Source: Minisyncoccota bacterium
GTDB lineage: Bacteria; Patescibacteriota; Minisyncoccia; Phycocordibacterales; UBA9973
NCBI GenBank assembly: GCA_039915165.1
Contig: JBDSNU010000018.1
Span: forward strand, 166,617 to 230,616
Direction of reading: 5' to 3'
DNA: 64,000 nt
Shown: positions 1-64,000 of the stretch, one piece after another
How the letters are laid out: each line of letters starts with the position of its first letter
Numbering within the stretch: the first letter of the stretch is position 1
Program-made: the position numbers and the translations under genes
Notes under the pieces: generated by a model
Seen by the model: only the letters and a program-made list of their open reading frames with translations
Told to the model about the DNA's origin: nothing
Databases searched by the model: none

Positions 1-97
1 GGGAATATGTTACCACTTTGGTTTAAGCAACCATTTAGTTGCATATGTATCTTACATATGTTTTACTAGAGATACATTAGTAATAATAAAAATATTT

Positions 98-535
98 ATG
101 CAAGAAATCATTCAACGAGAAGTTACAATTAAGGCGACAAAAGAAAAAGTATATGACGCAATCACCAATCCTGAGAAAGTAGTATTGTGGTTTCCCGATA
201 CTATAGAAGGGGAATATGTCGTAGGTGAACAGCCTGTACTAGGTTTTGGTAAAGATGGCAGAACACAAATTTATGTTGTAGCAGCAAAACCGTATGATTA
301 TTTTTCATATCGTTGGGTGCCAGGCAGTGAACACTTTATCGGTGATGTTACCACTGTTGCTACAACACTAGTTGAATTTGCCATTGAGGAAAAAGACGGT
401 GTATGTAAGGTGACTCTTACTGAATCAGGATTTGCCGCACTGGCTCCTGAGCTTGCAGAAAAAGCATTTGGACAAAACTCAGGCGGATGGGATTTCATGC
501 TTGGTCGTCTAGGAAAATATTTTGGACAAGAATAA
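98..535 (+). CDS. SRPBCC / AHSA1 (Aha1-like) domain protein
   Basis: 145 aa; composition and length typical of AHSA1/SRPBCC small-ligand binding fold; immediately upstream of an ArsR regulator (common pairing). Confidence 0.55.
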   Translation: MQEIIQREVTIKATKEKVYDAITNPEKVVLWFPDTIEGEYVVGEQPVLGFGKDGRTQIYVVAAKPYDYFSYRWVPGSEHFIGDVTTVATTLVEFAIEEKDGVCKVTLTESGFAALAPELAEKAFGQNSGGWDFMLGRLGKYFGQE

Positions 536-537
536 AA

Positions 538-846
538 ATGGAAGCTCAGATTTTTAAAGCGCTTGGCGATCCATTGCGATTGAAAATCGTTAAGCGACTT
601 TCACATGGGTCAGACTATACAATAACTACTCTTACAAAAGATCTAGGCATTTCGAGGCAGGGCGCACGGAAACAATTACAAGTACTTGCTACAGCAAAAG
701 TTCTTCGACTCAAACCAGTAGGTCGTGAGGTGAATGTGATATTGAATCCAGCAGCATTGGAATCATGTCGTCGATTTATTATTTCACTAGAACAACAGTG
801 GGATACTCGCCTGAATGCATTGAAAGATGTTGTTGAGAGAGGGTAG
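538..846 (+). CDS. ArsR/SmtB-family transcriptional regulator
   Basis: ATG 3 nt after upstream stop; winged HTH signature 'LGDPLRLKIVKRL...TITTLTKDLGISRQGARKQLQVL'. Confidence 0.7.
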   Translation: MEAQIFKALGDPLRLKIVKRLSHGSDYTITTLTKDLGISRQGARKQLQVLATAKVLRLKPVGREVNVILNPAALESCRRFIISLEQQWDTRLNALKDVVERG

Positions 847-875
847 GGTGAGTGGTATATACTGTAGGAACTATT

Positions 876-1475
876 ATGCAAAAACCTACAGAAATAATCG
901 GATTTGATTTTGATGATGTATTGTTTGATTTCATGCCGACACTGAATCGTTGGCACAATCAGACGTATAATACCGCGCATACAATTGAAGAGTATATTAC
1001 TTTTGAATTGCATGAAGTCTGGGGATGTCTCCCGCATGAAGCAGTAGGGCGAGTATCAGCTTTTTACCAATCAGATGAATGCAATAATGCTTTGCCATTA
1101 CGCGATGCCAAAGAAGCGTTGACTATACTAAAAGAAAAATACAAGCTTGTTATTATTACTGCGCGCCCAGAGTCAATGGAAAAAGTCGTACAAGAATGGC
1201 TTGCTCAACATTGTGGAGGAATTTTTGATGAAGTGATATTTACCAATCATTATTTCGATACAGCATTGAAGCGAACTAAGTCTTCTGTATGTGTAGAGCT
1301 CGGAGTGAAGGTTTTTATTGACGATGCATTACACAATGCAGAAGACGTTGCGGCTGCCGGTATTCCCGTATTGCTTTTCGATACACCATGGAATAGAACA
1401 GACGTTTCTCCATTGATAACACGCGTTTCATCGTGGAGAGAAGTGTTAGAAAAAATACAGCGAGCGATTCACTAA
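876..1475 (+). CDS. HAD-superfamily 5'(3')-deoxyribonucleotidase-like hydrolase
   Basis: N-terminal HAD motif I 'GFDFDDVLFDF'; ATG at 876 preceded by AGGA; ORF frame extends to GTG at 852. Confidence 0.55.
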   Translation: MQKPTEIIGFDFDDVLFDFMPTLNRWHNQTYNTAHTIEEYITFELHEVWGCLPHEAVGRVSAFYQSDECNNALPLRDAKEALTILKEKYKLVIITARPESMEKVVQEWLAQHCGGIFDEVIFTNHYFDTALKRTKSSVCVELGVKVFIDDALHNAEDVAAAGIPVLLFDTPWNRTDVSPLITRVSSWREVLEKIQRAIH

Positions 1476-1505
1476 AGAATGAGCGATGATTATCGTAAGC
1501 ACCGA

Positions 1506-1964
1506 TTAATTGGTACTCACTTCTTTAAAAATCCCATCCTTTTGGGATAGTTCAAAATTTCCCAATCTTGCCCATGAAGTAGTAATTTTTATAAACATAA
1601 TCTCACTATCGCCTATTTTATCAATAGGGGGAACCGCGTCATTTTTTGTGGCATATTCAACAACAGTAGCAAAGAGTCTTGTTTGTTCAGTTGGATCAGA
1701 AATAGTACTTGCAACTCCTTCGATTTGAACTGTTTGATAGGTAGTTTCATCGTAGACAACAAATGCTACTGTAGGAGTCTGTACTAGGTTTTTGTACTTA
1801 CGACTATTTTTTCTAGTGGTGAAGAAAATATTGAGAGAGTCATCATGAGAAAAATACACCACAGCAGATTCTGGGTGCCCAGTAGTGTTGACAGTACTAA
1901 TTATTCCAAGATGAGTGTTGAAATTTTTAACAGCAGCAGTAAGAGCTTCAATTGAATTGTTCAT
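1506..1964 (-). CDS. pyridoxamine 5'-phosphate oxidase-like FMN-binding split-barrel protein (general stress protein 26-like)
   Basis: ~150 aa, PNPOx-family-like pattern; start chosen at internal ATG (MNNSIEAL). Confidence 0.45.
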   Translation of the reverse strand: MNNSIEALTAAVKNFNTHLGIISTVNTTGHPESAVVYFSHDDSLNIFFTTRKNSRKYKNLVQTPTVAFVVYDETTYQTVQIEGVASTISDPTEQTRLFATVVEYATKNDAVPPIDKIGDSEIMFIKITTSWARLGNFELSQKDGIFKEVSTN

Positions 1965-2080
1965 ATAACAAGTGTAGTTCTTTTTACACACAAACCCTAA
2001 TGTAGTTATTTCACATAACGGATATTTATTTAAAGCGTGATATAGTTATATTATTATAATAGTTCGCATATAAATATTTT

Positions 2081-2500
2081 ATGGTCTCAATACATTTTTT
2101 CGTAATTTTACTCGCTGCCCTTGCTGCATTTATTTTAGGATTTATGGCTCATGGTCCACTCTTGGGAAAGGTGTGGATGAAGTTGGCTGATATTCATCCA
2201 ACTGGCAATGAAAAACTTTCTGATATGGTTCCTCAAATGGCATGGAACTTTGTGGCAAATATTGTATGTGCAACAGGATTAGCTATTGTGTACCTTTTTG
2301 CTGCTCACTCAGGATTGCTGACTGGAAGTACTGCATTGAACGGTATTATTTGCGGCCTCATTGTTTGGCTCGGCTTCACTGTTAGTAGTAGTTCAATAGG
2401 TGTAATCTGGATGGGGCAGTCTGCCAAGCTTTGGTTATTTGAATCTGCTTGTTCAATGGTAGTGTTCGCTGTAATGGGTGTGATTATCGCGACTATATAG
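2081..2500 (+). CDS. DUF1761-like small membrane protein
   Basis: 139 aa, 4 predicted TM helices, 'HGPLLGKVWMKL' motif. Confidence 0.45.
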   Translation: MVSIHFFVILLAALAAFILGFMAHGPLLGKVWMKLADIHPTGNEKLSDMVPQMAWNFVANIVCATGLAIVYLFAAHSGLLTGSTALNGIICGLIVWLGFTVSSSSIGVIWMGQSAKLWLFESACSMVVFAVMGVIIATI

Positions 2501-2513
2501 CAGTCGACGTGAA

Positions 2514-2543
2514 AGAGCCTGGCATATGCCAGGCTCTTTTTTG
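2514..2543 (+). terminator. rho-independent terminator
   Basis: perfect hairpin agagcctggcatatgccaggctct followed by TTTTTT. Confidence 0.75.
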
Positions 2544-2693
2544 TATATAAGCACAAAACCGCCTACCCCTTGAAATATTGACGAATATGTACTATGGTGT
2601 TGATAACAGCCCAATTTCTGTAATGGCAGAATCTCTAAAATGTAAGATTTGGGTGGGTAAATCGTAATAATAAGTAGGTTAATCAAAGAATAT

Positions 2694-3905
2694 ATGAAGA
2701 ATTTTAGTTTTAAATCAATTTTGGCCCCAGTGCTAGCTATCGTTATGGCGGTGGTTTTTGCGACCCAAGTGTCTGCAATGACCCCAACTTTAACCCTAGT
2801 TTCAAATGGCAACGGGACAATTCAAACAACAGTCTATGCTGATGCTAATGCAAGTGTGATCTTGGATTATTATTCAGGCGGACAATTAATGGGAGCTGGC
2901 GTAGTAGGTACTACTAACTATAGTGGATACTTCAACGGCACTATTAATACTTATCAGTACAACATCCCAAGTGGTGCCCCTGTATTGGTAGTAGTTAATG
3001 GACAGCAGTCTGCTACTACAACATGGCCAACAACCGGCTATAACAATGGCGGATATAATTACAACAATAATACCGTTACTCCATTGCTTAGTCAGAGTAG
3101 TCTCAATATGACAGTAGGGCAGAATGGCAGTGTGACTATCAGTGGTAATGGCTACAGTAATAATGGTCAGTACTACATCGCCAACAGTTCAAACAATGTT
3201 GCGAATGCAACTATCAGCGGTAATACAGTAAGTGTGTATGCGGTGAATACTGGTACAACAACAATCAGTATTTGTTCAAACAGTTTAGTAAATACAATTA
3301 GTTATGGCCTTGGTAATTACACAGGCTCATGTGCTTCATTGTATGTAACTGTTACAGGTAGTTATTACAACCCACCAGTTGTATATACTCCTCCTGTATA
3401 TAACTACCCAACGTATCCTACCTACCCTACATATCCAACTTACCCGACATATCCATATAACAACAATAATAATTACAATAACTATAATTCTAATTACAAC
3501 TACTCTTCACCAATCAGTGTAAGTAATAGTACTGTACAAGTTACAGTTGGAAATACAGGTACAGTAAATTTGTTCGGAGGTGATACTAACAATTACAACA
3601 ACAATGTATATCCATACAATAGTGGGTATAACACTGGCTACAATACAAGTAGTTATTATGTAACTACTAACAACAACTCAGTTGCTACTGCCACAGTAAA
3701 CGGCAATATACTAACTATCTACGGTACAAATGCTGGTAACACTACTGTTACAGTGTGTGGAACAAATGGCAGTCAGTGTGCAACAGTAAACATTACTGTG
3801 ATCGCACCAACTTACTATGTGAACAATGGCGGATATAACAATTACCAAAATCAAAATGGTAACTGGTACTACTCTGAATCCAAGCATTGTTGGATGCACC
3901 GATAA
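2694..3905 (+). CDS. secreted N/T/Y-rich cell-surface protein with Big-like repeats and a (PTY)5 tandem repeat
   Basis: signal peptide MKNFSFKSILAPVLAIVMAVVFA; three repeated beta-rich segments ending '...TVTVCGTNGSQCATVNITV'; PTYPTYPTYPTYPTYP. Confidence 0.5.
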   Translation: MKNFSFKSILAPVLAIVMAVVFATQVSAMTPTLTLVSNGNGTIQTTVYADANASVILDYYSGGQLMGAGVVGTTNYSGYFNGTINTYQYNIPSGAPVLVVVNGQQSATTTWPTTGYNNGGYNYNNNTVTPLLSQSSLNMTVGQNGSVTISGNGYSNNGQYYIANSSNNVANATISGNTVSVYAVNTGTTTISICSNSLVNTISYGLGNYTGSCASLYVTVTGSYYNPPVVYTPPVYNYPTYPTYPTYPTYPTYPYNNNNNYNNYNSNYNYSSPISVSNSTVQVTVGNTGTVNLFGGDTNNYNNNVYPYNSGYNTGYNTSSYYVTTNNNSVATATVNGNILTIYGTNAGNTTVTVCGTNGSQCATVNITVIAPTYYVNNGGYNNYQNQNGNWYYSESKHCWMHR

Positions 3906-3953
3906 TCCTACTTCGCCTAAAGGCTACGCGGGACACGTTTACAAAAAGAAAAA

Positions 3954-3992
3954 ACCACCCTTCGACTACGCTCAGGGTGGTTTTTTCTTTTT
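3954..3992. terminator. bidirectional terminator between convergent genes
   Basis: hairpin accaccc-N14-gggtggt with A-tract on the left and T-tract on the right. Confidence 0.65.
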
Positions 3993-3994
3993 AA

Positions 3995-4441
3995 CTAGTA
4001 CGTATGTTGTTGTTCGTTAGTAATAATATATTTTGCTAATGAGTATCGTCCTGGCCCTAGGATCAGAATAGGGATAAGAGCAGCGATCAATGCAAGGTTC
4101 AATTCATAGCCAGTAGCAGTTTGAGTACTGATGAGTGGCATGCCGAAATGCACTATTACTAAAATTGAAACAAACATCGTAATGATCAATAGTAATGAAA
4201 CAATACGAGTTGCAACACCGAGAATGAGGGCTAGCCCACCAAATGTTTCAACAAGTGTTACGATCCATGCAAAGAGCAGTGCTGCCGGAATGTTTGCTTG
4301 AGTGAAAAAGTCAGCAGTCATATTAATACCCATGTTAAACTTCATGATACCGTGTAAGAAGAAAATTACACCGACAATAAGTCGCATGAATAATAATCCC
4401 ATGTTAATTCTTGATGCGAAGAACGATTCTATTTTTGTCAT
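3995..4441 (-). CDS. DoxX-family membrane protein
   Basis: 4 TM helices; 'GLLFMRLIVGVIFFLHGIMK' DoxX-like N-terminus; start at internal ATG (MTKIESFF). Confidence 0.55.
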   Translation of the reverse strand: MTKIESFFASRINMGLLFMRLIVGVIFFLHGIMKFNMGINMTADFFTQANIPAALLFAWIVTLVETFGGLALILGVATRIVSLLLIITMFVSILVIVHFGMPLISTQTATGYELNLALIAALIPILILGPGRYSLAKYIITNEQQHTY

Positions 4442-4521
4442 AATCAAAGTATACACTGATTGACTTTTAGTACAATAGTGGTAATGTGTGAATAAACACA
4501 TTAATTTAAAAACTTTACAAC

Positions 4522-4935
4522 ATGGAAAAACTCTTTAGCCCGCGTGCAAAGCTCATTGTAGCTGTTGCAACATTTGTTTTACTCGCTATTGTTTATCACC
4601 TAAATATTGTTGATTGGGTTACCACCGGCGTATTGGTTACTGTGATATTACTGATATGTAATTTCGCCGCAGATAAGGCTGTTGAGTTTTATGCGGAGAC
4701 TAAGTGGATAGGGTTCATATTGTTCGCAGTTTCGTTCGCAGGTGCATACGGCATAATAATTTTTTATACCGTTGCAATATACTTTAAGCGTGAAGGATAT
4801 CAAACAGATGAAATAGAGCAGTACCTACATTTTTTCTGCTATTTTCTGTTTTTAAATGTTACTTTTATTGTTATATGTTCTGCCTGGAACAAATTTGCAA
4901 CAAGTCGATTAAATAAATCGCTTGATTATCGCTAA
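4522..4935 (+). CDS. hypothetical polytopic membrane protein
   Basis: 137 aa, 4 hydrophobic segments; followed by hairpin+T-tract at 4947-4980. Confidence 0.4.
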   Translation: MEKLFSPRAKLIVAVATFVLLAIVYHLNIVDWVTTGVLVTVILLICNFAADKAVEFYAETKWIGFILFAVSFAGAYGIIIFYTVAIYFKREGYQTDEIEQYLHFFCYFLFLNVTFIVICSAWNKFATSRLNKSLDYR

Positions 4936-4979
4936 CTATGGTTCCAAAAATCCTCGAGTATAACTCGGGGATTTTTATT

Positions 4980-5066
4980 TGCGGAGACGGCGAGATTCGA
5001 ACTCGCGGGGCTTTGACACCCACTTCCTTAGCAAGGAAGCACAATAGACCACTCTGACACGTCTCC
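4980..5066 (-). tRNA. tRNA-Ser (anticodon GCT), long variable arm
   Basis: reverse strand GGAGACG...CGTCTCC acceptor, anticodon stem CTTCC/GGAAG with loop TTGCTAA, T-arm GCGAG-TTCGAAT-CTCGC, ~16-nt variable arm. Confidence 0.75.
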
Positions 5067-5140
5067 AATGTTTATATATACAGCAGTATGCTGTGCCGTT
5101 ACTTTAGCACAAAATATTCAGAGGTTAAACTGGTAAAATA

Positions 5141-5173
5141 AAAAACTCCCCGGCCTTGTTCGGGGAGTTTTTT
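5141..5173 (-). terminator. rho-independent terminator (minus-strand gene 5188-5532)
   Basis: hairpin aactccccggccttgttcggggagtt flanked by A-tract (T-tract on minus) and T-tract. Confidence 0.7.
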
Positions 5174-5187
5174 AATGTAATTGAGAA

Positions 5188-5532
5188 CTATGGACGAGCA
5201 GGAGTAGTTGGTGCTGGTGTTGGAGCAACAGGCATAGCAGGTACTACAACAGTAGTAGTTGTACCTGAATATCCAGTCTGGTCATCCATCATCATTGTCT
5301 GGCCCCAGCCTGAACGCATGCGGTCACCGTGCCCTTCCATCATTCCTGACATCTGACCATATTGACCATGTACTAATACATTTAATTCTCCTAGGTGATA
5401 TCCAGCTGAGAAAATAAATAGTCCGATTACGATTGCAATAATAAGACGTGCCCATCGGTATTTCTTTCCAGTTTCATTGCCGCACCAGTCACACATCTTG
5501 TGGTCATGGTCGTGATTCATTTCTTTTTCCAT
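5188..5532 (-). CDS. His/Met-rich single-TM membrane protein, possible metal-binding
   Basis: N-term 'NHDHDHKMCDWCGNETG', one TM, then 'MSGMMEGHGDRMRSGWGQTMMMDD' and a Thr/Pro-rich tail. Confidence 0.4.
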   Translation of the reverse strand: MEKEMNHDHDHKMCDWCGNETGKKYRWARLIIAIVIGLFIFSAGYHLGELNVLVHGQYGQMSGMMEGHGDRMRSGWGQTMMMDDQTGYSGTTTTVVVPAMPVAPTPAPTTPARP

Positions 5533-5592
5533 AAAGTTATTTATATTTAAAGTGAGTAATGCTATAAGTATATCATGCATCATGTAGCAATA

Positions 5593-6015
5593 ATGAAACC
5601 AGTCTTGAATATGATCCCTAAAATTCTTTCAGGTCAGAAGACGATTGAGTCTCGTTGGTATCAAACAAAACGCGCACCATGGGACCAGATCAAAAAAGGG
5701 GACACAGTATTTTTTAAAGATAGTGGCAAAAAAGTAACAATACGCGGACAGGCCTCGACGGTTTTACAGTTTGAAATAAAAGACCATGAGCAGGCTCAAG
5801 CTATATTAGATAAGTACGGAAAGCAAATTGGTTTTACTGAAGATCAATTAAACATAAAGAAATGGGGTCAGACCCCAAAATATTGCATACTAATTTTCTT
5901 AGAAAAAGTTCAAAAGATTGAGGAGCCGTTTATGATAAATAAAAAAGGGTTCGGTGCACCGGCCGCATGGTTAGTCGTGAAGGATATAGAAGATATCAAA
6001 GTCAATTCTTTCTAA
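5593..6015 (+). CDS. ASCH-domain (PUA-like) protein
   Basis: 'ILSGQKTIESR' ASCH N-terminal signature; ~140 aa. Confidence 0.5.
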   Translation: MKPVLNMIPKILSGQKTIESRWYQTKRAPWDQIKKGDTVFFKDSGKKVTIRGQASTVLQFEIKDHEQAQAILDKYGKQIGFTEDQLNIKKWGQTPKYCILIFLEKVQKIEEPFMINKKGFGAPAAWLVVKDIEDIKVNSF

Positions 6016-6082
6016 AGAAAAAGGGGTATTTATCCTCTTTTTATGCAAAATACGGCGGGCTAAGGTGTGCTACACTTTAGCT

Positions 6083-6832
6083 ATGACTACCTCATACAAG
6101 ATTGTTGCGAGCGATTTTATGATTGACGACATCCTGCCGCAGGAGATAAGTAGCAAGCGCTACTCGTTCACCATAAAGGATATGCCTTCTGAGGACACCC
6201 CTCGTGAGAAGCTTATTAATTATGGTCCGGAGTCCCTTTCTGTACAGGAACTAATGGCTGTGTTACTCAATACCGGTACTAAAAAGGAGGATGTGTTGGC
6301 AATGTCTGCACGCATTATCAAAGACTATGGACCGAGAGCACTGGCTGGTCAGAGAAAAGCTCAAAAGCTCGCAACAGATTTAGATATCCCATTAATAAAA
6401 GCAACTCAAATTATTGCCTGTACAGAGCTGGGCCGCAGGTTTTTTGAAAAAAGTACAGATGGTCCACAAACTATTCGTACAGCAAAAGATGTCTATGAAT
6501 ATCTGTATGACATGCGCGCACTCCCTAAAGAACATTTACGGGGTATTTATCTCAATACTCATCATCGCATTATTCATGATGAAGTAATCTCCATCGGTAC
6601 AATCAACGGCAATCTTATTCACCCGCGCGAAGTATTCAAGCCAGCAATTGAACATGGTGCTGCCGCAATAATTTTGGCGCACAACCATCCTTCAGGCGTA
6701 GTTACACCAAGTCAGGCTGACATCGATATTACTAACCACATTATTTCAGTAGGGAAGATCATCGGCATTCCTTTAGTGGATCATGTGGTGATCGGACGAG
6801 ATTCTTTTATTAGTATAGAAGCAGAGTATTAA
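6083..6832 (+). CDS. radC: RadC-family JAB/MPN domain protein
   Basis: JAMM motif 'ILAHNHPSGVVTPSQADIDIT'; N-terminal 'PREKL' RadC-type HhH region. Confidence 0.8.
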   Translation: MTTSYKIVASDFMIDDILPQEISSKRYSFTIKDMPSEDTPREKLINYGPESLSVQELMAVLLNTGTKKEDVLAMSARIIKDYGPRALAGQRKAQKLATDLDIPLIKATQIIACTELGRRFFEKSTDGPQTIRTAKDVYEYLYDMRALPKEHLRGIYLNTHHRIIHDEVISIGTINGNLIHPREVFKPAIEHGAAAIILAHNHPSGVVTPSQADIDITNHIISVGKIIGIPLVDHVVIGRDSFISIEAEY

Positions 6833-6835
6833 TAT

Positions 6836-7111
6836 ATGGCAATTAACAAAAAATATCGTACTCCAGTTGTTCCAGGGTATTTCACTAACCTTTCATCAAT
6901 AGAAAATTTAGCTGTATTACAAGATGGCCCAGTTGATAGTGAGCAAGCAGAATTAGTACTGTACTTCAATGATCTCTATCAGGTTTTTATTCATCGCTTC
7001 TCACATTTTGCATTTGCTGACACTATCTCTAAAGAAGAGGAAGCACAGCTCATGGCAATGTTGACTGAACTAATAAAAGTAAAGCACTCAATTCGTCAGG
7101 AACCAGCATAA
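6836..7111 (+). CDS. hypothetical protein
   Basis: 91-aa ORF tightly coupled to radC; no recognisable motif. Confidence 0.3.
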   Translation: MAINKKYRTPVVPGYFTNLSSIENLAVLQDGPVDSEQAELVLYFNDLYQVFIHRFSHFAFADTISKEEEAQLMAMLTELIKVKHSIRQEPA

Positions 7112-7755
7112 CCGTGTGCCAATGCAATTGCACATATATGTTTTACCCCAGCCGCGCGTAATGCGCGGCTGGCTTCGTTTGTTGTACTACCTGTAGTGAT
7201 TACATCATCGATTATTATATACAGTGCATCGGCATATACTGGTTGCAAAGAATGTTTTACCGACATGCTATTTTTCATATTATCTTGTCGCTGCTTTTTG
7301 TTCACAGTATGGGCCTGTGACAATGTTGTTTTTGTTTTTCGTAAAAGCGGAGAGACTATAGACCCTGGAATAATTTTTTGTACCCATCGTGCCAACTCTG
7401 TGCTTTGATTGAATCCTCTTTGAAAGGTTTTGGTGAAGTGTTGAGGAATAGGCACCAGGATCACTTTTGTTTGAGTTGTTGTTTGCAGTAGCTCATGGAG
7501 GAAAGTCATTATGTCTTCTCCATGATATTGAATCATCGACTTGGCTACACTGCTACGACGATAGTATTTAAGGTGCCATATTGCTTGACGCACAGTCGGA
7601 TTTGTATAGTTATATAATGCGTACGAAATAACCTCTCCCATAATGGGTTGTGCTGAGGGAAGGGTATCGCAGCATGTTCTACAAAGCGCAGATCCAGGTG
7701 TATTACATACAGTACATCGTTCGGGGAATAACAATTGCAGTAAGGTGTCAATCAT
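7096..7755 (-). CDS. comFC: ComF-family competence protein (ComFC), phosphoribosyltransferase domain
   Basis: N-terminal CxxC...CxxC zinc finger; C-terminal PRTase motif 'YIIIDDVITTGST'; divergent from pilM. Confidence 0.8.
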   Translation of the reverse strand: MIDTLLQLLFPERCTVCNTPGSALCRTCCDTLPSAQPIMGEVISYALYNYTNPTVRQAIWHLKYYRRSSVAKSMIQYHGEDIMTFLHELLQTTTQTKVILVPIPQHFTKTFQRGFNQSTELARWVQKIIPGSIVSPLLRKTKTTLSQAHTVNKKQRQDNMKNSMSVKHSLQPVYADALYIIIDDVITTGSTTNEASRALRAAGVKHICAIALAHGYAGS

Positions 7756-7791
7756 AGGAATTCTGAATTTATGCGTTATACTATCAAATAT

Positions 7792-8919
7792 ATGGACAGT
7801 ATACTCGCTAGCATAAAAAGTGTCTTCTCTGGATTTGGAGGTACAAAAGATAACCGCGTAGTTGGTATCGATATCGGCACCTCATCAATCAAAGTTGTTG
7901 AGCTCAAAAAAGAAGGTGGCCGTGTGGTGCTTGATACCTATGGTGCATTGGCGCTAGGTCAATACAATGAAGGTGGTCATATTGGGCAAGTAACCAACCT
8001 CAGTCCAGAAATTCTAACAAAAGCATTGATCGATGTACTCAAAGAAACAAAAATTACTAGTACAAATGTTGTTCTGGGTATTCCTTCTGTTTCTTGTATT
8101 ATTTTTATACTACAGCTGCCTAGTGAAATTGAAGAAAAAGATCTCGGTACTGTTATCCCTGGTGAATCAAAAAAGTTTATCCCCGTACCATTGGCAGATG
8201 TTTCTCTCGACTGGTATGTACTCCCACGACGTGAAGATTCTGGGACTGAATTGCGGGCTCTTGCTGAAACAGGCAATGCGGCAACAATGTCAGTGCTTGT
8301 AGTAGCGACACTTAATGACACATTAACAAAATATGTTGATGTTGCTCAAAAAGCAGGATTGCCAGTAGATAGTTTAGAGATTGAAGTGTTCAGTCATATT
8401 CGCTCTGTTATGACTCGCGAATTGTACCCGGTAATGATTGTTGATATTGGGGCTTCAAAAACAAAGCTTACTATTGTTGAACACGGTATCGTTGAAACAT
8501 TTCGTTTGGTAAACAAAGGCTCACAAGATATGACATTGGCTATCAGTCGCAGTTTAGAGCTGTCCTTTGAACAGGCAGAAAATCTTAAAAAAGAGCATGG
8601 ACTGATATCTCCTCCAGAATATCCTCGACTTGCAGAGCCAATCAAAATACAGCTCGCAGATATTTTTCAAGAAACAAATGCTGCCATTCTTGGATATGAA
8701 AAGCGTTATAACAAAAATATTGGCAAAATCATTTTCACCGGCGGCGGGGCAATGACTCACGGTTTACTTGATTATGCTAAACAAAGCTTTGCGTCTGAGC
8801 TAGCGATTGCAGATCCTTTCGTAAAAGTAGAAGCACCAGTGTTTCTTGCAGGTGTATTGAAAAAAACTGGACCAGAATTTTCTATTGCAATCGGTTTGGC
8901 GTTAAGAAAAATTCAGTAA
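7792..8919 (+). CDS. pilM: type IV pilus assembly protein PilM (actin-like ATPase fold)
   Basis: 'VVGIDIGTSSIKVVEL' PilM/FtsA-like start; first gene of pil operon. Confidence 0.8.
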   Translation: MDSILASIKSVFSGFGGTKDNRVVGIDIGTSSIKVVELKKEGGRVVLDTYGALALGQYNEGGHIGQVTNLSPEILTKALIDVLKETKITSTNVVLGIPSVSCIIFILQLPSEIEEKDLGTVIPGESKKFIPVPLADVSLDWYVLPRREDSGTELRALAETGNAATMSVLVVATLNDTLTKYVDVAQKAGLPVDSLEIEVFSHIRSVMTRELYPVMIVDIGASKTKLTIVEHGIVETFRLVNKGSQDMTLAISRSLELSFEQAENLKKEHGLISPPEYPRLAEPIKIQLADIFQETNAAILGYEKRYNKNIGKIIFTGGGAMTHGLLDYAKQSFASELAIADPFVKVEAPVFLAGVLKKTGPEFSIAIGLALRKIQ

Positions 8920-8958
8920 TCCACCTGATTGTGATAAAAATTTGCACAATATATATGT

Positions 8959-9627
8959 GTGCATGCTATACTTTCAGTACTAATGGAACCTATCGTATCA
9001 ACTTCGTTCATTCCTAAGCGTCCAGTTTCATCGGAGCCTATTTCTCAGTCGCGTACTACTGGCGGATCTGTTGGTGTATTGTCACTGCTTACTTTCGTAA
9101 TTATTTTAGCAACAGGCCTTTCATTTGCTGGTGTCTATTTGTATAAACAAGCACTCGAAAAACAAAAAGCAGATTTGCAAGTTAAAATCACCCAAGCACA
9201 AGAGGGGCTTGGTACCAGTTTTGTTACCGATATGAAGCAGCTCAGTCAGCGTATCAATGGTGTGAAGACGCTTATCGCAAACCATGTTGTAGTGTCGCCA
9301 ATTTTTGCAGCATTACAGGCAACTACTTTGCAAACTGTTCAATATCAGAACTTTACCTATGATTTCACGACTGATCCTGGTACAAATGCCAAGATGGTAC
9401 AGGTGACTATTACTGGTGTTGCAAAAAACTACGCAACACTTGCATTGCAATCTGATGCGTATGCAAAGAGTAATCTCATCAACAATCCAATATTCTCCAA
9501 TCTAACTGTTGATGACAAGACACAGCAGGTAGGATTTAAGCTACTATTTACTGTTGACCCAAATAATTTGTCATATCAAACATTTATTCAAACCATGGGT
9601 AATGCACCAATAACAACTACACAATAA
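8959..9627 (+). CDS. PilN-like pilus assembly protein (single TM, coiled coil)
   Basis: TM 'VGVLSLLTFVIILATGLSFAGVYLY' then coiled coil; position after pilM. Confidence 0.5.
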   Translation: MHAILSVLMEPIVSTSFIPKRPVSSEPISQSRTTGGSVGVLSLLTFVIILATGLSFAGVYLYKQALEKQKADLQVKITQAQEGLGTSFVTDMKQLSQRINGVKTLIANHVVVSPIFAALQATTLQTVQYQNFTYDFTTDPGTNAKMVQVTITGVAKNYATLALQSDAYAKSNLINNPIFSNLTVDDKTQQVGFKLLFTVDPNNLSYQTFIQTMGNAPITTTQ

Positions 9628-9628
9628 T

Positions 9629-10219
9629 ATGAGATATGTTTTCTTACTACTTCTAATAGCTGCTTCAATCGGAATATTTGTTACGGTTATTATTCCACGA
9701 TATGGTGTGATCAAGGGTGATCGCGCCGATGTTGCTGCATATCAAGCAAACTTAGTAACTGCAAACGAACTACAACAGTCCCGTAATGCGTTGATTGCTC
9801 AATATAATAATATTCCCAAAACTGATTTGGATAATATTAAAACATTGCTCCCCGATAGTGTTGATAATATTCGCTTGATTATTCAACTCGATTCACTTGC
9901 AACAAAAAATGGATTGTCATCATTGAGAAATGTTGATTACAATCCGAGCCAAGCAACCACAACAGCTCCAGGGGCTACGTCACGTACTACAGATGCAAAA
10001 GCTGACCAGCGTCCATACGGGGAATTCGTTATCGCATTTCAGACAACGGGGCAGTATTCCAATTTACTATCATTTATCTCTGATCTTGAGCAAAATCTTC
10101 GCTTAGTTGATGTAACAAATGTACAATTTACTCCAATTCTTTCAAGTACAGGCACACAAACAGCAGCAAGTGGTATTACCTATAAAGTAACCCTTAAAAC
10201 CTATTGGTTAAAAAAATAA
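9629..10219 (+). CDS. PilO-like pilus assembly protein
   Basis: N-terminal TM, coiled coil, position between pilN-like and pilB. Confidence 0.5.
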   Translation: MRYVFLLLLIAASIGIFVTVIIPRYGVIKGDRADVAAYQANLVTANELQQSRNALIAQYNNIPKTDLDNIKTLLPDSVDNIRLIIQLDSLATKNGLSSLRNVDYNPSQATTTAPGATSRTTDAKADQRPYGEFVIAFQTTGQYSNLLSFISDLEQNLRLVDVTNVQFTPILSSTGTQTAASGITYKVTLKTYWLKK

Positions 10220-10220
10220 T

Positions 10221-10880
10221 ATGAGTAAAAAAGTCAAAATCTTCATTATTGTAATCGGAATCATCGCAGTGTTGATTTTTGCCTTTAATTTTTTTGGAAA
10301 TAATACACCTGCTTCAACTACTACAGCGGGCATCGCTAGTAATGTAAGTACTTCTACCTCGCCAAGTGCCACTGGTGCGACTGGCACTTCGGCATCAAGT
10401 AGTAGTTTCACTGCACTACTTTCAAGTATTAGTGGCATTACACTTGATACCTCTATTTTTTCAAATCCAGGATATAAGGCCTTACGCGACTACCCACTTT
10501 CACTTGGCACTGCAGTTATTGGTCGTCAAAATCCTTTCGCACCTTTAGGGGTAGATAGTACTGGCACTTCAATTGCTACAGCAGTTCAAGTACAAACACT
10601 TGCACCAGGTAAAATTCTTAGCACTACGGCTGAACTAGGAGCACTTGTTACTGCTGCAAATACCAGTCCAAGTACTGTAGTATTTCAATATGGGACAACG
10701 GATACAGTAACTTCTTCATCTGCTCCAATTAAGGTTACACAAAATGGTACTGCGTTATATACTCTTACTGGACTTACACCAGCCACTACGTACTATGTTG
10801 AAGCTGTTGCAGTACAAGGTTCGACTACTGCTACTGGTACCATTATGTCATTCACTACTGCTCCAAAGCAGAAACAATAA
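10221..10880 (+). CDS. hypothetical S/T-rich membrane-anchored protein in pilus operon
   Basis: signal/TM then poly-Ser/Thr linker and beta-rich C-terminal domain; 1-nt spacing to pilB. Confidence 0.4.
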   Translation: MSKKVKIFIIVIGIIAVLIFAFNFFGNNTPASTTTAGIASNVSTSTSPSATGATGTSASSSSFTALLSSISGITLDTSIFSNPGYKALRDYPLSLGTAVIGRQNPFAPLGVDSTGTSIATAVQVQTLAPGKILSTTAELGALVTAANTSPSTVVFQYGTTDTVTSSSAPIKVTQNGTALYTLTGLTPATTYYVEAVAVQGSTTATGTIMSFTTAPKQKQ

Positions 10881-12607
10881 TGTTTCTTGATTTCCTACTT
10901 TCTCAAAATGTAATAACCGAACTGCAATACAATCGTGTTATGGCAGAACTGAACCATGAATATCATGGTGATACTACTGCTGCGCTAATTGCATTAGGGT
11001 TAACTGAAGACGCAGTAACTCAATCAAAGGCAATGTTTTATCGCTTGCCTTATGTAAAGATAGGGAAAATTTTTACTGAAGCCGCAAAATATATTCCAGA
11101 AGAGGCTGCTCGTCAGTATAGATTTGTGCCAATTGCATTTACTGATGAAGTATTGTCGATCGGAGTAACAGAGCCAGAAAACCTTGAAGCAATGAATGCC
11201 TTGCAGTTCATGTCGGTGAAGCTCGGCATTCCTTTTAAGGTATTTCTCATTTCTCCGTCTGATTTTAATAAAATGATTGATGGATACAAGGCTGGTACGC
11301 AAGAAGTAGACACTGAAGTGGATGAATTAAATAATGAGCTCAAGCTTGCGGATACTCCAGATGTAAAAGTAAGTTCGTCATTGGCAAAAAAACAATTACT
11401 CAATCCTTCATTACAAGAAAAGATTGTTGAAGACGCACCTATAATCAAAATCGTAGCTGTGGTTATTGAACATGCTGTTGAAGGGGGAGCTTCTGATATC
11501 CACATTGAAAACAGTGGTACTTCTGTGAAGGTTCGCTATCGTGTTGATGGAACATTGCATACGACATTAGTATTGCCGATCACTACATTTGATGCCATTG
11601 TTGCGCGTATCAAAATTTTGGCAAAATTGCGATTGGATGAAAAACGTAAACCCCAAGATGGTAGTTTTTCTACGGAAGTATCGGGAAGAAAAATTGAATT
11701 TCGTGTTTCGACATTCCCAGCATATTACGGTGAAAAGGTAGTGATGCGTATCTTAGACTCAGAGCATGGAGTGAAATCAATTGAAGATCTTGATTTGTCA
11801 CCAGCCAATCTTAAAACAGTAGAAGCAGGATTGCGTAAACCATACGGCCTCATTCTTATTTCTGGACCAACAGGATCTGGTAAGAGTACAACATTGTACT
11901 CTATGTTGTCAGCAGTTGATCGCGAGGGAAGCAACGTTGTTTCACTTGAAGATCCAGTTGAATATCAAATCCCAGGGGTAACACAGTCCCAAGTTATGCC
12001 AGAGATAGGCTACACATTTGCATCAGGGTTGCGTTCAATTTTGCGTCAGGATCCGAATATTATCATGGTGGGAGAAATCCGTGACAAAGAAACAGCGCAG
12101 CTAGCCATTCAGGCCGCGCTAACTGGTCACTTAGTGCTTTCAACAATTCACACCAATAGTGCGATTGGTATTATTCCTCGCTTGGTAGATATGGGAGTTG
12201 ATCCGTATTTGATCGCGCCGACATTAGTATTGGCTATTGCGCAGCGTTTGGTACGTCGCGTACACCCTAGTGCTCGTCATGAGGTGCCAATGGATGCTGT
12301 AACAAAAGAATTCATCAGTAAAGAGTTTATTGATTTGTCTCCAGAGGAAATTACTCGACTCAATATTTCTGACAAAATGTACGAAGTACGCCCTTCATCC
12401 GAAGCACCTTCTGGAACCAGTGGACGTATTGCTGTATTTGAAATGTTTAGTGTGGATAAAGAAATTCAGCAAGTTATTTTGAAAACTCCAACAGAACCAG
12501 AACTGTACAAAATCACTCGAGCAAAAGGAATGCTCACTATGCGTGAAGATGCATTACTTAAAGCATTGGATGGACAGGTTACCATGCAAGAAGTCTTTGG
12601 ATTGTAA
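10880..12607 (+). CDS. pilB: type IV pilus assembly ATPase PilB (GspE family)
   Basis: Walker A 'GPTGSGKST'; Asp box and His box; N-terminal GspII_E N-domain. Confidence 0.9.
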   Translation: MFLDFLLSQNVITELQYNRVMAELNHEYHGDTTAALIALGLTEDAVTQSKAMFYRLPYVKIGKIFTEAAKYIPEEAARQYRFVPIAFTDEVLSIGVTEPENLEAMNALQFMSVKLGIPFKVFLISPSDFNKMIDGYKAGTQEVDTEVDELNNELKLADTPDVKVSSSLAKKQLLNPSLQEKIVEDAPIIKIVAVVIEHAVEGGASDIHIENSGTSVKVRYRVDGTLHTTLVLPITTFDAIVARIKILAKLRLDEKRKPQDGSFSTEVSGRKIEFRVSTFPAYYGEKVVMRILDSEHGVKSIEDLDLSPANLKTVEAGLRKPYGLILISGPTGSGKSTTLYSMLSAVDREGSNVVSLEDPVEYQIPGVTQSQVMPEIGYTFASGLRSILRQDPNIIMVGEIRDKETAQLAIQAALTGHLVLSTIHTNSAIGIIPRLVDMGVDPYLIAPTLVLAIAQRLVRRVHPSARHEVPMDAVTKEFISKEFIDLSPEEITRLNISDKMYEVRPSSEAPSGTSGRIAVFEMFSVDKEIQQVILKTPTEPELYKITRAKGMLTMREDALLKALDGQVTMQEVFGL

Positions 12608-12633
12608 TTCATTTAAGATATACTATAACCATT

Positions 12634-13692
12634 ATGGATTACAAAAAATCTTTTGATGAACTACTTGATGTATTGGTAAGAGAAAACGGTTCTGATCTAC
12701 ACATTTCATCTGGTCGTTACCCAGCATTGCGCGTAAACGGCGAATTGATTTTTTTGCTTAATCATTCGGTGCTGACACAAGAAGATATTTCAGGCATGCT
12801 CAAAGCAGTGTTGTCAGAAGATCACTATAAGCACTTCATTGAAGTAGAAGAATTAGATTTTTCATATCAGTATCAGCCACAAATGAGACTACGTGGCAAT
12901 GCATTTATTCAACAAGGGAATCTTGGTGTTGTTTTGCGTTTGATTCCAGAAGTAAAAAATTTCGAAGAGCTTAACCTCCCGCCAATTTTGACTGAATTCG
13001 CTCGCAAGCGACAAGGGTTCTTTCTAGTCGTTGGTCCAGTAGGGCAAGGTAAGTCTGCAACAATGGCAGCGATGGTTCGTTTGATTAATGAAGAGCGTGC
13101 CGCTCATATTTTAACTATTGAAGATCCTGTTGAGTACACATATCCACAAGGCAAATCTATTATCGATCAGCGTGAAGTTGGTATTGATACTGCAGATTTT
13201 CCTATTGCCCTCAAGTCAGCATTTCGCCAAGATGTAAATGTTATTTTGATTGGTGAGATGCGCACCGCTGAAACAATTTCAACAGCAGTTACTGCTGCAG
13301 AAACCGGACACCTGGTATTATCTACACTGCACACCAACAATGCATCACAAAGTATTGACCGTATTATCGACTCATTTCCTGCAGGACAGCAGGATCAGAT
13401 CCGAACTCAGCTCGCAGGCTCATTGCTCGGTATTTTTTCACAGCGTCTGATCCCACGTATTGCCGGTGGACGTATCCCTGCATATGAACTACTCATTAAC
13501 AACAATGCTGTTTCCAACCTTATCCGTGAAAAGCGAACACATGAAATAGATATGGTTATCGAAACTAGTTCAGAGCTTGGTATGATCGATATGAATCGGT
13601 CATTGATCGATCTTGTTCGTCGCGGTGAGATCACTATTGAAAATGCGTATGCATACTCAAACAATCCTAAGAACTTAGAGCGACTTCTATAA
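12634..13692 (+). CDS. pilT: twitching-motility retraction ATPase PilT
   Basis: Walker A 'GPVGQGKSAT'; PilT-length (352 aa). Confidence 0.88.
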   Translation: MDYKKSFDELLDVLVRENGSDLHISSGRYPALRVNGELIFLLNHSVLTQEDISGMLKAVLSEDHYKHFIEVEELDFSYQYQPQMRLRGNAFIQQGNLGVVLRLIPEVKNFEELNLPPILTEFARKRQGFFLVVGPVGQGKSATMAAMVRLINEERAAHILTIEDPVEYTYPQGKSIIDQREVGIDTADFPIALKSAFRQDVNVILIGEMRTAETISTAVTAAETGHLVLSTLHTNNASQSIDRIIDSFPAGQQDQIRTQLAGSLLGIFSQRLIPRIAGGRIPAYELLINNNAVSNLIREKRTHEIDMVIETSSELGMIDMNRSLIDLVRRGEITIENAYAYSNNPKNLERLL

Positions 13693-13696
13693 CCAT

Positions 13697-14902
13697 ATGA
13701 ATTACGTTTACACTGCTGTTACAGATAAAGGCGAAAAGAGAGAAGGGGTTATTGAAGCCGTTAATCAAGAGTTGGCGATAGCTGGTCTACAGCGACGTGG
13801 ATTGATTGTTACTACTATCAAGAACGAAGAAGCTGCAAAGAAGTGGTTTGAAATCACATTATTTGAACGCGTACCACTGAAAGATGTAGTGATTTTATCA
13901 CGTCAGATGTCGACATTATTTGAAGCACAGGTTTCTGCCCTTAAAGCATTCACATTGCTATCAGAAAATACTGAAAACAAAGTATTGGGACGCAAGCTTA
14001 CTACTATTGTATCTGATTTGCAGGCAGGATCATCCATTGCTGGTGCATTAGCAAAACAAAGTGATGTTTTTTCTGACTTTTATGTAAACATGGTGAAGGC
14101 AGGCGAAGAGTCAGGTAAGCTCACTCAGGTATTTGCGTTCCTAGCTGATTATTTAGATCGTCAGTATGCACTTACTACAAAAACAAAAAATGCATTAGTA
14201 TACCCAGCATTCGTGATCGGAGTGTTTTTTGTGGTGATGATTTTGATGTTCACGGTTATCGTACCGAAGTTGTCTGCGATTATTACAGAATCCGGACAAG
14301 ATATTCCTATTTATACTAAGGTAGTGTTTGCTATAAGTACTATCTTTGTGAATTACGGTATATTTATGTTAATTTTTGTGGCTATATTTGTTGCATATGT
14401 TATTTACCTTGCTCGTACTGTAAAAGGAAAGCAGCTTATTGATGATATTAAATTCGGCTTGCCTGTATTTGGTAACCTATATCGCAAACTCTATCTTGCT
14501 CGTATTGCCGATAACATGGACACTATGCTTTCTTCAGGTATTCCAATTGTGCGCGCGATTGAGATCACTGGACAGGTAGTTGGCAATAAGCGTTATGAGG
14601 CAGTGATGCGTACGACAATGGAAAGTGTAAAAGCCGGCAAGGCATTTTCACAAGCACTAGGAGAGCATGCTGAAATCCCAAAACTCATGTCTCAAATTAT
14701 CCGCGTTGGTGAAGAAACCGGCTCTGTGGGGTCTATTTTGAAAATGTTGGCGAAGTTTTATAACCGTGAAGTTGACCAGGCTATTGATACATTAGTTGGT
14801 CTGATCGAGCCTTTTATGATCGTTTTCCTTGGTCTAGGTGTTGGTATTTTATTGGTTTCAGTACTTGTACCCATTTACAACATTGCTGGAGGCATTCAAT
14901 AA
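13697..14902 (+). CDS. pilC: type IV pilus platform protein PilC (GspF family)
   Basis: 401 aa, 3 TM, duplicated GspF domain. Confidence 0.85.
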   Translation: MNYVYTAVTDKGEKREGVIEAVNQELAIAGLQRRGLIVTTIKNEEAAKKWFEITLFERVPLKDVVILSRQMSTLFEAQVSALKAFTLLSENTENKVLGRKLTTIVSDLQAGSSIAGALAKQSDVFSDFYVNMVKAGEESGKLTQVFAFLADYLDRQYALTTKTKNALVYPAFVIGVFFVVMILMFTVIVPKLSAIITESGQDIPIYTKVVFAISTIFVNYGIFMLIFVAIFVAYVIYLARTVKGKQLIDDIKFGLPVFGNLYRKLYLARIADNMDTMLSSGIPIVRAIEITGQVVGNKRYEAVMRTTMESVKAGKAFSQALGEHAEIPKLMSQIIRVGEETGSVGSILKMLAKFYNREVDQAIDTLVGLIEPFMIVFLGLGVGILLVSVLVPIYNIAGGIQ

Positions 14903-14903
14903 A

Positions 14904-14912
14904 TGCTATAAT
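14904..14912 (+). promoter_or_regulatory. candidate extended -10 element (TGcTATAAT) for pilin gene
   Basis: TGnTATAAT about 65 nt upstream of pilin ATG. Confidence 0.3.
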
Positions 14913-14979
14913 TTCGGCATTACAAAGTCATTGTAATAATCGATTATTATTTATTAATTCGTTCTCAAGAAAAATTTGT

Positions 14980-15438
14980 ATGAAGAAAAATCTTAACAAA
15001 GGTTTCACATTGATCGAACTTTTGGTTGTTATTGCAATCATCGGTATCCTCGCATCTGTGATCCTCGCATCTCTAAATACTGCACGTGCAAAAGGTGCTG
15101 ATGCTGCTAGTAAGTCTGATTTGTCTAATGCTCGCGCACAGGCAGAAATCTTTTATGATAATGCTACTCCAAACTCATATGCTGGTGTATGTGTTGCATC
15201 AACAGCAACAAACGGTATCATCGCTATGATTGCGGACGCTGCTGCAAAGTCTGGTACAACTGTAGCTGCAACTACAGCTGCAAGTGATACTACTCACACA
15301 GCATGTCACGATACTGCAACTGCATGGGCTGCTTCTGTTCCTACTAAGTCAGTAACTGGATACTTCTGTGTAGACAGTACTGGTACAAGTAAGCAGACTA
15401 CAAGTCCTCTTGCTGCAAGCGCTACTATTTGTAGTTAA
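14980..15438 (+). CDS. pilA: type IV major pilin (prepilin with class III signal)
   Basis: 'KGFTLIELLVVIAIIGILASV' prepilin cleavage/methylation motif; Cys pair near C-terminus. Confidence 0.85.
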   Translation: MKKNLNKGFTLIELLVVIAIIGILASVILASLNTARAKGADAASKSDLSNARAQAEIFYDNATPNSYAGVCVASTATNGIIAMIADAAAKSGTTVAATTAASDTTHTACHDTATAWAASVPTKSVTGYFCVDSTGTSKQTTSPLAASATICS

Positions 15439-15524
15439 TCTATAAACTAATAGTTATTCACAAAACATCCCGAGCATCGTCGAGGGGTGTTTTGTTTATG
15501 CCCGATAGTTGGTACAATAGAGAC

Positions 15525-16316
15525 ATGATATTACTTCCAATTTTTATATTTATTTTCGGACTAATTATTGGAAGTTTTTTAAACGTAGTGATCTTGCGTT
15601 TAAACACTGGTCGCAGTCCAGCTCAAGGACGTTCAAAATGTGCACGATGCAATACGCCGCTCTCATGGTATGAACTCATTCCAGTATTTTCTTATATCGG
15701 ATTGAAAGGGAAGTGTAAAACATGTAATACACACATCTCATTTCAATATCCTATAGTTGAATTATTAACAGCGATTGTATTTACTATTATCTACACTACA
15801 GCGTTGGCGACATATGGTTTCACTACGATGACCGCTATAGTATTTGTATTCTCAACAATTATTGCCGCTCTGCTTATCATCATTTTTGTATATGATATTC
15901 GCCACACCATTATTCCAGATACTATAGTCTACCTGTTTATCATTATGGCGCTGCTCTCAATATTGTGGAGTACATTTACTGTGTCAGGATTCAGTGCTGG
16001 TATTGCGATATTCAATGGCGTATTCGTGGCATTGCCTTTCTTCTTGTTGTGGGCATTATCAAAAGGCCGCTTCATGGGGTTTGGTGATGTGAAGCTCGCA
16101 CTTGGTATCGGTTGGTTACTTGGGTTAACAGGCGGCTTCAGTGCATTATTATTCTCTTTTTGGATTGGCGGTATTGTCGGACTCTTTATGTTGGCACTCT
16201 CTCGTAAATACCATATGCGCTCAGAGATCCCATTTGCTCCGTTCTTGATCATGGGAACATTTATTGTTGGCGTATGGGGAGTAACTATTTTCTCGCTATT
16301 ACAATTATGGCAATAA
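15525..16316 (+). CDS. pilD: prepilin peptidase PilD (A24 family)
   Basis: zinc-binding 'CARCNTPLSWYELIPVFSY...CKTCN'; 8 TM; alternative upstream start at 15492. Confidence 0.85.
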   Translation: MILLPIFIFIFGLIIGSFLNVVILRLNTGRSPAQGRSKCARCNTPLSWYELIPVFSYIGLKGKCKTCNTHISFQYPIVELLTAIVFTIIYTTALATYGFTTMTAIVFVFSTIIAALLIIIFVYDIRHTIIPDTIVYLFIIMALLSILWSTFTVSGFSAGIAIFNGVFVALPFFLLWALSKGRFMGFGDVKLALGIGWLLGLTGGFSALLFSFWIGGIVGLFMLALSRKYHMRSEIPFAPFLIMGTFIVGVWGVTIFSLLQLWQ

Positions 16317-16978
16317 TTAATAAACAGGCGGGATTTACTCTTATTGAAATGCTGGTCGTGGTCGGCATTTTTGCTGTAGTAGCAACAACCTTACTTTTTA
16401 ATTATTCAAGCTTCAGTACTAGTGTCGGGGTACGCAATCTCTCAGAACAGATCGGTATCAGTATTCGTAAGGCACAAAGTTATGCAACAAGTGTGCGCAG
16501 TATTTCTGGATCCGGCGGATTGATGAGTGATACATTTCCTGCATACGGTATTGCCTTTTCAGAAGGATATCCTTCACAAAATCTCTACGATCCGACTGAC
16601 AGCAGTTTCACACTGTTCACGGATGTATCTCCACAAAATAATACAATAACGAATAATATTTTTGATAATAATGGTTCATGTGGTGCACCAGGACAAGATC
16701 AAGAATGTGTAGAAAATTTCAGCATTACTAATGGTAATAAAATTGTATCACTCTGTACTGATAGTCCATCTGCTGGGACTTGTTTCACTGCTGAACATCC
16801 AGGAAAGGTAAATATTGTTTTTCACCGCCCAAACCCCGACGCCATAATCTGTATAGTTGACCAGTCTGGTAACTGTAGTAGCCAGCTTTCTTCATACGTG
16901 AAAATCACTGTGCAGTCATTGAAGGGAATTAATCGTATAATAACTATCTGGAGTACTGGCCAGATCAGTGTGAATTAA
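16307..16978 (+). CDS. minor pseudopilin with prepilin-type N-terminal domain
   Basis: 'QAGFTLIEMLVVVGIFAVVATT'. Confidence 0.75.
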   Translation: MAIINKQAGFTLIEMLVVVGIFAVVATTLLFNYSSFSTSVGVRNLSEQIGISIRKAQSYATSVRSISGSGGLMSDTFPAYGIAFSEGYPSQNLYDPTDSSFTLFTDVSPQNNTITNNIFDNNGSCGAPGQDQECVENFSITNGNKIVSLCTDSPSAGTCFTAEHPGKVNIVFHRPNPDAIICIVDQSGNCSSQLSSYVKITVQSLKGINRIITIWSTGQISVN

Positions 16979-16979
16979 T

Positions 16980-17612
16980 ATGCAATATAGAAAACTATCC
17001 ACCTTCATACACTACGGCGCGACGAGGCAGTCCGGCTTTACACTAGTTGAAGTGCTTGTTTCACTAGCGCTCTTTACTGTTGTTGTAGTAGCAGCGATCG
17101 GCTCTCTCTATACAGTGAACCAGGCTTCAACTCGGGTGAATGCTATGCGAACAGTGCTTGATAACCTTACTTTTGCAACAGAATCAATGAGTCGTACTAT
17201 TCGTACTAGTCAGCATATTGTGTGTGGTGGCGTAGCAAATAACAGTGGGCTCTCACAAAACTGCCCACTCGGTAATGTTAACGGTGGAGGCAATGCAATT
17301 TCAATGAATAGTACCATCGATGGTACCGCTATTGAATATGTAATTGGTAACAATATTCAAACAGGACTCGGAGAAATCGATAAGTGCATATTGGTAAATG
17401 GTCAGGTCACTTCAACGAGTTGTGTTGCGATCACTGCACCAGAAGTAAATATCAATATTACAAAAACTAAGTTCTATGTCGACGGCGCAGATCTTTCTGA
17501 CTCCAAGCAGCCAAGTGTTATGATGGTAATAGAGGGTGAAGCGAATGCTGGTGCTGGCAATACTGCTCCATTTGCCATTCAAACATTAATCTCTCAACGA
17601 GCCGTAGAATAA
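16980..17612 (+). CDS. minor pseudopilin with prepilin-type N-terminal domain
   Basis: 'SGFTLVEVLVSLALFTVVVVAAIGS'. Confidence 0.75.
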   Translation: MQYRKLSTFIHYGATRQSGFTLVEVLVSLALFTVVVVAAIGSLYTVNQASTRVNAMRTVLDNLTFATESMSRTIRTSQHIVCGGVANNSGLSQNCPLGNVNGGGNAISMNSTIDGTAIEYVIGNNIQTGLGEIDKCILVNGQVTSTSCVAITAPEVNINITKTKFYVDGADLSDSKQPSVMMVIEGEANAGAGNTAPFAIQTLISQRAVE

Positions 17613-17613
17613 T

Positions 17614-18201
17614 ATGAAACAACAACAAGGTTTTACTTTAATAGAAACATTGATCGCCATCTTTTTACTGACGCTCACTGTTGGCGGCTTGCTTGAACTT
17701 GCAGCTGGAGGATTTTATTCTGTGCGGTATGCTCGCAACCAGCTTGTTGCAGATGCACTGCTTCAAGAGTCATTAGAATATTTCCACAACAGTCGTGATA
17801 CCGCAGTACAAAACACTATTGATTGGCCAACATGGCTTGCGAGTTTCAATGTTGATTCAAGTGGTACCCAAATACAAGGCTCAGCTGGACAAGGATGTTT
17901 TTCAAGCAACGGTTGTATTGTAGATCCGTATGCTACCAATCAAAAAGTAAAAGCATGTAGTAGTACTTGTGCACCAATTGTTTTTTATACCAGTAATGAT
18001 TTGTATGGCTATACGAGTTCCACATATCCATCACAAAATGGTCAGACACTTAATACTGCTTCTCCTACAACATATGTGCGTACCATTACTCTTCAGCAAT
18101 CATCTCCAGACCAGGTGACAATAGTTTCCAAAGTGCAATGGTTGAATGGCTCAGCGCAGAAAAGTACTTCTCAATCTATTCTTTTAACGAGATGGCAATA
18201 A
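17614..18201 (+). CDS. minor pseudopilin with prepilin-type N-terminal domain
   Basis: 'QGFTLIETLIAIFLLTLTVGG'. Confidence 0.75.
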   Translation: MKQQQGFTLIETLIAIFLLTLTVGGLLELAAGGFYSVRYARNQLVADALLQESLEYFHNSRDTAVQNTIDWPTWLASFNVDSSGTQIQGSAGQGCFSSNGCIVDPYATNQKVKACSSTCAPIVFYTSNDLYGYTSSTYPSQNGQTLNTASPTTYVRTITLQQSSPDQVTIVSKVQWLNGSAQKSTSQSILLTRWQ

Positions 18202-18202
18202 T

Positions 18203-20774
<2,572 letters not shown>

Positions 20775-20781
20775 TGTTTAT

Positions 20782-21069
20782 ATGACAACAGAAATGACTG
20801 GTGACGAGATCAAAAGACTAGCAAATCTGGCGCGTTTGAGTGTGCCAGAGGCTGAATTAGAAACAGTAGGCAAAGATGTGGCCAATATTTTGGGCTTTGT
20901 TGACGCTATTCAAGCAGTGCAGTTGGATGGTCAGATTACACAAACTTCTGATAAGACCAATGTCTTCCGTGAAGATATTGTTGCTCCTATTACACCAGCA
21001 CATGACCTTATCGAAGCAGCTCCACTGCATCAGGATCACTTTGTTAAAGTACCAAAAGTTTTAGAATAA
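20782..21069 (+). CDS. gatC: Asp-tRNA(Asn)/Glu-tRNA(Gln) amidotransferase subunit GatC
   Basis: 95 aa; 'IKRLANLARLS' GatC start; directly precedes gatA. Confidence 0.8.
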   Translation: MTTEMTGDEIKRLANLARLSVPEAELETVGKDVANILGFVDAIQAVQLDGQITQTSDKTNVFREDIVAPITPAHDLIEAAPLHQDHFVKVPKVLE

Positions 21070-21070
21070 T

Positions 21071-22471
21071 ATGGAATACCCAACTATTGAACAATTACAT
21101 AAGAAAATTATTGCCAAAGAAATTACTATCAGTGATCTTGTGAAAGAATATTATGATCGTGCACAAGCAAGCGACTTGAATGCATATCGTGAATTATTTT
21201 CTGCAGAAGACATTGCTGCACAAGTTGCTATTGCAGAAGCAATGGTACAAGCGGGAACAGCGACACTGTTAACTGGTATGCCAATCGCTATCAAAGATAA
21301 TATTTTATTTGCGGGGCATATTGTAAGTGGCAGTTCAAAAATGCTTGAACACTATACTGCTTCATATGATGCAACGGTGATTGAAAAAATGAAGGCACAA
21401 GGCGCAGTGATCATCGGCCGTACAAACATGGACGAATTCGCTATGGGGTCATCAACTGAAAACTCAGCCTATGGTCCAACAAAAAACCCCTGCGATACCA
21501 CAAAAGTTCCTGGTGGTTCTTCAGGGGGATCTGCTGCAGCTGTTGCTGCTGGTTTGTGTGTAGCAGCATTTGGTTCAGATACCGGAGGTTCTATTAGACA
21601 GCCAGCTGCCTACTGCGGTATTGTCGGACTGCTTCCAACATATGGTTCTGTTTCTCGTCACGGCTTAATGGCAATGGGTTCTTCTCTCGATGTAATTGGT
21701 CCGATGACTCATTCCGTTGCAGATGCTGAAGTTTTTTATAATGCCTTCAAGGGTGATGACAAATATGATGGTACCAGTCTTGCCCAAACAGCTGATAGTC
21801 AGCCTTTAAAAAAGCGCCTGGCTATTCCAAAAGGAATTTTTGATGGCGGCGGCTTTGATCCTGAGCTTGAAAAGAATTTTAATGATACCGTAGCGAAATT
21901 GAAAACAGAAGGATTCGTTATTGATGAAATTGATTTACCGCACTTCGCTGATTCATTGGCAGTATATTATATTTTGATGCCAGCTGAAGTATCTTCAAAC
22001 CTCGCTCGACTTGATGGTATTCGTTATGGCGACCGTGCTGAGAGTAAATCTATCAATGATGTATATGGAGACACTCGTGGCGCATTGTTTGGTCTCGAAG
22101 TTCGTCGAAGAATTTTGCTCGGCACCTATGTGCTTTCTCATGGGTATTACGATGCTTATTACAATAAGGCAATTGCATTGCGTGCAACTATTCGCAAAGA
22201 ACTTGAAGCTGTATTAGAAAAGTATGATGCTATCTTTACTCCCACAACGCCGACACCTGCATTTGGTATTGGTGAGAAAGTCGATGATCCAGTAAGTATG
22301 TATCTTTCTGACTTGTTTACTGTACCTGCAAACATCGCTCAACATCCTGGTTTGTCAGTTCCATCAGGCAAGAGTAGTGCAGGTTTGCCATTTGGTGTGC
22401 AGTTCATCGGTGCGCGATTTGCTGAAGATATTTTGTTTGAGCTTGGCAAGACCATAGAGAATATACGATAA
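21071..22471 (+). CDS. gatA: Glu-tRNA(Gln) amidotransferase subunit GatA (amidase)
   Basis: amidase signature 'GGSSGGSAAAVAAG', Ser-cisSer-Lys triad context. Confidence 0.9.
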   Translation: MEYPTIEQLHKKIIAKEITISDLVKEYYDRAQASDLNAYRELFSAEDIAAQVAIAEAMVQAGTATLLTGMPIAIKDNILFAGHIVSGSSKMLEHYTASYDATVIEKMKAQGAVIIGRTNMDEFAMGSSTENSAYGPTKNPCDTTKVPGGSSGGSAAAVAAGLCVAAFGSDTGGSIRQPAAYCGIVGLLPTYGSVSRHGLMAMGSSLDVIGPMTHSVADAEVFYNAFKGDDKYDGTSLAQTADSQPLKKRLAIPKGIFDGGGFDPELEKNFNDTVAKLKTEGFVIDEIDLPHFADSLAVYYILMPAEVSSNLARLDGIRYGDRAESKSINDVYGDTRGALFGLEVRRRILLGTYVLSHGYYDAYYNKAIALRATIRKELEAVLEKYDAIFTPTTPTPAFGIGEKVDDPVSMYLSDLFTVPANIAQHPGLSVPSGKSSAGLPFGVQFIGARFAEDILFELGKTIENIR

Positions 22472-22478
22472 TACAGTT

Positions 22479-23078
22479 GTGCAAAACGTCGCTCAAAGTT
22501 CAATCAGTTTCGATTCAGTTATCAACTCCGCACAAGGAGTGACGAGAGGTATTTTTTCTACCACACTGCTTACAATTATTTATGTTGTATTGGCAATACT
22601 CGTTGTTGGCCTTATCACCTTGATCTTATTTCTTATTGTTCGCATGTATGAATTACATCGCGAGGCTGAGTTAAAAAAGAAACCTATTGTTGTTCCAGCG
22701 GCAATGCCTACTGTAAGTCAAAGTAGTAATGCAATTGATGCCATCCCATTACCAATGGCAAAAGATAATCCAACGTGGAAACATATTCGCGAACGATTAC
22801 TATCTGAAAATACTAGTGACTGGAAGTTAGCTGTTATTGAAGGTGATATTTATATGGATAAGCTATTGGATGACAATGGCTTTCATGGCGACACTACTGG
22901 AGATAAATTGAAGCAAGTCACTCCTGATAGGCTGCCCTCAATTCAAATTGCCTGGGAAGTACACAAGATTCGTAATCGCATCGCCCATGATGGCGCCGAC
23001 TTTGTACTGACAATGCCCGAGGCCCGCCGATTGATTTCATATTACGAAATTATTTATACTGATCTCAAGGCATTATAA
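22479..23078 (+). CDS. membrane-anchored protein with C-terminal HEPN-like R-x4-H motif
   Basis: N-terminal TM 'LLTIIYVVLAILVVGLITLILFLIV'; C-terminal 'HKIRNRIAHDG' (RNxxAH, DUF4145/HEPN-like). Confidence 0.35.
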   Translation: MQNVAQSSISFDSVINSAQGVTRGIFSTTLLTIIYVVLAILVVGLITLILFLIVRMYELHREAELKKKPIVVPAAMPTVSQSSNAIDAIPLPMAKDNPTWKHIRERLLSENTSDWKLAVIEGDIYMDKLLDDNGFHGDTTGDKLKQVTPDRLPSIQIAWEVHKIRNRIAHDGADFVLTMPEARRLISYYEIIYTDLKAL

Positions 23079-23093
23079 GAGGGAAGCGTAAAA

Positions 23094-23125
23094 CAAAAAC
23101 CAGACAGTGCTGTCTGGTTTTTGTT
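23094..23125 (+). terminator. rho-independent terminator
   Basis: hairpin ccagacagtgctgtctgg + TTTTTGTT. Confidence 0.75.
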
Positions 23126-23131
23126 ATTGTT

Positions 23132-23210
23132 GCGGGGCCAGGAATCGAACCTGGGCCTTAAGGTTATGAGCCTTACGAGATACCACTTCTCTACCCCGCG
23201 ATAGGGTATT
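23132..23210 (-). tRNA. tRNA-Met (CAT), initiator-like (C1:A72 mismatch)
   Basis: CGCGGGG...CCCCGCA acceptor with unpaired C1/A72, anticodon loop CTCATAA, T-arm CCAGG-TTCGATT-CCTGG; architecture parallels bacterial tRNA-fMet. Confidence 0.75.
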
Positions 23211-23333
23211 AGGTTTGGATTGTACAATTCTACGAGGATTATTGCAAGCCATCCTTATTTCTTCTTGAAATATAGCCCAAATATGCTATAGTCTTTTGGC
23301 ACTGATGCACGCCTGTAAATTGGTGTAAAAATT

Positions 23334-23410
23334 GTCGATGTAGCTCAGTTGGTTAGAGCGTAGCACTCATAAAGCTAAGGTCGGAGGATCGTTCCCTCCC
23401 ATCGACACCA
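23334..23410 (+). tRNA. tRNA with CAT anticodon (elongator Met or Ile2), CCA encoded, atypical T-loop
   Basis: acceptor GTCGATG/CATCGAC, D-arm AGCTCAGTTGGTTAGAGC, anticodon loop CTCATAA, T-arm GGAGG-ATCGTTC-CCTCC (A at position 54), 3' CCA. Confidence 0.7.
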
Positions 23411-23564
23411 TACCAGGGTTTCCTGGTATAATTAAAAAAGTACACTGCAGCAATGCATTCGTACCGTCCTCAATATGCGGTCGTACCCGCCCGAACGTAT
23501 CGATTTAAATGATCAATTCAATATTCGGTACGGGCGGGGCTCTGCTGGTTAGAGCGATCAATAT

Positions 23565-23804
23565 ATGTATACTGTCTACGTCTTACAAGATGACAAAGGT
23601 AATTTCTATAAAGGATTCACCAATGATCTTGCTAGACGTTTCAGTGAGCATGTAACTGGTCAAACCAAAACAACCAGAAAGATGTCTGGATTAAAAATTG
23701 TATACACTGAAGAATACGAGACATTACAAGAAGCTCGTACCAGAGAAGTTTATTTTAAAACTTCTGCTGGTCGAAGATTCTTGAAAGAAAAATTGCGGTC
23801 GTAG
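23565..23804 (+). CDS. small GIY-YIG nuclease-domain protein
   Basis: 'VYVLQDDKGNFYKGFTNDLARRFSEH' GIY-YIG core; 79 aa; stop abuts tRNA-Asp. Confidence 0.7.
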   Translation: MYTVYVLQDDKGNFYKGFTNDLARRFSEHVTGQTKTTRKMSGLKIVYTEEYETLQEARTREVYFKTSAGRRFLKEKLRS

Positions 23805-23878
23805 CTCAGCTGGTTAGAGCGCCCGCCTGTCACGCGGGAGGTCGGCGGTTCAAGTCCGCTCGATCGCGCAGAACTGGA
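23805..23878 (+). tRNA. tRNA-Asp (GTC)
   Basis: acceptor GCGGTCG/CGATCGC, anticodon stem CCCGC/GCGGG with loop CTGTCAC, T-loop TTCAAGT. Confidence 0.85.
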
Positions 23879-25479
23879 CAAAGCACCCCTAAACGGGTGT
23901 TTTGTCCTTTTATGGCAAAGGTTTTTCTCAGTTCCGACCGATTTATTTCCTTCTCAACGGCCTTACGCTTCTTATTGATCGGTTCTAGCCATATACACGG
24001 TAAAATAAAGAGTTCTTCGTCCTTTATGGTGTGGTTCCAACCAAGATCCATAAGTATGCTTTTCTTCTCCTCTAGGGATGTTTCAGGGTTATCAAATTTG
24101 GCTTTGGCGGTATGAGCAAAGTTAAAGACCTTTTCAGTGTGCTGTAGCCAGTTACGGCCAGAATCCTGTGTTTCGCCAGCCTTTTGCTTTAAGACTGCCA
24201 TTCGGTCAGTCAAAGCCTTCTTTCTCGTGGCATATTGCTCATCATTGATAAGCTCACGCATTCGCATCGTTATAAGGCTGTCCAGCTCCCTCTGGGAGGT
24301 TTCTATGGCACTTATTTGTGATTGGTACACTGCTTCTCGTTCCTCTGCTTCCTCGGAGTATTCTTCCTGTAAAATGCGTAAAGCCCAGTCTCGGAATTTC
24401 TCTGAAATGGTGTACTTATCTATTTCTGTTTTAATCATCGTTTCTACATCTCCCACGGGCATGTATTTTCTCTGGGTGCAGTCCTGGGCTCCTTTCTTGC
24501 GGTGGGAACAATAATAGAACGTATAATCTTTGAGCTCATTGGTAGTTTTTACAAGCTTGGTTTTTTCACAAGCAGTAATGCTACTACCACACTCACCACA
24601 AAGCATGGCTCCTGTATAAGCAAACTCATGCGTTTTAGCCCGAGGTTTTCCATATCGTCCCAGAAGTTTTTGGACCTTATCAAATTCCGCAGTTGTTACC
24701 ATTGGTTCATGCTCACCGTTACTGAGCTCGCCTCTGTATAAAAACATACCCGTAAAAAAGATATTCGTAAAAATACCGTACATCGTACTTTTGTTAATTG
24801 GATTACCGCCGCGATGTCGTGTTTGTCGTGTTCTCATGCCCCAATCGTCATTCATTATTTTCAAAAGCTTGGGAATAGTGTATTCACCAGTCAGCATTAA
24901 CTGCCAGGCTTTCTTAACCAATTCAAAACGCTCTGGGTCATTGATGATATAGTTTTCTCCACGGACCTCATGTTTTGTATTTAAGTATCCGAGTGGTGCA
25001 AGAATAGGAGCATGACCCTTTGCGACTTTACTGTTTATTCCTCGGCGAACGCCCACTTTCATATCCAAAATAAACTGGTTAGCACTGCCACTTTCCACAC
25101 TGAAAATAATGGCATTGTCATTGGGCTTATATTCTCGGCTCGGCGTAAGAATTGATTGTATCAATCCCTGTTGGAGCATCCATTGGAGCTTGCCACTGTC
25201 GACTGGGTTTCTTGAGAGACGATTTAAGTTATAACAAATTATGCCGTTTGCTTCACCGTTGGTAACACGCTCAAGCATGGCATCGAAGATTGGTCGTTTG
25301 TTTGGTTCTTTTGCCGAACCTTCTTCAGTCAAAACATCTACTGGTTTTATACCGTAGCGTTTTGCAACCGCTTCGTCTTCTCGGAGCTGGTCCGGGATAG
25401 ATTGAGCCTGTTTTTCATCTCCTTCTTGCGACTTGCGAGCATAAATGAAGTATTTAATTTTTGAATAATCATTAGTCAT
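23830..25479 (-). CDS. large serine recombinase (resolvase-type catalytic domain + recombinase domain + zinc ribbon)
   Basis: N-terminal 'YARKSQEGDEKQAQSIPDQ' (catalytic Ser/Arg region), C-terminal 'CGECGSS...YYCSHRKKGAQDC'; 549 aa; 3' end overlaps tRNA-Asp antisense. Confidence 0.75.
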   Translation of the reverse strand: MTNDYSKIKYFIYARKSQEGDEKQAQSIPDQLREDEAVAKRYGIKPVDVLTEEGSAKEPNKRPIFDAMLERVTNGEANGIICYNLNRLSRNPVDSGKLQWMLQQGLIQSILTPSREYKPNDNAIIFSVESGSANQFILDMKVGVRRGINSKVAKGHAPILAPLGYLNTKHEVRGENYIINDPERFELVKKAWQLMLTGEYTIPKLLKIMNDDWGMRTRQTRHRGGNPINKSTMYGIFTNIFFTGMFLYRGELSNGEHEPMVTTAEFDKVQKLLGRYGKPRAKTHEFAYTGAMLCGECGSSITACEKTKLVKTTNELKDYTFYYCSHRKKGAQDCTQRKYMPVGDVETMIKTEIDKYTISEKFRDWALRILQEEYSEEAEEREAVYQSQISAIETSQRELDSLITMRMRELINDEQYATRKKALTDRMAVLKQKAGETQDSGRNWLQHTEKVFNFAHTAKAKFDNPETSLEEKKSILMDLGWNHTIKDEELFILPCIWLEPINKKRKAVEKEINRSELRKTFAIKGQNTRLGVLCPVLRDRADLNRRPPA

Positions 25480-25480
25480 A

Positions 25481-25654
25481 TTACTTGTTACTTGCCTTCT
25501 TCAAGGAGGCATCAAAATCCTTTTTCTCAATGCGGAACTCTTTGCCGAGCTTATAGGCCTTGAGCTTCTTTGCGCCAATCCATCGATAGATCGTCATAAC
25601 ATTCATCCCTAGTTTGTCGGCCAAATCTTTGGCGGTATAAAAGTCTTTTTCCAT
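25481..25654 (-). CDS. small HTH DNA-binding protein (excisionase/AlpA/MerR-like)
   Basis: 57-aa ORF (below ORF-track cutoff) 'MEKDFYTAKDLADKLGMNVMTIYRWIGAKKLKAYKLGKEFRIEKKDF...'; 2 nt upstream of recombinase start. Confidence 0.5.
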   Translation of the reverse strand: MEKDFYTAKDLADKLGMNVMTIYRWIGAKKLKAYKLGKEFRIEKKDFDASLKKASNK

Positions 25655-25691
25655 ATCTTAATAATACTTTACTATTCTTTACATTGCAAGT

Positions 25692-26807
25692 CTATGAAAT
25701 ACGCTTCATTAACTTCTCCAAAATAGCTTTTTCTTGTTCTGAGAGCATAAGGCTATTGCTTGCGCCTTCCTGGACATCTTTCAATTTCTGAACGATTTTA
25801 ACGGCACTTTCACTGTTCATACTGCCGTAGCCATATGATCCAAAAGTGGTACCGACATTCTCATGTCCTAGATTCATACTGATTGCTCGCTTTTCCTCCT
25901 CAGTCAGTCGCTTCTTGCTCAGAATGTTTACGACCAAGTGGCGGAATGAGTGCGGATGGAAATAGGGCAGGGATACGTTCTTGCATCGTTTCTCAAAAAC
26001 CTTGCGTGCTGCTCCTGTGGCCACCCAAGCATTTTGCCCGACTGTTTGTTTACTGTAGCTGTGTTCTCCATCGACAAAAGCTCCTTCTGTTATCGGAAAG
26101 ATTGGGTCATCAGACTGAAAGTCCTTGGACTCAAGGTATTCATACCATTCCATAAAATACTTTTCTGGATCGTCCCAGCCAATAGGGAAGAAAGTAGTGA
26201 GTATTCTTTTTGAGTTCTTTGTTTTTACTCCGTCACCTGGGTTCTGATCTATTTGCTTCAGTTCCTTATCAAAGGATTTCATTTTCAGTGAAATGATGGC
26301 AGAAATACGAGCACCAGTGATGAGAGCGAAGGAGATAAGAGCTCGATCGCGCATTTCAATTTCTGACTTCCCATTAATACCTTCAATTATTTTTCTGACA
26401 TCATCAAATGTGGGCATTTTCTTTGTGGTCCCTGATCGTGCTATTTGAGCATCAGCTTTTGAGAGACGTAAATAGTCCACATCGCTTTTGAGTATCTTGC
26501 TCTTGTAGCCTGGTTGTTCTGATAGCCATATAAAAAACTTCTTTACACGGCGCAGGTAGTTGGACTGAGTAACAAGCGATATTTTCCCTGACTTTGTTTT
26601 TGAAGGTCGAGTATTGATCCAGTCTGCAAATCCAATTGCCCTGGACTTATCGTAAGCGGAAAAGTCTTCATTTTTGGTGAAAGTTTCCCATTGGTTAATT
26701 GCATCAGCATGGGTAATCACGGAACTTTTGGCAAAACCACGAGCTCCTTTTAACTGTTCAAAGAACTCTCTTTTTATGCGCTCATTTTCATAGGTTGTTT
26801 TTGTCAT
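25692..26807 (-). CDS. tyrosine-type site-specific recombinase/integrase
   Basis: box I 'ALITGARISAI', box II 'HPHSFRHLVVN', catalytic Tyr region 'LGHENVGTTFGSYGY'; N-terminal SAM-like domain. Confidence 0.8.
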   Translation of the reverse strand: MTKTTYENERIKREFFEQLKGARGFAKSSVITHADAINQWETFTKNEDFSAYDKSRAIGFADWINTRPSKTKSGKISLVTQSNYLRRVKKFFIWLSEQPGYKSKILKSDVDYLRLSKADAQIARSGTTKKMPTFDDVRKIIEGINGKSEIEMRDRALISFALITGARISAIISLKMKSFDKELKQIDQNPGDGVKTKNSKRILTTFFPIGWDDPEKYFMEWYEYLESKDFQSDDPIFPITEGAFVDGEHSYSKQTVGQNAWVATGAARKVFEKRCKNVSLPYFHPHSFRHLVVNILSKKRLTEEEKRAISMNLGHENVGTTFGSYGYGSMNSESAVKIVQKLKDVQEGASNSLMLSEQEKAILEKLMKRIS

Positions 26808-27046
26808 AGAGGTTTATTGAAGGGTAAGGGAGTTGGCTTAAATGGTTTCAACGCACTTACCATGTTTTCGAGTAATGTAATGCCAGGCAGTAAATCATTT
26901 GCCGCCTGAAGCTGTTTTTTCTTGATACAGGCTTTCTGTATTTTTTTCAGATGTTCTATTTCTGACTCCAGTGCTGACGTAACAAATGGGACATTTTTAG
27001 GACTGATATTGAGAGGTATTTTTTCCTCAATGGGTGTTATTTCCAT
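26804..27046 (-). CDS. hypothetical small protein upstream of integrase
   Basis: 80-aa ORF overlapping integrase start by 4 nt. Confidence 0.3.
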   Translation of the reverse strand: MEITPIEEKIPLNISPKNVPFVTSALESEIEHLKKIQKACIKKKQLQAANDLLPGITLLENMVSALKPFKPTPLPFNKPL

Positions 27047-27163
27047 AAATTATTTTGGATTATTTTAGTAAGGTATTTTGTCATCGTAATAAGATGCATG
27101 ATTAGTGGTTATAGAGGACATTTAAGTGGGAAGGGAGAATATCATATAGTCCTTTTGGGAGAG

Positions 27164-27508
27164 TTAGATTGTCCGACTCATTCTTCCGTTACAGACACGA
27201 CATAGGGCCATTTTTTGTTTCTGCAGCTTTCTGAGTGAGCCCCGTTTCGCACTTCTTGCGGCTTTGCAGGTAAGACAATAAAACTCACTCCGCTTCAGTT
27301 TGGTTTTCTTTTTCAAGTCCTTTTTTCTTAGAAACTCCTTTATGTCCGAGCCAAGTATGAGGATCCGCTTTTTACCGTTAGTGATGATTGGGAGGCCGTT
27401 TTCTATCCAGCGATGGCAAGTCTTTTCACTGACCTCCAAGCTCTCTGACATTTGTTTAATCGTATAGCTCATTGAGCCATAGATTTTTTGACGGTTAATC
27501 CTTGTCAT
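27164..27508 (-). CDS. HTH + C-terminal zinc-ribbon DNA-binding protein
   Basis: 'YTIKQMSESLEVSEKTCHRWIENG' HTH; 'CLTCKAA...CRVCNG' Cys4. Confidence 0.4.
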   Translation of the reverse strand: MTRINRQKIYGSMSYTIKQMSESLEVSEKTCHRWIENGLPIITNGKKRILILGSDIKEFLRKKDLKKKTKLKRSEFYCLTCKAARSAKRGSLRKLQKQKMALCRVCNGRMSRTI

Positions 27509-27695
27509 CGGATTATTTGCGAGGAATAATAATCGTTCGGTCTTTCTTTTGAGCCGTCGGACGATATATCAAAGAAATCAAATGCAAAAGCTTCGTGCCA
27601 TTTTCATAGGCATCTTCTTTGCTGATTTCTACTCCAAAGTGTTCTTTGTACAACTGTTGGAACTCTTTGATATGTTCGTCTGAAAGGACCACGAG

Positions 27696-27977
27696 TTACT
27701 CGCTGTACAGCTTGTTCTTAAGGGCTTTCAGATGGTCAAAGTATGATCTGGCTTTGACTTCCAATTTGTCGCTGAAATATTTATTGGCTACTTCTTCAAT
27801 GCCAGCTTCTTTCTTAAACACAAACAGTGCTTTGCGTGGGTCACTTTTTTGGACCGTGAGAAGCTCAAAATCCGCACAGAGGAGTGCGGCTGATACACCG
27901 AGGTCGTAGGTAGTCCATACAAACGATGGGTCATCGAGCGGTATATTGCTCGATGACGATACTTTATTACTTTTCAT
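27696..27977 (-). CDS. DUF5659-like small protein (often integrase-associated)
   Basis: 'TTYDLGVSAALLCADFELLTVQK...ALFVFKKE' pattern; 93 aa. Confidence 0.3.
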   Translation of the reverse strand: MKSNKVSSSSNIPLDDPSFVWTTYDLGVSAALLCADFELLTVQKSDPRKALFVFKKEAGIEEVANKYFSDKLEVKARSYFDHLKALKNKLYSE

Positions 27978-28154
27978 ATAGTAATGTTGTTAGGGATTTG
28001 TAATAGGGTGCATAACGACTATGCACTGTATTAATCTTGGTCTTCTAACAATGTTCTGCGTATTTCTTGTGATTTCTGGAAATAAAAAAACACCCTTGTT
28101 ATTCAAGAGTGTTTTATGGAAGCAATAGAGATTTTTTCAAGAAAAGTCACTGCA

Positions 28155-28180
28155 ATAAAAAAAGAGCCCGAAGGCTCTTG
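28155..28180 (-). terminator. rho-independent terminator (minus strand)
   Basis: hairpin agagcccgaaggctct preceded by A9 (T-tract on minus). Confidence 0.7.
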
Positions 28181-28189
28181 AGTGGTGAT

Positions 28190-29086
28190 TTAATTTGGTA
28201 ACTTTAGCTCACACTCCTTTAGCAGGATAAACTTGCTCACAAGCCCATACTTTAGGGCGAGTGTCTTAAAGTCATCAAGATGGTCTGCCCCATAGAGGAC
28301 AACGGCTTTTTTCTTGCGGCCTTTCTTCAAAAGCTCTTCTGCCGTTCTTGCAAGGGCGATTTCGTTCCTGCATCTAATCAGAAGCGGAACGAACTGGTTG
28401 ATAATCTTGGACCGAGTACTACTCGAAACGCTGTTTTCGTCCATCTTAAGGATTTCTGATTCAGCGAAGTTTATCCAATACGGGTTAGTGCCAATAACAT
28501 AGGGCTTTTGCTGGTTTTTCATAAGCCTGTCTACAACGTAGTCATACTTACGAAATCGCTCAAACACTGCAACCGCACGCTGGGCTGGGATGATCGTATC
28601 GATTCCGTACCTGAGCTTCGCGTCCTTACTTACGTCTGCAACAGTTTCCTGTACAAGGTTCTGGTATCTAATCCTGCCGTGAGCGGTAGAGTGCTCGGCC
28701 CCGATAAACAGATACTTGCTTGTATCAATAAGGTTGCCTATAGCGCATTGGCATTTGCCAATAACGGTGTCACTAACAGGCTGCTGCATACCAAATGAGC
28801 TATGAAGCATACCAATGAAATCAATCTTTACTCCCTTAATTGAGTCAAGCACTTTTGTTTCTGCTACTAAGTGCGGATAATCTGCCTTAATAGAGTCGAG
28901 CAGGGTAGCAAGTACTGGTTCTGAAAAAGCACCGAACCATTGGGGTAATTCTCCAATCGCACCTTCCGCAGCTATGGTTGCGTGCGGGGAATTTTGAAAG
29001 TCGTTTGATTGCTGTTGCTCATGGTTTTCATGGCAAGAGAAAAGGCTAAATAACAAGCCAGAGAGAAGAATAAAGACTTTTTTCAT
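28190..29086 (-). CDS. lipoprotein, TraB/GumN-family-like
   Basis: lipobox 'LLSGLLFSLFSC'; 'IDFIGMLHSSFG' and 'VLYGADHLDD' resemble the two conserved TraB/GumN motifs. Confidence 0.35.
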   Translation of the reverse strand: MKKVFILLSGLLFSLFSCHENHEQQQSNDFQNSPHATIAAEGAIGELPQWFGAFSEPVLATLLDSIKADYPHLVAETKVLDSIKGVKIDFIGMLHSSFGMQQPVSDTVIGKCQCAIGNLIDTSKYLFIGAEHSTAHGRIRYQNLVQETVADVSKDAKLRYGIDTIIPAQRAVAVFERFRKYDYVVDRLMKNQQKPYVIGTNPYWINFAESEILKMDENSVSSSTRSKIINQFVPLLIRCRNEIALARTAEELLKKGRKKKAVVLYGADHLDDFKTLALKYGLVSKFILLKECELKLPN

Positions 29087-29177
29087 ATCTTTTATTTTAT
29101 GGTTTAAGTAACTATTGTTTTCATCACAATAGCATATTTATTAAAAAAGTCAAATATAGTGCAATGAAATAAAAAGA

Positions 29178-29214
29178 AACCCCTGCTATGAAGCAAGGGG
29201 CTTTTTGTTTTTTT
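29178..29214. terminator. bidirectional terminator
   Basis: hairpin cccctgc-N7-gcaagggg with flanking A- and T-tracts. Confidence 0.6.
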
Positions 29215-29224
29215 GATCTGATTA

Positions 29225-29683
29225 CTAAGGCTGAATGTTGATAAGCTGGGAATACTGACTGGCATACATATACGATGTCGAGGACTTGGTCTGGCTTTGG
29301 TCCTGATATTGAACGATGACGTATATTTGAAATACCTTTCCAAACTGAGTGTATCCGCCAGTATTCTGGTTATCAAACCCAGGCAGCGTAAACGTCTCCG
29401 CGCCATCATCCGCAGTCCCGTCACCATCTGGTGGACCATAAATAGTCTGTGGTACTAACGGGATGTATCCACCATATGTTGTATACATTTCAGCCGTTAC
29501 GGAGCTCCCTTCGGGCATACCAGCCGTCTTCCAGGTAATCGAGATTGCGCCATGCGGATGGTACACAATATCCTTAACGCTAATCGTTATGGAAGGTGTA
29601 ATCGCTGGGTTAATAATCGTTTCTTTCTTACAAGACAGCAGGGTGGTCATTACAACCATTGCGAGTAATAGGGTTCTTTTCAT
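29225..29683 (-). CDS. lipoprotein, hypothetical
   Basis: 'MKRTLLLAMVVMTTLLSC' lipobox. Confidence 0.45.
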   Translation of the reverse strand: MKRTLLLAMVVMTTLLSCKKETIINPAITPSITISVKDIVYHPHGAISITWKTAGMPEGSSVTAEMYTTYGGYIPLVPQTIYGPPDGDGTADDGAETFTLPGFDNQNTGGYTQFGKVFQIYVIVQYQDQSQTKSSTSYMYASQYSQLINIQP

Positions 29684-29774
29684 CTTTATTGTTTTTAAGT
29701 TTGATTTTATATTAACACAATTTATATAAAAAGTCAATAGAACAAAAGCTTATCAAGTTAGCTATACTTTTGGC

Positions 29775-30629
29775 ATGAATAACAAAGTCATTGTGCCCGT
29801 CCTTATCGGTATTATTATCATCGGAGGGATGGCGTACGCTTCCATACTGAGGAAGTCTCCAACAGTAAATTCTCCAACAGCAGAGACTGCTTCTACAATA
29901 TCTCCTGCCTCTACTTCAACAGACCCTAACCAACCACAATCCGTTGCCTCAGCCACAGCTTCATCAAAAGACTGCAGTACTGACATGGGTTGTTTTATTG
30001 CTCAGGCGAATACCTGCGGTCCTGCATCCGTGGAGTTCACCGCTACCATTCTCAAGGGACTAACAGGAACTTCCCATATCGTTATTGGTAAAAGTACAAA
30101 AGCTGGCTCATGTACATTTAACCAGCGGACTGACAAGGTTACAGTGCGTGGACAGAGTGACACCTCTACAGTAGGGACCACAATAGCTTGTCCAGCTATT
30201 CCATCGGCGAAACTTGCCGCAATCCTTACCAATTGGAATGAAAGCACTTTCAGTTCTGAAGACTTCGATGGATATAACTGCAAGACCACTCTTCCAAAGG
30301 CGCTGATTGATGCAATGGCTAAGCAAGACAATACAACACCAGTTGACTCGCAGCCTGACGCCAATACTGCCCACGAGACATTCACGGGATTGGGCGAGGG
30401 CAGTTCTGTCGGTAGAAACGCATACCAGTTTTATGTATCTACAGTAACAAGTAATACAGCTACTATTAAATTGACGGGCCCAGAGGTTAACAATGTGCTT
30501 CCTCCTTCTGTTACTGTCACTCTTACGCTCAATGTTCCTCAATCATACTTAGGCTACAGCTTTACATTGACTGGTGTTAAGTATGACTACGATGAATACA
30601 TCGGAACGATAACCGTAAACCAACTATAA
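29775..30629 (+). CDS. secreted hypothetical protein
   Basis: N-terminal TM/signal, Ser/Thr/Pro linker, Cys-containing globular domain. Confidence 0.4.
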   Translation: MNNKVIVPVLIGIIIIGGMAYASILRKSPTVNSPTAETASTISPASTSTDPNQPQSVASATASSKDCSTDMGCFIAQANTCGPASVEFTATILKGLTGTSHIVIGKSTKAGSCTFNQRTDKVTVRGQSDTSTVGTTIACPAIPSAKLAAILTNWNESTFSSEDFDGYNCKTTLPKALIDAMAKQDNTTPVDSQPDANTAHETFTGLGEGSSVGRNAYQFYVSTVTSNTATIKLTGPEVNNVLPPSVTVTLTLNVPQSYLGYSFTLTGVKYDYDEYIGTITVNQL

Positions 30630-30636
30630 TAACAAT

Positions 30637-31284
30637 ATGAAAATAATAAATCAGACAGTTGATCGGATGGAATTGAAAGATGGAAGCGGAGGAAGGATTT
30701 TCTTCGGGCTCGTATTTGTTATTGCAGGTATCGGCAGTAGCTACGTTGCATATGCAAATCATACTGGCGGCTTCTTCCCATATATATTTTCAGCTGTATT
30801 TGCGGTGATAGGTTTGCTGACAGCGGTTAATGCACCCTTTATAAATGTTTCTATCGATAAGTCTGCTGGAAAAATTGTTATCAAGAAAAAGACCATGATA
30901 AGTGGCAGCAACAGTGAATACGATCTAACAAATGTTCAGACCGTGGAGCTTCGCGAGGGTACATATATCATTCAAAATAACAATGGTCAGCAACAGGGAT
31001 TTTCAATGCAATCAACTGCACAGCAGGGACTTTCGTATCAGACCATACTCGTAATGAAAGATGGAACAGAGGTACCCTTGGAAAACATTAAAAACCCATC
31101 GTCAAATTCCAATACGATAAATATCATGGGCGCAAGCACCCCCGTATTGATGGGTGGCAGGGGAGCAATGTTCGCAATATCAAATCAGGTCGCGCAGTTT
31201 ATCGGCGTTCCTTTTAAGGAAATCATGCCAAATGGTATGGCAGCAAACGCTCCTCTAGTTAATTCTTCTGAAATAGTCAATTAA
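30637..31284 (+). CDS. hypothetical membrane protein (2 TM + beta-rich domain)
   Basis: two N-terminal hydrophobic helices; 8-nt spacing to upstream gene. Confidence 0.4.
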   Translation: MKIINQTVDRMELKDGSGGRIFFGLVFVIAGIGSSYVAYANHTGGFFPYIFSAVFAVIGLLTAVNAPFINVSIDKSAGKIVIKKKTMISGSNSEYDLTNVQTVELREGTYIIQNNNGQQQGFSMQSTAQQGLSYQTILVMKDGTEVPLENIKNPSSNSNTINIMGASTPVLMGGRGAMFAISNQVAQFIGVPFKEIMPNGMAANAPLVNSSEIVN

Positions 31285-31387
31285 GACGCTCAACAACAGT
31301 CTTTGTGTGCATCCTAAGCTAGGGGTATTAAAAACAGCGTAAAGGTGTTAAATTACCCTCATCCAGTAATGGACCATTACAATTACT

Positions 31388-32776
31388 ATGAGCATCATAA
31401 AGGCCTCCGACAAACAAATACTTGAAAAGCTCTTTAAGATGGAAGAGGGATATGTACTTGGCTTTTCAGACAAAAAAATGGCTCAATTCTTTGAGGATGA
31501 GTATAAGATTGCCGTATATGATGAAAAATATAATTTTGATTTTTCTAGCAAGTCAAAGGCAAATCGTCTACGAGGCATATGGAAAAAAGAAGATGATAAA
31601 ACCGTAGGTGCTATTATTTTATCCCTTGTAGGGTGCGCGGAGAGCGACTTGTTAACAAAGGGAGGAGGAATACCGTCTTCTGAGAAAGATCTAATTAACA
31701 AAGCTCGAGACATTGGGCTCACCATGCTGTTCTCTGAATTTTCAGAAGATTCTCGACCAGAAGTTCAGGCAATGAAAAACAAGTCTCAACTCATAAAAGA
31801 GTTCAATGCCACCGATTTCAAGTCATTGGAGACAGATGAAAGAATATATCTACTTAAGGTTTTTTATTCATACTATGAGGCAATAGTTGCCGCCTATTAC
31901 GGCTCTGGTCTATTTTTTGTGAGTTCAGGCATTGATAACCTTAATGATTATTTCAAGATATTAAGAAAAAGACTGTGTGAACTGGTTGATATGGATGACA
32001 CTTTTTCAGAGATAAAAAATGGCCGATTTTATGAAGAGGTAATTGATCCTATGACCAGCCTCTATTCCAGTGCTGAATTTTTAGATGTTACATGGGATAT
32101 TATGTATCCCGCAATCATCAATTTACGAGAAGAAATAGCCGACAAGGATCTATTTGAAAATAATTCTGAAATACATAAAGTTGGTTCGGGGATTTCCAAT
32201 TTTTTGAATGAAATATCAAAAGAAATTGATACCTTAAAAAAGTATTTAAATCAAAAAACCAAGAATTTTTATGAAAAAGAAATGCCGAATACGAAGGAGC
32301 AATTTGATAACTCTTCCAATTCTAAGGATGGACAGGTCGTAAGGCATGAAGTCAAACATTTTTTTGAAAATAGCATTCAGGAAAAACCGATTGACTTACA
32401 TCATAAGCATGACAATGATACTGGTAAGAAGTCATTTTATATTACAAAAAAGGGCGACGATTTTTTCTATAAAGGTCAGTACCTGAGCCTTTCAAAAACA
32501 GCCCTTTACTACACAATCTTTTGCGCTCTTTATGCCAAACTTCCAGAGGGCGGTGAAATTACCTATGATGCCATGGGTAATGAGATCAAGAGCCGCTTGC
32601 CACTAACCAAAGGTAAAAGCTCGGAAGATATGCGGAAGTACATTCAGGACAACCTTACTGGCAATAGTAATGGATTTATGAGATATGCGAAGATACCTGA
32701 AAATGAAGATAATGGAAGACCATTAATAGAAATAGTTCGAGGTAAGGGCATTATATTTAACAACAAAAAAGGATAA
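31388..32776 (+). CDS. hypothetical protein (462 aa, cytoplasmic)
   Basis: long ORF, no recognisable motif; first unit of repeat-delimited array. Confidence 0.4.
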   Translation: MSIIKASDKQILEKLFKMEEGYVLGFSDKKMAQFFEDEYKIAVYDEKYNFDFSSKSKANRLRGIWKKEDDKTVGAIILSLVGCAESDLLTKGGGIPSSEKDLINKARDIGLTMLFSEFSEDSRPEVQAMKNKSQLIKEFNATDFKSLETDERIYLLKVFYSYYEAIVAAYYGSGLFFVSSGIDNLNDYFKILRKRLCELVDMDDTFSEIKNGRFYEEVIDPMTSLYSSAEFLDVTWDIMYPAIINLREEIADKDLFENNSEIHKVGSGISNFLNEISKEIDTLKKYLNQKTKNFYEKEMPNTKEQFDNSSNSKDGQVVRHEVKHFFENSIQEKPIDLHHKHDNDTGKKSFYITKKGDDFFYKGQYLSLSKTALYYTIFCALYAKLPEGGEITYDAMGNEIKSRLPLTKGKSSEDMRKYIQDNLTGNSNGFMRYAKIPENEDNGRPLIEIVRGKGIIFNNKKG

Positions 32777-32834
32777 TTTAGGACAGAGCTCAAGAAACAC
32801 TGGTGTGGTAATCAATAACTGCAGTTCTCACTTC

Positions 32835-32887
32835 GTCCACCAGTCCGCGCAACGAAAAAGAACCCTAGAAATAGGGTTCTTTTTCTG
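32835..32887 (+). repeat. intergenic repeat copy C (diverged) with terminator hairpin gaaccctagaaatagggttc + T-tract
   Basis: 'ccaccagtccgcgcaacgaaaaag' + hairpin matches copies A/B; hairpin identical to copy A except one base. Confidence 0.6.
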
Positions 32888-32923
32888 TAGGTAAAGCGGA
32901 ATTTGAACTGGTATACTGTGCTT

Positions 32924-33478
32924 ATGAAAAAAGTATTTATCATCCACGGTTTCGAAGGCAGTCCAAACGGCGCTTGGCGAGGATGGCTCATGTCTGAGCT
33001 TGAGAAGGATGATGTCTATGCTTGTGCATTACCTATGCCGAATCCTGAGGCACCGATCCAAAAGGAATGGGTTGATGAAATAGCGAGAGTTGTTGAGCAC
33101 AGCAAGGACGATGAATTGTATTTGGTAGGGCATAGCCTTGGATCAACCGCTATTTTGAGATACCTAGAAACAACAAAGATAATGTTTAGTGGAGTCATTC
33201 TTGTCTCTGCTCCTGTGCAAGAAACATTTAATAGAAAGATTGATAATTTCTTTCAAGTTTCATTTGACTATGAAGCTATCAAGACGAAAGTAAAGAAGAA
33301 AGTGGTTATTCACGGAGGTAATGATCCATATGTGCTTATTGAAAAACATGGTGATGTTTTGGTAAAAGAGCTTGATGCAGAATATTTTGTTATAAAAGAG
33401 GGAGGGCACCTTAATGGTTCTGCCGGTTGGCATGCATTGCCCGAGTGTCTAGAAGCTCTTAATAGAATGCTGAAATAG
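32924..33478 (+). CDS. RBBP9/YdeN-family serine hydrolase (alpha/beta fold)
   Basis: 'VFIIHGFEGSPNGAW' and nucleophile elbow 'GHSLGS'. Confidence 0.65.
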   Translation: MKKVFIIHGFEGSPNGAWRGWLMSELEKDDVYACALPMPNPEAPIQKEWVDEIARVVEHSKDDELYLVGHSLGSTAILRYLETTKIMFSGVILVSAPVQETFNRKIDNFFQVSFDYEAIKTKVKKKVVIHGGNDPYVLIEKHGDVLVKELDAEYFVIKEGGHLNGSAGWHALPECLEALNRMLK

Positions 33479-34435
33479 ATGAGTAGTTTCATTGAAAACA
33501 CACAACGATCTGAAGCCATTGCACGCATAGTCAAAACCAAAGGCTTTGATAAAAAAGTCAGCGAACTGTCAATCGCTGTCATTGATCTAAAGAATCCATC
33601 AGAAATTTTTGGAGCAAACCTTGATGCTTTTATGTATCCGGCCAGCGTGTTTAAGATCTTCATTGGGGCTGAAGTACTCAGGCAAGTAGAAGAAGGAAAA
33701 CATACTCTTGCTCAAGAGATACTAGTAAAACTCTTGAACGAAATACCGAAAGAATTGAGGCTTTATCCTGATCCTCGAACAACCCTAAAGACTGGAGACA
33801 AGGTAGCGATTGATAAGTTGCTCTATCTCATGCTTGCCGTCAGCGACAATACCGCCTCGAACTGCCTGTATGAGCTGGTAGGGATGGAAAGTATAATTAA
33901 GAATATTGTTGAGCCGAATGGATGGCAAGGTACCGGGCTTACCCCGTACTTCATCGATCAGGTTAAACAGCATAAACCATATCGCCATACCGAGATGCTG
34001 CAGACGAATGCGCGGCACGTTGCCGAGTTCTTTGCATTGGTGGAGCAGGAAAAATTGATAAGCCCATTTGTTTCAAGAAAGTTGAAGGAATATATGCTTA
34101 AGTTTGACCGCACCTCAAGGCACGGATATTCCTATCCAGAATTTCTGCGCTACAGAAAGGGCGGCTACTTGGAAACAAATCTATATACTTCTTTTTACAG
34201 AAAGAGCGGGTTTGGCTTTGATATGGTAAAAGGATTCGGTGCGCTTGTTAAAAACATTGTTACCAAAGGATGGGCGTTCCAGCGGTACATGCATGATGCG
34301 GGCGTGATAGAAGGGAAGAACTCGAAATACGTTGCTGTAATCTTTACGCTCTCAAGGCAGATGAATCCTAGAAAGTTCTTTCAAATGAATGGGTTGGCAA
34401 AAGAACTATTTGAATATATGGAAGCTCAAAGTTAA
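33479..34435 (+). CDS. class A beta-lactamase-related serine hydrolase
   Basis: SxxK 'ASVFK', SDN 'VSDNTASN'; start codon overlaps upstream stop. Confidence 0.55.
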   Translation: MSSFIENTQRSEAIARIVKTKGFDKKVSELSIAVIDLKNPSEIFGANLDAFMYPASVFKIFIGAEVLRQVEEGKHTLAQEILVKLLNEIPKELRLYPDPRTTLKTGDKVAIDKLLYLMLAVSDNTASNCLYELVGMESIIKNIVEPNGWQGTGLTPYFIDQVKQHKPYRHTEMLQTNARHVAEFFALVEQEKLISPFVSRKLKEYMLKFDRTSRHGYSYPEFLRYRKGGYLETNLYTSFYRKSGFGFDMVKGFGALVKNIVTKGWAFQRYMHDAGVIEGKNSKYVAVIFTLSRQMNPRKFFQMNGLAKELFEYMEAQS

Positions 34436-34437
34436 TT

Positions 34438-34869
34438 ATGAAAACTATTTATAAAATCGCCAACTCAATTCGTCGTATCTATTGGTACATTTTCCGTCCG
34501 CATACCCAAGGCGTTAAATGCCTTATTGAATGCAATGGAGAATATCTATTAATTCAAACAAGTTATTCAGGAAAGTATTGGACGTTGGCCGGAGGGGGTG
34601 TGGGTAGAAACGAGGGTCCTGAAACTGCTGCAATTAGGGAAGTAAATGAGGAACTTGGAATTAAGGTTGGTTCTATAAAGCAGATCGGACAGTATGAAAG
34701 CACTATTGAATATAAGAAAGATACTGTTTATTTATTTCATGCCCAAGTTTCAAGTAAGGACTTTAACTCAAACAGCACGGAGGTTTCTGATGCTCGCTGG
34801 TTTTCTAAAAAAGAATTGCCCGAGAATCGCTCAAGGGCATTGAATGAGTCAATACTTAAACAGACTTAG
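34438..34869 (+). CDS. NUDIX hydrolase
   Basis: Nudix box 'GGGVGRNEGPETAAIREVNEELGI'. Confidence 0.85.
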   Translation: MKTIYKIANSIRRIYWYIFRPHTQGVKCLIECNGEYLLIQTSYSGKYWTLAGGGVGRNEGPETAAIREVNEELGIKVGSIKQIGQYESTIEYKKDTVYLFHAQVSSKDFNSNSTEVSDARWFSKKELPENRSRALNESILKQT

Positions 34870-34887
34870 AACTGATATAATGATCTC

Positions 34888-35430
34888 ATGAAAGAAATAA
34901 TTATTATAGGAACACTTCACCACGAATTTACCCCAAAGGCCGAGCTTGAGGAAATCATCAAGGGAATCAATCCGGACAAGGTTCTTGTCGAACTGTCTCC
35001 GGAGGAGTTGCTTCGGCCTCGAGAGGATTCTATCCGTGACGAGATGTTCTTCGCCCACGACTGGGCCGTTGAAAATGGTAAGCAGGTAGACGTATTCGAT
35101 ATCGAAAACCATACGCTTAAGGATGGCTTTACTGGAAGAGAGGTAGGTTTAATCCAGCTAGGTTCCGAGATGGGGGAATTACTGAAGGTGCATTCATGGA
35201 AAGAGCAGAACAGCGAGAATGCCTGGAAGACTCCAGAATATACTAAAGTAAATGATCTTATAATGGAAAAATACTTTAACAGTGAAAAGCTCGAGGAAAG
35301 GAATCAGACAATGCTGCAAAACATCAAGGACAAGGTCATCGAGGGAAAGAACCTTGTGATTGCAGGCACGGCGCACCTTACGTTTTTCAAGGAGCAGCTG
35401 CCGAACGCTATACTGCCGTTGAGGAAGTAG
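34888..35430 (+). CDS. TraB-family protein (short form)
   Basis: 'IIIGTLHH' and 'LVIAGTAHL' conserved TraB/GumN motifs. Confidence 0.55.
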   Translation: MKEIIIIGTLHHEFTPKAELEEIIKGINPDKVLVELSPEELLRPREDSIRDEMFFAHDWAVENGKQVDVFDIENHTLKDGFTGREVGLIQLGSEMGELLKVHSWKEQNSENAWKTPEYTKVNDLIMEKYFNSEKLEERNQTMLQNIKDKVIEGKNLVIAGTAHLTFFKEQLPNAILPLRK

Positions 35431-35433
35431 TTT

Positions 35434-35587
35434 TTAAATTCGGCACATATACAAACCCCTTATACTCCCGTATCCTAGTTCCAACTGCCTCCGCCAGGGC
35501 GCGCACATTGTCCGCCATAGTCACGTCTGACGTGACGAAGGACGAAGGAGGAACGAAAAAGAACCCTAGGAATAGGGTTCTTTTTCT
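35434..35587 (+). repeat. intergenic repeat copy A (with 44-nt insertion bearing palindrome gtcacgtctgacgtgac) + terminator hairpin gaaccctaggaatagggttc
   Basis: ~65-nt 5' module ~80% identical to copy B; shared 'ccagggcgcgca(a)cgaaaaa'+hairpin+TTTTTC. Confidence 0.7.
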
Positions 35588-35636
35588 ATTGGGTTAAGTA
35601 GACCCTTTTGACTTTCTGCAAAATTACTATAGTGTA

Positions 35637-36218
35637 ATGGAAATAAACAATTTCGTACAATTAAAAAATAATCTAATGACCGAACAAGACGTACTAACGC
35701 TTATTTCAAATGATCCATGGATGATGGAAGTGCTTCGCGCTGCGGAAACACTTCATTTACCACAATGGGCGATCGGTGCAGGATTTGTCCGTAATAAAGT
35801 CTGGAATGAATTATCTAGCTATTCTAATAGAGTTCATTCTACAGATATTGATCTCATCTATTTTGATCCTACAAATACTAACGAGGAAGTAGAAAAGGAT
35901 TATGACCGACTGCTAAGGGATATTATAAACGTAGAATGGTCTACGAAAAACCAAGCACGAATGTATTTAGTTGATAATGAAAAACCCTATTCTTCTACAG
36001 TAGATGCATTAGCTCACTGGCCTGAAACGGCTACCGCTATTGCTGTAACTATTGAAGATGGAACATTAAAACTTATTGCTTCTTATGGAATTCATGATCT
36101 TGTAAATCTTATTGTGCGACCGTGTCCAAAATTTAATAAGGGAATGGAGAGGGTAAAAGAACGAATGGAAAAGAAGAAGTGGCTTGAGCAATGGCCTGGT
36201 CTAACGTTAGAAAATTAA
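35637..36218 (+). CDS. uncharacterised nucleotidyltransferase-family protein (PF06042-like)
   Basis: 'WAIGAGFVRNKVWNELS' and 'DIDLIYFD' motifs. Confidence 0.4.
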   Translation: MEINNFVQLKNNLMTEQDVLTLISNDPWMMEVLRAAETLHLPQWAIGAGFVRNKVWNELSSYSNRVHSTDIDLIYFDPTNTNEEVEKDYDRLLRDIINVEWSTKNQARMYLVDNEKPYSSTVDALAHWPETATAIAVTIEDGTLKLIASYGIHDLVNLIVRPCPKFNKGMERVKERMEKKKWLEQWPGLTLEN

Positions 36219-36245
36219 ATCCTTACAATACTTTGTGAGGATTTT

Positions 36246-36353
36246 TTCAATTCTGGAACATATACAAAACCTCTATATTCCCTTATCCTAGTTCCAACAG
36301 CCTCTACCAGGGCGCGCAACGAAAAACACCCTTCAAATGAAGGGTGTTTTTCT
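36246..36353 (+). repeat. intergenic repeat copy B + terminator hairpin cacccttcaaatgaagggtg
   Basis: 'ttcaattctggaacatatacaaaacctctatattcccttatcctagttccaacagcctctaccagggcgcgcaacgaaaaa' + hairpin + TTTTTC. Confidence 0.7.
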
Positions 36354-36400
36354 ATGGTAAATGTTATAATTTAAGTAATTATTATTTAGCCTTTTATTTT

Positions 36401-37825
36401 ATGACTTCACCAGAAGGTTCCCATTCAGCCCAAGAAAATGCTCTCCCATATTCAGTAGAGAAAATTGAAGATTTGCAGCGTCCTGAAGTTGGGGTTAAAT
36501 CCAATCAGCTGCTCATTAATGGCGAAGTGCTTGGTGGATATAAACATGTGAGTGATGTCAGTCCTCAAAAAAATAATTCAGATTTAGTGTATTTTAATGC
36601 AGTGAAAGAAGGGGAAGAAAGTAGTTATAACACTGGACGTATCATCGACATTAACAACCCCGAAAAAGAATTAGTAACTATTACAGCTTCTGACAATAGA
36701 AACTATAGAGATAGTAAAAAATTTTTTGTTAATGGTAACGAGTGGAATTCATTGCAAGGCAAAAATATATACTTTAGTGGCTATCACGTTGAGCATGATC
36801 CCATTGGTAATAAAACAGTATTTAGAGCACACAAAGATCATGCTATAAACGGTTCCAAAGCAGCAGTAATAGTTAACAACCGTGAATGGAATACTGGCTT
36901 TAGTGAGATTCAAAAAGCCACCAGTGAATATGGTACAGCCTATGCTTTGGCTGATGGCAGATTGGTTATTGAAGATAAAGAATGGTTGTATCCAAAATAT
37001 TCTGAACAGCAGAAAAAAGATAATTACAGTCTCAACTGGAATGGGTTAGACACAATATCTGAGGCCCGAATTGGTAAAAACGGTGAAGTTGCAGCAGCAC
37101 TGTATACCACTCGAGGTGAAGGTCGTGATGGTATTGGTAGCTATATTATCACTGGAGATACACAAGGTGCACGCAACGAATGGAAGCACCCATTACAATT
37201 TGTAAAAGATATTGCTATTGATGAAGTAACAGGAATGGTTGCTGCATATGGTTCAAAATTTGGTGCTCGTAATAAGACAGAAATTATTATTAATGATATT
37301 CCTTATACAGTTGAAGATGCTCCGGAAAAATTAAACTATTTTACATTCAAAGACGGCGCACTTGTTATTGAATATACAGATGCATTAGGTCAAAAGGTCG
37401 CAGAAAAAATTACTCTCAATGAGCAATCTGGTGAATTACAAATAATGAAAGAGGGGAAGGATAGTGAAGAAAAAGCTTTGTATGAATTACGTAAAATGTT
37501 AGCAGAGCAAAACATTCCTATTTCAGAAATCATGTCACGATTGAACACCGCCACTCTTTTGGAAGAACAGCAAAAAAATAATAAAAATTTAGCTAATAAT
37601 TTTGATACCGTACACAGTCAAAAAGCGACCCTAGAAATTGAATTGCAAAAACAACAAGCACTTATTGCTGAAAAAGACGCAAGAATAATAAGCCTAGAAC
37701 AAGATAAGGCAAAAGCTGAAGACAGAATTAATACCATTAAGGCATCAATCAGTGCGGCTGACTCTGCAATGATGGGTGGATATAAGATCTCAAAAGAAGT
37801 AAGAAATAATATTCTGAATACTTAA
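36401..37825 (+). CDS. hypothetical protein with C-terminal coiled coil
   Basis: ORF frame opens with GTG inside upstream terminator; first ATG at 36401; last ~100 aa heptad-rich. Confidence 0.4.
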   Translation: MTSPEGSHSAQENALPYSVEKIEDLQRPEVGVKSNQLLINGEVLGGYKHVSDVSPQKNNSDLVYFNAVKEGEESSYNTGRIIDINNPEKELVTITASDNRNYRDSKKFFVNGNEWNSLQGKNIYFSGYHVEHDPIGNKTVFRAHKDHAINGSKAAVIVNNREWNTGFSEIQKATSEYGTAYALADGRLVIEDKEWLYPKYSEQQKKDNYSLNWNGLDTISEARIGKNGEVAAALYTTRGEGRDGIGSYIITGDTQGARNEWKHPLQFVKDIAIDEVTGMVAAYGSKFGARNKTEIIINDIPYTVEDAPEKLNYFTFKDGALVIEYTDALGQKVAEKITLNEQSGELQIMKEGKDSEEKALYELRKMLAEQNIPISEIMSRLNTATLLEEQQKNNKNLANNFDTVHSQKATLEIELQKQQALIAEKDARIISLEQDKAKAEDRINTIKASISAADSAMMGGYKISKEVRNNILNT

Positions 37826-37873
37826 GGATGCAATAATCCTTCCCAAAACTTTTTAAAAGCGTATAGTTTTCAT

Positions 37874-38599
37874 ATGAATAAAATAATTTTAATCGTACTC
37901 GCTATTCTCATTATCGGAACTGGAGCGTATCTTGTTACAAAAAATGACACCATGGATACAGTACCTGCAGCCACTATTGTAGATACTACGCCAGTACCTG
38001 TTACTCCAATTGAGAATCCTACTCCAGCCACGACCGATACCACGCCTTCAGTGTCTTGGTTAACATACACAAACGCTGATTACGGTTTCAGTTTTCAATA
38101 TCCAAGTACCTGGAAATTATCTGAAGATAAAACAAAGAAAAGTGTAACAATCAAAACTGTAGAATATAGCGCTGCTGTTGAAAAAAATGATATTGATTAC
38201 GAATCAATTACATTCCAAGCAACAACAAAAGCATTCTTCACTCCCCACCTCGGTACAAAGTACGGAGAAATTGCATATGATGACAAGCAGGGAGCAATCG
38301 TAGATGTGTCATCATCTCCAGTTCGTTGTCTCGACACTTCAACATTGTTAAGCGGTCTCCATCAGATTACTACTGCAATCAAAACAATTCCTTATTCAGG
38401 TAGTTTAATGGCAACGCCAGCATATAGTGATGCAGCAATCTTAACAAAGAACGGTAGCATTATTATTGTTACAGAAAATAATGAACCAAGCACAAAGACC
38501 ACTGCCTCAAATCTGATCACTGCAAATGTAAAAACAATTGCGAATTCATTTACATTGCTTGGTGGTAATACGGTAGTAACCCCTGCGTGCTCGAAGTAA
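37874..38599 (+). CDS. secreted hypothetical protein
   Basis: N-terminal TM 'IILIVLAILIIGTGAYLV', Thr/Pro linker. Confidence 0.4.
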   Translation: MNKIILIVLAILIIGTGAYLVTKNDTMDTVPAATIVDTTPVPVTPIENPTPATTDTTPSVSWLTYTNADYGFSFQYPSTWKLSEDKTKKSVTIKTVEYSAAVEKNDIDYESITFQATTKAFFTPHLGTKYGEIAYDDKQGAIVDVSSSPVRCLDTSTLLSGLHQITTAIKTIPYSGSLMATPAYSDAAILTKNGSIIIVTENNEPSTKTTASNLITANVKTIANSFTLLGGNTVVTPACSK

Positions 38600-38637
38600 A
38601 AAGTGATATAATAGAAGTATTAGCAGATAACTAATTA

Positions 38638-38892
38638 ATGTATATGTATTACGGATATTTTGACCTCGTTGATTCTATGTACCACATCTTGGGATGGGTA
38701 TTGTTTATTATGTTTATCGTGTGGATTGTTCGCGGAGCTCGCGGACGTCACCATAGTAGATGGTGTGATGGCACAAGCTGTAACCACCCAGTACATGGCA
38801 ATACTCGTGCTATTGATCTCTTGAAGGAACGCTATGCAAAAGGGGAGATTGATACTAAGGAATTCGAAGAAAAAAAGAAAAATTTGATGTAA
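38638..38892 (+). CDS. SHOCT-domain small membrane protein
   Basis: TM then 'IDLLKERYAKGEIDTKEFEEKKKNL'. Confidence 0.55.
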   Translation: MYMYYGYFDLVDSMYHILGWVLFIMFIVWIVRGARGRHHSRWCDGTSCNHPVHGNTRAIDLLKERYAKGEIDTKEFEEKKKNLM

Positions 38893-38910
38893 TATCAGTT
38901 TTTCTGTAAA

Positions 38911-38945
38911 AAGTCGTCTCAATACTGTGAGGCGGCTTTTTGTTT
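38911..38945 (+). terminator. rho-independent terminator
   Basis: imperfect hairpin gtcgtctca-N6-tgaggcggc + TTTTTGTTTT. Confidence 0.5.
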
Positions 38946-38962
38946 TGAAATCACCAATAAGG

Positions 38963-38991
38963 TTGACAATTAAAAGCAATGGTGTTATCAT
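38963..38991 (+). promoter_or_regulatory. sigma70-like promoter (TTGACA-17-TATCAT) upstream of DEAD-box helicase
   Basis: consensus -35 with 17-nt spacer and near-consensus -10. Confidence 0.45.
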
Positions 38992-39074
38992 AGTGGTATT
39001 ACTATACGTATTGTGTTGATGGACTATTTCTGAAGTCTGAATGACACAGTAATAGAAAATAAATAACAATATAT

Positions 39075-40466
39075 ATGACAACGACTAGCGCTCCTCGGGG
39101 CAATAATTTTTCTCGTTCTGAGGGTTCTTCTTCAGGGCGTCGCAGTGAAGGGGGTTCATTCTCTCCTCGCTCAAACAGTAACGGTGGTGGATTTTCATCA
39201 CGACCTCGCTTCGGTGGAGGTGGCAATAGTGGCGGTAACGGCGGTGGATATCGCGGAGGCAACTCTTCTGGCGGTTTTAATAGAGGAGGTTCGAACACTT
39301 CGCCTCGCCGTAGTTTTAACGGAGGCGGGTCTTTTGGTGGCAACAAGCGTCGCTCATTTAAAGGCGACAACATCGACGAAACACGTTTCGTTAATCGCGC
39401 AGTAGATAACGTAGAAGAAGTTGCACACATTGCAAAACACACATTTGCTGACTTCGGTGTACACGAAATGCTTGCTAAGAACTTAGCAGCAAAAGGCTAT
39501 GTACAACCTTCACCAATTCAAGATCAGGCTATCCCTGTAGCATTGCAGGGTGGTGATGTGATTGGTATTGCAAACACTGGTACTGGTAAAACAGCAGCGT
39601 TTCTTATTCCTATCATCAACAAATTGGTAAGTGATAAGAACCACAAAGTAATGGTACTTACTCCTACTCGTGAACTAGCACAACAGATCGAAACAGAATT
39701 TCGTTCTATGACTGTTGGTATGCGTCTATGGTCAGTATCTGCAGTTGGTGGACTTCCTATCATGCGCCAGATCCGTTCATTGGAAATGGGTGTGCATATC
39801 GTGATCGGTACACCTGGACGTGTGAAAGATCTTATTGCTCGCAATAAAATCAACATGGCTCAGTACAGTACTATCGTTCTTGATGAAGCTGACCGTATGA
39901 TGGATATGGGATTCATTGATGACATGCGCATGATCCTTGGTGGTATGCCAAAAGATCGTCAGAGTCTTTTCTTCTCTGCAACATTCTCTCCAGAAATCCG
40001 TACTCTTTGTAATGACTTTTTGAATAATCCTACAACTGTAGCAATCAAGACTCGTGATACTGCTTCAAACGTTGATCAGGATATCATCCGTGCTCACCCA
40101 GCTGATCGTGTTGAAAAACTTCATGACTTGCTTACTTTGCCAGAATTTACAAAAGTATTGATCTTCCGCGAAACAAAGCATCACACAGATGAACTTGCTC
40201 GTGAATTGAAAGATCGTGGGTTTGCAGTTTCTGCATTGCACGGCGACATGCGTTCTCGTGAACGTTCTCGTGCTGTGGAAGCATTGTCAAAAGGACAGAT
40301 CCAAGCAGTGATCGCAACTGACGTTGCAGCTCGTGGTATTGATATCCCAGATATCTCTCACGTGATCAACTTCGATACACCTTCAACATACGACACCTAT
40401 GTTCACCGAATCGGCCGTACTGGTCGTGGTAACAAAAAGGGTATTGCGCTAACATTCGTTCGCTAA
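39075..40466 (+). CDS. DEAD-box ATP-dependent RNA helicase with N-terminal Gly/Ser/Arg-rich tail
   Basis: Q-motif, 'ANTGTGKTAAF', 'VLDEADRM', 'SAT', 'HRIGRTGRG'. Confidence 0.9.
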   Translation: MTTTSAPRGNNFSRSEGSSSGRRSEGGSFSPRSNSNGGGFSSRPRFGGGGNSGGNGGGYRGGNSSGGFNRGGSNTSPRRSFNGGGSFGGNKRRSFKGDNIDETRFVNRAVDNVEEVAHIAKHTFADFGVHEMLAKNLAAKGYVQPSPIQDQAIPVALQGGDVIGIANTGTGKTAAFLIPIINKLVSDKNHKVMVLTPTRELAQQIETEFRSMTVGMRLWSVSAVGGLPIMRQIRSLEMGVHIVIGTPGRVKDLIARNKINMAQYSTIVLDEADRMMDMGFIDDMRMILGGMPKDRQSLFFSATFSPEIRTLCNDFLNNPTTVAIKTRDTASNVDQDIIRAHPADRVEKLHDLLTLPEFTKVLIFRETKHHTDELARELKDRGFAVSALHGDMRSRERSRAVEALSKGQIQAVIATDVAARGIDIPDISHVINFDTPSTYDTYVHRIGRTGRGNKKGIALTFVR

Positions 40467-40475
40467 TACAAATAG

Positions 40476-40508
40476 AAAACACTCCGGATACTGTCCGGGG
40501 TGTTTTTG
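40476..40508 (+). terminator. rho-independent terminator
   Basis: hairpin cactccgga-tactg-tccggggtg + TTTTTGT. Confidence 0.7.
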
Positions 40509-40519
40509 TATGGAACAAT

Positions 40520-40543
40520 TGTGCGTTACTAAGCAAAGCACAT
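40520..40543 (+). repeat. REP-like palindromic repeat L1 (tgtgcgttactaagcaaagcacat)
   Basis: near-identical to copy at 41251 and inverted relative to 40588 copy. Confidence 0.7.
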
Positions 40544-40587
40544 TTATAAAATATTCATATATATTTGATGGGTAGTTTTCTACAATA

Positions 40588-40612
40588 ATGTGCTTTGCTT
40601 AGCAACGCACAT
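40588..40612 (-). repeat. REP-like repeat L2 (inverted copy, atgtgctttgcttagcaacgcacat)
   Basis: reverse complement of L1 with 1 mismatch; abuts transposase ATG. Confidence 0.7.
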
Positions 40613-41251
40613 ATGAGAAAAGAAAAAATAACAACAGGAGAGTATTATCATATTTATAATAGAGGTATACATAAACAAACGATATTTCATGATCGTTCGG
40701 ATTATGCACGCTTTCTTTTTCTTGTGCTCTATTTTCAATCAGAAGTAATTTTAAAGAATGTCTCGAGGATGATTATTGGATATTTGAAAAATATGTACTT
40801 TTCTATACAAAATAAAGATTTACAAGAAATACTTCATCATAAAACAATTGAAATAATTGCATTTTGTATTATGCCAAATCATTTTCACATTCTGATTAAA
40901 CAATTAAAAGATGACGGTACTTCATCATATATGCACCGCGTACTGGGAGGGTATTCAAGATACTATAACAATAAATATGGTACAACTGGGCATATATTTC
41001 AAGCAACATACAAATCTGTACTCGTAAAAAATAATATTCAACTGCTCTACCTAACAGCATATATTCATAGAAATCCTCGCTCGCTATCTCTTTGGTATGG
41101 AAAAGAATTGCAGTATGAATGGTCTAGTTATCAAGATTATTGTGGAACTAATCGGTTTGGCGAGCTTGTATTATTCTCTGTTATCCTCAATCAATTTCAT
41201 CTTAAAAGCGCATACTATTCATTTGTTGAATCAAGTCCCGCAAAAGAGTAA
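40613..41251 (+). CDS. IS200/IS605-type Y1 (HUH) transposase, REP-associated (RAYT-like)
   Basis: HUH 'MPNHFHILI'; catalytic Tyr context 'AYIHRNP'; flanked by REP-like repeats. Confidence 0.65.
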   Translation: MRKEKITTGEYYHIYNRGIHKQTIFHDRSDYARFLFLVLYFQSEVILKNVSRMIIGYLKNMYFSIQNKDLQEILHHKTIEIIAFCIMPNHFHILIKQLKDDGTSSYMHRVLGGYSRYYNNKYGTTGHIFQATYKSVLVKNNIQLLYLTAYIHRNPRSLSLWYGKELQYEWSSYQDYCGTNRFGELVLFSVILNQFHLKSAYYSFVESSPAKE

Positions 41252-41275
41252 TGTGCGTTGCTAAGCAAAGCACAT
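41251..41275 (+). repeat. REP-like repeat R1 (atgtgcgttgctaagcaaagcacat)
   Basis: same orientation as L1, 1 mismatch; begins at the transposase stop. Confidence 0.7.
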
Positions 41276-41347
41276 CCTATGGAGGTTTTTGTTTTCTTGA
41301 CTAAAAAACTGACAATGGTAAGGTGAAGAAAACAAAAAATTACCACT

Positions 41348-41701
41348 ATGGCAGACTTGAAAAAAGTAGTACTGAAAGAATACTCTGATCGGATTATAAA
41401 ATTTGTTCCTTCGGATGAAATCAATGGATGTAGTGAAATCATCCCAGATCAAAAAACAAAAGTTGTTGTACACGAAAAAACGTACCGAGGTGAATCTATA
41501 TATGATCCTGGGTTGGAAGATAGTGTAAAAGTCAGAAATATTACCGCAGCAGACGTTGCTGCTATTCTGGCAAACAATGGAGAATGTTTTGTCCAAGTTA
41601 ATCACAATGGAGAATTACGAATGCCTAGTAATGGTTCTGGTCGCAAAATGCTGGTGATACATTTAACCAAGGAAGTAGTTACTGAAGGTCTTGCTAGTTA
41701 A
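41348..41701 (+). CDS. hypothetical protein
   Basis: 117-aa ORF with terminator-like hairpin downstream. Confidence 0.35.
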   Translation: MADLKKVVLKEYSDRIIKFVPSDEINGCSEIIPDQKTKVVVHEKTYRGESIYDPGLEDSVKVRNITAADVAAILANNGECFVQVNHNGELRMPSNGSGRKMLVIHLTKEVVTEGLAS

Positions 41702-41746
41702 CTGTGTACTAAACCCTCGCTATTCGTAGTGGGGGTTTTATTATTG

Positions 41747-41819
41747 AGCCGTTGATCGGGATTGAACCGATGACCTCATTCTTACCATGAATGTGCTCTA
41801 CCAACTGAGCTACAACGGC
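41747..41819 (-). tRNA. tRNA-Thr (GGT)
   Basis: acceptor GCCGTTG/CAACGGC, anticodon stem CATTC/GAATG loop ATGGTAA, T-arm ATCGG-TTCAATC-CCGAT. Confidence 0.8.
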
Positions 41820-41935
41820 GAGCGAAAGATATTCAGGAGCTTGCTCATGGAATATCAGAGCGAAGCCGTTGCAGTGATAGCTACAACGGCAGACTAATAC
41901 TACCTACTTCCTCGCTCCTAAAAGATACCACGACT

Positions 41936-41980
41936 AATAAAAAACGCCACTTATTTTTAATAAGTGGCGTTGTCTGTTTT
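41936..41980 (-). terminator. rho-independent terminator (for minus gene 41991-42566; also hairpin+T on plus)
   Basis: hairpin acgccacttatt-ttt-aataagtggcgt between A7 and T-rich tract. Confidence 0.7.
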
Positions 41981-41990
41981 AGCTAACGAT

Positions 41991-42566
41991 TTAATAATCG
42001 ATAGCAAAGGACTTTGCGGCCTGAAACACTGAATACTTTCGCCGTTGTAAAAGTTTCCGGTCTTTTAGAAAAACTTTTACTAACGCAAATGCTTCATATA
42101 CCACAGAGCGCCAATACTTTCTAGTCGGTGCCCCAACAAAGTGGATAGTAAATCCACCAATCAGTGACCAAATGTACTCAATCCTTATTTGATGTGTTTT
42201 TGAGGAAACAACAAATAATTCATCCACATTGAGCTCTTCCAGGAATAGGGCAGTAGCAAGGCTTTCATTTGAGGTGTTCCACACATCAGGTCCGATTAGA
42301 GTGATAGTAGGAATGTAACTAATACTGCCATTGTTGTACAGTGCCGTCAGATCAGATTGTAGTCGATCTCCCGTTAGTGCTTTCAATTGAGGATAACTGG
42401 CGTAAATAGGATGACTGCCCGCAGCAAGCAAAATTTCGAATCGATACTCAGTATGAGTAGTGATGAAACCCCGTAGCTCTTTTTTGCGGAATAAACTTTC
42501 GAGACCCAAACGGGTTCCTTTATAGCAGGTATCCCCGCCATAAAGAAGAATATAGGTTTTTTTCAA
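41991..42566 (-). CDS. YdcF/DUF218-family protein
   Basis: 'ILLYGGD' and 'FVVSSKTHQIR' DUF218-like motifs. Confidence 0.45.
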   Translation of the reverse strand: MKKTYILLYGGDTCYKGTRLGLESLFRKKELRGFITTHTEYRFEILLAAGSHPIYASYPQLKALTGDRLQSDLTALYNNGSISYIPTITLIGPDVWNTSNESLATALFLEELNVDELFVVSSKTHQIRIEYIWSLIGGFTIHFVGAPTRKYWRSVVYEAFALVKVFLKDRKLLQRRKYSVFQAAKSFAIDY

Positions 42567-42665
42567 GCGGTAATTTTTTCTTAAGATTACAACATTTTAC
42601 GTTATTGTCAATAAAATTTGTCAGATAGCATTGATCACGGTAAAGTTAAGAAAAATATAATAATT

Positions 42666-43037
42666 ATGAGTAGTGTACAAACTGTAAGTAGGTTGCCCGG
42701 TTCAAGTAAAACCACAGCGGAGCTCAAATCTTTTTTGTTGAAATTTTATTCGACATATAAACGATTTAACAATGCTGGTAATGCAGCACAGCAAAAAAAG
42801 TTTAATGAAATTGTTGTTGTGCTCAATCGTGTAGCAAAAAATGCCAAGCTTGATGAGATTGATTCCATTTACTGGAATGAAGAGTCCTTATTGGTATCTG
42901 AGGTTTTTATGTCATCAGGGGATGCACGGACTGCTGTCATTGGTTTTTATCGCGTTTACAGGATTACCTCTTGGGGTGATGAAAACGATGCCATTTTGCT
43001 CGATGACTTGTTGCAATCACCGCTACTGAAACTGTAA
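42666..43037 (+). CDS. hypothetical protein
   Basis: ORF-track start is TTG at 42618; first ATG 42666. Confidence 0.35.
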   Translation: MSSVQTVSRLPGSSKTTAELKSFLLKFYSTYKRFNNAGNAAQQKKFNEIVVVLNRVAKNAKLDEIDSIYWNEESLLVSEVFMSSGDARTAVIGFYRVYRITSWGDENDAILLDDLLQSPLLKL

Positions 43038-43046
43038 ATGTAAAAT

Positions 43047-43070
43047 GGGCCCCGTAAAAGGGGCTTTTTA
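43047..43070 (+). terminator. rho-independent terminator
   Basis: gcccc-gtaaaa-ggggc + TTTTT. Confidence 0.65.
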
Positions 43071-43119
43071 CTACATGGGCTTTATTTTTTTCAAATTTCA
43101 TGTATAATTGCGGTTCATT

Positions 43120-44922
43120 ATGGAAATCAGAAACATTGCAATTATTGCGCACGTTGACCACGGCAAAACAACATTAACTGACAAAATGCTCGCATTTTGT
43201 GGTGAAATCTTGGATGGCGGATCAATGGACTCAAACCAAATTGAACGTGAACGCGGCATTACTATTTATGCAAAAAACACCGCTGTAACGTACAAGGGAA
43301 CAAAAATTAATATTGTGGACACACCAGGACACGCCGACTTCGGTTCAGAAGTTGAACGTGTGCTTCGATCTATCGACTCTGTGTTGTTGATCGTGGATGC
43401 CCAAGAAGGCCCAATGCCTCAAACACGCTTCGTATTGAAGAAATCACTCGAACTCGGTCTTAAGCCAATCGTAGTGATCAACAAAATCGACAAGCCAGGT
43501 TCAGACACTGCTGCTACTCATGATGCAGTATTTGAATTGTTCATGGAACTTGGTGCGAACGACGAACAGCTCGACTTCACTACTGTGTATGCTATCGGTC
43601 GCGATGGTGTTGCAATGATCAAGCCAGAAGACGAACGCAAAGACCTTAGTCCTTTGTTCGATACTATTCTTGAAAAAGTTACTGTTGCTGCAAATGATAC
43701 CTCAAAGGCATTCCGTATGCAGGCATTTAACCTTGCATATGATAACTTCCTCGGACGTTTGGCTGTTGGCCGCGTGTACGAAGGCATCGTGAAGGCTGGA
43801 GACACTGTATACATCCAAAGTGAAGGCGCAGAAACTCGTACTGCAAAAATTACAAAATTGTTTACATTCCACGGCTTTACTCGTGAAGAAGGAACACAAG
43901 CAGAAGCGGGCGACATTGTTATGCTTGCTGGTATTCCAGACATCTTTATTGGTGAAACTATCAGTACTATAAAAGAAATGGAATTGCTTCCAGCGATTAC
44001 TATCGATGAACCTACTATCGTATTGGACTTCTTGGTTAACAACTCTCCATTTGCTGGTAAAGAAGGGAAGTTCGTTACTTCTCGTCAGATCCGCGAACGT
44101 CTAGAACGCGAGCTTGAAGTGAACGTTGGCTTGAAGGTTGATTTCTCTTCAGATGAAAACCGTATTGCTGAAGGGTTCAAAGTATTTGGACGTGGCGAAA
44201 TGCACATCGCCGTATTGCTTGAAACAATGCGTCGTGAAGGATATGAAATCCAGATCTCACAGCCACAGGTTATTATCAAAGATATCGATGGTGTGAAGAG
44301 TGAACCGTTTGAAGAAGTTACTATCGATGCTCCCGCTGACCACCAAGGAGTGATCATTGAAAAGCTTGGTATGCGCGGATTCATCATGGCTGACATGAAC
44401 CTCAAGAACTCAACAGTTCGTATGGTATTCACTGGTCCTACTCGTGGATTGCTCGGTTACCGTAACCAGTTCCTCGTGGACACAAAGGGTGAAGGTATCA
44501 TGTCATCACGTGTTCTTGGCTTCAAGAAATACGCTGGTGAAATTACTCGTCGTCAGGTTGGTTCTATGATTTCAATGGAATCAGGTAAGGCATTGGCCTT
44601 CGCACTCTGGGGTCTTCAGGATCGCGGCGTACTGTACATCACTCCTACAACAGAAGTGTATGAAGGTATGGTGATCGGTAACACTTCTAAGGGTGAAGAA
44701 ATGAAAGTGAACCCAACTAAGGGTAAGCAGCTTACTAACATGCGTGCATCAGGTTCTGATGAAGCGGTGACTATCATTCCACCATGGATCATGACTATCG
44801 AACGCGGACTTGAAGTAATGATGGATGATGAATTCCTAGAAGTTACTCCATTGTCAGTTCGTCTCCGTAAACAATTCTTGAACGATACAGAGCGCACAAA
44901 AGCTCGCCGTCCAAAACAATAA
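43120..44922 (+). CDS. typA: translational GTPase TypA/BipA
   Basis: G1 '[10 protein letters not shown]', G3 'DTPGH', G4 'NKID'; 600-aa EF-G-like architecture. Confidence 0.9.
44898..44922 (+). repeat. direct repeat copy 1 (aaagctcgccgtccaaaacaataag; last 8 codons + stop of typA)
   Basis: identical 25-mer recurs at 45467-45491. Confidence 0.85.
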
Positions 44923-45004
44923 GGTTGACGTTTCGTCGCAGAGGAAATATACTCTCAACGTACTACACCTTCGGGTTTGCCCTGACAACATCAGGGAGAA
45001 TTAT

Positions 45005-45043
45005 AAAAAAGCTGTTAGAATAAATTTCTAACAGCTTTTTTTA
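45005..45043. terminator. bidirectional terminator inside inserted segment
   Basis: hairpin agctgttaga-ataaatt-tctaacagct between A6 and T7. Confidence 0.7.
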
Positions 45044-45401
45044 TTACCTCAAAAGTAACTTTATCTAGCATTGTTATTTTGTTGGTAAATCGTTTTGCAT
45101 CAATGAGACGAATTTGAGATATAGCAGCATATGTTTCTTTTCTATCAATAATCCCAATTGAGATGCGGTAAAAGCTCTCATTCCCAGCCGTTGTAAGAGG
45201 GACTACAAAACACATATCGGGCCCAAACTTTTTAATGATTAAAACAGGTCTCTCATAGTTACTACCCTTACCGTCTATTTCGATTCCGATATTAATGCCA
45301 AGTGATGTCCACCAAATGTCGCGGAGATGATAAAATTTAGTTTTTCTAGAATTAATATATTTCTTCTTTTTATTCCAAGAATCAAAATCCTTTTCGGTCA
45401 T
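45015..45401 (-). CDS. MazF/PemK-family endoribonuclease toxin-like protein (no adjacent antitoxin)
   Basis: 'WWTSLGINIGIEIDGKGSNYERPVLIIKKF' and 'CFVVPLTT' match PemK/MazF core. Confidence 0.6.
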   Translation of the reverse strand: MTEKDFDSWNKKKKYINSRKTKFYHLRDIWWTSLGINIGIEIDGKGSNYERPVLIIKKFGPDMCFVVPLTTAGNESFYRISIGIIDRKETYAAISQIRLIDAKRFTNKITMLDKVTFEVIKKAVRNLF

Positions 45402-45466
45402 TTTAAGATTGTATCTCTTCGCTCATTAAGAATAATAAAAGAGAAGATAAAGTACATCTTTAATTT

Positions 45467-45491
45467 AAAGCTCGCCGTCCAAAACAATAAG
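45467..45491 (+). repeat. direct repeat copy 2 (aaagctcgccgtccaaaacaataag)
   Basis: perfect 25/25 match to typA 3' end; followed by a strong terminator. Confidence 0.85.
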
Positions 45492-45522
45492 AAAAAGGCC
45501 GACAGATGTCGGCCTTTTGTGT
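45491..45522. terminator. bidirectional terminator (probable ancestral typA terminator)
   Basis: hairpin aggccgacagatgtcggcct + TTTTGTGTG; A-tract upstream. Confidence 0.7.
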
Positions 45523-45534
45523 GGGTGAGAAACA

Positions 45535-45861
45535 TTACATAAGATAGTGATCTTCTGTACTGCGTTGCCAGCGGTCTTTAATTTTTTTAAAAAAGTAATC
45601 CTTTTTGTTTATTTGTAATTTAACAGCCGGGATGAACGGATGAACACATACTATATACGAATGTTTATTATAGCCGTGTTTTATAATGAGAGCTTCCACT
45701 GCTGATGCGGCATGGTCATTATCTACATTATTAAGGCAATAAGGAACCCATATACCAATGAATACATCTAGGGTTACAGCGGTACGAAATGATCGAATAG
45801 TAATATAGAGCACTATGCCTACTATAAGTACTGCAATACTAATCCAACGTAATATTTCCAT
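45535..45861 (-). CDS. hypothetical membrane protein
   Basis: N-terminal TM 'WISIAVLIVGIVLYITI'. Confidence 0.35.
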   Translation of the reverse strand: MEILRWISIAVLIVGIVLYITIRSFRTAVTLDVFIGIWVPYCLNNVDNDHAASAVEALIIKHGYNKHSYIVCVHPFIPAVKLQINKKDYFFKKIKDRWQRSTEDHYLM

Positions 45862-45913
45862 ATTTTTTCTTTTTTGCAACATTACAATTTTTCTGCTAGT
45901 ATGTCAACTGATT

Positions 45914-46621
45914 ATGAACGAGAAGCGACTCAAAGAATTTTGGAATAGAGAATATAGAGACCCGGAATTTTTCGCATTGTCGGAAGAAGCTAGTTCTGAT
46001 TTGCAGAAGTTTACTCGTTGGGCGATGAAAGAATATGGGAGAGATGTGTTGCGCCCTGAGATTACCGTGCTTGATGCTGGTTGTGGTAATGGTCGCAATT
46101 TGCTGTGGATGAATAAAATGTTCCACATGAAGGGTACTGGCTTTGATATCTCTGAAGTAGCGATCGCACAGGCAGCAAAGAATGCTGAGCTTCAGCAGTT
46201 TGGCAACAAGCTCATTTTTAAGGTGCACTCTATTGCACTAGATATTCCATTGCCAGATGAGTCTGTAGACTTCGTGCTCGATATGATGACCTCTCACTTT
46301 TTAAAAGAAAAAGAACGCGCGATTTATTTCAAAGAAGTTGCTCGCGTATTGAAACCACAAGGTGTGTTATTTTTTAAATCATTCTTTATGGAGGGTGATC
46401 AACATGCCAAGGACTTGGTAAAAAATGAAAGTGCTGGCGAACATAATGCCTACATCCACCCACGTTTGAAAGTGTACGAATATGTTTGGACTGATGAAGC
46501 ATTGCACGAAACATTTGGTGATCAATTCATCATGATGCACCGCGAACTTTCTCATAAACACAATATTCGCGGCAAGCCAAATAAGCGTCGATCAGTAGTG
46601 TGTTATTTCGAAAAGAAATAA
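45914..46621 (+). CDS. class I SAM-dependent methyltransferase
   Basis: motif I 'VLDAGCGNGRN'. Confidence 0.75.
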   Translation: MNEKRLKEFWNREYRDPEFFALSEEASSDLQKFTRWAMKEYGRDVLRPEITVLDAGCGNGRNLLWMNKMFHMKGTGFDISEVAIAQAAKNAELQQFGNKLIFKVHSIALDIPLPDESVDFVLDMMTSHFLKEKERAIYFKEVARVLKPQGVLFFKSFFMEGDQHAKDLVKNESAGEHNAYIHPRLKVYEYVWTDEALHETFGDQFIMMHRELSHKHNIRGKPNKRRSVVCYFEKK

Positions 46622-46645
46622 AAAGCCTCGTGGTATACTAATCAC

Positions 46646-47149
46646 ATGAAAAACAGTCGCGGCTTCACTCTCATTGAGCTATTGGTAGTTATTGCTATTA
46701 TCGGTATCTTGGCATCGGTAGTCTTGAGCTCTCTTAGTACAGCGCGCATCAAGGGGCGAGATGCCAGAAGGCTCTCAGATATGCATCAACTACAGATAGC
46801 ACTTGAAATGTATTATAGTCAATATGGTGTATATCCAGTCGGTAATGCGGGCAGTGATCGATCAGAATGGATCAACAGTAATGGATACGGCGCGCTCAAT
46901 CCACTCGGTGCTTTGATAGACAATTCAATGATTCCTAAACTTCCGTATGACCCGGGTACTAATGGATACAAAGGACCTAGTGGTTGTGGCGGTGCGCAAT
47001 TTTATTCTTATTGGTCTGATGGTACCAATTATTTACTTGGTGCAGTGCAAGAAATGAAAGATCATTCAGGATGTACACAAATTGGTAACTGGAATGGGCC
47101 TGCAGATGCAAACTACACCTATCAATACTACATCCGCGTAGGCGTATAA
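46646..47149 (+). CDS. type IV pilin (second, orphan prepilin)
   Basis: 'RGFTLIELLVVIAIIGILASVVLSSL' prepilin signal. Confidence 0.8.
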   Translation: MKNSRGFTLIELLVVIAIIGILASVVLSSLSTARIKGRDARRLSDMHQLQIALEMYYSQYGVYPVGNAGSDRSEWINSNGYGALNPLGALIDNSMIPKLPYDPGTNGYKGPSGCGGAQFYSYWSDGTNYLLGAVQEMKDHSGCTQIGNWNGPADANYTYQYYIRVGV

Positions 47150-47152
47150 ATA

Positions 47153-47185
47153 AAAATCCTCCCAATTACGGGAGGTGTTTTTTTG
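47153..47185 (+). terminator. rho-independent terminator
   Basis: cctccc-aattac-gggagg + TGTTTTTTTG. Confidence 0.75.
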
Positions 47186-47190
47186 TGTTC

Positions 47191-47418
47191 TCATACCAAT
47201 CTTTTTTTAAGTAAGGAAAGGTACATTCGCCATTTTCTAACAAAATCTAACAGGTCGATTTCTTGATTGGTGATAATGACTACACCGGACTCAGGGCATC
47301 CTTCGCAGGCTACCGGCTCTGTGGTGCCATTAACAATCTCGATACCGGCGAGAAATAATGTTTTTAAAAATTTCCGGTTTTTAAGTAATCCTCGGTCGCG
47401 AAATGAATATATTCTCAT
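47191..47418 (-). CDS. hypothetical small protein
   Basis: 75-aa ORF, 'CEGCPESG'. Confidence 0.3.
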   Translation of the reverse strand: MRIYSFRDRGLLKNRKFLKTLFLAGIEIVNGTTEPVACEGCPESGVVIITNQEIDLLDFVRKWRMYLSLLKKRLV

Positions 47419-47460
47419 GATGGTTAAGTTTTCTTTACTATAACGAACTATTAAATAAAG

Positions 47461-47503
47461 TCAACAAATGAAAAGCCCCTAACCACATTGTATGGTTAAG
47501 GGA
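47461..47503 (-). terminator. terminator for minus-strand gene 47515-48072
   Basis: cccctaacca-cattgta-tggttaaggg, T-rich 3' on minus strand. Confidence 0.5.
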
Positions 47504-47514
47504 AGGAGGTACGG

Positions 47515-48072
47515 TCATGCAGCCTGTTTGCTCTGTACTACAATCGGTAGTTGCAAAATTTGAGCAAGGTGGGGAAATTTTGCAACCAACATATGCAACT
47601 TAAGCAACATCTTTTTTTGCAGAGAAAGAATTTCTCTCCCTTCGAGAAATGCCAGGCCTTTTTTAGTAAGAAAAGTCTTGTTACTAAAATAGCCAAGCTG
47701 AGATTGATGTGGAGAGATAATTAATTCTAACTCCTGTTTGCCGTTGAAGTAGATCCTCCGTTTTACCAAAAGATGTACATAGGAAAACTTAGACTGTTGC
47801 GCTTCAATCAAAAGGTTTTCAGGAATGTTTTTCATTTGATGTAGTCGATGGTCGACAACCAATTTGTTAGAAAGATCTTTTCTTAACAGAAAAAAGCGTG
47901 ATGGGCACACCCTCATGTGCGCAACTTTAATTATTGCCGTACATGGATAATCAACATATGGCTGGCTCTTGTCATATTCAAAGATTGAATCGACCATGCT
48001 TACCGTTTTGAGAATGGTTTCTGAAGAAAAAGCGATGTTTGTTTTCTCGTAATCTAAATAGTTTTTTCTCAT
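47515..48072 (-). CDS. hypothetical protein
   Basis: ~185-aa ORF, no recognisable motif. Confidence 0.35.
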   Translation of the reverse strand: MRKNYLDYEKTNIAFSSETILKTVSMVDSIFEYDKSQPYVDYPCTAIIKVAHMRVCPSRFFLLRKDLSNKLVVDHRLHQMKNIPENLLIEAQQSKFSYVHLLVKRRIYFNGKQELELIISPHQSQLGYFSNKTFLTKKGLAFLEGREILSLQKKMLLKLHMLVAKFPHLAQILQLPIVVQSKQAA

Positions 48073-48156
48073 GATTAAGGAATTTTTTACCAGTATGCAA
48101 CAGAACAGTTTCAAAGTAAAGAACTCCAGCGGTGATTTATTTGGTACAGTATTGAG

Positions 48157-49038
48157 GTGAATAAAGAGGCTATAAATGAACGGATTGAGACAATTGAAAC
48201 TGCTATGGCCGGCGGAGATTTTTGGAATGACAAAAATGCTGCTCAGGCTATGATCAAAGAGTTACAAGAACTAAAGGATTCTTTGGAAGGGTTAGGTAAG
48301 TACGACAAAGGTAATGCAGTCATAAATATTTATGCCGGTGCAGGCGGCGATGACTCTGAAGATTTTGTTGGTATGTTGTTTACGATGTACATGCGGTATG
48401 CAGAAAAAAAGGGCTGGCACATTGCCTCAATGGAACAACATGCCAATGATCAAGGAGGGTATCGCAATATGACTTTTGCTGTTGAAGGAAAACGAGCGTA
48501 CGGTACGCTGAAAAATGAATCAGGAGTACATCGACTGATTCGCATTTCACCGTTTAATGCAAACGGTAAACGCCAGACATCCTTTGCAATGGTGGAAGTG
48601 ATTCCTGAATTTTCAAAAGCTGATACGGAAATAATTATTCCGGCTGATGACTTAGAATTTTCATTTGCTCGTTCAGGTGGACCCGGTGGACAAAATGTTA
48701 ACAAGCGAGAAACAGCCGTGCGTATTGTACACAAACCAACAGGGCTCTCTGTTCATACTACAAGCGAACGCAGTCAGGAACAAAATAAAGAAAAAGCAAT
48801 GGATTTATTGAAAGGTAAATTGTATAAGCGACAAGAAGAAATCCGTAAGGCTTCAGAACAAGGTATGCAGATTTCTAAAACCACAGAAAATGAATGGGGT
48901 AGTCAGATCCGCACCTACACACTGCATCCTGATAAGCGAGTGAAGGACCACCGTACTGGTGTCGAAATAAATAATGCAGAAGCAGTGCTTGAACGTGGGG
49001 ATATTGATGAGTTTATCGAAGCGGAATCCTTCCTTTAG
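48157..49038 (+). CDS. prfB: peptide chain release factor 2 (compact form, GTG start, no frameshift site evident)
   Basis: 'SPF' tripeptide (RF2-specific) and '[10 protein letters not shown]' GGQ motif; in-frame stop 24 nt upstream of GTG. Confidence 0.8.
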
Positions 49039-49076
49039 TGTTCAGGATCTTATGAGCCGTGCTATAATGAAAACTC

Positions 49077-49757
49077 ATGATTAAGTTTGTAAACGTATCA
49101 AAGGCATATCCCAACGGCTCAGTAGCATTGGAAAATGTAAATCTTGAAATCGGCAAAGGCGAGTTCGTTACTATTGTTGGACCTTCTGGTGCCGGAAAAA
49201 CCACATTGAACAAATTGATGTTGGCTGAAGAAGAACCAACTGAAGGCTCTATCTTATTTGAGAATGACGATATCAATACTTTTAATAGTGGACAAATCAC
49301 ACGCCTACGACGTCGCATTGGTACAGTTTTCCAGGAATTCCGCTTATTGCCCAATAAAACTGCATATGAAAATATTGCATTCGCTATGGAGGCAGCAGGT
49401 AAGAGTGATGAAGAAATTGTTTCTGATGTTCCTCATGTGTTACAGCTCGTTGATCTTCAAGATCGTATGTTCCATTTCCCAGGACAGTTATCCGGTGGTG
49501 AGAAACAACGCCTGGCTATTGCTCGCGCTATTATCAATCAACCAGAGGTGTTGATTGCTGACGAACCAACAGGTAACCTCGACTCTCGCAATACTGCAGA
49601 GGTGATTGAGATTTTGAAAAAGATTAACGATTTAGGAACTACCGTTGTGCTTACTACTCATGATCCACAATTGATTAAAGCAGTAGGGCAGCGTATTATC
49701 AGTATGGAGCGAGGGCGTGTAGTTGGGGATGACTCAAAGGCACAAACTACTATATAA
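49077..49757 (+). CDS. ftsE: cell-division ABC ATPase FtsE
   Basis: Walker A 'GPSGAGKTT', signature 'LSGGEKQR', Walker B 'LIADEPTGNLD'. Confidence 0.85.
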   Translation: MIKFVNVSKAYPNGSVALENVNLEIGKGEFVTIVGPSGAGKTTLNKLMLAEEEPTEGSILFENDDINTFNSGQITRLRRRIGTVFQEFRLLPNKTAYENIAFAMEAAGKSDEEIVSDVPHVLQLVDLQDRMFHFPGQLSGGEKQRLAIARAIINQPEVLIADEPTGNLDSRNTAEVIEILKKINDLGTTVVLTTHDPQLIKAVGQRIISMERGRVVGDDSKAQTTI

Positions 49758-49768
49758 TACCTATACAT

Positions 49769-50692
49769 ATGTTTTGGATCAGACTAAAAAGAGTAATAAA
49801 AGCAGGATGGATTAATTTCCGTCGTAACAGCGTAGTGTCGTATGCTGCAATTTTGGTAACAACTATTACGCTTACTGTGGTTACTGCACTATTTTTATTC
49901 CAAGCAATTTTGAATGCATCTATTGCAAATATTCAAAGCAAAGTTGATATCGCTGTTTATTTCACTATCAATGCTCCTGAAGATCAGATTCTTAACCTAG
50001 AAGCCACATTACAAAACCTTCCTGAAGTTGCTTCAGTGAATTATGTTTCTGCTGATCAGCAAGTATTGGCATTCCGTGATCGTCACAACAATGACTATTT
50101 AACACTGCAGGCACTCGACGAGTTGGGAGATAATCCTTTTGGTGGATTGCTGCAAATCACAGCCAAGGATTCAAGTCAGTATGAGTCAATTGCTCAGGTA
50201 CTCGAAGGTACTACTGATATTGCAAAAGAAAATTCTCAGATCATTTCACGTATCAACTATTCTCAAAACAAGCAGGTGATTGATCGTTTGAACTCACTTA
50301 TTTTCAATGCACGTCGCGTAGGATTGATCCTTACACTAGTATTATCTCTTGTCTCGATCATTATCATGTTTACTACTATTCGCTTGGCTATCTATATGGC
50401 TCGTGAAGAAATCGGTATCATGAAACTTGTGGGTGCAAGTGGTGCATATGTACGCGCACCATTCCTTGTTCAAGGGTTACTCTACGGTGCATTTGCCTGG
50501 GTAGTAACGAACATTATTTTCTTCCCATTAACCTACCTAGCAAGCGTGAAGCTCAGCGGCCTAATCGGCATCGACCTTTATGCCTACTATGTCAGTCACT
50601 TCTTCTCAGTAAGTGGTCTAGTTCTCGTGATTGGATTGCTACTCGGATTGATTTCTAGTCTGCTCTCAGTAAGACGTTACCTGAATGTGTAA
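49769..50692 (+). CDS. ftsX: cell-division permease FtsX
   Basis: 4-TM FtsX topology after ftsE. Confidence 0.8.
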   Translation: MFWIRLKRVIKAGWINFRRNSVVSYAAILVTTITLTVVTALFLFQAILNASIANIQSKVDIAVYFTINAPEDQILNLEATLQNLPEVASVNYVSADQQVLAFRDRHNNDYLTLQALDELGDNPFGGLLQITAKDSSQYESIAQVLEGTTDIAKENSQIISRINYSQNKQVIDRLNSLIFNARRVGLILTLVLSLVSIIIMFTTIRLAIYMAREEIGIMKLVGASGAYVRAPFLVQGLLYGAFAWVVTNIIFFPLTYLASVKLSGLIGIDLYAYYVSHFFSVSGLVLVIGLLLGLISSLLSVRRYLNV

Positions 50693-50693
50693 T

Positions 50694-50723
50694 TAAAAAG
50701 ACCTCACTATGAGGTCTTTTTAA
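50694..50723 (+). terminator. rho-independent terminator
   Basis: gacctca-cta-tgaggtc + TTTTT. Confidence 0.75.
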
Positions 50724-50848
50724 TTACTGCAGTGTTGCTGAGGCTGCTGGATCACATTAGACCCAGACGACCTGACTGATTGAAGAATTCTGGAACTTCG
50801 CTGTTGACAGGATGTAGATAAAACGTAGTATGAAGAAAAAACATCAAT

Positions 50849-51244
50849 ATGGAAAATCTTTTAAAGGAATACGAGGAGTACTCCTCTTATTGCGAGAGCC
50901 TTATTATCAAGCCCTTCTCGTCGCTCGTGGAAGTGTATGAGCTACTTCACCAGAACGATTTTATGTACAGAGTCTCGTATGATGACAAGTTCCTTATATT
51001 TGTAAGGAAAAAACTTTTAAGGGTTCCCGATAAAGATCATAACTACATTGATTTCAAGGTATTCATTGCGGGGCAGGGAAATGCAAGACTAAAAGTCATT
51101 GCCGAGCAGGTGCTGCTGACCTATTTCGCGGAACATCTTACCTGGTCGGAACTCGAAAGAATAAGCAAGGGAGATGATGTGTACAACGTTATGGCCGCCT
51201 ATCTCATAAACTTGAAATGTAGTAGCGAGCAAACAGTCGCCTAG
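50849..51244 (+). CDS. hypothetical protein
   Basis: 131-aa ORF with own terminator. Confidence 0.35.
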   Translation: MENLLKEYEEYSSYCESLIIKPFSSLVEVYELLHQNDFMYRVSYDDKFLIFVRKKLLRVPDKDHNYIDFKVFIAGQGNARLKVIAEQVLLTYFAEHLTWSELERISKGDDVYNVMAAYLINLKCSSEQTVA

Positions 51245-51254
51245 ACTAAACTAC

Positions 51255-51286
51255 AGCCAGGCAAAATCATTGCCTGGCTTTTTTGC
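51255..51286 (+). terminator. rho-independent terminator
   Basis: agccaggcaa-aatcat-tgcctggct + TTTTTT. Confidence 0.75.
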
Positions 51287-51365
51287 TGACCACTTGGGAC
51301 GAAGTGGGTACCTTAATACGTTTAATATTGACAATAATCAATAATAAGGTAAAGTAAATAAAAAA

Positions 51366-51893
51366 TTGAAAATGAAAGTAATCAAACTTACACCGCAGAA
51401 CAACGCTTCAGTTGCTGGACTCATGAGAAAAATTTTTAGCAGGTATCAGGAAGACTTGGGAGCTGAAATGGGATACCATTGCGGCCCCCACCTTAGAAAA
51501 AACAATAGGCTGCCGCGCACTAACGACAACACTCGACAACAAGGTTTTTTTCCTGGAATTGCAGAAGCCAAAAAATCCGGTATTCGAATAACATCTGAAG
51601 CTTTAGATTATGAAGGGAAACTGAAATGCTGGCTGCATTTTGGAGACACCGTCATAATCAATGACAGAAAGATTTTCGTAATCTTGAAAAACATTGATAG
51701 TCCTGGTAGGATCTTTTATGCATTTGTTCCCGACTGGGAAGATCAGATGCGTCAACGCGAAATCATGAGAAATTTTGACTTCACAATGCGACCTGAAAAC
51801 AAAACAGAAATAATCGCTTTTCCTCCTAATGGTGACGGGGGCCACATTGTCCACGATCACGGCATGATAGAATGCCTGCCAGACATGATTTAA
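51366..51893 (+). CDS. hypothetical protein
   Basis: 175-aa ORF with own terminator. Confidence 0.35.
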   Translation: MKMKVIKLTPQNNASVAGLMRKIFSRYQEDLGAEMGYHCGPHLRKNNRLPRTNDNTRQQGFFPGIAEAKKSGIRITSEALDYEGKLKCWLHFGDTVIINDRKIFVILKNIDSPGRIFYAFVPDWEDQMRQREIMRNFDFTMRPENKTEIIAFPPNGDGGHIVHDHGMIECLPDMI

Positions 51894-51908
51894 TGAATAA
51901 TAAAAATC

Positions 51909-51940
51909 TTAAGACCGCTTACCAAGTGGTCTTTTTTATT
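51909..51940 (+). terminator. rho-independent terminator
   Basis: agaccgc-ttaccaa-gtggtct + TTTTTTATTT. Confidence 0.65.
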
Positions 51941-52039
51941 TGCTGTGGTACTCGAGCTAGAACCCTGGTCAGGCAAGCCCTGCAAGGTTGGTTTCAAATG
52001 GGTCTCGCATTCAAAACGACGCAACTCGAGCGCAGTTAT

Positions 52040-52648
52040 TTACGGTCTCGGTACACCAGTCACACTAAAGGCTTTGTCTGTTCCTATCTCAACATTCTTG
52101 ATACCTGGGAACTGCAGAAGAGTCTGTTTGATTATTGGTGTTACGGCATCTATTGAATATGAAACTCCAGCCCATCCATCTACATTAATATTGAGGACTA
52201 CATACGCAGTACTTCCAACAACCTTAAAGCCGATAGTCTTGATAACTGTCTGACTTTGGACTGTTGCTGCAGCCGCATCTGCACTTGCCTGCTCAATACC
52301 ATATGATGAAGTCGTAGTAACAGCTACTTGCTGTGTCTTAAAGTCAGCAGCTGTTAAAGATGTAGTATCAGGCTTAGTGCCAGCTTCACCGTTGTCTACC
52401 ATCTGATTATACGCAGTTTCGTTTTTTGGTATATAAATTGTTGTCTGAACTTGCTGTCCAGAAGTTTGTGACACAGGAGTTTTTACGGGTTGTGACGTTG
52501 TTGTAGTAGGAGTAGTGACAGGAACAGGGATTTGTTCAAACACCGTCTGTGGCTTCTTTATAAAAGCGAAATAAACCACCGTTACTGCTAGTATCACTAC
52601 TAAGATAATAAGAAGTGCGTTCGCAGAGCCTTTTTGGTTATTATTCAT
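52040..52648 (-). CDS. secreted/membrane-anchored hypothetical protein with Thr/Pro/Gln linker
   Basis: TM 'ALLIILVVILAVTVVYFAFI'; start at internal ATG (MNNNQKG). Confidence 0.4.
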   Translation of the reverse strand: MNNNQKGSANALLIILVVILAVTVVYFAFIKKPQTVFEQIPVPVTTPTTTTSQPVKTPVSQTSGQQVQTTIYIPKNETAYNQMVDNGEAGTKPDTTSLTAADFKTQQVAVTTTSSYGIEQASADAAAATVQSQTVIKTIGFKVVGSTAYVVLNINVDGWAGVSYSIDAVTPIIKQTLLQFPGIKNVEIGTDKAFSVTGVPRP

Positions 52649-52911
52649 ATGTTGAAATTGTATCACAGTGCGAGTAAAAACCACTGTAATGAAGCGTCTC
52701 GAGCACGCTCGAATTGGCTGACACTAACGAAATAAGTAAAAACAACGTCTCAAGCCACCCCTCGCCTCACTCCGAGCAATACGTCTTTGAAACAATGGAG
52801 TTTTGGGAGGAAATTGCGGATGAATTGGAGGAGCTACAGTTTAAAATATCGGGGCGATAAAAAAGCGCTCCTAGGAGATGCTTTTTGTCTTTATCTGGTA
52901 GGATAGTTCCC

Positions 52912-53292
52912 ATGCCCAACAAACCATATCCCAACAGATTAAAATTTTTTAGAATAAAACTAAAACTCACCCAACAACGAGTCGCGGACTATCTGGATCA
53001 TGCCAGTGCCAATCGCCTCTCAACATGGGAGAACGGAACCGCAACCCCTTCCATTCAGAACCTCATCAAACTGGCAAAGCTGTACAATACCTCTATCGAC
53101 AAGCTAGTGGCGCCATTGAAGCAAAAGATGAGAAAGGTCAAACAACGAGGTTCCGTATCGAATCCGATGCGGCAATCTGGTCCCAGGGAACCGGACACAG
53201 ACATTTTATTAAATGAGCTATCAGAACTCATTATAGAAGCTTATTTCGTGCAAAAAGAAGAAAATAAAAAACGCCCTAAGTCTTACACTTAA
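52912..53292 (+). CDS. XRE-family helix-turn-helix transcriptional regulator
   Basis: 'LKLTQQRVADYLDHASANRLSTWENGTATPSIQNLIKLAKLYNTSIDKL'. Confidence 0.7.
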   Translation: MPNKPYPNRLKFFRIKLKLTQQRVADYLDHASANRLSTWENGTATPSIQNLIKLAKLYNTSIDKLVAPLKQKMRKVKQRGSVSNPMRQSGPREPDTDILLNELSELIIEAYFVQKEENKKRPKSYT

Positions 53293-53305
53293 GGCGCATA
53301 GTAGA

Positions 53306-53950
53306 TTAATTTATCCGGATGTAATAATACACGGAAATGTTTTTAGGGCGGGTTTCTTTTCCATTATTTTCCTTAATGGTAATAGTTGGATTTATAGGTG
53401 CAGTCTGGTCACCACTATCGCCGCTTCCTGCACCTTTAGTTCTAATTACTACCGAGGTGTTTATAGTTGCTAAGTGTGTATGTGCTCCAACCATGTCTTT
53501 TTGAACCGAAAATTTTGTTGACGGCTCATCAGGATTTTGACTGCTTTCGGTAACACCGCTCGTCTTCTCATCCATAGCAAATTTGTTTAGGCCTCTTAGG
53601 AATAGTCCTCTTAAATCAGGAAGCTTGGAACCAAGATTACCAGACCAGTAAATTTGATACTTAGAGCCAACTACATTTCTTCCATCACACGGTGCCCACT
53701 TACTTTTAATAGGTGAAAAAATTCTTAATGTTCCAAAATTTTTCGTTTTTGCACTGAATGTTTCAAAGTCTACAACCGAAGCGATAACAGTACCTATTGG
53801 AGTAGTGCTAAAACCTTCTTGATCGTCAAATTCTGAGTTTGCAGATGCCGACAAGAGGTCGCTACTGTTTATGGTTACTTGTACTTCAGCTCCGGGTTTT
53901 CTGATTGCACTGAATCGCATTTCATCTGGGAGGATCGCGCCAACTTTCAA
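53306..53950 (-). CDS. phage tail-collar domain protein (MdpB-like)
   Basis: 'WAPCDGRNV...YQIYWSGNLGSKLPDLRGLFLRG' matches Phage_Collar consensus. Confidence 0.6.
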   Translation of the reverse strand: MKVGAILPDEMRFSAIRKPGAEVQVTINSSDLLSASANSEFDDQEGFSTTPIGTVIASVVDFETFSAKTKNFGTLRIFSPIKSKWAPCDGRNVVGSKYQIYWSGNLGSKLPDLRGLFLRGLNKFAMDEKTSGVTESSQNPDEPSTKFSVQKDMVGAHTHLATINTSVVIRTKGAGSGDSGDQTAPINPTITIKENNGKETRPKNISVYYYIRIN

Positions 53951-54292
53951 CCGTCCGTTAAGAAGGGCTTCAGTCTGTTTATCATCAATACCAATTAAAT
54001 CAACTGAAGTGATATGAGGGTTTTGACTATTCCCAAGATGCTTGTATTTAATGGTAACGGTAGTCGTTCCTCTTTGATTGTTTTAGCCATAGATACAGTC
54101 ATATTCGGATGATATCCGAAAACCGCCATAAGTGTGTGCACATTACCCTCATAATCAATGACTAATATTTTTAAGTAGATTTTTAAAAATGTAAGACTTC
54201 CTAGAAGTGGGAAGTTCTTGATGCGAATTTTATACATATAGCATAAGGTTATCCACCTCAAGAGTGGATGAAAACACGCATTTACTTTACTG

Positions 54293-54363
54293 CTGTGGAA
54301 CCTGGACTCGAACCAAGATAAACGGTACCAGAAACCGTTGTCCTACCATTAGACGATTCCACA
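54293..54363 (-). tRNA. tRNA-Gln (CTG)
   Basis: acceptor TGTGGAA/TTCCACA, anticodon stem ACGGT/ACCGT loop TTCTGGT, T-arm CTTGG-TTCGAGT-CCAGG. Confidence 0.7.
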
Positions 54364-54457
54364 ATATGACCTATTAAGGCTCAAGTAGAATAGCGTTTTT
54401 TGAGCAAAAAATCAACCGAGGGTGGCGATTTAAAATAGACAGGTTTTGAGAGAAAAC

Positions 54458-54466
54458 TGATATAAT
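54458..54466 (+). promoter_or_regulatory. candidate extended -10 (TGaTATAAT) giving a near-leaderless transcript
   Basis: -10 ends 6 nt before ATG of 54473 gene. Confidence 0.3.
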
Positions 54467-54472
54467 CACTTT

Positions 54473-55240
54473 ATGTATAAACAACTCAACGCCAATCATT
54501 TTCGCACTCGTTTCGGATTTCCAGAAAATTATGAAGTCGAAGCAGTAATAATATATGGGGCATTGGGAGGGCAAGTGTATGCCGATAAATTTATCCTTTC
54601 GCTAGATGCCCTTGGTATCAAGGGTGAGTTGGTAAGAACAGGACTGTTGGGAAATGTTTTTGAGTTCAAATACAATGACAAGAACTACTGGTTTATTGTC
54701 GCATACGGAACAACAGTCTTATCTGAAAACCTTCATGTCGCCTCAATGCTTGGCTCGAAAAAGAACATTCATATCGGAAGTTGTGGTGGTTTGAACAAAG
54801 AGGCAAATGCTGGCGACCTTATCATTGCTACGTTTAGTTATGGCAACGAAAGTACTACAAGAATGTACGAGAGAGAAAATCCGGATCACAGACATTTTCC
54901 AAATGATGCATTAGGTGAAAGCTTAAAAAATAGAGCAGGCAGCTCTTTTGTAATACGCAAAGGCCCAATCATGACTGTTCAAGCAATGCTCGCAGAGACT
55001 GCTGAAGACGTTCAAGATTGGGCAGATGAAGGATACTACGGCGTCGAGATGGAAACTGCAACCATTTTTGCGATATCAAATCATTTCAATATTCCTTCAG
55101 CAGGATTAGTATACGTTCATGACAACCTGATCAAGGGTCAAATAGTTGGAGATGAACAACATGTTAAAGAAAAAGATTTAAGAGAAAAAGTAAAAGACGA
55201 AATGTTTCGGATTACTATTTCAGAATTGCTGAGTCTATAA
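54473..55240 (+). CDS. PNP/UDP-family nucleoside phosphorylase/nucleosidase
   Basis: 'IGSCGGL' and 'VEMETATIFAIS' family motifs. Confidence 0.6.
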   Translation: MYKQLNANHFRTRFGFPENYEVEAVIIYGALGGQVYADKFILSLDALGIKGELVRTGLLGNVFEFKYNDKNYWFIVAYGTTVLSENLHVASMLGSKKNIHIGSCGGLNKEANAGDLIIATFSYGNESTTRMYERENPDHRHFPNDALGESLKNRAGSSFVIRKGPIMTVQAMLAETAEDVQDWADEGYYGVEMETATIFAISNHFNIPSAGLVYVHDNLIKGQIVGDEQHVKEKDLREKVKDEMFRITISELLSL

Positions 55241-55335
55241 ATCAGCACCTCCAGTTCTAATATGATCCAGCAGCCCAGCAAAATTTAGCTTTTTACATGC
55301 GAAGCGATCAAAATTAGAACTGGTATAATAAAATC

Positions 55336-56127
55336 ATGAATGACCTACTAAAGAATACTTTTAATGAACAGGCTGAGTTATATAATGAAGTTCGTCCACG
55401 ATACCCCGAAGAGCTATTTGATACCTTAGTAAAAACAACCGCGCTTTCAAAAGATGCACAGTTGCTTGAGATCGGTGCAGGGACAGGTCAGGCCACTAAA
55501 CCATTGGCACAAAAAGGTTACAACATTACTGCTGTGGAGCTTGGTGATGAAATGGCAACGATTGCGAGAAGGGAATTGGCAGAATTTAATAGTGTAAAAG
55601 TTATTACTAGTTCTTTTGAGGAGGTCGCGTTGCCAGAAAATTCTTTTGATTTAATTTTTTGTGCCACAGCCTTTCATTGGATTAATCCAGAAGTGAAATT
55701 TACCAAGACTCACGCCTTGCTTAAGGATGAAGGATATCTAGCGATTATCTACACTCTCTATGTTTCAGATGAGAGCCATGATGTATTTTTCAAAGAAGCT
55801 CACAATATTTTTGAAAAGCATGACAAAAATAAAACGGTTGTTAATGGAAAGTCGCCGATACTACCCTCAGATGAGGTGAAGGAAATACCTCTCGACACTG
55901 AGCTCTTTGAACCAGTTCTTTTTAAGACATTTCCTGAAGTATTGCAGTACACCATAGACGATTACATTAAACTCATTTGCACCTTTTCTTTTATCATTGC
56001 AATGGATCCAATTGACAAAGAGAATTTTTTAAAGGAAACACGAGACTTGGCCAATAAAGAATATGATGGGATGGTAACAATCAATCTTGTCATGTCTTTA
56101 ACTTTGGGTAGGAAGATTGCAAAATAA
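55336..56127 (+). CDS. class I SAM-dependent methyltransferase
   Basis: motif I 'LLEIGAGTGQATKPLA'. Confidence 0.75.
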   Translation: MNDLLKNTFNEQAELYNEVRPRYPEELFDTLVKTTALSKDAQLLEIGAGTGQATKPLAQKGYNITAVELGDEMATIARRELAEFNSVKVITSSFEEVALPENSFDLIFCATAFHWINPEVKFTKTHALLKDEGYLAIIYTLYVSDESHDVFFKEAHNIFEKHDKNKTVVNGKSPILPSDEVKEIPLDTELFEPVLFKTFPEVLQYTIDDYIKLICTFSFIIAMDPIDKENFLKETRDLANKEYDGMVTINLVMSLTLGRKIAK

Positions 56128-56163
56128 AAAAGAGTGCCAGCTTTCGCTAGACACTCCTCATGG

Positions 56164-56769
56164 TTATGCTTTTTGATAAAGTGCATATAACTTTTTTGCA
56201 ATTTCCGCAGTGTTTTCCCACGGAGCCTTTTCATCGGCATAGATTAATTCCTCTTCTGTTTCTGCAGCATCGATCTCTCTTAAGGAAAGAACGATCCACT
56301 TCTCCTGAATCAGTGTCTGTACAGAAGGGAATTCTTCGGCGGTATCATATAGGTTTTCCATATTTTCCACGTCATTTTCTAATTCCACCCAGCGCATCAA
56401 TGCCACATATTGTTCCTCAGAACTGTCAGCGTTATTGAATGCATCCTCAGCCTCATCAGTGTCTTCAGCGGTACATTTTTCCAGGATTGGAATACCTAAC
56501 ATCAGTTTAACTTCTGCTGTATTGGTATTTAATGTATCCGCTACCTGTTCAATGGGGTCTGTTATTTCAGCTTCCATGTCACGTTTTGCAATTACTATTG
56601 GTCCCTTCGATGTATCGGGAGATTTGTAAGTAAGAGGGAAGGCCGACTCTGCTTTTTGGGCAGAATTTCTTTTTACAATGACTACGATAATGATTATTAC
56701 AATGACAATAATTACTGCGATTGCAATCCAAACGGTAGGAGATATTCCTAAATTTTTAACAAAGTTCAT
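56164..56769 (-). CDS. hypothetical single-TM acidic protein
   Basis: TM 'VWIAIAVIIVIVIIIIVVIV' then Asp/Glu-rich domain. Confidence 0.4.
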   Translation of the reverse strand: MNFVKNLGISPTVWIAIAVIIVIVIIIIVVIVKRNSAQKAESAFPLTYKSPDTSKGPIVIAKRDMEAEITDPIEQVADTLNTNTAEVKLMLGIPILEKCTAEDTDEAEDAFNNADSSEEQYVALMRWVELENDVENMENLYDTAEEFPSVQTLIQEKWIVLSLREIDAAETEEELIYADEKAPWENTAEIAKKLYALYQKA

Positions 56770-56872
56770 ATTTATGGGTTTTAAGTTTGTTTACATTATA
56801 CACTTTTATTAAGAAAAGTCAATAGATATAGAATATACTTGACCCTTCCTCAAAAATAACTACTATTTATAT

Positions 56873-58114
56873 ATGCATAAAAAATCTTCAACCATCTGGA
56901 TCGTATTCTTCACTATTCTTGTAGACATGTTGGGTGTCGGAATTTTGATCCCAGTTATTCCACTACTGCTCACAGATCCTGCCTATGCATACCACTTACC
57001 AATTGCTGTACGCAGTGGGTATATCGTTCTCGGTTTCCTGACAGCGATTTTCCCATTGATGCAGTTCATCGCTACGCCTATTCTCGGACAGCTTTCTGAT
57101 CATGTCGGTCGCAAGAAAGTATTGGCATTTTCATTGGGAGGCACCGCGCTTTCGTATGTGGTATTTGCTATCGGTATTATTTTTAAAAACATTCCATTGC
57201 TCTTTGCATCTCGCGCACTTGATGGTATCACCGGAGGGAACATTGCTGTAGCGCAAGCTGCTATCGCCGATGAGTCAGAACCACAAGATCGTGCCAGAAA
57301 CTTTGGATTGATCGGCGCTGCCTTCGGTATCGGCTTTATCATTGGACCATTTCTTGGTGGCGAACTTTCAAATCCACACCTGGTGTCATGGTTCAATGCG
57401 ACGACACCGTTTTGGTTTGCAGCCGGGCTTAGTTTCTTGAATATGCTTTCTGTTATTTTCTTCTTCAACGAAACACTGAAAGAAAAGACCAAGGCAAAAA
57501 TTCGCGCATTGCAGTCATTGATAAATATTCAGGCGGCACTGGTATCAGAAAAGTTCCGACGATTTTTCATTACTTCGTTTCTTTACACTGCCGGATTTAC
57601 CTTCTTCACAACATTCTTTGGAGTATTCCTGATTCAACGTTTTGGGTATGATCAAGGAGATATCGGGCTGTACTTCGCTTTTGTTGGTATTTGTATTGCA
57701 TTGACTCAAGGAATACTGACAGGATTTATCGGCAAGCATTTTTCTTCATTAAAAATTATTCCTGTTGCATTATTTATTTTCTCATTAACATTGTTGGCAC
57801 TTGGTCTCAATACTATTCCATGGTTGATGTATGTGATCACTATCCCGCAATGTATTAGTATTGGATTGGTGATGGCTAACCTTACAGCGGTAGTAAGCAA
57901 TCAGTCTGCTGACAATGAACAAGGGAAGATATTAGGAATAACTGCTAGTGTACAAGCGTTGGGACAAGCAATCCCTCCAATCATTTCAGGATATTTAGCA
58001 GCAACTCTCAGTGCTCGTGCCCCTGTACTAACTGCTGCTGCATTGGTATTGATATCAGCATTCATGTTTTTGTTCCTAGTGGTTCCTGCATTTAATAAAA
58101 AGGAGGCGAAGTAA
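56873..58114 (+). CDS. MFS transporter (DHA-type)
   Basis: 12 TM; 'LGQLSDHVGRKKVL' MFS motif A. Confidence 0.8.
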   Translation: MHKKSSTIWIVFFTILVDMLGVGILIPVIPLLLTDPAYAYHLPIAVRSGYIVLGFLTAIFPLMQFIATPILGQLSDHVGRKKVLAFSLGGTALSYVVFAIGIIFKNIPLLFASRALDGITGGNIAVAQAAIADESEPQDRARNFGLIGAAFGIGFIIGPFLGGELSNPHLVSWFNATTPFWFAAGLSFLNMLSVIFFFNETLKEKTKAKIRALQSLINIQAALVSEKFRRFFITSFLYTAGFTFFTTFFGVFLIQRFGYDQGDIGLYFAFVGICIALTQGILTGFIGKHFSSLKIIPVALFIFSLTLLALGLNTIPWLMYVITIPQCISIGLVMANLTAVVSNQSADNEQGKILGITASVQALGQAIPPIISGYLAATLSARAPVLTAAALVLISAFMFLFLVVPAFNKKEAK

Positions 58115-58156
58115 ATTGTGTTATTTTATCTCATTTATATATGGTAAAATACCCCT

Positions 58157-58909
58157 ATGAAATTGATCACACTAAATACATGGGCGGGGAGACAAAAGGA
58201 AGAATTTGATGCTTTTGTTAAGGCTCATATGGCAGAAACAGATATTTTTTGTTTCCAGGAAATTTTTAATAACTATGATGGGATGACTGGCGACTATATC
58301 AACCACGATGAAGGTAACCGCAACCTGCTCCAAGAGGTAACAGATATACTTGTTGATTTCGATCAGTACTTTTGTCCAATCGCAGAAAATGTTTATGGTA
58401 TTGCCATCTTTTTGAAAAAAGGGATTAACCTGATTGCTAGTGGAGAAGTCATGCTGTATGAAAATCCTGACTACGATAAGCATGATGATAACAATGACCA
58501 CGACCGTAAGATGCAGTGGATGCATATTCAGTCCGGTCGCAAAGATGTCATTATCATGAACGTACATGGGCACTGGGATATGCGCGGCAGAGATGATACG
58601 CCCAATCGTTTGGAGCAATCACGTCGCATCAATGAATTTATTGATTCAGTTGGGATGACACCGAAGATCATGGTGGGGGATTTCAATCTTAATGCACAAA
58701 CAGAAAGTATTAAGTTGTTAGAAAAAAACTTTACAAACTTGATCACCAAGCATGGCATCACTTCTACTCGTACTGTGCTCTATACTGGAGATGATCAGCA
58801 CTCTGACTATGTATTCGTTTCGCCTGAAGTACTTGTTGAAGAGTTCAAAGTGATGCCAGATGTTGTTTCTGATCACGCGCCACTTTCCTTACAATTCGAC
58901 GTTTTCTAA
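58157..58909 (+). CDS. endonuclease/exonuclease/phosphatase (EEP) family protein
   Basis: 'ITLNTW', 'FCFQEI', 'GDFNL', 'SDHAPL' EEP motifs. Confidence 0.7.
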   Translation: MKLITLNTWAGRQKEEFDAFVKAHMAETDIFCFQEIFNNYDGMTGDYINHDEGNRNLLQEVTDILVDFDQYFCPIAENVYGIAIFLKKGINLIASGEVMLYENPDYDKHDDNNDHDRKMQWMHIQSGRKDVIIMNVHGHWDMRGRDDTPNRLEQSRRINEFIDSVGMTPKIMVGDFNLNAQTESIKLLEKNFTNLITKHGITSTRTVLYTGDDQHSDYVFVSPEVLVEEFKVMPDVVSDHAPLSLQFDVF

Positions 58910-58916
58910 ATTTTTT

Positions 58917-59168
58917 ATGTACTACGCCTATATTCTTAAGTGTAATGACGATACATTATATGTCGGTAGCACCAATGATTTGGAGCGCAGAGTGCACCAA
59001 CACAATACTGCCAAAAATGGAGCGCACTATACGAAAATTCGTCGTCCAGTTGTACTGATGTATAACGAAACGTTTGAAACATATGCTGAAGTACGTAAGC
59101 GTGAGGGAGAGTTGAAGAGATTGAAACGACAAGACAAGATCGCATTAGTAAATAAAGGTATACTATAG
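58917..59168 (+). CDS. small GIY-YIG nuclease-domain protein (second copy)
   Basis: 'YYAYILKCNDDTLYVGSTNDLERRVHQHN'. Confidence 0.7.
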   Translation: MYYAYILKCNDDTLYVGSTNDLERRVHQHNTAKNGAHYTKIRRPVVLMYNETFETYAEVRKREGELKRLKRQDKIALVNKGIL

Positions 59169-59170
59169 CT

Positions 59171-59881
59171 ATGCATATTTCACCGGCACTTGTTGTCATT
59201 GTCGTTATTGTCGGATATCTTATCTATTTATTTTTTCCAATTTACCACTCTGTACAAATTTCTAAAAAATTAATTGCAGCAGCAATCCCGTATGAGCAAC
59301 ACCCAACTCATCCCAATAAAACTATTTTGATTGCAGGGGATAGTACTGCTGTTGGTGTTGGTGCGATTGATAACACTGACAGTACAGCGGGAAGATTGGG
59401 TAAGCAATTTCCCAACGCTGATATTATAAATATTGCAGTCAGTGGTGCTCGCTTACAAGATGCGATAGTGCAATTACAATCACAACAAGGTAAGCGCTAC
59501 GACCTGATCTTGTTGCAGGTTGGTGCCAACGATGTAACTCATCTTATTTCTCGCACAACAGCTACGAATGAAATACAAAAAACGTTTGAGTTAGCAACAG
59601 CAATAAGTGCAAAAACTATCGTCCTAACTGCAGGTGATATGGGGATTTCTAATTTATTTCACTGGCCAATCACGATTGCATTGCATAATGGTTCTCTGAT
59701 GTTGAGAGAGGTGTTTATGACAACGGTCACGCAGTTTCCAACAGTTTCATATATTGATTTATTTAAAAGTAAGAAAGATGATCCATTTCAGCATAAGCCA
59801 GAGTTTTATGCGCCCGACAATTTCCACCTTACTGGAGCGGGGTACGGTATCTGGTATGGTGAAATACAAAAGCATCTTTAG
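59171..59881 (+). CDS. SGNH/GDSL hydrolase
   Basis: block I 'LIAGDSTAVGVGA', block V 'DNFHLT'. Confidence 0.7.
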   Translation: MHISPALVVIVVIVGYLIYLFFPIYHSVQISKKLIAAAIPYEQHPTHPNKTILIAGDSTAVGVGAIDNTDSTAGRLGKQFPNADIINIAVSGARLQDAIVQLQSQQGKRYDLILLQVGANDVTHLISRTTATNEIQKTFELATAISAKTIVLTAGDMGISNLFHWPITIALHNGSLMLREVFMTTVTQFPTVSYIDLFKSKKDDPFQHKPEFYAPDNFHLTGAGYGIWYGEIQKHL

Positions 59882-59896
59882 TTGTATACTATACAT

Positions 59897-60511
59897 ATGA
59901 ATACATTAGATGTTTTAGTATTGAACGGATCATTGAAGCACGGAGAAACAATTTCAAGTACAGAAGAAGTAACCGCTATGGTTTTGGAGCACATGAAATC
60001 ATTTGCACCTATTGAAGCAACTACCATACGATTGGCTGACAAAAATATTCCTGTCGGATTAGAATACAACATTGGCGAAGACGATGAGTGGCCAAGCATT
60101 GTGGCTCAGATTCAAAAAGCCGATGTGATAATTTTTGCAACACCGATTTGGTGGGGTAGTAGATCTAGTTTGATACAGCGTGCCATTGAAAGAATGGATG
60201 CATTTGATGAAGGAACCGTTCCGGGCGGTCGTGGTAGTCTGCTGAACAAAGTGGCTGGCATTGTTATTACAGGAAGTGAAGATGGGGCACAAGCTGTTAT
60301 GGCCGGTATGATGGAAGTACTTTCGTTTATGAATTTCACCTTGCCGCCACAATGTTGTACCTATTGGGTTGGAGAAGTGGGGATGGATCCAAAGACTGAT
60401 GCAGAGCGTCGCCGCGCCAATCCTGCAGTAGAACATATGGCACAAAACACAGCAAAAAACCTCGTGTACTACGCTACGCTATTAAAAAATAATCCGCAGA
60501 AAGCAGAGTAA
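59897..60511 (+). CDS. flavodoxin-like fold NAD(P)H-dependent FMN reductase family protein
   Basis: 'VLVLNGSLKHGE' and 'VIIFATPIWWG' patterns; ORF-track TTG start at 59882. Confidence 0.5.
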   Translation: MNTLDVLVLNGSLKHGETISSTEEVTAMVLEHMKSFAPIEATTIRLADKNIPVGLEYNIGEDDEWPSIVAQIQKADVIIFATPIWWGSRSSLIQRAIERMDAFDEGTVPGGRGSLLNKVAGIVITGSEDGAQAVMAGMMEVLSFMNFTLPPQCCTYWVGEVGMDPKTDAERRRANPAVEHMAQNTAKNLVYYATLLKNNPQKAE

Positions 60512-60543
60512 GAATCCATACTCTGAAGCGTCTCTATATAAGT

Positions 60544-61260
60544 ATGAATGAGAATAGTATAAAAAGAACATTGTCCTCTGTACTTATTACCGCATTTGCC
60601 TTTGGGTTTTTTGCGTTACCCGCACAGGCTGCGGTTATCAGTGCCACTCAATATGCAACAACAACTCAGTGTACCAATCTAACTGTTGGATTATCATATG
60701 GAAAGTCCGATGCTGTTAGTTATGGGCAAGTTTCAGCACTGCAAAATTTTCTCCATCTAAATAACTATCTTTCTGTTAATCCAACAGGATATTTCGGACC
60801 ACTTACTCGTGTAGCAGTGAAAGCATTCCAAAGTGAAAATGGATTGCGAGCTGACGGTATTGTTGGTGTACAAACTCGTGCACAAATTTATGCAAAAGGG
60901 TGTGGTGACTATACTCCTCCTGGTACTCTTTCTCAGATCAATGGTATATATCCTGCTATTGCTACTGTCGGTTCATCTGTAACCCTCAACGGCTCTGGTT
61001 TTACCAATAACTCAATTGTTCACTTTTCAATTGGAGCAGTGAATCAAACTATTGTGGGTAACAATGGCACCACACTATCATTTACTATTCCTGATGGCAT
61101 TGGTCCATACTGTAAGCCGACACAAGTGTGTGCACTGTATCTTCAATTAGTAACAAATGGTACCTATCCAGTGTATGTAGAAAACAGTAATGGTACTGTA
61201 AGTAACACTGTGCAGTTGACTGTTACTGGCAATCCTTCTCCTGTACTCAACGCACAATAA
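60544..61260 (+). CDS. secreted protein with peptidoglycan-binding (PG_binding_1-like) and IPT/TIG-like domains
   Basis: signal peptide; 'VSALQNFLHLNNYL...GYFGPLTRVAVKAFQSENGLRADGIVGVQTRAQI'. Confidence 0.55.
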   Translation: MNENSIKRTLSSVLITAFAFGFFALPAQAAVISATQYATTTQCTNLTVGLSYGKSDAVSYGQVSALQNFLHLNNYLSVNPTGYFGPLTRVAVKAFQSENGLRADGIVGVQTRAQIYAKGCGDYTPPGTLSQINGIYPAIATVGSSVTLNGSGFTNNSIVHFSIGAVNQTIVGNNGTTLSFTIPDGIGPYCKPTQVCALYLQLVTNGTYPVYVENSNGTVSNTVQLTVTGNPSPVLNAQ

Positions 61261-61301
61261 TTGCCTTGTTATATCAATTTCCGGGTATATACTGAATAGA
61301 T

Positions 61302-62207
61302 ATGACATTCAAAAAAGTAGTATTTTACATAGCAGTGTTGGTATTGCTCGCTATTGCAGCATATCAATTCACCCATAAGCCAGTAACATCGCAAATCCCA
61401 GTAGTTACTACACCTGTAGTCACAACACCCATCGTAACTTCTACCGCCCAATATTCTTGTAGTATGGGTAAAACAATCGCGGCAAACTTCAGTGACCAGC
61501 TAGCAGCTATTACTCTTTCTGACGGCCGAGCTTTTTCTTTAGCGCAAACAGTTTCTGCTGATGGTGCTCAATATACAAAAGACAACATTTCTTTTATTAC
61601 TAAAGGAAACCAAGCATTTTTACAAGAAAACAATGCGACCACATTTGAAAATTGTGTTGTTGATACTACTACTGGAACAGCCGTAAATGGCTATAAAACA
61701 TATACCGACCAAGGTAAGACATTTATCTTCACCTATCCCGAAGCATTTACACTTGCTGGTGGCGGTATTGGGTATACAGAAAATTGGAAAACAAATACTG
61801 ATGGCACATTAGGATTGGTTCTTATTGCATTGAATTCTCCGGCGGATTATTTACCAAAAACAAATTTTGGTGACGCAAAATTTACTGTTGGAACATCAAG
61901 TGATCCAAAAGCAGTGAAAGGATGTCTTGTTGATACTTCAGGGCAAGGGGTAGTCAAGTCTACTGTTGTTATTAACAAAGTGCCTTATACCAAATTTGTT
62001 TCTGTTGATGCAGGTGCAGGCAATAGATATGAAACTAATAGTTTCCGCGCAATTCAAAATCAGCAATGCTATACGATTGAATATACTATTCACTATGCAG
62101 TACTAGAAAACTACGATCCAAGTTCAGGTATCAAAGCATTTGATCAAAAGAAGGTACATGAAGTACTTGATGGTATCGTAAAAAGTTTCGCCTTTCTCCC
62201 ACAATAA
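61302..62207 (+). CDS. secreted protein with N-terminal MliC-like (lysozyme-inhibitor fold) domain
   Basis: signal/TM; 'YSCSMGKTIAANFSD...LSDGRAFSLAQTVSADGAQY...ITKGNQAFL...CVV'. Confidence 0.4.
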   Translation: MTFKKVVFYIAVLVLLAIAAYQFTHKPVTSQIPVVTTPVVTTPIVTSTAQYSCSMGKTIAANFSDQLAAITLSDGRAFSLAQTVSADGAQYTKDNISFITKGNQAFLQENNATTFENCVVDTTTGTAVNGYKTYTDQGKTFIFTYPEAFTLAGGGIGYTENWKTNTDGTLGLVLIALNSPADYLPKTNFGDAKFTVGTSSDPKAVKGCLVDTSGQGVVKSTVVINKVPYTKFVSVDAGAGNRYETNSFRAIQNQQCYTIEYTIHYAVLENYDPSSGIKAFDQKKVHEVLDGIVKSFAFLPQ

Positions 62208-62211
62208 CACT

Positions 62212-62721
62212 ATGAGTGAGCGCGAAGTTATTGTTAACGATATCATGCAACAAGGGTATCGGTATACTTGTACTGCACCAGTAGGGAAATCATTTGATCC
62301 AGAATTTACACCAGATCTCACCCCCAAAGAAATGCTCGAAATGGGCATTTTTGGCGGTAAATATATGACGGATTGTCGAGATGAATTTCCGTCGACCTGG
62401 TTTACTCATGCCAAGCTCTCACCAACTAAACACAATGCAGATGTAAATTTTTTCGGAGTCAATGCCAGTCAGCCACTCTCTGTGTGGAGAGCAAAAGGAT
62501 GGATATATGCTGACGATCCTCGTGGCTGGTTTCAGTGGTACTGTCGTTACTATATGGGGCGACGTATTCCTCATGAAGACTCGCGACAAATTAAGCGATG
62601 GAAAATGATTCGTCGTCATGTCGGTCAGATTGTTCATAACTGTCGCCGTAATGATATTCATTGTCGACCGCGACAACGTCAAGCATTATTGCATTGGGCA
62701 TATGATAGTAGAAACATATAA
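62212..62721 (+). CDS. hypothetical Trp/Arg-rich protein
   Basis: 169-aa ORF, 'RGWFQWYCRYYMGRR'. Confidence 0.35.
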   Translation: MSEREVIVNDIMQQGYRYTCTAPVGKSFDPEFTPDLTPKEMLEMGIFGGKYMTDCRDEFPSTWFTHAKLSPTKHNADVNFFGVNASQPLSVWRAKGWIYADDPRGWFQWYCRYYMGRRIPHEDSRQIKRWKMIRRHVGQIVHNCRRNDIHCRPRQRQALLHWAYDSRNI

Positions 62722-62743
62722 GTATTGAGGTATACTAATAAGT

Positions 62744-63001
62744 ATGAATTCAATACCACATGCCGACGTTTTCTTCCTCGTCGCAACAATAGGCTTTATT
62801 ATAATTTTCGCGTTATTAGTTGTTGTACTTATCTATATTATTTCTCTCTTTAAAAGCGTTAATCGTATTACTAAAAAAATTGAAAACAATATCGATACTA
62901 TTGGTGACACCGCAAAAGATTTCGTAGTCTCACTGTGGGACAGTAGTGTCTTTTCTTGGATATTTGGTAAAAAGCGCAAAAGCAAAAATGCTAAAGACTA
63001 G
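62744..63001 (+). CDS. small membrane protein
   Basis: 85 aa, one TM. Confidence 0.35.
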   Translation: MNSIPHADVFFLVATIGFIIIFALLVVVLIYIISLFKSVNRITKKIENNIDTIGDTAKDFVVSLWDSSVFSWIFGKKRKSKNAKD

Positions 63002-63072
63002 CAGCGCAGACCTTTGCAAGTAGTATCAGGATGCTATACTTAAAGGGTTATCAGCAATAGTGCAAAAATTTT

Positions 63073-63519
63073 ATGGCAAAACAAACAAAAAAAGATGAAG
63101 GTTCATCAACAGGTACAGTAGTAGCAGTCGGCGCGGGAGTGGTTGCACTTGCTGCAGCTTCGTATTTTTTCTTCGGTCCTGAAGGAAAAAAGAACCGTAA
63201 CAGTCTCAAGGGCTGGATGGTGAAAATGAAAGGTGAAATTATTGAAAAAATGGAAGATGCAAAGGACATGTCTGAAGCAGCGTACGAAAAGATTGTTGAC
63301 GCTGTTGCAGCAAAATATGCAAAAGCAGGCAAGGTAAGTGAGGCAGAGATTCGTTTATTTGCAGGTATCCTTAAACAGCAATGGAAAGGTATCGTAAAAG
63401 CTCACAACAAAACTTCTGCTGTAAAAGGCGCTGTGAAAAAAGTTGTTAGTGCTGCAAAAAAAGAAGTAAAAGGTACTCCAACTTCAGCACGCGCTGCAGC
63501 TAGTAAGTCTAAGAAATAA
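63073..63519 (+). CDS. Lys/Ala-rich membrane-anchored protein (histone H1-like low complexity)
   Basis: TM 'VVAVGAGVVALAAASYFFF' then KA-rich repeats. Confidence 0.4.
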   Translation: MAKQTKKDEGSSTGTVVAVGAGVVALAAASYFFFGPEGKKNRNSLKGWMVKMKGEIIEKMEDAKDMSEAAYEKIVDAVAAKYAKAGKVSEAEIRLFAGILKQQWKGIVKAHNKTSAVKGAVKKVVSAAKKEVKGTPTSARAAASKSKK

Positions 63520-63596
63520 ACTGCTATGTTGGTAGATATTGCAATTTTGCTCTTGATCCTCTGGTTTCTTATTTCTTTAGTGATATACTGTATGCA

Positions 63597-64000
63597 ATGC
63601 GATCGCTATTTATTTATGTAAAAAAACATAATACGTTTTTCTTAGCGATTGGCTTCCTTGCCGTTTTCGCCATCACTGTCGCGTATGCTACTCCTCCTTC
63701 ATCTCCGTACTCAGCAGGCGAGACACTGGATCCTCAGTGTGCACCAGGATCTTCAAACTGTACTGTTCTTATCAGTGCTGGCGCCTCATCTCAATGGGAT
63801 GACGTCACCAACGGCATTAACTACGCTGGTGGTAATGTAGGTATTGGAACGACGACACCACAGAGTGCCTTGGATGTGAATGGAGAAGTGCGGATGAATA
63901 ACCTGAATGTTTTGGGTGTAGGAATAGCTACGGTTGTCGATGCTCCGACCAATTTGCAAGGGAGTGAAAGTAGAGAATCTACTTTCATTAACTCCACGTT
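63597..64000 (+). CDS. secreted protein, 5' partial (runs off window), tail-fibre-like 'GNVGIGTTTP' motif
   Basis: ATG 63597, signal peptide 'FFLAIGFLAVFAITVAYA', open to the window end; absent from ORF track because it has no stop. Confidence 0.5.
   Translation, partial: MRSLFIYVKKHNTFFLAIGFLAVFAITVAYATPPSSPYSAGETLDPQCAPGSSNCTVLISAGASSQWDDVTNGINYAGGNVGIGTTTPQSALDVNGEVRMNNLNVLGVGIATVVDAPTNLQGSESRESTFINST

What the first reader, a model, noticed from the sequence alone, without database searches (positions are those of the whole stretch)
23132..38892. tRNA-anchored ~15-kb accessory island carrying two different recombinases
Three tRNAs (initiator-like Met, CAT-anticodon tRNA, Asp) sit next to a 549-aa large serine recombinase whose last 49 nt overlap tRNA-Asp antisense, then a 57-aa HTH gene and a tyrosine integrase. 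Nearly all downstream genes up to the DEAD-box helicase promoter are accessory (lipoproteins, secreted proteins, hydrolases, unknowns), unlike the flanking pil/ligA/gatCA/typA blocks. Finding both a serine and a tyrosine recombinase suggests nested or tandem integrative elements at a tRNA hotspot.
Basis: partly seen in the sequence, partly recalled or inferred. Interest (0 to 1): 0.6.

Follow-up and report, generated by a model that had tools for sequence, protein, structure and literature searches.

The report
Serine-recombinase element array at tRNA-Asp
An uncultured ultra-small (CPR/Patescibacteria) bacterium carries, at the end of its tRNA-Asp gene, a 9-kb mobile element inserted by a large serine recombinase whose own gene runs across the insertion junction. 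It is followed by two or three recombinase-less gene cassettes bounded by the same kind of site, which makes it a new variant of a known type of island, not two unrelated elements.

Summary
The three tRNAs, an intact 549-aa large serine recombinase (LSR), a 57-aa excisionase-like HTH and an intact tyrosine recombinase (YR) are all present. The LSR gene overlaps tRNA-Asp antisense by 40 nt, not 49. The whole stretch from tRNA-Asp to the DEAD-box gene is missing in the closest available relative.

Both recombinases belong to one 8,981-bp element (23871-32851). The LSR defines its ends: attL is a 6-bp core, CGCGCA, at the tRNA-Asp 3' terminus, and attR1 lies at 32846-32851. attP lies inside the 3' end of the LSR gene, so integration replaces the protein's native tail (…CPVLR|GLVDEV…) with antisense-tRNA codons. 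The same overlap occurs in 22 other metagenomic loci. Their hosts are only about 50% identical in GatA.

The YR module (25482-27543) fills a slot that holds a 391-aa gene in sister elements, and it also pairs with distant LSRs.

Downstream are LSR-less units (32852-35505, 35506-36318, probably 36319 to about 38960). The first two end in the same recombinase-tail arm and core. A homologous single cassette sits alone at tRNA-Asp in another genome.

The closest precedent is the Dehalococcoides ssrA islands (DsiB), followed by SCC. Mobility is inferred, not shown.

The parts
23795..23869 (+). tRNA-Asp(GTC). Its 3' acceptor end forms the left (B) arm of the integration site. The gene is complete after integration.
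   Evidence: ARAGORN and Rfam at 68.2 bits. Twenty-two other loci have an LSR homologue overlapping this tRNA antisense.
23865..23870 (+). attL core CGCGCA, spanning tRNA positions ~70-73 plus 2 nt. The crossover lies somewhere within it.
   Evidence: It is the only sequence shared by attL and attR1-3 in the window and by attL/attR pairs in 6 other loci.
23871..23915 (+). P' arm of attL. It is the antisense of LSR codons …NTRLGVLCPVL and contains a 13-bp-stem hairpin followed by a T-run, which probably terminates tRNA-Asp transcription.
   Evidence: The arm is conserved in 15 of the 17 other loci aligned; L101 and L107 have diverged or partly deleted arms. It is the top terminator-like hit, at 23876-23907.
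23830..25479 (-). Large serine recombinase, 549 aa. The last 13 codons and the stop are antisense tRNA-Asp.
   Evidence: Pfam PF00239, PF07508 and PF13408; phrog_95 integrase; PDB A118 and SPbeta integrases. Of its 120 best homologues, 75 end in antisense-tRNA tails and 9 in a conserved 'LVDEVGTAIR' tail.
25481..25654 (-). 57-aa excisionase-family HTH, part of the YR module.
   Evidence: PF12728; TIGR01764 at 43.8 bits against a cut-off of 28.8.
25692..26807 (-). Tyrosine recombinase, 371 aa, intact.
   Evidence: PF00589. R167, K197/K200, H286, R289, H315 and Y325/Y327 are invariant in 23 homologues down to 63% identity. It is not an integron integrase or a Xer equivalog.
26804..27046 (-). 80-aa protein of unknown function, part of the YR module.
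   Evidence: It is co-linear with the YR in L089, L111 and L113.
27116..27150 (-). Conserved non-coding block upstream of the p80-YR-HTH-LSR operon (ACTATATGATATTCTCCCTTCCCACTTAAATGTCC). It is a candidate promoter/operator or YR site.
   Evidence: It occurs with at most 8 mismatches in every YR-type locus that covers this region, including the distant L114 and L115, and with 1 mismatch in L122 where the left flank differs. No RNA structure was found.
27164..27508 (-). 114-aa protein with an HTH_17 domain and C-terminal Cys pairs. It is the conserved partner of the YR.
   Evidence: PF12728. Homologues at 53-78% identity sit next to the YR in L111, L113, L114 and L115.
25482..27543 (-). The YR module as a whole. 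It occupies the slot that holds a 391-aa gene in sister elements.
   Evidence: In L085, L087, L088 and L094, DNA homology stops at about 27544-27559 and resumes at about 25473-25486. The 391-aa protein has only a weak Phage_CRI (G2P replication protein) hit, E 0.027.
27513..27977 (-). Backbone genes p59 (27513-27692) and DUF5659 (27696-27977).
   Evidence: They are found next to the LSR in most related loci at 55-80% identity.
28190..31284 (.). Element cargo. It comprises a 298-aa lipoprotein-like protein (-), a 152/170-aa secreted protein (-), a 284-aa secreted protein (+) and a 215-aa membrane protein (+). All are of unknown function.
   Evidence: ORFs and translations; no Pfam hits.
31388..32776 (+). 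p462, a backbone gene of unknown function. It is inverted here relative to sister elements.
   Evidence: Homologues at 53-59% identity lie inside the elements of L095, L096, L097, L103 and L106.
32790..32851 (-). attR1: a P arm encoding the LSR's native tail (L)RGLVDEVRTAVIDYHTSVS*, plus the core CGCGCA at 32846-32851.
   Evidence: tblastn hit E 0.001. The 31-mer has 2 mismatches to the family P-arm consensus. Joining it in silico to attL gives an in-frame 556-aa LSR ending CPVLRGLVDEV….
32852..35505 (+). Cassette C1, 2,654 bp. An R arm (spacer, hairpin, TGGTATACT, then ATG at 32924) is followed by Ser_hydrolase, a Beta-lactamase2-family gene, NUDIX and a TraB-like gene. It ends in a P arm (35431-35499) and core (35500-35505).
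   Evidence: Pfam. P arm: tblastn E 0.002 and the regex scan. The R arm is about 85-90% identical to the arm that follows tRNA-Asp in L005.
35506..36318 (+). Cassette C2, 813 bp. A 47-nt insert and an R arm are followed by the NTP_transf_6 gene (35637-36218) and a terminator. It ends in a P arm (36236-36312) and core (36313-36318).
   Evidence: Pfam E 1.7e-51. P arm: tblastn E 3e-5. The R arm differs by 1 mismatch from C1's, and the P arm is 83% identical to C1's (repeat family D2).
36319..38960 (+). Possible third unit. An R-type arm (ACGAAAAA, hairpin, TGTTATAAT) is followed by a 493-aa protein, a 241-aa secreted protein and an 84-aa SHOCT protein. No distal P arm was found.
   Evidence: Arm alignment. 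No CGCGCA occurs on the + strand between 36319 and 39395. The genes are absent from L013.
38963..40466 (+). Right flank, conserved chromosome: the DEAD-box helicase gene and its promoter.
   Evidence: Promoter match 11/12. The helicase has a 68% identical orthologue lying about 0.8 kb after tRNA-Asp in L013.

Best explanation
The region is a composite island built at the 3' end of tRNA-Asp by one family of large serine recombinases.

**The driver.** It is an 8,981-bp integrative element (23871-32851). Its attP lies inside the last codons of its own LSR gene. attP is an imperfect palindrome, GTCCAC(C/T)AGTCCGCGCAG(A/T)ACTGGAC.

**Integration.**
- The LSR recombines attP with the tRNA-Asp terminus at a 6-bp identity, CGCGCA.
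- The tRNA is rebuilt exactly.
- The element supplies a new terminator hairpin, which is encoded within LSR codons.
- The LSR's native C-terminal tail (…CPVLR|GLVDEVRTAV…) is left at the far end as attR. It is replaced by 13 codons read from the antisense of the tRNA.
- Excision would restore the native tail.

**The YR module.** The tyrosine recombinase with its HTH partners is an exchangeable internal module of this element, not a second element. Its role is unknown. The most likely role is a secondary recombination or maintenance function acting on the element itself.

**The downstream units.** At least two LSR-less units (C1, C2; perhaps C3) follow the driver.
- C1 and C2 each start with a terminator-plus-promoter arm and end with an LSR-tail (P) arm plus the core. 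C3 has only the front arm.
- They behave like cis-mobilisable cassettes. They accreted by repeated use of the tRNA-proximal site.
- They can be left behind, or carried along, depending on which attR the LSR uses.

**Shown:** site anatomy, conservation, target specificity and in-frame reconstruction. **Inferred:** actual recombination, directionality, and present-day mobility.
For: 1. In 22 further loci, LSR homologues (63-83% identical) overlap tRNA-Asp antisense next to gatA-p199-tRNA-Met. The hosts' GatA is only 49-54% identical to ours.
2. Of the 120 best LSR homologues, 75 end in antisense-tRNA tails. Nine carry a different, conserved tail, LR[DG]LVDEVGTAIRxHNxYIYIP.
3. That native tail is encoded in frame at the far end of the elements in L093, L095, L096, L097, L102 and L106, giving element sizes of 5.2-11.3 kb. 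In L102 that far-end site is followed, about 50 nt on, by tRNA-Thr(ggt). In L008, which has no LSR, the same tRNA lies 9 nt after tRNA-Asp.
4. The native tail is encoded three times in the window, at 32.85, 35.50 and 36.32 kb.
5. attL and attR share only CGCGC(A), and their arms are conserved. Intact P-core-P' sites exist in L083, L084 and L124.
6. Joining attL in silico to each of the three distal sites gives in-frame LSRs of 556, 568 and 570 aa with family-typical tails, and a tRNA-Asp followed by a terminator.
7. L013 lacks the whole island.
8. The YR module boundaries are clean. YR-LSR pairing recurs with a 36%-identical LSR at tRNA-Gln (L115) and with another at tRNA-Arg (L114). The YR catalytic residues are invariant.
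9. Cassette model:
   - C1's right arm resembles C2's right arm, and C1's P arm resembles C2's P arm. This mosaic is what successive insertion at the tRNA predicts.
   - L005 has tRNA-Asp, then the same R arm, then one multicopper-oxidase gene, then a P arm and core, with no LSR on its 7.7-kb contig.
   - L111 has a one-gene MFS unit between two P arms.
   - L084 has a 4.1-kb LSR-less unit between the tRNA and an LSR.
   - The R arm is absent from the seven loci whose tRNA-Asp has no element or cassette next to it.
Against: - No excised circle, empty site or alternative junction was observed for this organism. All three sources carry the same arrangement.
- The only 'empty' comparator is a distant relative (GatA 65% identical).
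- Canonical serine integrases do not use attL or attR as targets. Repeated insertion at an occupied site therefore needs either relaxed half-site requirements or composite excision and integration. Neither was tested.
- No distal P arm was found for the third unit.
- The LSR-less units could be deletion remnants. Decay is seen elsewhere: a truncated LSR in L107-L109 and a P' stub in L084.
- No recombination directionality factor was identified.
- The YR's role is unresolved.
- Relatives of the NTP_transf_6 cargo gene in L117 and L118 lack att arms.
Confidence: 0.75

Rival explanations
1. One reading: two different integrative elements, one serine-recombinase based and one tyrosine-integrase based, nested or in tandem at the tRNA hotspot.
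For: - Two intact recombinases of different families lie side by side, and the YR has its own excisionase-like HTH.
- The YR module is absent from most sister elements, so it was acquired as a block.
- Exchange of int/xis for a serine recombinase between related elements is known (Tn916/Tn5397; my own knowledge).
Against: - The YR module lies 1.6 kb inside the LSR element. No direct repeats or tRNA fragments flank it.
- It exactly replaces a 1.4-kb gene between p59 and the LSR start codon.
- The 80aa-YR-HTH-LSR genes are contiguous, with gaps of -4, 37 and 1 nt.
- The same pairing recurs with distant LSRs at other tRNAs.
Confidence: 0.1
2. The LSR-less segments (32.85-36.32 kb and beyond) are only decayed remains of former full-length LSR elements. 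They are fixed in the chromosome and no longer mobilisable.
For: - Decay of such elements is seen elsewhere: a truncated LSR in L107-L109, a 75-nt P' stub next to tRNA-Asp in L084, and a 47-nt insertion in the second site.
- The third unit lacks a distal site.
- The same suggestion was made for part of the Dehalococcoides ssrA islands (PMC3146451).
Against: - The front (R) arm of about 70 nt, with hairpin, extended -10 box and start codon, is conserved between C1, C2 and a cassette with unrelated cargo in a host only 51% identical in GatA.
- It is absent from the seven loci whose tRNA-Asp has no element or cassette next to it.
- All three distal sites keep the core and an open, in-frame tail.
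Confidence: 0.3
3. The tyrosine recombinase is the real tRNA-Asp integrase, as in classical tRNA islands. The LSR is an accessory resolvase or invertase.
For: - Most tRNA-anchored islands use tyrosine integrases (Islander paper, PMC4383910).
- An excisionase-like HTH accompanies the YR.
Against: - Most elements at tRNA-Asp have the LSR but no YR.
- The tRNA target changes with the LSR lineage while the YR stays 63% identical (L115 at tRNA-Gln).
- The identity between the ends is 6 bp, with palindromic arms. There is no 15-60-bp repeat of the tRNA end.
- The att site is physically part of the LSR gene.
Confidence: 0.03
4. The whole island is an old, now immobile feature of this lineage. The recombinase genes are kept for another reason, or are simply not yet decayed.
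For: - The arrangement is identical in two samples and an NCBI MAG.
- Composition is host-like.
- No empty-site variant is available.
Against: - Both recombinases are intact with conserved catalytic residues.
- The att arms are well preserved (2 mismatches in 31 nt to the family consensus).
- LSRs of hosts whose GatA is only about 50% identical to ours are 63-83% identical to this one, so transfer is much more recent than host divergence.
Confidence: 0.15

Closest known systems
Dehalococcoides ssrA-specific genomic islands (DsiB/DsiA integration module; McMurdie et al. 2011, PMC3146451)
   Same: - A serine recombinase of about 540 aa sits on the reverse strand next to attL.
- Its 3' end always overlaps attL, so the stop codon lies in the target RNA gene or in the neighbouring island.
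- The target is the 3' end of a small stable-RNA gene.
- Islands occur in tandem downstream of the target.
- Many islands lack the integration module and were interpreted as cis-mobilisable elements.
- A second recombinase gene sits in the same operon.
   Different: - The target is tRNA-Asp, not tmRNA.
- The exact repeat is 6 bp, not 20 bp.
- The second recombinase is a tyrosine recombinase with HTH partners, present in a subset only, rather than a small serine recombinase.
- The host is CPR/Patescibacteria.
- Here the displaced native tail is conserved and recognisable at attR.
- The LSR scores far below the CcrB equivalog cut-off (44.9 against 900 bits). Homology to DsiB itself was not tested.
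SCC/SCCmec with CcrAB or CcrC, and composite or pseudo-SCC arrays at rlmH (orfX) (my own knowledge; mentioned in PMC3146451)
   Same: - Integration by a large serine recombinase at the 3' end of a conserved single-copy gene.
- Repeated use of the same site gives tandem composite islands.
- Some units lack recombinase genes.
   Different: - The target is a protein-coding gene.
- There are two serine recombinases.
- Ccr genes lie inside the element and do not span the att site.
- The host is Staphylococcus.
CIMEs and the accretion-mobilisation model of ICE/IME evolution (reviewed in PMC5704250)
   Same: - Units flanked by att sites but without recombination genes sit in tandem with an autonomous element.
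- Alternative att partners allow the driver to excise alone or together with the passenger.
   Different: - The model was described for tyrosine-integrase ICEs of streptococci that transfer by conjugation.
- No conjugation or mobilisation genes are present here.
- The recombinase here is a serine integrase.
Tycheposons of Prochlorococcus (Hackl et al., bioRxiv 10.1101/2020.12.28.424599)
   Same: - Small cargo-carrying integrative elements at tRNA genes of a streamlined genome.
- Tandem junctions and island build-up.
- A minority use large serine recombinases.
   Different: - 910 of 937 use tyrosine recombinases.
- Many carry replication genes.
- No overlap between the recombinase gene and its att site is reported in the text I read.
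Myxophage Mx8 intP/attP (my own knowledge, not checked here)
   Same: attP lies within the integrase coding sequence, so integration changes the 3' end of the integrase gene and hence the protein's C-terminus.
   Different: It is a tyrosine integrase of a phage, and the target is a tRNA-Asp locus of Myxococcus. There are no cassettes.
Integrons
   Same: - An array of mostly single-function cassettes in one orientation next to a recombinase.
- Each cassette ends in a recombination site.
   Different: - No IntI-type integrase and no attC hairpins.
- The cassettes here carry their own promoter-like arm.
- The sites resemble serine-integrase att sites.

Membership tests
Large serine recombinase (serine integrase) | N-terminal resolvase catalytic domain with the nucleophilic serine | tested here: met
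   PF00239, E 2.4e-13. The Y-x-R-x-S motif (YARKS, S17) is present here and in 94 of 120 homologues.
Large serine recombinase (serine integrase) | Recombinase domain plus zinc-ribbon domain C-terminal to the catalytic domain | tested here: met
   PF07508 (27.4 bits against a cut-off of 21.1) and PF13408 (34.7 against 25.3). Residues 236-403 align to the A118 integrase C-terminal domain structures 4KIS and 6DNW.
Large serine recombinase (serine integrase) | Short att sites (about 40-50 bp) with imperfect inverted-repeat arms around a very short crossover. attL and attR share only the core. | tested here: met
   The shared core is CGCGC(A). The P and P' arms form the imperfect palindrome GTCCACTAGTCCGCGCAGTACTGGAC. 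Seen in the window and 6 loci with both ends.
Large serine recombinase (serine integrase) | Catalyses attP x attB recombination, and needs a directionality factor for excision | not testable with these tools
   Only in-silico reconstruction was possible. No directionality factor was identified.
Tyrosine recombinase | Catalytic domain with the R-K-H-R-H/W-Y residues | tested here: met
   PF00589, E 2e-14. R167, K197/K200, H286, R289, H315 and Y325/Y327 are invariant in 23 sequences.
Integron (IntI + attI + attC cassettes) | An integron-type integrase, as recognised by NCBI's integron-integrase family model | tested here: not met
   The NCBIfam scan of the YR returned only weak Xer/XerA-type hits far below their cut-offs (best 47 bits against 220) and no integron-integrase equivalog.
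Integron (IntI + attI + attC cassettes) | Cassettes end in attC imperfect-palindrome sites | tested here: not met
   The cassette ends are LSR-tail P arms plus CGCGCA, not attC-like hairpins.
SCC / Ccr recombinases | CcrA/CcrB or CcrC equivalog | tested here: not met
   CcrB 44.9 bits, CcrC 40.6 and CcrA 30.7, against cut-offs of 700-900.
Dehalococcoides-type ssrA-GI (architecture class) | The LSR lies next to attL on the reverse strand, and its 3' end and stop codon lie in the target RNA gene | tested here: met
   Window 23830-23869, and 22 other loci. Compared with the description in PMC3146451.
Dehalococcoides-type ssrA-GI (architecture class) | Tandem islands bounded by repeats of the att sequence, some without an integration module | tested here: met
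   Sites at 23865, 32846, 35500 and 36313. Units C1 and C2 have no recombinase.
Dehalococcoides-type ssrA-GI (architecture class) | A small serine recombinase (DsiA) is co-encoded, the target is ssrA, and the direct repeat is 20 bp | tested here: not met
   The second recombinase is a tyrosine recombinase, the target is tRNA-Asp, and the exact repeat is 6 bp.
Dehalococcoides-type ssrA-GI (architecture class) | Sequence homology of the LSR to DsiB | not tested
Cis-mobilisable element (CIME) | Flanked by functional att sites, with no recombination or transfer genes of its own | tested here: inconclusive
   The anatomy fits C1 and C2. Whether the sites function could not be tested.
Prophage or phage satellite | Capsid, terminase or other virion genes, or matches in viral collections | tested here: not met
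   The 9 driver-element proteins scanned against PHROGs hit only integrase and excisionase-type families (the 114-aa HTH also gave a weak, HTH-driven terminase-small-subunit match). The other driver ORFs and the cassette genes were not scanned. No relative of the LSR was found in IMG/VR.

The most novel reading that the evidence does not exclude
CPR/Patescibacteria may have a dedicated cassette-capture platform at tRNA-Asp, and at tRNA-Gln and tRNA-Arg in sister lineages.
- Autonomous LSR 'driver' elements would insert, exchange and export small promoter-bearing, recombinase-less cassettes through a shared att code.
- Function would resemble an integron, but the platform would be built on a serine integrase whose C-terminus is switched by the integration state.
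- The conserved tyrosine recombinase would provide a second, still unknown recombination step.
Probability: 0.3. Interest if true: 0.75.

Novelty: new variant of a known kind. Interest (0 to 1): 0.55.

Why it matters
- CPR bacteria have tiny genomes, almost no described mobile elements and hardly any genetic tools.
- This LSR family has about 2,000 database relatives. Its target is precise and universally conserved: the last six bases of tRNA-Asp. Its att sites can be read directly from sequence.
- That makes it a plausible route of gene flow among these organisms and a candidate integration tool for them.
- The system is also a clean natural case in which integration rewrites the recombinase's own C-terminus. 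That could couple recombinase activity or directionality to the integration state. The idea was raised for Dehalococcoides DsiB and never resolved.
- The recurrent pairing of a serine with a tyrosine recombinase, and the recombinase-less cassettes with a conserved front arm, are concrete hypotheses that can be tested.

Tried and rejected
- **Direct repeat of the tRNA-Asp 3' end.** I searched a 24-mer and a 19-mer with up to 3 mismatches, then ran sliding-match scans. None was found at the island's distal edge or elsewhere. The only 13-nt exact copy (26341-26353) lies inside the YR gene, where it codes RDRA. I treated it as coincidence.
- **Integron hypothesis** (a YR divergent from a + strand gene array with repeated intergenic sequences). 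Rejected: there is no IntI signature, and the repeats turned out to be LSR-tail arms.
- **Compositional foreignness.** No signal in GC, skews or tetranucleotides.
- **Rfam over the window.** Only tRNAs were found.
- **Phage origin.** There are no virion genes and no IMG/VR relatives.
- **RNA structure in the conserved block upstream of the YR operon.** None was found.
- **Contexts of NTP_transf_6 homologues (L117, L118).** I used these to test whether cassette C2 is mobile as a unit. They carry no att arms, so the test was uninformative.
- **Right arms of the distal sites as stubs of deleted LSR genes.** I first read them this way because of a peptide-level resemblance. The 7-nt spacer (against 13 nt in P') and the conserved arm in L005 argue that they are a separate arm type. 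This remains unsettled.
- **Function of the 391-aa alternative gene.** There is only a sub-threshold Phage_CRI hit.
- **More arrays in L119-L123.** No P arms lie within the 10-kb flanks.

Full report
**Source and observation.** The window is part of a 90.9-kb metagenomic contig (Logan SRR26386601) from a CPR/Patescibacteria (Paceibacterota-like) bacterium. The best species-representative match of its GatA is 65% identical.

- tRNA-Met(cat) at 23129-23200 (-), tRNA-Met(cat) at 23334-23410 (+) and tRNA-Asp(gtc) at 23795-23869 (+).
- A 549-aa large serine recombinase (LSR) at 23830-25479 (-), with the Resolvase, Recombinase and Zn_ribbon_recom domains.
- A 57-aa excisionase-family HTH at 25481-25654.
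- A 371-aa tyrosine recombinase (YR) at 25692-26807.

The LSR/tRNA overlap is 40 nt, not 49. An 11,263-nt contig from a second sample is 100% identical. An NCBI MAG encodes the YR 100% identical over its full length and the NTP_transf_6 protein 100% identical over 93% of the query. The arrangement is therefore not an assembly artefact.

**Is it an island?** In the closest representative genome (locus L013), the order pil genes-ligA-gatC-gatA-p199-tRNA-Met-tRNA-Met-tRNA-Asp is conserved. There, tRNA-Asp is followed within about 0.8 kb by the orthologue of the DEAD-box helicase (window 39075-40466), then by tRNA-Thr(ggt) and typA. None of the roughly 22 genes between 23.87 and 39.0 kb has a match there. 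Other Patescibacteria show tRNA-Asp next to tRNA-Thr(ggt) directly (L008) or within 1.1 kb (L007). The caveat is that the comparator is distant. Base composition gives no signal.

**What anchors it: the serine recombinase.** A protein search returned about 2,000 relatives; the best 120 range from 85% down to about 46% identity. Their C-termini fall into classes:
- 75 of 120 end in tails such as LRDRADLNRRPPA or RRDSNPQP. These are the antisense translation of a tRNA acceptor/T-arm, and the stop codon is the antisense of the anticodon loop.
- 26 stop at about the same point.
- 9 share a different, conserved tail after CPVLR: (D/G)LVDEVGTAIRxHNxYIYIPNL.

In 22 further loci the LSR's 3' end overlaps tRNA-Asp(gtc) antisense, beside the same gatA-p199-tRNA-Met cluster. 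The hosts' GatA is only 49-54% identical to ours, whereas the LSRs are 63-83% identical. The element therefore moves between lineages and always lands at this tRNA. More distant LSRs sit the same way on tRNA-Gln (L115/L116) or abut tRNA-Arg (L114).

**The other end.** The alternative tail looked like the un-recombined (attP-side) end of the gene. If so, it should be encoded at the far end of the integrated element, on the LSR's strand. tblastn with those tails found exactly that in L093, L095, L096, L097, L102 and L106. The element sizes are 5.2-11.3 kb, and L102's far flank leads into tRNA-Thr(ggt). It also found three sites in the window, at 32852-32817, 35506-35432 and 36328-36236 (E 0.001, 0.002 and 3e-5). 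These coincide with intergenic repeats found earlier. A 31-nt P-arm consensus from other loci matches 32821-32851 with 2 mismatches.

Junction alignments show three things:
- attL is the tRNA end …TCGNNCGCGC|A followed by a conserved P' arm, AGTACTGGACAGAGCACCCCGAAAGGGGTGTTTTG. That arm is the antisense of …NTPFGVLCPVL and is the strongest terminator-like hairpin in the region (23876-23907).
- attR is the conserved P arm GCAGTTCCCACTTCGTCCACTAGNCGCGCA followed by variable host sequence.
- The only shared identity is CGCGC(A), and P plus P' form an imperfect palindrome. This is typical serine-integrase site anatomy.

Intact P-core-P' sites exist in L083, L084 and L124/L125.

In the window the cores lie at 23865, 32846, 35500 and 36313. 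Joining attL to the first distal site in silico gives two products. One is a 556-aa LSR ending CPVLR|GLVDEVRTAVIDYHTSVS. The other is a complete tRNA-Asp followed by a terminator. The other two distal sites also give in-frame proteins, of 568 and 570 aa. This explains why the search for a repeat of the tRNA 3' end failed.

**One element with two recombinases.** The unit 23871-32851 (8,981 bp) contains the LSR, the HTH57-YR-p80-HTH114 module, the backbone genes p59 and DUF5659, four genes for secreted or membrane proteins of unknown function, and p462. The genes p59, DUF5659 and p462 recur inside sister elements.

DNA comparison shows homology with sister elements stopping at about 27544-27559 and resuming at about 25473-25486. 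The 2.06-kb YR module therefore replaces, cleanly, a 1.4-kb gene for a 391-aa protein. That protein's only hint of function is a sub-threshold match to the G2P rolling-circle replication protein (E 0.027).

The YR variant is common: L089, L098, L111-L113 and L119-L123. An HTH114-YR pair about 63% identical also accompanies a 36%-identical LSR at tRNA-Gln (L115). In L114 it accompanies yet another LSR, in an element carrying a diversity-generating retroelement. The YR's catalytic residues are invariant across 23 homologues. The YR is neither an integron integrase nor a Xer equivalog.

These facts argue against two nested elements and against the YR being the tRNA integrase. They say the YR is functional but do not say what it does. 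A conserved non-coding block upstream of its operon (27116-27150) is a candidate promoter/operator or recombination site, and it has no RNA structure. My best guess, held weakly, is that the YR acts on the element itself, for example on its circular form. It occupies the slot of a possible replication gene, and it is more conserved than the target-defining LSR.

**The rest of the island: recombinase-less cassettes.**
- Between the distal sites lie C1 (32852-35505) and C2 (35506-36318). C1 holds Ser_hydrolase, a Beta-lactamase2-family gene, NUDIX and a TraB-like gene. C2 holds NTP_transf_6.
- The sites are mosaic. The right arms of site 1 and site 2 are nearly identical (1 mismatch in 33 nt). 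The P arms of site 2 and site 3 are 83% identical over 75 nt. This is the pattern expected if C2, then C1, then the driver were inserted successively at the tRNA-proximal site, each bringing its own front (R) arm and rear (P) arm.
- The R arm consists of a short A-rich spacer, a hairpin, an extended -10-like box (TGGTATACT) and a start codon a few bases later.
- In another genome (L005; GatA 51% identical), tRNA-Asp is followed by the same R arm (3 mismatches in 33 nt, with the same box), one multicopper-oxidase gene, and a P arm plus core. No LSR was found on that 7.7-kb contig. This is the state expected after the driver excises through its own attR.
- The R arm is absent from the seven loci whose tRNA-Asp has no element or cassette next to it.
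- Further recombinase-less units occur in L111-L113 (one MFS gene between two P arms) and in L084 (4.1 kb between tRNA-Asp and an LSR that consequently carries a native-type tail).
- The third site's right arm is also R-type. The segment 36319 to about 38960 (a 493-aa protein, a 241-aa secreted protein and a SHOCT protein) may therefore be a third unit. I found no distal site for it.

Whether these units are actively mobilised or are relics is not decided by the data.

**Comparison with what is known.** The literature library yielded no description of such elements in CPR bacteria. It did contain a very close architectural precedent, the Dehalococcoides ssrA-specific genomic islands (PMC3146451). 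That paper reports:
- a 540-aa CcrB-like serine recombinase on the reverse strand next to attL;
- tandem islands, 15 of them without an integration module, read as cis-mobilisable elements;
- a second (small serine) recombinase in the operon;
- speculation that the recombinase is fully functional only on the circular form.

The present system shares all of the architecture. It differs in five ways:
- The target is tRNA-Asp.
- The exact repeat is 6 bp instead of 20 bp.
- The partner recombinase is tyrosine-type, present in a subset only.
- The host phylum is different.
- The displaced native tail is conserved and identifiable.

SCC/Ccr, CIME accretion and tycheposons are further analogues. Mx8 intP is the tyrosine-recombinase analogue of the tail swap (my own knowledge). 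The LSR is not a Ccr or XisF equivalog.

**Verdict.** The finding is real. The interpretation needs correcting, from 'two elements with two recombinases' to 'one LSR-driven element with an internal YR module, plus LSR-less cassettes'. The system is a new variant of a known kind. Confidence is high for the anatomy, the target and the tail swap. It is moderate for the cassette model and low for any statement about the YR's role. No step of recombination was observed directly.

Noticed in passing
window 23531-23804: A 79-aa GIY-YIG ORF (23565-23804) sits between tRNA-Met and tRNA-Asp. It ends 10 nt inside tRNA-Asp and is preceded by a 26-nt fragment 85% identical to the 5' end of tRNA-Asp (23531-23556). 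A paralogue lies at 58860-59168. Homologues also lie between tRNA genes in L022, L005 and L007. It may be a homing-type selfish gene associated with tRNA clusters.
   Followed up: partly
window 40520-41275: An IS200/IS605-type Y1 transposase (RAYT-like, 40595-41251) is bracketed by 25-nt palindromes (40520-40544, 40588-40612, 41251-41275). It lies between the DEAD-box gene and tRNA-Thr and is absent at this position in L013. A homologue lies next to gatC in L084.
   Followed up: partly
window 41746-41819: tRNA-Thr(ggt) is on the - strand here but on the + strand, downstream of tRNA-Asp, in L013, L007 and L008. This suggests a small local inversion next to the transposase.
   Followed up: no
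window 26341-26353: An exact 13-nt copy of the tRNA-Asp 3' end (GCTCGATCGCGCA, including the CGCGCA core) lies inside the tyrosine recombinase gene, where it codes RDRA. About 0.002 such matches are expected by chance. I treated it as coincidence but cannot exclude a pseudo-site.
   Followed up: partly
window 27116-27150 (- strand); also L089, L111-L116, L119-L123: A 35-nt non-coding block upstream of the p80-YR operon is conserved in every YR-type locus that covers this region. It has at most 8 mismatches even where the YR is 63% identical, and 1 mismatch in L122, where the sequence to its left is unrelated. It is flanked by GGAC[AT][AT]T boxes and a conserved ATGACAAAA box. No RNA structure was found. 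It may be a promoter/operator or a YR site.
   Followed up: partly
window 29775-32776: The p284-p215-p462 segment is in the opposite orientation to the LSR. In sister elements (L095, L096, L097, L103, L106) the p462 homologue is on the LSR's strand. This indicates an internal inversion whose end points I did not map.
   Followed up: no
L013 9048-9217: About 145 nt downstream of tRNA-Asp in the 'empty' relative, a GC-rich stretch ends in a 25-mer that matches the tRNA-Asp 3' end at 19 of 25 positions (…GTCCCGTCGATCGCGCA). It may be a scar of a past integration or part of another structured RNA.
   Followed up: no
L122 9565-12153: An LSR of this family is followed by a LAGLIDADG-type ORF, and no tRNA-Asp is detected. 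The tRNA-Asp there may contain a group I intron, as reported for Patescibacteria in PMC13011429.
   Followed up: no
L114 4249-12327: A related YR + LSR element carries a diversity-generating retroelement (reverse transcriptase plus bAvd). Its LSR 3' end abuts the 5' end of tRNA-Arg(tcg) on the same strand, a different geometry from the tRNA-Asp family.
   Followed up: no
L124 10001-21683: A 58%-identical LSR with an intact P-core-P' site lies on a 90-kb contig. Downstream are defence genes (CBASS SMODS/E2, Abi_alpha, SymE). Upstream lies a gene with a Por_Secre_tail domain, which I associate (my own knowledge) with Bacteroidota type IX secretion. The family may therefore extend beyond CPR, or this may be an un-integrated element.
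   Followed up: partly
window 1-6000: This stretch has the strongest tetranucleotide deviation in the window (z up to 3.6). It is a run of small accessory-type genes (AHSA1, NT5C, PNPOx, DUF1761, DoxX) next to tRNA-Ser (4981-5066). No recombinase was found. Its gene types resemble the array in L118.
   Followed up: partly

What the first reader, a model, noticed from the sequence alone, without database searches (positions are those of the whole stretch)
23410..23878. GIY-YIG mini-gene between two tRNAs, with a duplicated tRNA D-arm fragment and a GC-rich inverted repeat upstream
The 79-aa GIY-YIG ORF ends exactly at the first base of tRNA-Asp. Just upstream (23546-23558), 'gctggttagagcg' repeats the D-arm of tRNA-Asp (13/13), preceded by an 8-bp GC stem cccgcccg...cgggcggg (23487-23535). 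A second GIY-YIG paralogue (58917-59168) sits between unrelated hydrolase genes. These compact GIY-YIG genes behave like selfish, possibly homing-type insertions, and the tRNA-fragment duplication looks like an insertion scar.
Basis: partly seen in the sequence, partly recalled or inferred. Interest (0 to 1): 0.5.

Follow-up and report, generated by a model that had tools for sequence, protein, structure and literature searches.

The report
GIY-YIG gene cassette invading tRNA genes
A tiny nuclease gene sits inside the leader of a tRNA-Asp gene, next to a dead, palindrome-split copy of the tRNA's first 27 bases; this layout recurs in front of many different tRNAs in hundreds of ultra-small (CPR) bacteria and appears to be an undescribed selfish DNA cassette.

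Summary
The 79-codon GIY-YIG ORF (23565-23804) does not end at the first base of tRNA-Asp. It runs 10 nt into it, and its stop codon is tRNA U8-A9-G10.

The upstream "D-arm fragment" is a copy of tRNA-Asp positions 1-27 (23477-23556). A 53-bp GC-clamped palindrome (23486-23538) splits it between positions 9 and 10.

The layout is family-wide. Of 82 close homologues from CPR genomes:
- 77 sit directly in front of a same-strand tRNA gene of 10 amino-acid types.
- 64 borrow their stop codon from the tRNA.
- 69 have the palindrome just upstream.
- 66 have the local tRNA's first 8 nt just upstream.

One syntenic relative has an empty site. Another has a LAGLIDADG endonuclease gene in the same slot. 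Several loci show a resident tRNA split around "ORF + a different intact tRNA".

The ORF is under strong purifying selection (dN/dS 0.03-0.18) and resembles UPF0213/Slx1 nucleases. The palindrome is a mobile element in its own right. It occurs in both orientations, nested, and in-frame inside RecG and GyrA genes elsewhere.

Best reading: a selfish tRNA-invading nuclease cassette with an insertion scar. The mechanism is inferred, not shown. The second GIY-YIG paralogue shows none of these features.

The parts
23424..23432 (+). Extended -10 box TGGTATAAT, overlapping the 3' arm of the post-tRNA-Met hairpin (ACCAGG 23412-23417 / CCTGGT 23422-23427). Inferred promoter of tRNA-Asp and therefore of the cassette.
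   Evidence: Read from the sequence. The T-ATAAT core is invariant, and the full TGGTATAAT is kept in four of the five sequences (L003 has TGATATAAT), across the cassette-bearing relatives and the empty-site relative L084, where it lies 14 nt before tRNA-Asp. The simple promoter scan did not call it because the -35 match is poor. Function is inferred.
23477..23485 (+). Relic of tRNA-Asp positions 1-9 (GCGGTCGTA)
   Evidence: 9/9 identical to the start of tRNA-Asp. It occurs only twice in the window, against 0.13 expected. Relatives have the same relic, and it matches their own tRNA variant.
23486..23538 (.). 53-bp GC-clamped imperfect palindrome (CCCGCCCGAACG...TTCGGTACGGGCGGG), a copy of a mobile palindromic element inserted between tRNA positions 9 and 10 of the relic
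   Evidence: Only copy in the window, 0 expected. As DNA, the fragment that contains it (23478-23556) folds at -16.1 kcal/mol, z=-3.0. Homologous elements are found at D-arm junctions in 74 of 85 cases, in both orientations and nested. They also occur outside tRNA contexts, in-frame in RecG and GyrA.
23539..23556 (+). Relic of tRNA-Asp positions 10-27 (D-arm), 17/18 identical
   Evidence: The alignment with the empty site L084 shows the palindrome inserted precisely between GTA and GCTC.
23565..23804 (+). 79-codon GIY-YIG nuclease gene with no stop codon of its own. Its last two sense codons and TAG are tRNA-Asp positions 2-10.
   Evidence: PF01541 at 43.2 bits. Y5, Y15, G17, R25, H29 and E61 are invariant in 27 sequences. 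dN/dS is 0.03-0.18. The AF2 model has pLDDT 95, with best fold matches UPF0213 and Slx1. PDB sequence hits are 1YWL and 1ZG2 at E=3e-13 and 2e-12.
23795..23869 (+). Intact tRNA-Asp (GTC)
   Evidence: ARAGORN. Rfam RF00005 at 68.2 bits. The sequence is identical to the tRNA-Asp of the empty-site relative L084.
23876..23907 (+). Intrinsic-terminator-like hairpin with a T tract, ending the tRNA-Asp/cassette transcription unit
   Evidence: 13 pairs, 7 GC, T-rich tail. Equivalent hairpins follow tRNA-Asp in L001, L002 and L084.

Best explanation
The locus is one copy of a compact selfish cassette that colonises tRNA genes in Patescibacteria (CPR).

Anatomy (shown). The native tRNA-Asp promoter comes first. 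It is followed by a dead copy of tRNA-Asp positions 1-27, which is the scar. The scar is split at position 9/10 by a 53-bp GC-clamped palindrome. Eight nucleotides later a 79-codon GIY-YIG nuclease gene begins, and it runs straight into an intact tRNA-Asp. The gene has no visible promoter, terminator or stop codon of its own. It lies in the pre-tRNA leader and ends translation on the near-universal U8-A9-G10 (TAG) of the tRNA.

How it most likely works (inferred).
1. The cassette enters a tRNA gene so that the 5' part of the tRNA ends up on both sides of the ORF.
2. The downstream copy stays functional. In some loci it is a tRNA brought in by the cassette.
3. The upstream copy is left behind the promoter as a non-functional relic.
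4. Because the ORF borrows its promoter and stop codon from the tRNA, it can be expressed in front of any tRNA. Only a precise deletion can remove it without damaging tRNA expression.
5. The nuclease has a catalytic domain only and is UPF0213/Slx1-like, so it is probably structure-specific. It probably nicks or cuts tRNA-gene DNA at the junctions of the D-arm stem-loop in cassette-free alleles, and repair then copies the cassette in (homing-like spread).
6. RNase P cleavage at tRNA position +1 would remove the stop codon from the message, so expression is probably kept low.

The palindrome is a separate, widely dispersed mobile element that prefers stem-loop junctions. The relic D-arm is a harbour where its insertion costs the cell nothing, or is where the same nuclease acts.
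For: Family-wide architecture.
- 435 relatives were found in species-representative genomes, and 80 loci were fetched.
- Of 82 ORFs more than 55% identical to the query, 77 have a same-strand tRNA starting between -22 and +80 nt of the ORF end.
- 64 overlap the tRNA and use its TAG or TAA as their stop. The overlap classes are -9 (46), -10 (2), -14/-15 (8) and -22 (8).
- 69 have the palindrome within 220 nt upstream. 66 have the first 8 nt of the local tRNA upstream with at most 1 mismatch.
- The tRNAs are Ala, Asp, Val, Thr, Ile, Phe, Arg, Lys, Met and His.
- The C-terminal residues are simply the translation of each tRNA's acceptor stem: RS, GP, PP, RA, RV, GA and so on.

Mobility.
- An empty site is present in syntenic L084/L085.
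- The cassette sits at the neighbouring tRNA-Met in L006. L003 has it at tRNA-Asp, and in front of its tRNA-Met carries a second-type GIY-YIG gene plus a deleted cassette remnant.
- L049 has a tandem cassette. L003 has a nearly deleted cassette.
- tRNA types are intermixed on the ORF tree.
- A LAGLIDADG endonuclease ORF (35.5 bits) occupies the same slot in L083 and uses the same U8A9G10 stop.

Replacement of the resident tRNA.
- In L061 and L071 the two halves of a resident tRNA, with mutually complementary acceptor strands, flank "ORF + a different intact tRNA".
- L060 and L082 have ORF + intact tRNA followed by a 5'-truncated, palindrome-split resident tRNA of different sequence.
- L029 and L080 show repeated invasions.

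The protein is functional.
- dN/dS is 0.03-0.18, with dS from 0.3 to above 2.
- Catalytic residues are invariant.
- The fold is a confident GIY-YIG, closest to UPF0213 and Slx1.

Other.
- The scar tracks the local tRNA variant in each lineage: L005, L007, L008 and the window.
- T4 SegB is a precedent for a GIY-YIG endonuclease that recognises a conserved tRNA-gene motif and drives inheritance of itself plus neighbouring tRNA genes (PMC2330249).
Against: - No nuclease activity, cleavage site or transfer event is shown. Homing is an inference.
- The protein has no DNA-binding domain. It scores 16 bits against a cut-off of 56 on the intron-type GIY-YIG endonuclease model, so the source of its site specificity is unexplained.
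- The ORF diverges about as much as the flanking host genes. Purifying selection this strong is also what a domesticated host gene would show.
- At dS of about 1, the scar and the palindrome arms are better conserved than neutral DNA should be. This needs gene conversion, repeated re-insertion or selection, and none of these was demonstrated.
- How the 5' duplication arises is unknown. It could be a long staggered cut, copying from a tandem or circular donor, or a cassette-borne tRNA.
- An intact D-arm sits right next to the nuclease gene and is evidently not destroyed.
- Only one weak relative was found in viral contigs, so no vector is known.
Confidence: 0.68

Rival explanations
1. RAYT/REPIN-like partnership. 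The mini GIY-YIG nuclease is primarily the enzyme that mobilises the GC-clamped palindromes, a MITE-like family scattered through these genomes. The tRNA-linked gene is the single autonomous or domesticated partner, and palindromes pile up next to it because the enzyme acts preferentially in cis. On this reading the tRNA duplication is a by-product of nuclease action at the D-arm hairpin, not a scar of the ORF's own insertion. This partly overlaps with the best explanation.
For: - 69 of 82 ORFs have a palindrome within 220 nt upstream, several have two, and some are nested.
- In the window the only palindrome in 64 kb lies 27 nt from the only ORF of this family.
- The same element types occur far from any such ORF, in both orientations. 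Examples are in-frame in RecG (a clean 12-aa insertion against 1GM5) and GyrA, and at the centres of other palindromes.
- Insertion points are stem-loop junctions, which fits an Slx1-like structure-specific nuclease.
- The ORF is strongly conserved, like a domesticated enzyme.
Against: - In the palindrome-seeded sample only about 8 of 87 copies lie near a GIY-YIG gene, and genome-level co-occurrence could not be tested.
- Enrichment at the relic can be explained without the enzyme. A non-functional tRNA D-arm is a preferred stem-loop target where insertion is harmless.
- A nuclease alone cannot join DNA.
- This reading does not explain why the ORF is fused to tRNA position +1, or why resident tRNAs are split around "ORF + new tRNA".
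Confidence: 0.25
2. Host-beneficial arrangement. The small nuclease is an ordinary conserved host gene co-transcribed with tRNAs. The tRNA-like leader with its hairpin is a functional RNA element, for example a processing or stability signal or an attenuator, that is kept matched to the downstream tRNA by selection.
For: - Purifying selection on the ORF is strong.
- The relic and the stem arms are nearly invariant among relatives at dS of about 1, while the loop varies.
- The relic co-varies with the local tRNA.
- The element lies in the 5' leader of the message.
Against: - The palindrome occurs in both orientations at the same site: 29 forward and 22 reverse at 21/22.
- It occurs at three or four different positions, doubled or nested, and the relic ends anywhere from position 24 to 47.
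- The split copy can lie downstream of the intact tRNA instead (L028, L060, L082).
- Close relatives lack the cassette (L084) or carry a different endonuclease there (L083).
- Co-variation covers the D-arm part as well, which has no pairing partner in the downstream tRNA.
- No Rfam family matches.
Confidence: 0.08
3. The duplication is a by-product of the integrated element downstream (serine recombinase 23830-25479, HTH, tyrosine integrase 25692-26807) using tRNA-Asp as its attachment site.
For: The recombinase ORF abuts and overlaps the 3' part of tRNA-Asp, and synteny with relatives ends right after the tRNA terminator.
Against: - L001, L002 and L003 have the same split relic, ORF and tRNA but no recombinase genes downstream.
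- The duplicated part is the 5' end of the tRNA, on the far side from the island.
- No repeat of the tRNA 3' end exists in the window.
Confidence: 0.02

Closest known systems
Phage T4 SegB, a free-standing GIY-YIG homing endonuclease in the tRNA gene cluster (PMC2330249)
   Same: It is a GIY-YIG nuclease gene lying among tRNA genes. Its recognition site is built on a conserved tRNA-gene motif, and it drives preferential inheritance of itself together with adjacent tRNA genes. Presence/absence differs among related genomes.
   Different: SegB is a full-size enzyme with a DNA-binding region, its own gene signals and a phage host. It recognises the T-arm motif. The protein here is 79 aa with a catalytic domain only, is chromosomal in CPR bacteria, is fused to tRNA position +1 with a borrowed stop codon, and is accompanied by a duplicated 5' tRNA fragment and a palindrome at D-arm junctions. 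TIGR01453 was not met.
UPF0213/YhbQ stand-alone mini GIY-YIG proteins (PDB 1YWL, 1ZG2) and the Slx1 nuclease domain (6SEH)
   Same: These are the best sequence matches (E=3e-13 and 2e-12) and fold matches. They share the same size class, a single domain and the same catalytic residues.
   Different: Those proteins are not known (to my knowledge) to be tRNA-fused or mobile. Slx1 works with Slx4 on branched DNA. The window's second paralogue (58917-59168) looks like the ordinary kind.
Mobile endonuclease ORFs that carry a replacement piece of their target gene and leave the displaced resident piece as a pseudogene, e.g. the GIY-YIG ORF at the end of atp6 in Allomyces mitochondria (recalled from Paquin, Laforest and Lang 1994; not re-read here)
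   Same: The endonuclease ORF abuts its target gene. A functional copy is provided next to the ORF, and the displaced resident fragment persists beside it (compare L060, L061, L071 and L082).
   Different: That case is a protein-coding gene in an organelle and a single event. Here the target is the 5' end of tRNA genes, across 10 tRNA types and hundreds of bacterial species, with a palindrome in the displaced copy.
Rickettsia palindromic elements (RPE), REP/REPIN-RAYT systems and yeast mitochondrial GC clusters (own knowledge)
   Same: The 27-57 bp GC-clamped imperfect palindrome is dispersed, occurs in either orientation, nests in itself, and is tolerated in-frame inside housekeeping proteins such as RecG and GyrA. 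It is concentrated next to one nuclease gene, as REPs are next to RAYT.
   Different: There is no sequence relationship to these families (similarity to RPE/REP was not tested; Rfam gave nothing). The associated enzyme would be a GIY-YIG nuclease, not a HUH/Y1 transposase. Insertion leaves no target duplication and favours stem-loop junctions.
Integrase-borne genomic islands at tRNA genes
   Same: They target tRNA genes and restore a functional tRNA by carrying a duplicate of part of it.
   Different: Islands duplicate the 3' part and encode a tyrosine or serine integrase. Here the 5' part is duplicated and the only gene is a nuclease. One such island does sit on the other side of this same tRNA-Asp, but it is unrelated.

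Membership tests
GIY-YIG nuclease superfamily (PF01541) | Profile match above the curated threshold | tested here: met
   43.2 bits against a cut-off of 22.6, E=5.1e-11, residues 1-67
GIY-YIG nuclease superfamily (PF01541) | Catalytic motif residues: Tyr of 'GIY', Tyr and Gly of 'YIG', the downstream Arg, His, and the metal-binding Glu | tested here: met
   Y5, Y15, G17, R25, H29 and E61 are invariant in 27 aligned sequences, including the distant paralogue
GIY-YIG nuclease superfamily (PF01541) | Three-stranded sheet flanked by helices (GIY-YIG fold) | tested here: met
   AF2 model with pLDDT 95.4 and element order E-E-H-E-H-H. Foldseek best hits are 1ZG2, 1YWL and Slx1 6SEH (TM 0.59-0.68)
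GIY-YIG nuclease superfamily (PF01541) | Nuclease activity | not testable with these tools
   Needs biochemistry
UPF0213/YhbQ-type stand-alone GIY-YIG proteins | Single-domain protein of about 80-105 aa with significant similarity to solved members | tested here: met
   79 aa. 1YWL at E=3e-13 and 1ZG2 at E=2.3e-12 over residues 3-70
Free-standing or intron-encoded GIY-YIG homing endonucleases (I-TevI/Seg type) | Catalytic domain joined to a C-terminal DNA-binding region, and a match to the family model | tested here: not met
   The protein is 79 aa and the catalytic domain fills it. TIGR01453 scores 16.4 bits against a cut-off of 56
Free-standing or intron-encoded GIY-YIG homing endonucleases (I-TevI/Seg type) | Presence/absence polymorphism of the gene at a conserved target gene among related genomes | tested here: met
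   L084/L085 are empty. The window and L001-L003 are filled. In L006 the cassette is at tRNA-Met instead, and L083 has a LAGLIDADG ORF there
Free-standing or intron-encoded GIY-YIG homing endonucleases (I-TevI/Seg type) | Site-specific cleavage of the allele that lacks the gene, with repair-driven copying | not testable with these tools
   Needs a cleavage assay and crosses
Group I intron with a homing endonuclease in a tRNA gene | Intron ribozyme interrupting the tRNA | tested here: not met
   tRNA-Asp is uninterrupted. There is no intron or other Rfam hit in 23400-23900 even at E<=5
Integrase-mediated island at a tRNA gene | Integrase gene within the element and direct repeats of the tRNA 3' end at its borders | tested here: not met
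   The cassette contains only the nuclease ORF. The repeat is of the tRNA 5' end. There is no second copy of the 3' end in the window. Relatives have the cassette without recombinases
Dispersed mobile palindromic elements (RPE/REP/MITE-like), for the inverted repeat | Conserved imperfect palindrome present at many unrelated sites, in either orientation | tested here: met
   85 copies in the ORF-seeded loci, 50 forward and 29 reverse.
Dispersed mobile palindromic elements (RPE/REP/MITE-like), for the inverted repeat | Insertions tolerated in-frame within protein-coding genes (the RPE hallmark) | tested here: met
   RecG reads PLIEE[PARLNDISRSGG]SDKL, a clean 12-aa insertion against 1GM5. GyrA carries two copies. 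36 of 66 copies have lengths divisible by 3
Dispersed mobile palindromic elements (RPE/REP/MITE-like), for the inverted repeat | Sequence homology to the named families (Rickettsia RPE, enterobacterial REP), or a linked RAYT or transposase | not tested
   No comparison with RPE or REP sequences was run. No transposase gene was seen beside the copies examined

The most novel reading that the evidence does not exclude
The 79-aa GIY-YIG protein and the GC-clamped palindromes together form a previously unrecognised kind of bacterial mobile-DNA system. A catalytic-domain-only, structure-specific GIY-YIG nuclease cuts DNA stem-loop junctions. It thereby mobilises a non-autonomous palindrome family that spreads through CPR genomes, even in-frame into essential genes such as recG and gyrA. 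It also mobilises its own gene, which survives by nesting in the leader of tRNA genes. There it disables the resident tRNA copy and supplies or regenerates a working one, so the host cannot easily lose it. This would amount to a tRNA-replacement drive.
Probability: 0.3. Interest if true: 0.9.

Novelty: new variant of a known kind. Interest (0 to 1): 0.74.

Why it matters
CPR/Patescibacteria have some of the smallest bacterial genomes, yet hundreds of their species carry this cassette, often several copies at different tRNAs.

1. It adds a new way for a selfish gene to persist. The gene gives up its own promoter, terminator and stop codon and becomes part of an essential tRNA transcription unit.
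2. It gives a concrete biological role to the uncharacterised UPF0213-type mini GIY-YIG nucleases.
3. It reveals an RPE-like palindromic element that remodels essential proteins in CPR bacteria.
4. It explains tRNA pseudo-fragments and mis-annotated ORFs or "tRNAs" in CPR assemblies. ARAGORN called palindrome-bearing relics as tRNAs in L028, L060, L061 and L082.

A 79-aa nuclease with structure- or tRNA-gene-directed specificity could also be of practical interest.

Tried and rejected
- **Rfam.** The whole window at gathering threshold and 23400-23900 at E<=5 gave only the tRNAs. No intron, ribozyme, T-box or leader family matched.
- **Viral contigs.** One weak (37%) relative, so the cassette is not phage-borne in IMG/VR.
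- **Literature.** Six full-text searches and two papers checked found no description of tRNA-fused GIY-YIG genes or of these palindromes in CPR. The recent paper on tRNA introns in Patescibacteria does not mention GIY-YIG, hairpins or duplications. The searched library is incomplete, so absence is not proof.
- **Genome-wide REP hypothesis.** I first rejected it because the window has a single copy. I revived it after the palindrome-seeded metagenome scan.
- **Anticodon-arm reading.** I initially read the sequence after AGAGC in L001 and L002 as a degenerate anticodon arm. It is more likely a second, small palindrome at about position 25/26.
- **RNA structure.** A pseudoknot or strand-specific RNA motif in the palindrome is disfavoured, because exact reverse-complement forms occupy the same sites.
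- **Serine-recombinase island** as the cause of the duplication: rejected.
- **Target-site motif.** Only weak symmetric preferences were found: T at -2 and A at +2.
- **Genome-level co-occurrence** of palindromes and the nuclease could not be tested with contig fragments.
Full report
**1. What is in the window**

The window comes from a Candidatus Paceibacterota (CPR/Patescibacteria) MAG. The 79-aa protein has a 100% identical database entry of that origin. The features between 23129 and 23910 are:
- tRNA-Met on the minus strand, 23129-23200.
- tRNA-Met on the plus strand, 23334-23410.
- A short hairpin whose 3' arm carries an extended -10 box, TGGTATAAT (23424-23432).
- GCGGTCGTA (23477-23485).
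- A 53-bp GC-clamped imperfect palindrome (23486-23538).
- GCTCTGCTGGTTAGAGCG (23539-23556).
- Eight nucleotides of spacer.
- A 79-codon ORF (23565-23804).
- tRNA-Asp(GTC), 23795-23869.
- A terminator-like hairpin, 23876-23907.

The two short blocks flanking the palindrome are tRNA-Asp positions 1-9 (9/9) and 10-27 (17/18). The 9-mer occurs only twice in 64 kb against 0.13 expected.

The coordinates are 1-3 nt off. The inverted repeat lies inside the duplicated tRNA piece, not upstream of it. The ORF does not end at the first base of tRNA-Asp: it overlaps the tRNA by 10 nt, and its stop codon is tRNA U8-A9-G10.

**2. The protein**

- The ORF matches PF01541 at 43 bits against a cut-off of 22.6.
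- Across 27 aligned sequences, Y5, Y15, G17, R25, H29 and E61 are invariant.
- The AlphaFold model is confident (pLDDT 95.4).
- Its best solved relatives, by sequence and by fold, are the stand-alone UPF0213 proteins EF2693 (1YWL) and BH0048 (1ZG2), followed by the nuclease domain of Slx1.
- It fails the model for intron-type GIY-YIG homing endonucleases, at 16 bits against a cut-off of 56. It also has no room for a DNA-binding domain.
- Against six relatives, dN/dS is 0.03-0.18, while dS runs from 0.3 to saturation. This is a maintained protein, not a decaying gene.

**3. The layout is a property of the whole family**

A scan of one genome per species found 435 relatives, and 80 loci were fetched. 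Nearly all are labelled as Patescibacteria lineages. A few MAGs carry other labels.

Among 82 ORFs more than 55% identical to the query:
- 77 have a same-strand tRNA gene starting between -22 and +80 nt of the ORF end.
- 64 overlap the tRNA and take their stop codon from it. The classes are -9 nt (46 ORFs, TAG at positions 8-10), -10 (2), -14/-15 (8, stop in the D-loop) and -22 (8).
- The tRNAs are Ala (20), Asp (19), Val (12), Thr (11), Ile (5), Phe (3), Arg (3), Lys (2), Met (1) and His (1).
- 69 have a palindrome of the same family within 220 nt upstream.
- 66 have the first 8 nt of their own tRNA upstream with at most 1 mismatch.

The last residues of each protein are simply the translated acceptor stem of the local tRNA. 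Sequence displays show the common form:

[local tRNA 1..N] - palindrome - [local tRNA N+1..24-47] - short spacer - ATG...ORF - intact tRNA.

On a neighbour-joining tree of the ORFs, tRNA types are intermixed among sister branches. The tree rests on 76 residues and has no support values.

**4. Evidence that the cassette comes and goes**

The flanking genes ligA-gatC-gatA and the 199-aa membrane protein are syntenic in relatives. Within that frame:
- L001, L002 and L003 carry the same cassette at tRNA-Asp.
- L084 and L085 have an identical tRNA-Asp with no cassette. The same -10 box is followed 14 nt later by the tRNA. The alignment shows the palindrome inserted exactly between GTA and GCTC.
- L006 has the cassette at the neighbouring tRNA-Met, with tRNA-Asp unoccupied.
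- L003 also has, in front of its tRNA-Met, a GIY-YIG gene of a second type plus a remnant of a deleted cassette. The remnant is a duplicated tRNA-Met 5' piece followed by ATGTATACATTGTAA, the first four codons of such an ORF.
- L083 has a 203-aa double-motif LAGLIDADG ORF (35.5 bits) in the same slot, and it also stops on U8A9G10 of tRNA-Asp.
- L049 has a tandem cassette.

**5. Evidence that a resident tRNA is displaced**

- In L061 (tRNA-Val) and L071 (tRNA-Thr), a 5' piece upstream of the ORF and a 3' piece downstream of the intact tRNA have mutually complementary acceptor strands (GGGTCCA/TGGACCC and GCCGCCT/AGGCGGC). These differ from the intact tRNA lying next to the ORF. Both pieces carry the same palindrome.
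- In L060 and L082, ORF + intact tRNA-Ala is followed by a 5'-truncated, palindrome-split tRNA-Ala of different sequence.
- L029 and L080 show repeated rounds.
- L028 is a mirror case: the intact tRNA is upstream and the split copy is downstream.

In at least these loci, then, the working tRNA travelled with the ORF and the resident gene was disabled.

In the tRNA-Asp clade that includes the window, the relic instead matches each lineage's own tRNA variant. L005 has ACAGTTGTA, which differs at its first base from that lineage's tRNA (GCAGTTGTA). L007 has GCAGTCGTA, and L008 has GCGGCTGTA with a short D-loop. This implies either duplication of the target itself or continuing gene conversion. 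Which of the two applies is unresolved.

**6. The palindrome**

In the ORF-seeded loci I found 85 palindromes with paired GC clamps:
- 52 lie between tRNA positions 21/22, 16 at 9/10 and 6 at 13/14. These are the junctions of the D-arm stem-loop. L001 and L002 have a second, smaller one at about 25/26.
- None has a target duplication.
- Exact reverse-complement forms occupy the same sites (50 forward, 29 reverse overall; 29 versus 22 at position 21/22).
- Some are nested inside others (L040, L065, L068, L071).

This points to a DNA-level insertion element and not to a strand-specific RNA motif.

Of 87 copies in the 80 loci returned, only about 8 lie within 700 nt of a GIY-YIG gene of this family, and about 10 are in tRNA-like flanks. 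Many others sit inside long ORFs without breaking the frame, or at the centre of other palindromes.

Examples inside genes:
- RecG reads PLIEE[PARLNDISRSGG]SDKL, a clean 12-residue insertion relative to T. maritima RecG.
- GyrA carries two copies.
- 36 of 66 copies have lengths divisible by three.

The element is therefore a dispersed, RPE-like mobile palindrome. Its concentration in the relic next to the nuclease gene is striking: it is the only copy in this 64-kb window. Two explanations fit. The dead D-arm may be a harmless preferred target, or the neighbouring nuclease may be the enzyme that moves the element.

**7. How it most likely works**

Shown:
- The anatomy.
- Its recurrence at 10 tRNA types.
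- Gain, loss and replacement among relatives.
- Selection on the protein.
- The mobility of the palindrome.

Inferred:
- The cassette is a selfish element that nests in the leader of a tRNA gene and is transcribed from the tRNA promoter. The -10 box is conserved in filled and empty sites.
- It terminates translation on U8A9G10, so it needs no signals of its own and can function at any tRNA.
- RNase P processing at +1 would detach the stop codon, which probably keeps expression low.
- Spread probably involves the nuclease cutting cassette-free tRNA genes at D-arm junctions, with repair from a cassette-bearing copy. Precedents are T4 SegB, which recognises a conserved tRNA-gene motif and drags neighbouring tRNA genes along, and the unrelated LAGLIDADG gene found in the same slot.

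I put about 0.7 on "selfish tRNA-invading cassette with an insertion scar". I put about 0.4 on the specific cleavage-and-repair route, and about 0.25-0.3 on the nuclease also being the mobiliser of the palindromes.

**8. Rivals**

- A purely host-beneficial gene with a functional tRNA-like leader is disfavoured. The palindrome varies in orientation, position and number, the split copy can take alternative positions, and there are empty and alternatively filled sites.
- The downstream island is unrelated to the duplication. It comprises a serine recombinase at 23830-25479, an HTH_17 gene and a tyrosine integrase. Relatives have the cassette without the island, and the duplicated part is the 5' end of the tRNA.
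- Chance is excluded by the counts in section 1.

**9. The second paralogue**

The ORF at 58917-59168 is a genuine GIY-YIG protein. It is only 36% identical to the first, has no tRNA, relic or palindrome nearby, and sits between two hydrolase genes. Nothing here marks it as mobile. Proteins about 37-41% identical to one or other of the window's two GIY-YIG proteins do occur near tRNAs in L003 and L036, so the question stays open.

**10. Novelty**

Free-standing endonuclease genes beside their targets and dispersed palindromes are both known kinds of element. Six full-text searches and two papers did not turn up any of the following:
- A catalytic-domain-only GIY-YIG gene fused to tRNA position +1 with a borrowed stop codon.
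- A 5' tRNA duplication split by a palindrome at D-arm junctions.
- Replacement of resident tRNAs.
- The CPR palindrome family itself.

I rate this a new variant of a known kind. There is a real chance (about 0.3) that it is a new type of nuclease-plus-palindrome mobile system.

Noticed in passing
Metagenome loci L104:7841-7876 (RecG) and L140:4321-4350 plus a second nested copy (GyrA); also L124, L169, L153, L145, L148, L158: The same GC-clamped palindromes sit in-frame inside long housekeeping ORFs and are read as P-A-R...S-G-G peptides. In RecG the 12 residues are a clean insertion in the PLIEE|SDKL motif relative to the solved T. maritima enzyme. This is an RPE-like "selfish DNA in protein-coding genes" phenomenon that my literature searches did not find described for CPR bacteria.
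   Followed up: partly
L083:3453-4064 (relative with the same ligA-gatCA synteny): A 203-aa LAGLIDADG_3 endonuclease ORF (35.5 bits) occupies the slot in front of tRNA-Asp and also uses tRNA U8A9G10 as its stop codon. It has no visible tRNA fragment or palindrome. That tRNA-Asp has an altered D-loop (GGTTAGTAGC, one extra base).
   Followed up: partly
window 23830-26807, minus strand: A large serine recombinase (Resolvase + Recombinase + Zn_ribbon_recom; 23830-25479), an HTH_17 excisionase-like gene (25481-25654) and a tyrosine integrase (25692-26807) lie directly downstream of tRNA-Asp. The recombinase ORF has no stop until it has run antisense through the tRNA terminator into the 3' part of the tRNA. 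Synteny with relatives ends here, so a separate integrated element abuts the same tRNA.
   Followed up: partly
L003:2690-2810: There is a nearly erased cassette in front of tRNA-Met. It consists of a degenerate duplicate of the tRNA-Met 5' end (with 5 nt of leader) followed by ATGTATACATTGTAA, the first four codons of a GIY-YIG ORF, and then the intact tRNA. Just upstream, an 85-aa GIY-YIG gene of a second type ends in the tRNA-Met promoter.
   Followed up: partly
L162:~2990-3179 and L128:2914-3057: Palindrome-split 5' tRNA fragments lie directly upstream of intact tRNA-Met and tRNA-Trp genes with no GIY-YIG ORF between them. They may be cassettes that lost the ORF.
   Followed up: no
L028:3270-3342, L060:3343-3418, L061:2061-2135, L082:3343-3418: ARAGORN calls palindrome-bearing tRNA relics as tRNA genes, with part of the palindrome taken as the acceptor or D region. 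This is a likely source of false tRNA annotations in CPR genomes.
   Followed up: no
window 32823-32886, 35524-35587, 36290-36353; and 35431-35505 / 36244-36318: Three copies of a 64-nt repeat and two copies of a 75-nt repeat (64-83% identical to their reference copies) end in ...CCAG(G/T)(G/C)CGCGCAACGAAAAAG followed by a terminator-like hairpin. They lie at the ends of consecutive plus-strand genes. Their meaning is unknown.
   Followed up: no
window 23327-23360 versus 23788-23821: The 8 nt before tRNA-Met and before tRNA-Asp are the same (AAAAATTG). In front of tRNA-Asp they encode the conserved K-L end of the nuclease. The resemblance may be chance or may reflect a preferred pre-tRNA leader.
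   Followed up: no
window 58917-59168: The second GIY-YIG paralogue (83 aa from the ATG at 58917; the longest ORF starts at 58860) is packed between an Exo_endo_phos gene and a GDSL hydrolase gene with almost no spacers. It looks like an ordinary UPF0213-type gene. Its conservation in relatives was not examined.
   Followed up: no

Follow-up and report, generated by a model that had tools for sequence, protein, structure and literature searches.

The window, that is, the whole stretch of 64,000 nucleotides analysed here, comes from a Paceibacteria (CPR) genome of the Patescibacteria and carries a genomic island of about 13–15 kb at a site adjoining a tRNA-Asp gene. Located in the outer part of this tRNA-integrated island are genes for two large proteins, here called A and B. 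An earlier note, made from the letters alone, had singled out both as large proteins without a recognisable motif, and indeed both open reading frames are real and neither product has a match in Pfam (even at E ≤ 10), NCBIfam, PADLOC or PHROGs; a sequence-profile search with protein A against the PDB gave no match at E ≤ 10. The start of A is backed by conservation among its homologs at residues 4–17 and by a conserved leader, ATTACAATTACTATG. In the case of B, the mechanical open reading frame begins upstream of the ATG used here, with a GTG at 36344. The features of the region are collected in Table 1.

Table 1. Features of the island and its surroundings (positions in the window; aa, residues of the protein named).
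Feature	Position	Strand	Basis or remark
tRNA-Asp(GTC), integration target	23795-23869	+	ARAGORN and Rfam
Large serine recombinase (last gene of the element), 549 aa	23830-25479	-	Pfam Resolvase, Recombinase, Zn_ribbon_recom
Tyrosine integrase, 371 aa, in the variable slot	25692-26807	-	Pfam Phage_integrase
HTH_17 (excisionase-like) protein	27164-27508	-	Pfam HTH_17, E 2.3e-07
DUF5659 protein	27696-27977	-	Pfam PF18903, E 3.2e-10
Orphaned flank 3' of A, ahead of DUF5659	27978-28149	-	sequence
Palindrome ahead of DUF5659	28008-28026		sequence
Tandem-repeat box GAAATCACAAGAAATACGCAGAAC	28053-28076		sequence
A terminator within the orphaned flank	28087-28115		terminator scan
Window-specific genes beside A, in the proposed inverted segment	28190-31284
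w298, lipoprotein-like	28190-29086	-
w284, membrane or secreted protein	29775-30629	+
w215, membrane or secreted protein	30637-31284	+
Protein A, 462 aa	31388-32776	+	ORF confirmed
A helical N-domain, aa 1-115	31388-31732	+	model
A four-helix-bundle-like domain, aa 124-311	31757-32320	+	model
A His-rich disordered linker, aa 315-346	32330-32425	+	model
A OmpR/PhoB-type winged helix, aa 350-462	32435-32773	+	model
Repeat copy 1, conserved block and terminator hairpin	32823-32886	+
Cargo enzyme operon	32903-35430	+	Pfam
Ser_hydrolase	32903-33478	+	Pfam
Beta-lactamase2	33479-34435	+	Pfam
NUDIX	34438-34869	+	Pfam
TraB/GumN-like protein	34888-35430	+	Pfam
Repeat copy 2, with a 46-nt insertion	35431-35587	+
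NTP_transf_6 nucleotidyltransferase, cargo	35637-36218	+	Pfam, E 1.7e-51
Repeat copy 3, terminator stem altered by compensatory changes	36244-36353	+
Protein B, 474 aa	36401-37825	+	ATG at 36401
B beta-propeller, aa 17-339	36449-37417	+	model
B long helical coiled coil, about 115 aa, aa 343-456	37427-37768	+	model
Start of the conserved backbone	38638-40466	+
SHOCT protein	38638-38892	+	60% identical to L001
DEAD-box helicase	39075-40466	+	88% identical to L001

One end of the island is formed by the gene of a large serine recombinase, which covers the 3' 40 nt of the tRNA-Asp gene. The same overlap was found in 7 related loci, with tRNA-Asp (L007, L017, L018, L023), tRNA-Glu (L010) or tRNA-His (L021, L022), and the 3' end of the recombinase gene overlaps a tRNA wherever a related contig reaches far enough. 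Ten loci with an A homolog encode a recombinase downstream of it, and the enzyme shares 45–77% identity with these. Since a gene for a site-specific recombinase stands at its end and runs into the 3' part of tRNA-Asp, the island is a tRNA-targeting integrative element. The nearby recombinases and the mobile character attributed to the region beforehand are both borne out, and a large-serine-recombinase element would have put the island in beside tRNA-Asp. No second 3' half of the tRNA-Asp gene, as a distal att site or displaced tRNA fragment, was detected within the 64 kb when up to 6 errors were allowed; because serine recombinases require a 2-bp core only, its absence is not decisive. The tyrosine integrase next to the recombinase is 85% identical to its counterpart in L013, where the gene order is alike, and the HTH_17 protein has homologs in L013 and L019.

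Protein A belongs to a family of more than 130 (131) homologous clusters, all from CPR bacteria. In all 15 genome loci as well as in L004, L007, L033 and L035, a gene for a DUF5659 protein comes next after the A-family gene, in the same orientation, and wherever a related locus reaches far enough, the order is A-family gene, DUF5659, small ORF, variable gene, large serine recombinase. In some relatives the variable slot is filled by a Toprim/DnaG-like primase; a replication gene is missing from many elements, this one included. In roughly half of the loci, a Type III restriction-modification (R-M) pair (PADLOC MTase_III, 1.6e-74; REase_III, 2.5e-18) stands divergent from A. The A gene itself is a separate transcription unit with its own terminator and conserved leader. 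Protein A had been taken for orphan cargo, which it is not: its gene is a conserved core or hallmark gene of a recurring mobile element, and its output domain is predicted to bind DNA and has a putative cognate DNA box, both described below.

The C-terminal domain of A is predicted to begin with a beta-sheet, followed by three helices, one of them the recognition helix, and to end in a beta-hairpin wing, which is the arrangement of a winged helix, and the Pfam profile Trans_reg_C gave no sequence match even at E ≤ 10. The N-terminal 311 residues are all-helical and have no Response_reg match; A was therefore rejected as a two-component response regulator, as it has no receiver domain carrying a phospho-acceptor Asp. 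Relatives swap the N-terminal part of A for other modules, either AbiTii, as in P0064, where this domain (E 1.6e-33, 117 bits) is fused directly to the middle domain of A, or weak AbiJ_NTD3-like segments, as in P0086, P0103, P0110 and P0119 (16–20 bits, under the 32.5-bit cutoff). According to Pfam, A itself contains neither an AbiTii nor an AbiJ-NTD domain.

Anantharaman et al. (2013, PMC3710099) describe AbiTii and AbiJ-NTD as sensor domains at the N-terminus of Abi/HEPN proteins, and A might accordingly be read as abortive-infection-type anti-phage defence cargo, the N-terminal and middle domains of which would sense a phage component. The remainder would act as effector, for instance as a DNA binder that blocks transcription by phage or host, or by way of a helical bundle with cryptic HEPN-like RNase activity. 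This reading draws on the slot-mates just described, on the R-M pairs, on the module shuffling, which is typical of conflict proteins, and on a nearly invariant E-N-x-S-E-x-H motif in the middle domain (aa 257–263), which loosely recalls HEPN families with a His but without an Arg, HEPN RNases being marked by a four-helix bundle and a conserved Rx4-6H motif. A and the AbiTii/AbiJ-NTD proteins (PMC3710099) share the plan of a variable N-terminal sensor joined to an exchangeable C-terminal output; however, A has neither of the two domains and its output is predicted to be DNA-binding instead of a HEPN RNase or other nuclease. We consider a defence role of A unlikely. The suspected association with defence genes holds for related genomes, with their R-M pairs and Abi-like slot-mates, but not for the window, where no defence-system model matches A, B or their neighbours and only generic helicase matches to the backbone DEAD-box gene were obtained.

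The box GAAATCACAAGAAATACGCAGAAC occurs as a sole exact copy in the 64 kb, and 0 of 100 shuffles matched it. Its pattern, GAAAT-N5-GAAAT-N5-GAAC, represents tandem repeats with a 10-bp spacing and was found once per locus, between A and DUF5659, and not elsewhere in the 36 loci searched and the window. The box, exact or with 1–2 mismatches, is present in 12 of 12 distinct loci encoding a winged-helix A homolog and in 0 of 7 loci whose A homolog has another C-terminus; these seven bear repeats of a different kind, GTGATTTTTCACCC or GTGACTCAC. The loci behind these counts are phylogenetically non-independent. L007 and L018 are collinear with 76–79% nucleotide identity outside a stretch of about 590 bp, which comprises the C-terminal module of A, the terminator and the box; this module and the intergenic box next to it have evidently been exchanged together. 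The type of box goes with the C-terminus independently of the N-terminus, since P0086 combines an AbiJ_NTD3-like N-terminus and the winged helix with the GAAAT box, whereas P0064 combines the AbiTii N-terminus and an alternative C-terminus with another box. Since module and box lie side by side, a single recombination tract, and not function, could also explain why the two co-vary.

In the window, the A gene is separated from its box. The blastn homology to L013 begins at window position 28149, which corresponds to L013 position 11023, 2 nt past the stop codon of the L013 A gene, and window position 32776 aligns to L013 position 11020. An inversion with a breakpoint no more than 2 nt from its stop codon has carried the A gene away from its box, and the gene now lies flipped at a distance of 4.6 kb from it; of the proposed inverted segment, this breakpoint at the A stop codon is the one that is fixed. 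Beside A in this segment are three window-specific genes, w298, w284 and w215, the products of which show signal-peptide or transmembrane features in their translations and have neither family matches nor homologs in any related locus. Although displaced, A could still act in trans; the inversion may also have uncoupled A from the element, which here may be decaying.

Taken together, the explanation we favour, and to which we give an even chance, is that A is a sensor-coupled transcriptional switch of the element, and that B is a propeller/coiled-coil protein without a demonstrated link to the element. The winged helix of A would most likely bind the three tandem GAAAT-type repeats, 10 bp apart, which lie just past the A terminator in what would be the promoter region of an operon of DUF5659, small ORF, replication or integrase gene, and serine recombinase. 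The N-terminal helical domains would serve as signal input, for which other modules, including the Abi-type AbiTii, are substituted in related elements. A winged helix at the repeats together with exchangeable input domains would make A regulator-like, comparable to a one-component regulator or to the master repressor of a satellite or phage, in timing the expression of the integration/excision module. The folds, the synteny, the joint variation of domain and box, the breakpoint of the inversion and the hypervariability of B stand as results of the analysis; we infer DNA binding by A as well as its regulatory role, the direction of regulation, the signal sensed and the function of B. A sigma-70 scan remained at chance level and no promoter could be assigned. 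Since the box is single-copy, autoregulation by A is not evident.

A winged helix, tandem direct repeats adjoining its gene and a Toprim/DnaG-like primase in the variable slot of some relatives would also suit a replication initiator acting at an origin with iteron-like repeats. However, typical iterons are far more numerous and longer than these roughly three 10-bp repeats, no AT-rich or DnaA-box region was noted, Rep proteins are unlike A in its large exchangeable sensor-like N-terminal modules and Abi slot-mates, and the many elements without a replication gene include the one in the window. An initiator is therefore very improbable.

Between A and B, three copies of an intergenic repeat unit (64–110 nt) separate blocks of same-strand genes, each copy consisting of a conserved block of about 30 nt followed by a strong intrinsic terminator hairpin. 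The unit was found neither in the rest of the 64 kb nor in related loci other than those of the same strain, Rfam gave no match, and the four-gene cargo enzyme operon has no homologs in related loci. The earlier note had described a repeat-delimited array, and the three repeats are indeed there, but they are terminators and not sites of cassette recombination. For an integron-like or other cassette array with attC-like repeats, in which A and B would be captured cassettes, one could cite the arrangement of the repeats and a tyrosine recombinase about 5 kb away. The non-palindromic block, the canonical terminator hairpin with its U-tract and compensatory stem changes, and the absence of the R''/L''-L'/R' imperfect palindromes of attC sites argue against it, as do the low copy number (three only), a 'cassette' of four genes and the tyrosine integrase being part of a conserved serine-recombinase module common to L013 and L033. 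The region was thus rejected as an integron, a reading to which we attach almost no probability; A adjoins repeat 1 only because of the inversion.

Protein B is predicted to form a toroid of about six or seven 4-stranded blades, which places it among the WD40/beta-propeller folds, and the coiled coil at its end that had been noticed beforehand occupies residues 343–456. Nor is B an orphan: its homologs comprise 49 representatives (50% clustering), of constant architecture throughout. The B gene sits where the variable region gives way to a conserved SHOCT-DEAD-BipA backbone that matches the order of L001 onward to BipA. B is 44% identical to its L001 homolog, compared with 95% for BipA, 93% for FtsE, 88% for the DEAD-box helicase and 80–84% for other flanking proteins, so B is hypervariable or replaced; a xenolog taking the place of the original gene, and not fast evolution, could account for the low identity. 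No signal peptide or transmembrane segment was predicted in B, no partner gene is conserved across B loci, and B was not found in A-element loci or IMG/VR. Most likely, B is a cytoplasmic propeller on a coiled-coil stalk, functioning as an oligomeric protein-binding scaffold or sensor.

Whether B is island cargo for defence or host interaction has to be weighed as well. Its propeller would then recognise a variable phage or host-cell protein, and rapid diversification would follow from the variability of this target. The hypervariability of B at a conserved position, its strongest peculiarity, is compatible with such a conflict or host-interaction role, B lies inside non-homologous variable DNA in both the window and L001, in L001 its immediate neighbours are a Type III R-M system and helicases, and elsewhere it adjoins tRNA-Leu (L031) or tmRNA-smpB (L032), hot spots that islands use. 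On the other hand, the constant architecture, the housekeeping neighbours smpB, ftsH and gatCA in L032, the absence of B from A-element loci and viral contigs, and the lack of any export signal, membrane segment, enzymatic or effector domain or PADLOC match do not fit, and we regard cargo as a tentative and rather doubtful reading, somewhat less so than a defence role of A. Overall, the earlier observation is partly confirmed and its interpretation partly supported.

Among known systems, B resembles WD40-like propellers with coiled-coil extensions, as its blades are followed by a long helical stalk. A shares its predicted winged-helix fold with the C-terminal Trans_reg_C domain of OmpR/PhoB regulators (KdpE, PhoP, CpxR), with undetectable sequence similarity, but has neither receiver domain nor histidine kinase partner; its input consists of a novel helical N-domain and a four-helix bundle, and its gene is in a mobile element. 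In logic only, A resembles the master repressors Stl of SaPI/PICI and CI of lambda: predicted to bind DNA, it is encoded in a small integrative island beside the module for integrase, excision and replication; the part outside the DNA-binding domain varies, with phage-sensing (Abi) domains in relatives; and, as in immunity regions, DNA-binding module and putative operator are swapped as a pair. In contrast to Stl and CI, A has a winged helix instead of a Cro/CI-type HTH and is co-directional with the operon that it would control. Unlike phage satellites, the element lacks packaging or capsid-interference genes (none for terS, capsid morphogenesis or capsid redirection were found in the window island or related loci), and the A family was not found among IMG/VR viral contigs. 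Tycheposons (Hackl et al., bioRxiv 10.1101/2020.12.28.424599) are likewise 10–20 kb in size, have a site-specific recombinase at one end beside a tRNA, carry variable cargo and, optionally, a small module for replication, and occupy hot spots that build larger variable islands with associated inversions. The host here, however, is a member of the Patescibacteria, the hallmark genes (A family, DUF5659) differ from those reported for tycheposons, and the large serine recombinase, a rare alternative to the tyrosine recombinase there, is the rule here.

What the earlier note had observed was confirmed in part. Both large ORFs, the coiled coil that ends the second of them, and the lack of a recognisable motif in either stand, the last as far as profile libraries go (no match in NCBIfam, PADLOC, PHROGs, or, even at E ≤ 10, Pfam), but protein A is no orphan, and homology search with it returned 131 clusters, all of them unnamed or from CPR bins. 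Those homologs that carry names place the organism among the Patescibacteria/Paceibacterota (CPR). A PDB sequence-profile search using the A alignment found nothing, no relative of A was detected in IMG/VR, and searches of Pfam, NCBIfam, PADLOC, and PHROGs were equally unhelpful for the unannotated neighbours of A and B. By hhalign, the neighbouring window ORFs w298, w284, and w215 (window-specific, 28190-31284), w111, and others show no relation to the A family.

Features of the window around proteins A and B, and regions of protein A in its AlphaFold2 model
Feature	Position	Strand	Remark
gatA	21071-22471	+	
199-aa protein	22479-23078	+	
Two tRNA-Met genes and tRNA-Asp	23129-23869	mixed	tRNA-Asp at 23795-23869 (+)
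Large serine recombinase (LSR)	23830-25479	-	
Tyrosine integrase	25692-26807	-	
HTH_17 protein	27164-27508	-	
DUF5659 protein	27696-27977	-	
GAAAT box	28053-28076	-	single copy
Three window-specific secreted or membrane proteins	28190-31284	mixed	
Protein A	31388-32776	+	462 aa
Protein A, small helical domain	aa 1-115		
Protein A, long helical bundle	aa 124-311		
Protein A, disordered linker	aa 315-346		conserved His-rich motif KHEHTHxFENSIQEK
Protein A, alpha/beta domain	aa 350-462		
Intergenic repeat, copy 1	32823-32886		
Ser_hydrolase, Beta-lactamase2, NUDIX, TraB/GumN-like, NTP_transf_6 genes	32903-36218	+	
Intergenic repeat, copy 2	35431-35587		46-nt insertion
Intergenic repeat, copy 3	36244-36353		stem sequence differs, pairing kept
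Protein B	36401-37825	+	474 aa from ATG at 36401; mechanical ORF from GTG at 36344
Secreted 241-aa protein	37874-38599	+	
SHOCT, DEAD-box helicase, Y1_Tnp, tRNA-Thr, BipA	38638-44922	+	tRNA-Thr on -

Genomic contexts of the A family were compared in 15 species-representative genomes and in contigs encoding selected homologs, with clustering of ORFs across loci. From this comparison a recurrent layout is evident, which runs from the A-family gene and the terminator that belongs to it through an intergenic control region, the DUF5659 gene, an ORF of 54-74 aa, and a variable gene to a large serine recombinase (LSR). In the variable position there is a gene for a protein of 393 aa, for one of 458 aa, or for a 724-aa Toprim/DnaG-like primase (identified by Pfam), or else an HTH_17 gene together with a tyrosine integrase gene. 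The LSR closes the element, and the end of its ORF, encoded on the strand opposite the target tRNA, overlaps the 3' part of that tRNA gene by about 40 nt (23830-23869 in the window). The overlapped gene is tRNA-Asp in the window and in the related loci L007, L017, L018, and L023, tRNA-Glu in L010, and tRNA-His in L021 and L022; these three different tRNAs are used by different recombinase clades. The A-family elements are a family of tRNA-targeting integrative elements. The slot directly upstream of DUF5659 is always held by A-family proteins regardless of their domains, including the relatives P0064, an AbiTii variant, and P0086, which is AbiJ_NTD3-like, and therefore A is a core gene of the element and not cargo as had been proposed. 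The interpretation offered in the earlier note is thus supported as regards a mobile element next to recombinases but not as regards the status of A.

In about half of the loci, genes for a Type III MTase and a Type III REase-like helicase are oriented divergently from the A-family gene. PADLOC identified this pair (MTase_III, 1.6e-74; REase_III, 2.5e-18), so that the suspected co-occurrence with defence genes is borne out in related loci. This Type III R-M of the relatives is missing from the window, and no PADLOC system was found in the window island. Beside the Type III R-M cargo of three loci, a reverse transcriptase (RVT_1) and a weak bAvd-like small protein are encoded (L035, 1-726; L007, 718-2152; L017, 4339-5727), a pair that may be a diversity-generating retroelement.

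In the window, the gene for A has been displaced. Locus L013 is the closest relative of the window's recombination module (75% nucleotide identity). It aligns with window 28149-23816 from 2 nt past the stop of its own A gene up to and including the recombinase, and the end of its A gene aligns in the opposite orientation with window 31835-32776, which holds the 3' portion of A as far as the stop codon. From these opposed alignments it follows that A was flipped and moved by 4.6 kb, with a breakpoint at most 2 nt from the stop codon. The original terminator, box, and palindrome of A are still located 5' of DUF5659, and one inversion of about 28150-32779 would restore the canonical order. No convincing inverted repeats were found at the inversion breakpoints, and a search for a displaced tRNA-Asp fragment as distal island junction found none.

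The region had also been described as a repeat-delimited array. Three intergenic repeats do exist, each a copy of a single unit that consists of a conserved block (AGTTCCAAC.GCCTC..CCAGGGCGCGCAACG) and then a strong terminator hairpin, but none has an attC-like architecture, and they are shared terminator modules, not demonstrated recombination sites. Copy 1 now lies 3' of A only because of the rearrangement of A. No more copies were detected across the 64 kb or, except in the same strain, in related loci, and Rfam returned nothing for the repeats and the region beyond sub-threshold chance matches. An integron reading fails on its defining features, and an origin of the repeats as remnants of tRNA 3' ends was ruled out on inspection, T-arm pairing being impossible.

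The A family is modular, and residues 1-120, 120-340, and 316-462 are each found with unrelated partners. An AlphaFold2 model of A obtained with a 109-sequence alignment (pLDDT 88) shows the regions listed in the table. The His-rich linker motif (window 32330-32425) is located at the exact junction where three unrelated C-terminal modules swap and is deleted in family members of 428-431 aa; it may mark a recombination junction or serve as a metal or processing site. In P0064, a bona fide AbiTii domain (E 1.6e-33) is located immediately N-terminal to A's middle domain, and several relatives sharing the C-terminus of A alone display weak sub-threshold AbiJ_NTD3 matches (16-20 bits). Both have been described as N-terminal sensor domains of abortive-infection proteins (Anantharaman et al., 2013; PMC3710099). 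An Abi-like defence role of A itself is the main rival to its reading as a regulatory switch, and we consider this role unlikely. That the middle domain might be a HEPN domain was considered because of its nearly invariant E-N-x-S-E-x-H motif and the AbiTii fusion. Six AbiTii proteins of about 295 aa, retrieved from plasmids as possible c2405-type HEPN fusions for a profile comparison, have low-complexity or hydrophobic tails at their ends and no HEPN domains.

Between the A terminator and DUF5659, a box of three direct repeats with 10-bp periodicity (GAAAT-N5-GAAAT-N5-GAAC) was found, exactly one per locus and solely at that position (36 loci searched); none of 100 shuffles matched the window box. 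All 12 distinct loci encoding a winged-helix C-terminus, including the window, have this box (9 exactly; L011, L021, and L035 with 1-2 changes), and it is missing from each of the 7 loci that lack this domain. The second C-terminal type (about 30 family members, including P0064) is accompanied by GTGATTT(T)TC(A/G)CCC in L014, L016, L017, L018, and L033, and the third type by GTGACTCAC...GTGGCTCAC in L015; the GTGATTTTTCACCC box would be non-cognate for A. In L022, where a 987-aa protein matches only A's middle domain and the winged helix is absent, the GAAAT box is absent as well. No mutual homology is detectable by hhalign among the three module types. When L007 and L018 are compared, they are collinear with 76-79% nucleotide identity from the A start to the tRNA, except for about 590 bp that comprise precisely the C-terminal module, the terminator, and the box. 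Linkage alone could produce such co-variation, as module and box are physically adjacent. The loci are also related to one another.

The classical target of OmpR/PhoB domains is a set of tandem direct repeats one helical turn apart, and from this geometry we infer that the C-terminal module would be the DNA-recognition part of A and the GAAAT box its putative operator, located before the operon that runs from DUF5659 to the recombinase. Exchangeable input would then come from the N-terminal and middle modules. On balance, the best explanation of A is a switch that couples sensing to DNA binding and belongs to a recurrent CPR integrative element, a reading that we hold to be about as likely as not.

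The 5' region of DUF5659 also contains a palindrome or hairpin (window 28008-28026, minus strand; L007 11505-11530 and equivalents), of which there are two versions that differ by compensatory changes, ATGAGAG-N7-CTCTCAT and, as in the window, GTGCATA-N5-TATGCAC; it may act as an RNA structure or as a second operator. A leader, ATTACAATTACTATG, is conserved directly 5' of A-family start codons (window 31373-31390 and related loci), a related leader (...ATTACTATG) precedes DUF5659, and positions 9655-9687 of L035 contain CATTACAAGT three times over; no Shine-Dalgarno sequence is evident in these leaders.

Protein B was modelled with AlphaFold2 from 8 sequences (pLDDT 79.5, pTM 0.65) as an all-beta domain of about 25 strands (aa 17-339) followed by a long helical coiled coil (aa 343-456). 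It has no signal peptide or transmembrane segment, and comparison with a viral structure library gave generic propeller matches only and nothing specific (TM ≤ 0.32). An exhaustive profile search retrieved 49 representatives at 50% clustering, nearly all of 450-560 aa with the same architecture and without Pfam domains except for spurious coiled-coil matches; a further profile re-search for homologs added none, and a metagenome scan for B loci yielded two short loci only. B is absent from all A-element loci and from IMG/VR. The related locus L001 has a backbone near-identical to that of the window (BipA 95%, FtsE 93%, DEAD helicase 88%, other flanking proteins 80-84%), whereas its B homolog, which takes the corresponding place upstream of SHOCT-DEAD-BipA, shows just 44% identity; the DNA flanking this homolog is non-homologous on both sides, with Type III R-M and helicases upstream. 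L032, from a distant genome with 54% identity in GatA, encodes a B of 41% identity between tmRNA-smpB and ftsH-gatCA, and in L031 the B gene lies 3' of tRNA-Leu. These identities indicate that the divergence of B is decoupled from that of the genome, and either very fast evolution or repeated replacement, always beside tRNA/tmRNA hot spots used by islands, would account for it. B is a hypervariable propeller/coiled-coil protein at the island border, and, judging by its predicted fold, it may be a scaffold or sensor that oligomerises and binds proteins. A role in conflict or host interaction is possible, and the divergence between near-identical backbones makes B a candidate gene of this kind, relevant where lifestyle depends on host contact.

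Further features were noted in the region. A short ORF for a GIY-YIG nuclease (23565-23804; Pfam E 5.1e-11) lies between tRNA-Met and tRNA-Asp, immediately preceded by a tRNA 5'-half-like fragment (23531-23556), and this may be a homing-endonuclease or intron remnant within the tRNA cluster; Rfam detected no group I intron. A 25-nt exact direct repeat (44899-44923 and 45467-45491) copies the BipA 3' end and brackets a MazF/PemK toxin ORF (45015-45401, minus strand; Pfam E 5.7e-10). The gap between BipA and the methyltransferase in L001 is just 55 nt, and the region 44899-45491 has the appearance of a small insertion that duplicated its target. A Y1_Tnp/REP-associated tyrosine-transposase-like gene (40595-41251), located between the DEAD helicase and the inverted tRNA-Thr, is missing at the corresponding position of L001, where tRNA-Thr has the opposite orientation.

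Patescibacteria (CPR) account for a large part of bacterial diversity. To our knowledge, most of their genes are unannotated and the build and control of their mobile elements are almost unknown, and we know of no mobile-element regulation characterised in them so far. The supposed orphan A becomes a signature gene of recurrent, delimited elements with a tRNA target, an LSR, DUF5659, an A-family protein, and often Type III R-M, and the combination of A-family, DUF5659, and recombinase genes could help to locate islands and their limits in CPR metagenome bins. The winged helix and the GAAAT tandem-repeat box form a concrete proposed protein-DNA pair, and the family suggests that Abi-type sensor domains can be coupled to transcriptional outputs instead of killing. 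It is a rather improbable extension, in our judgement, that the A-family slot proteins constitute a new class of mobile-element switch in Patescibacteria. In switches of this class, interchangeable sensor modules, among them Abi-type phage sensors, would be connected to DNA-binding outputs that are likewise interchangeable and have matching operators, and detection of phage or stress would switch on excision and replication of the tRNA-targeting serine-recombinase island; B could in addition be a diversifying recognition protein in the same conflict.

With respect to known systems, the mode of working proposed for A resembles that of a one-component OmpR-type regulator or a satellite/prophage master repressor, although A is not a sequence member of Trans_reg_C and has no receiver domain, and A itself is not an Abi protein and probably not a HEPN protein. 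The postulated new class of switch would follow the same logic as the phage-satellite master repressor Stl and would have arisen independently, and the A-element is similar in organisation and logic to tycheposons and integrative genetic elements but has its own hallmark genes.
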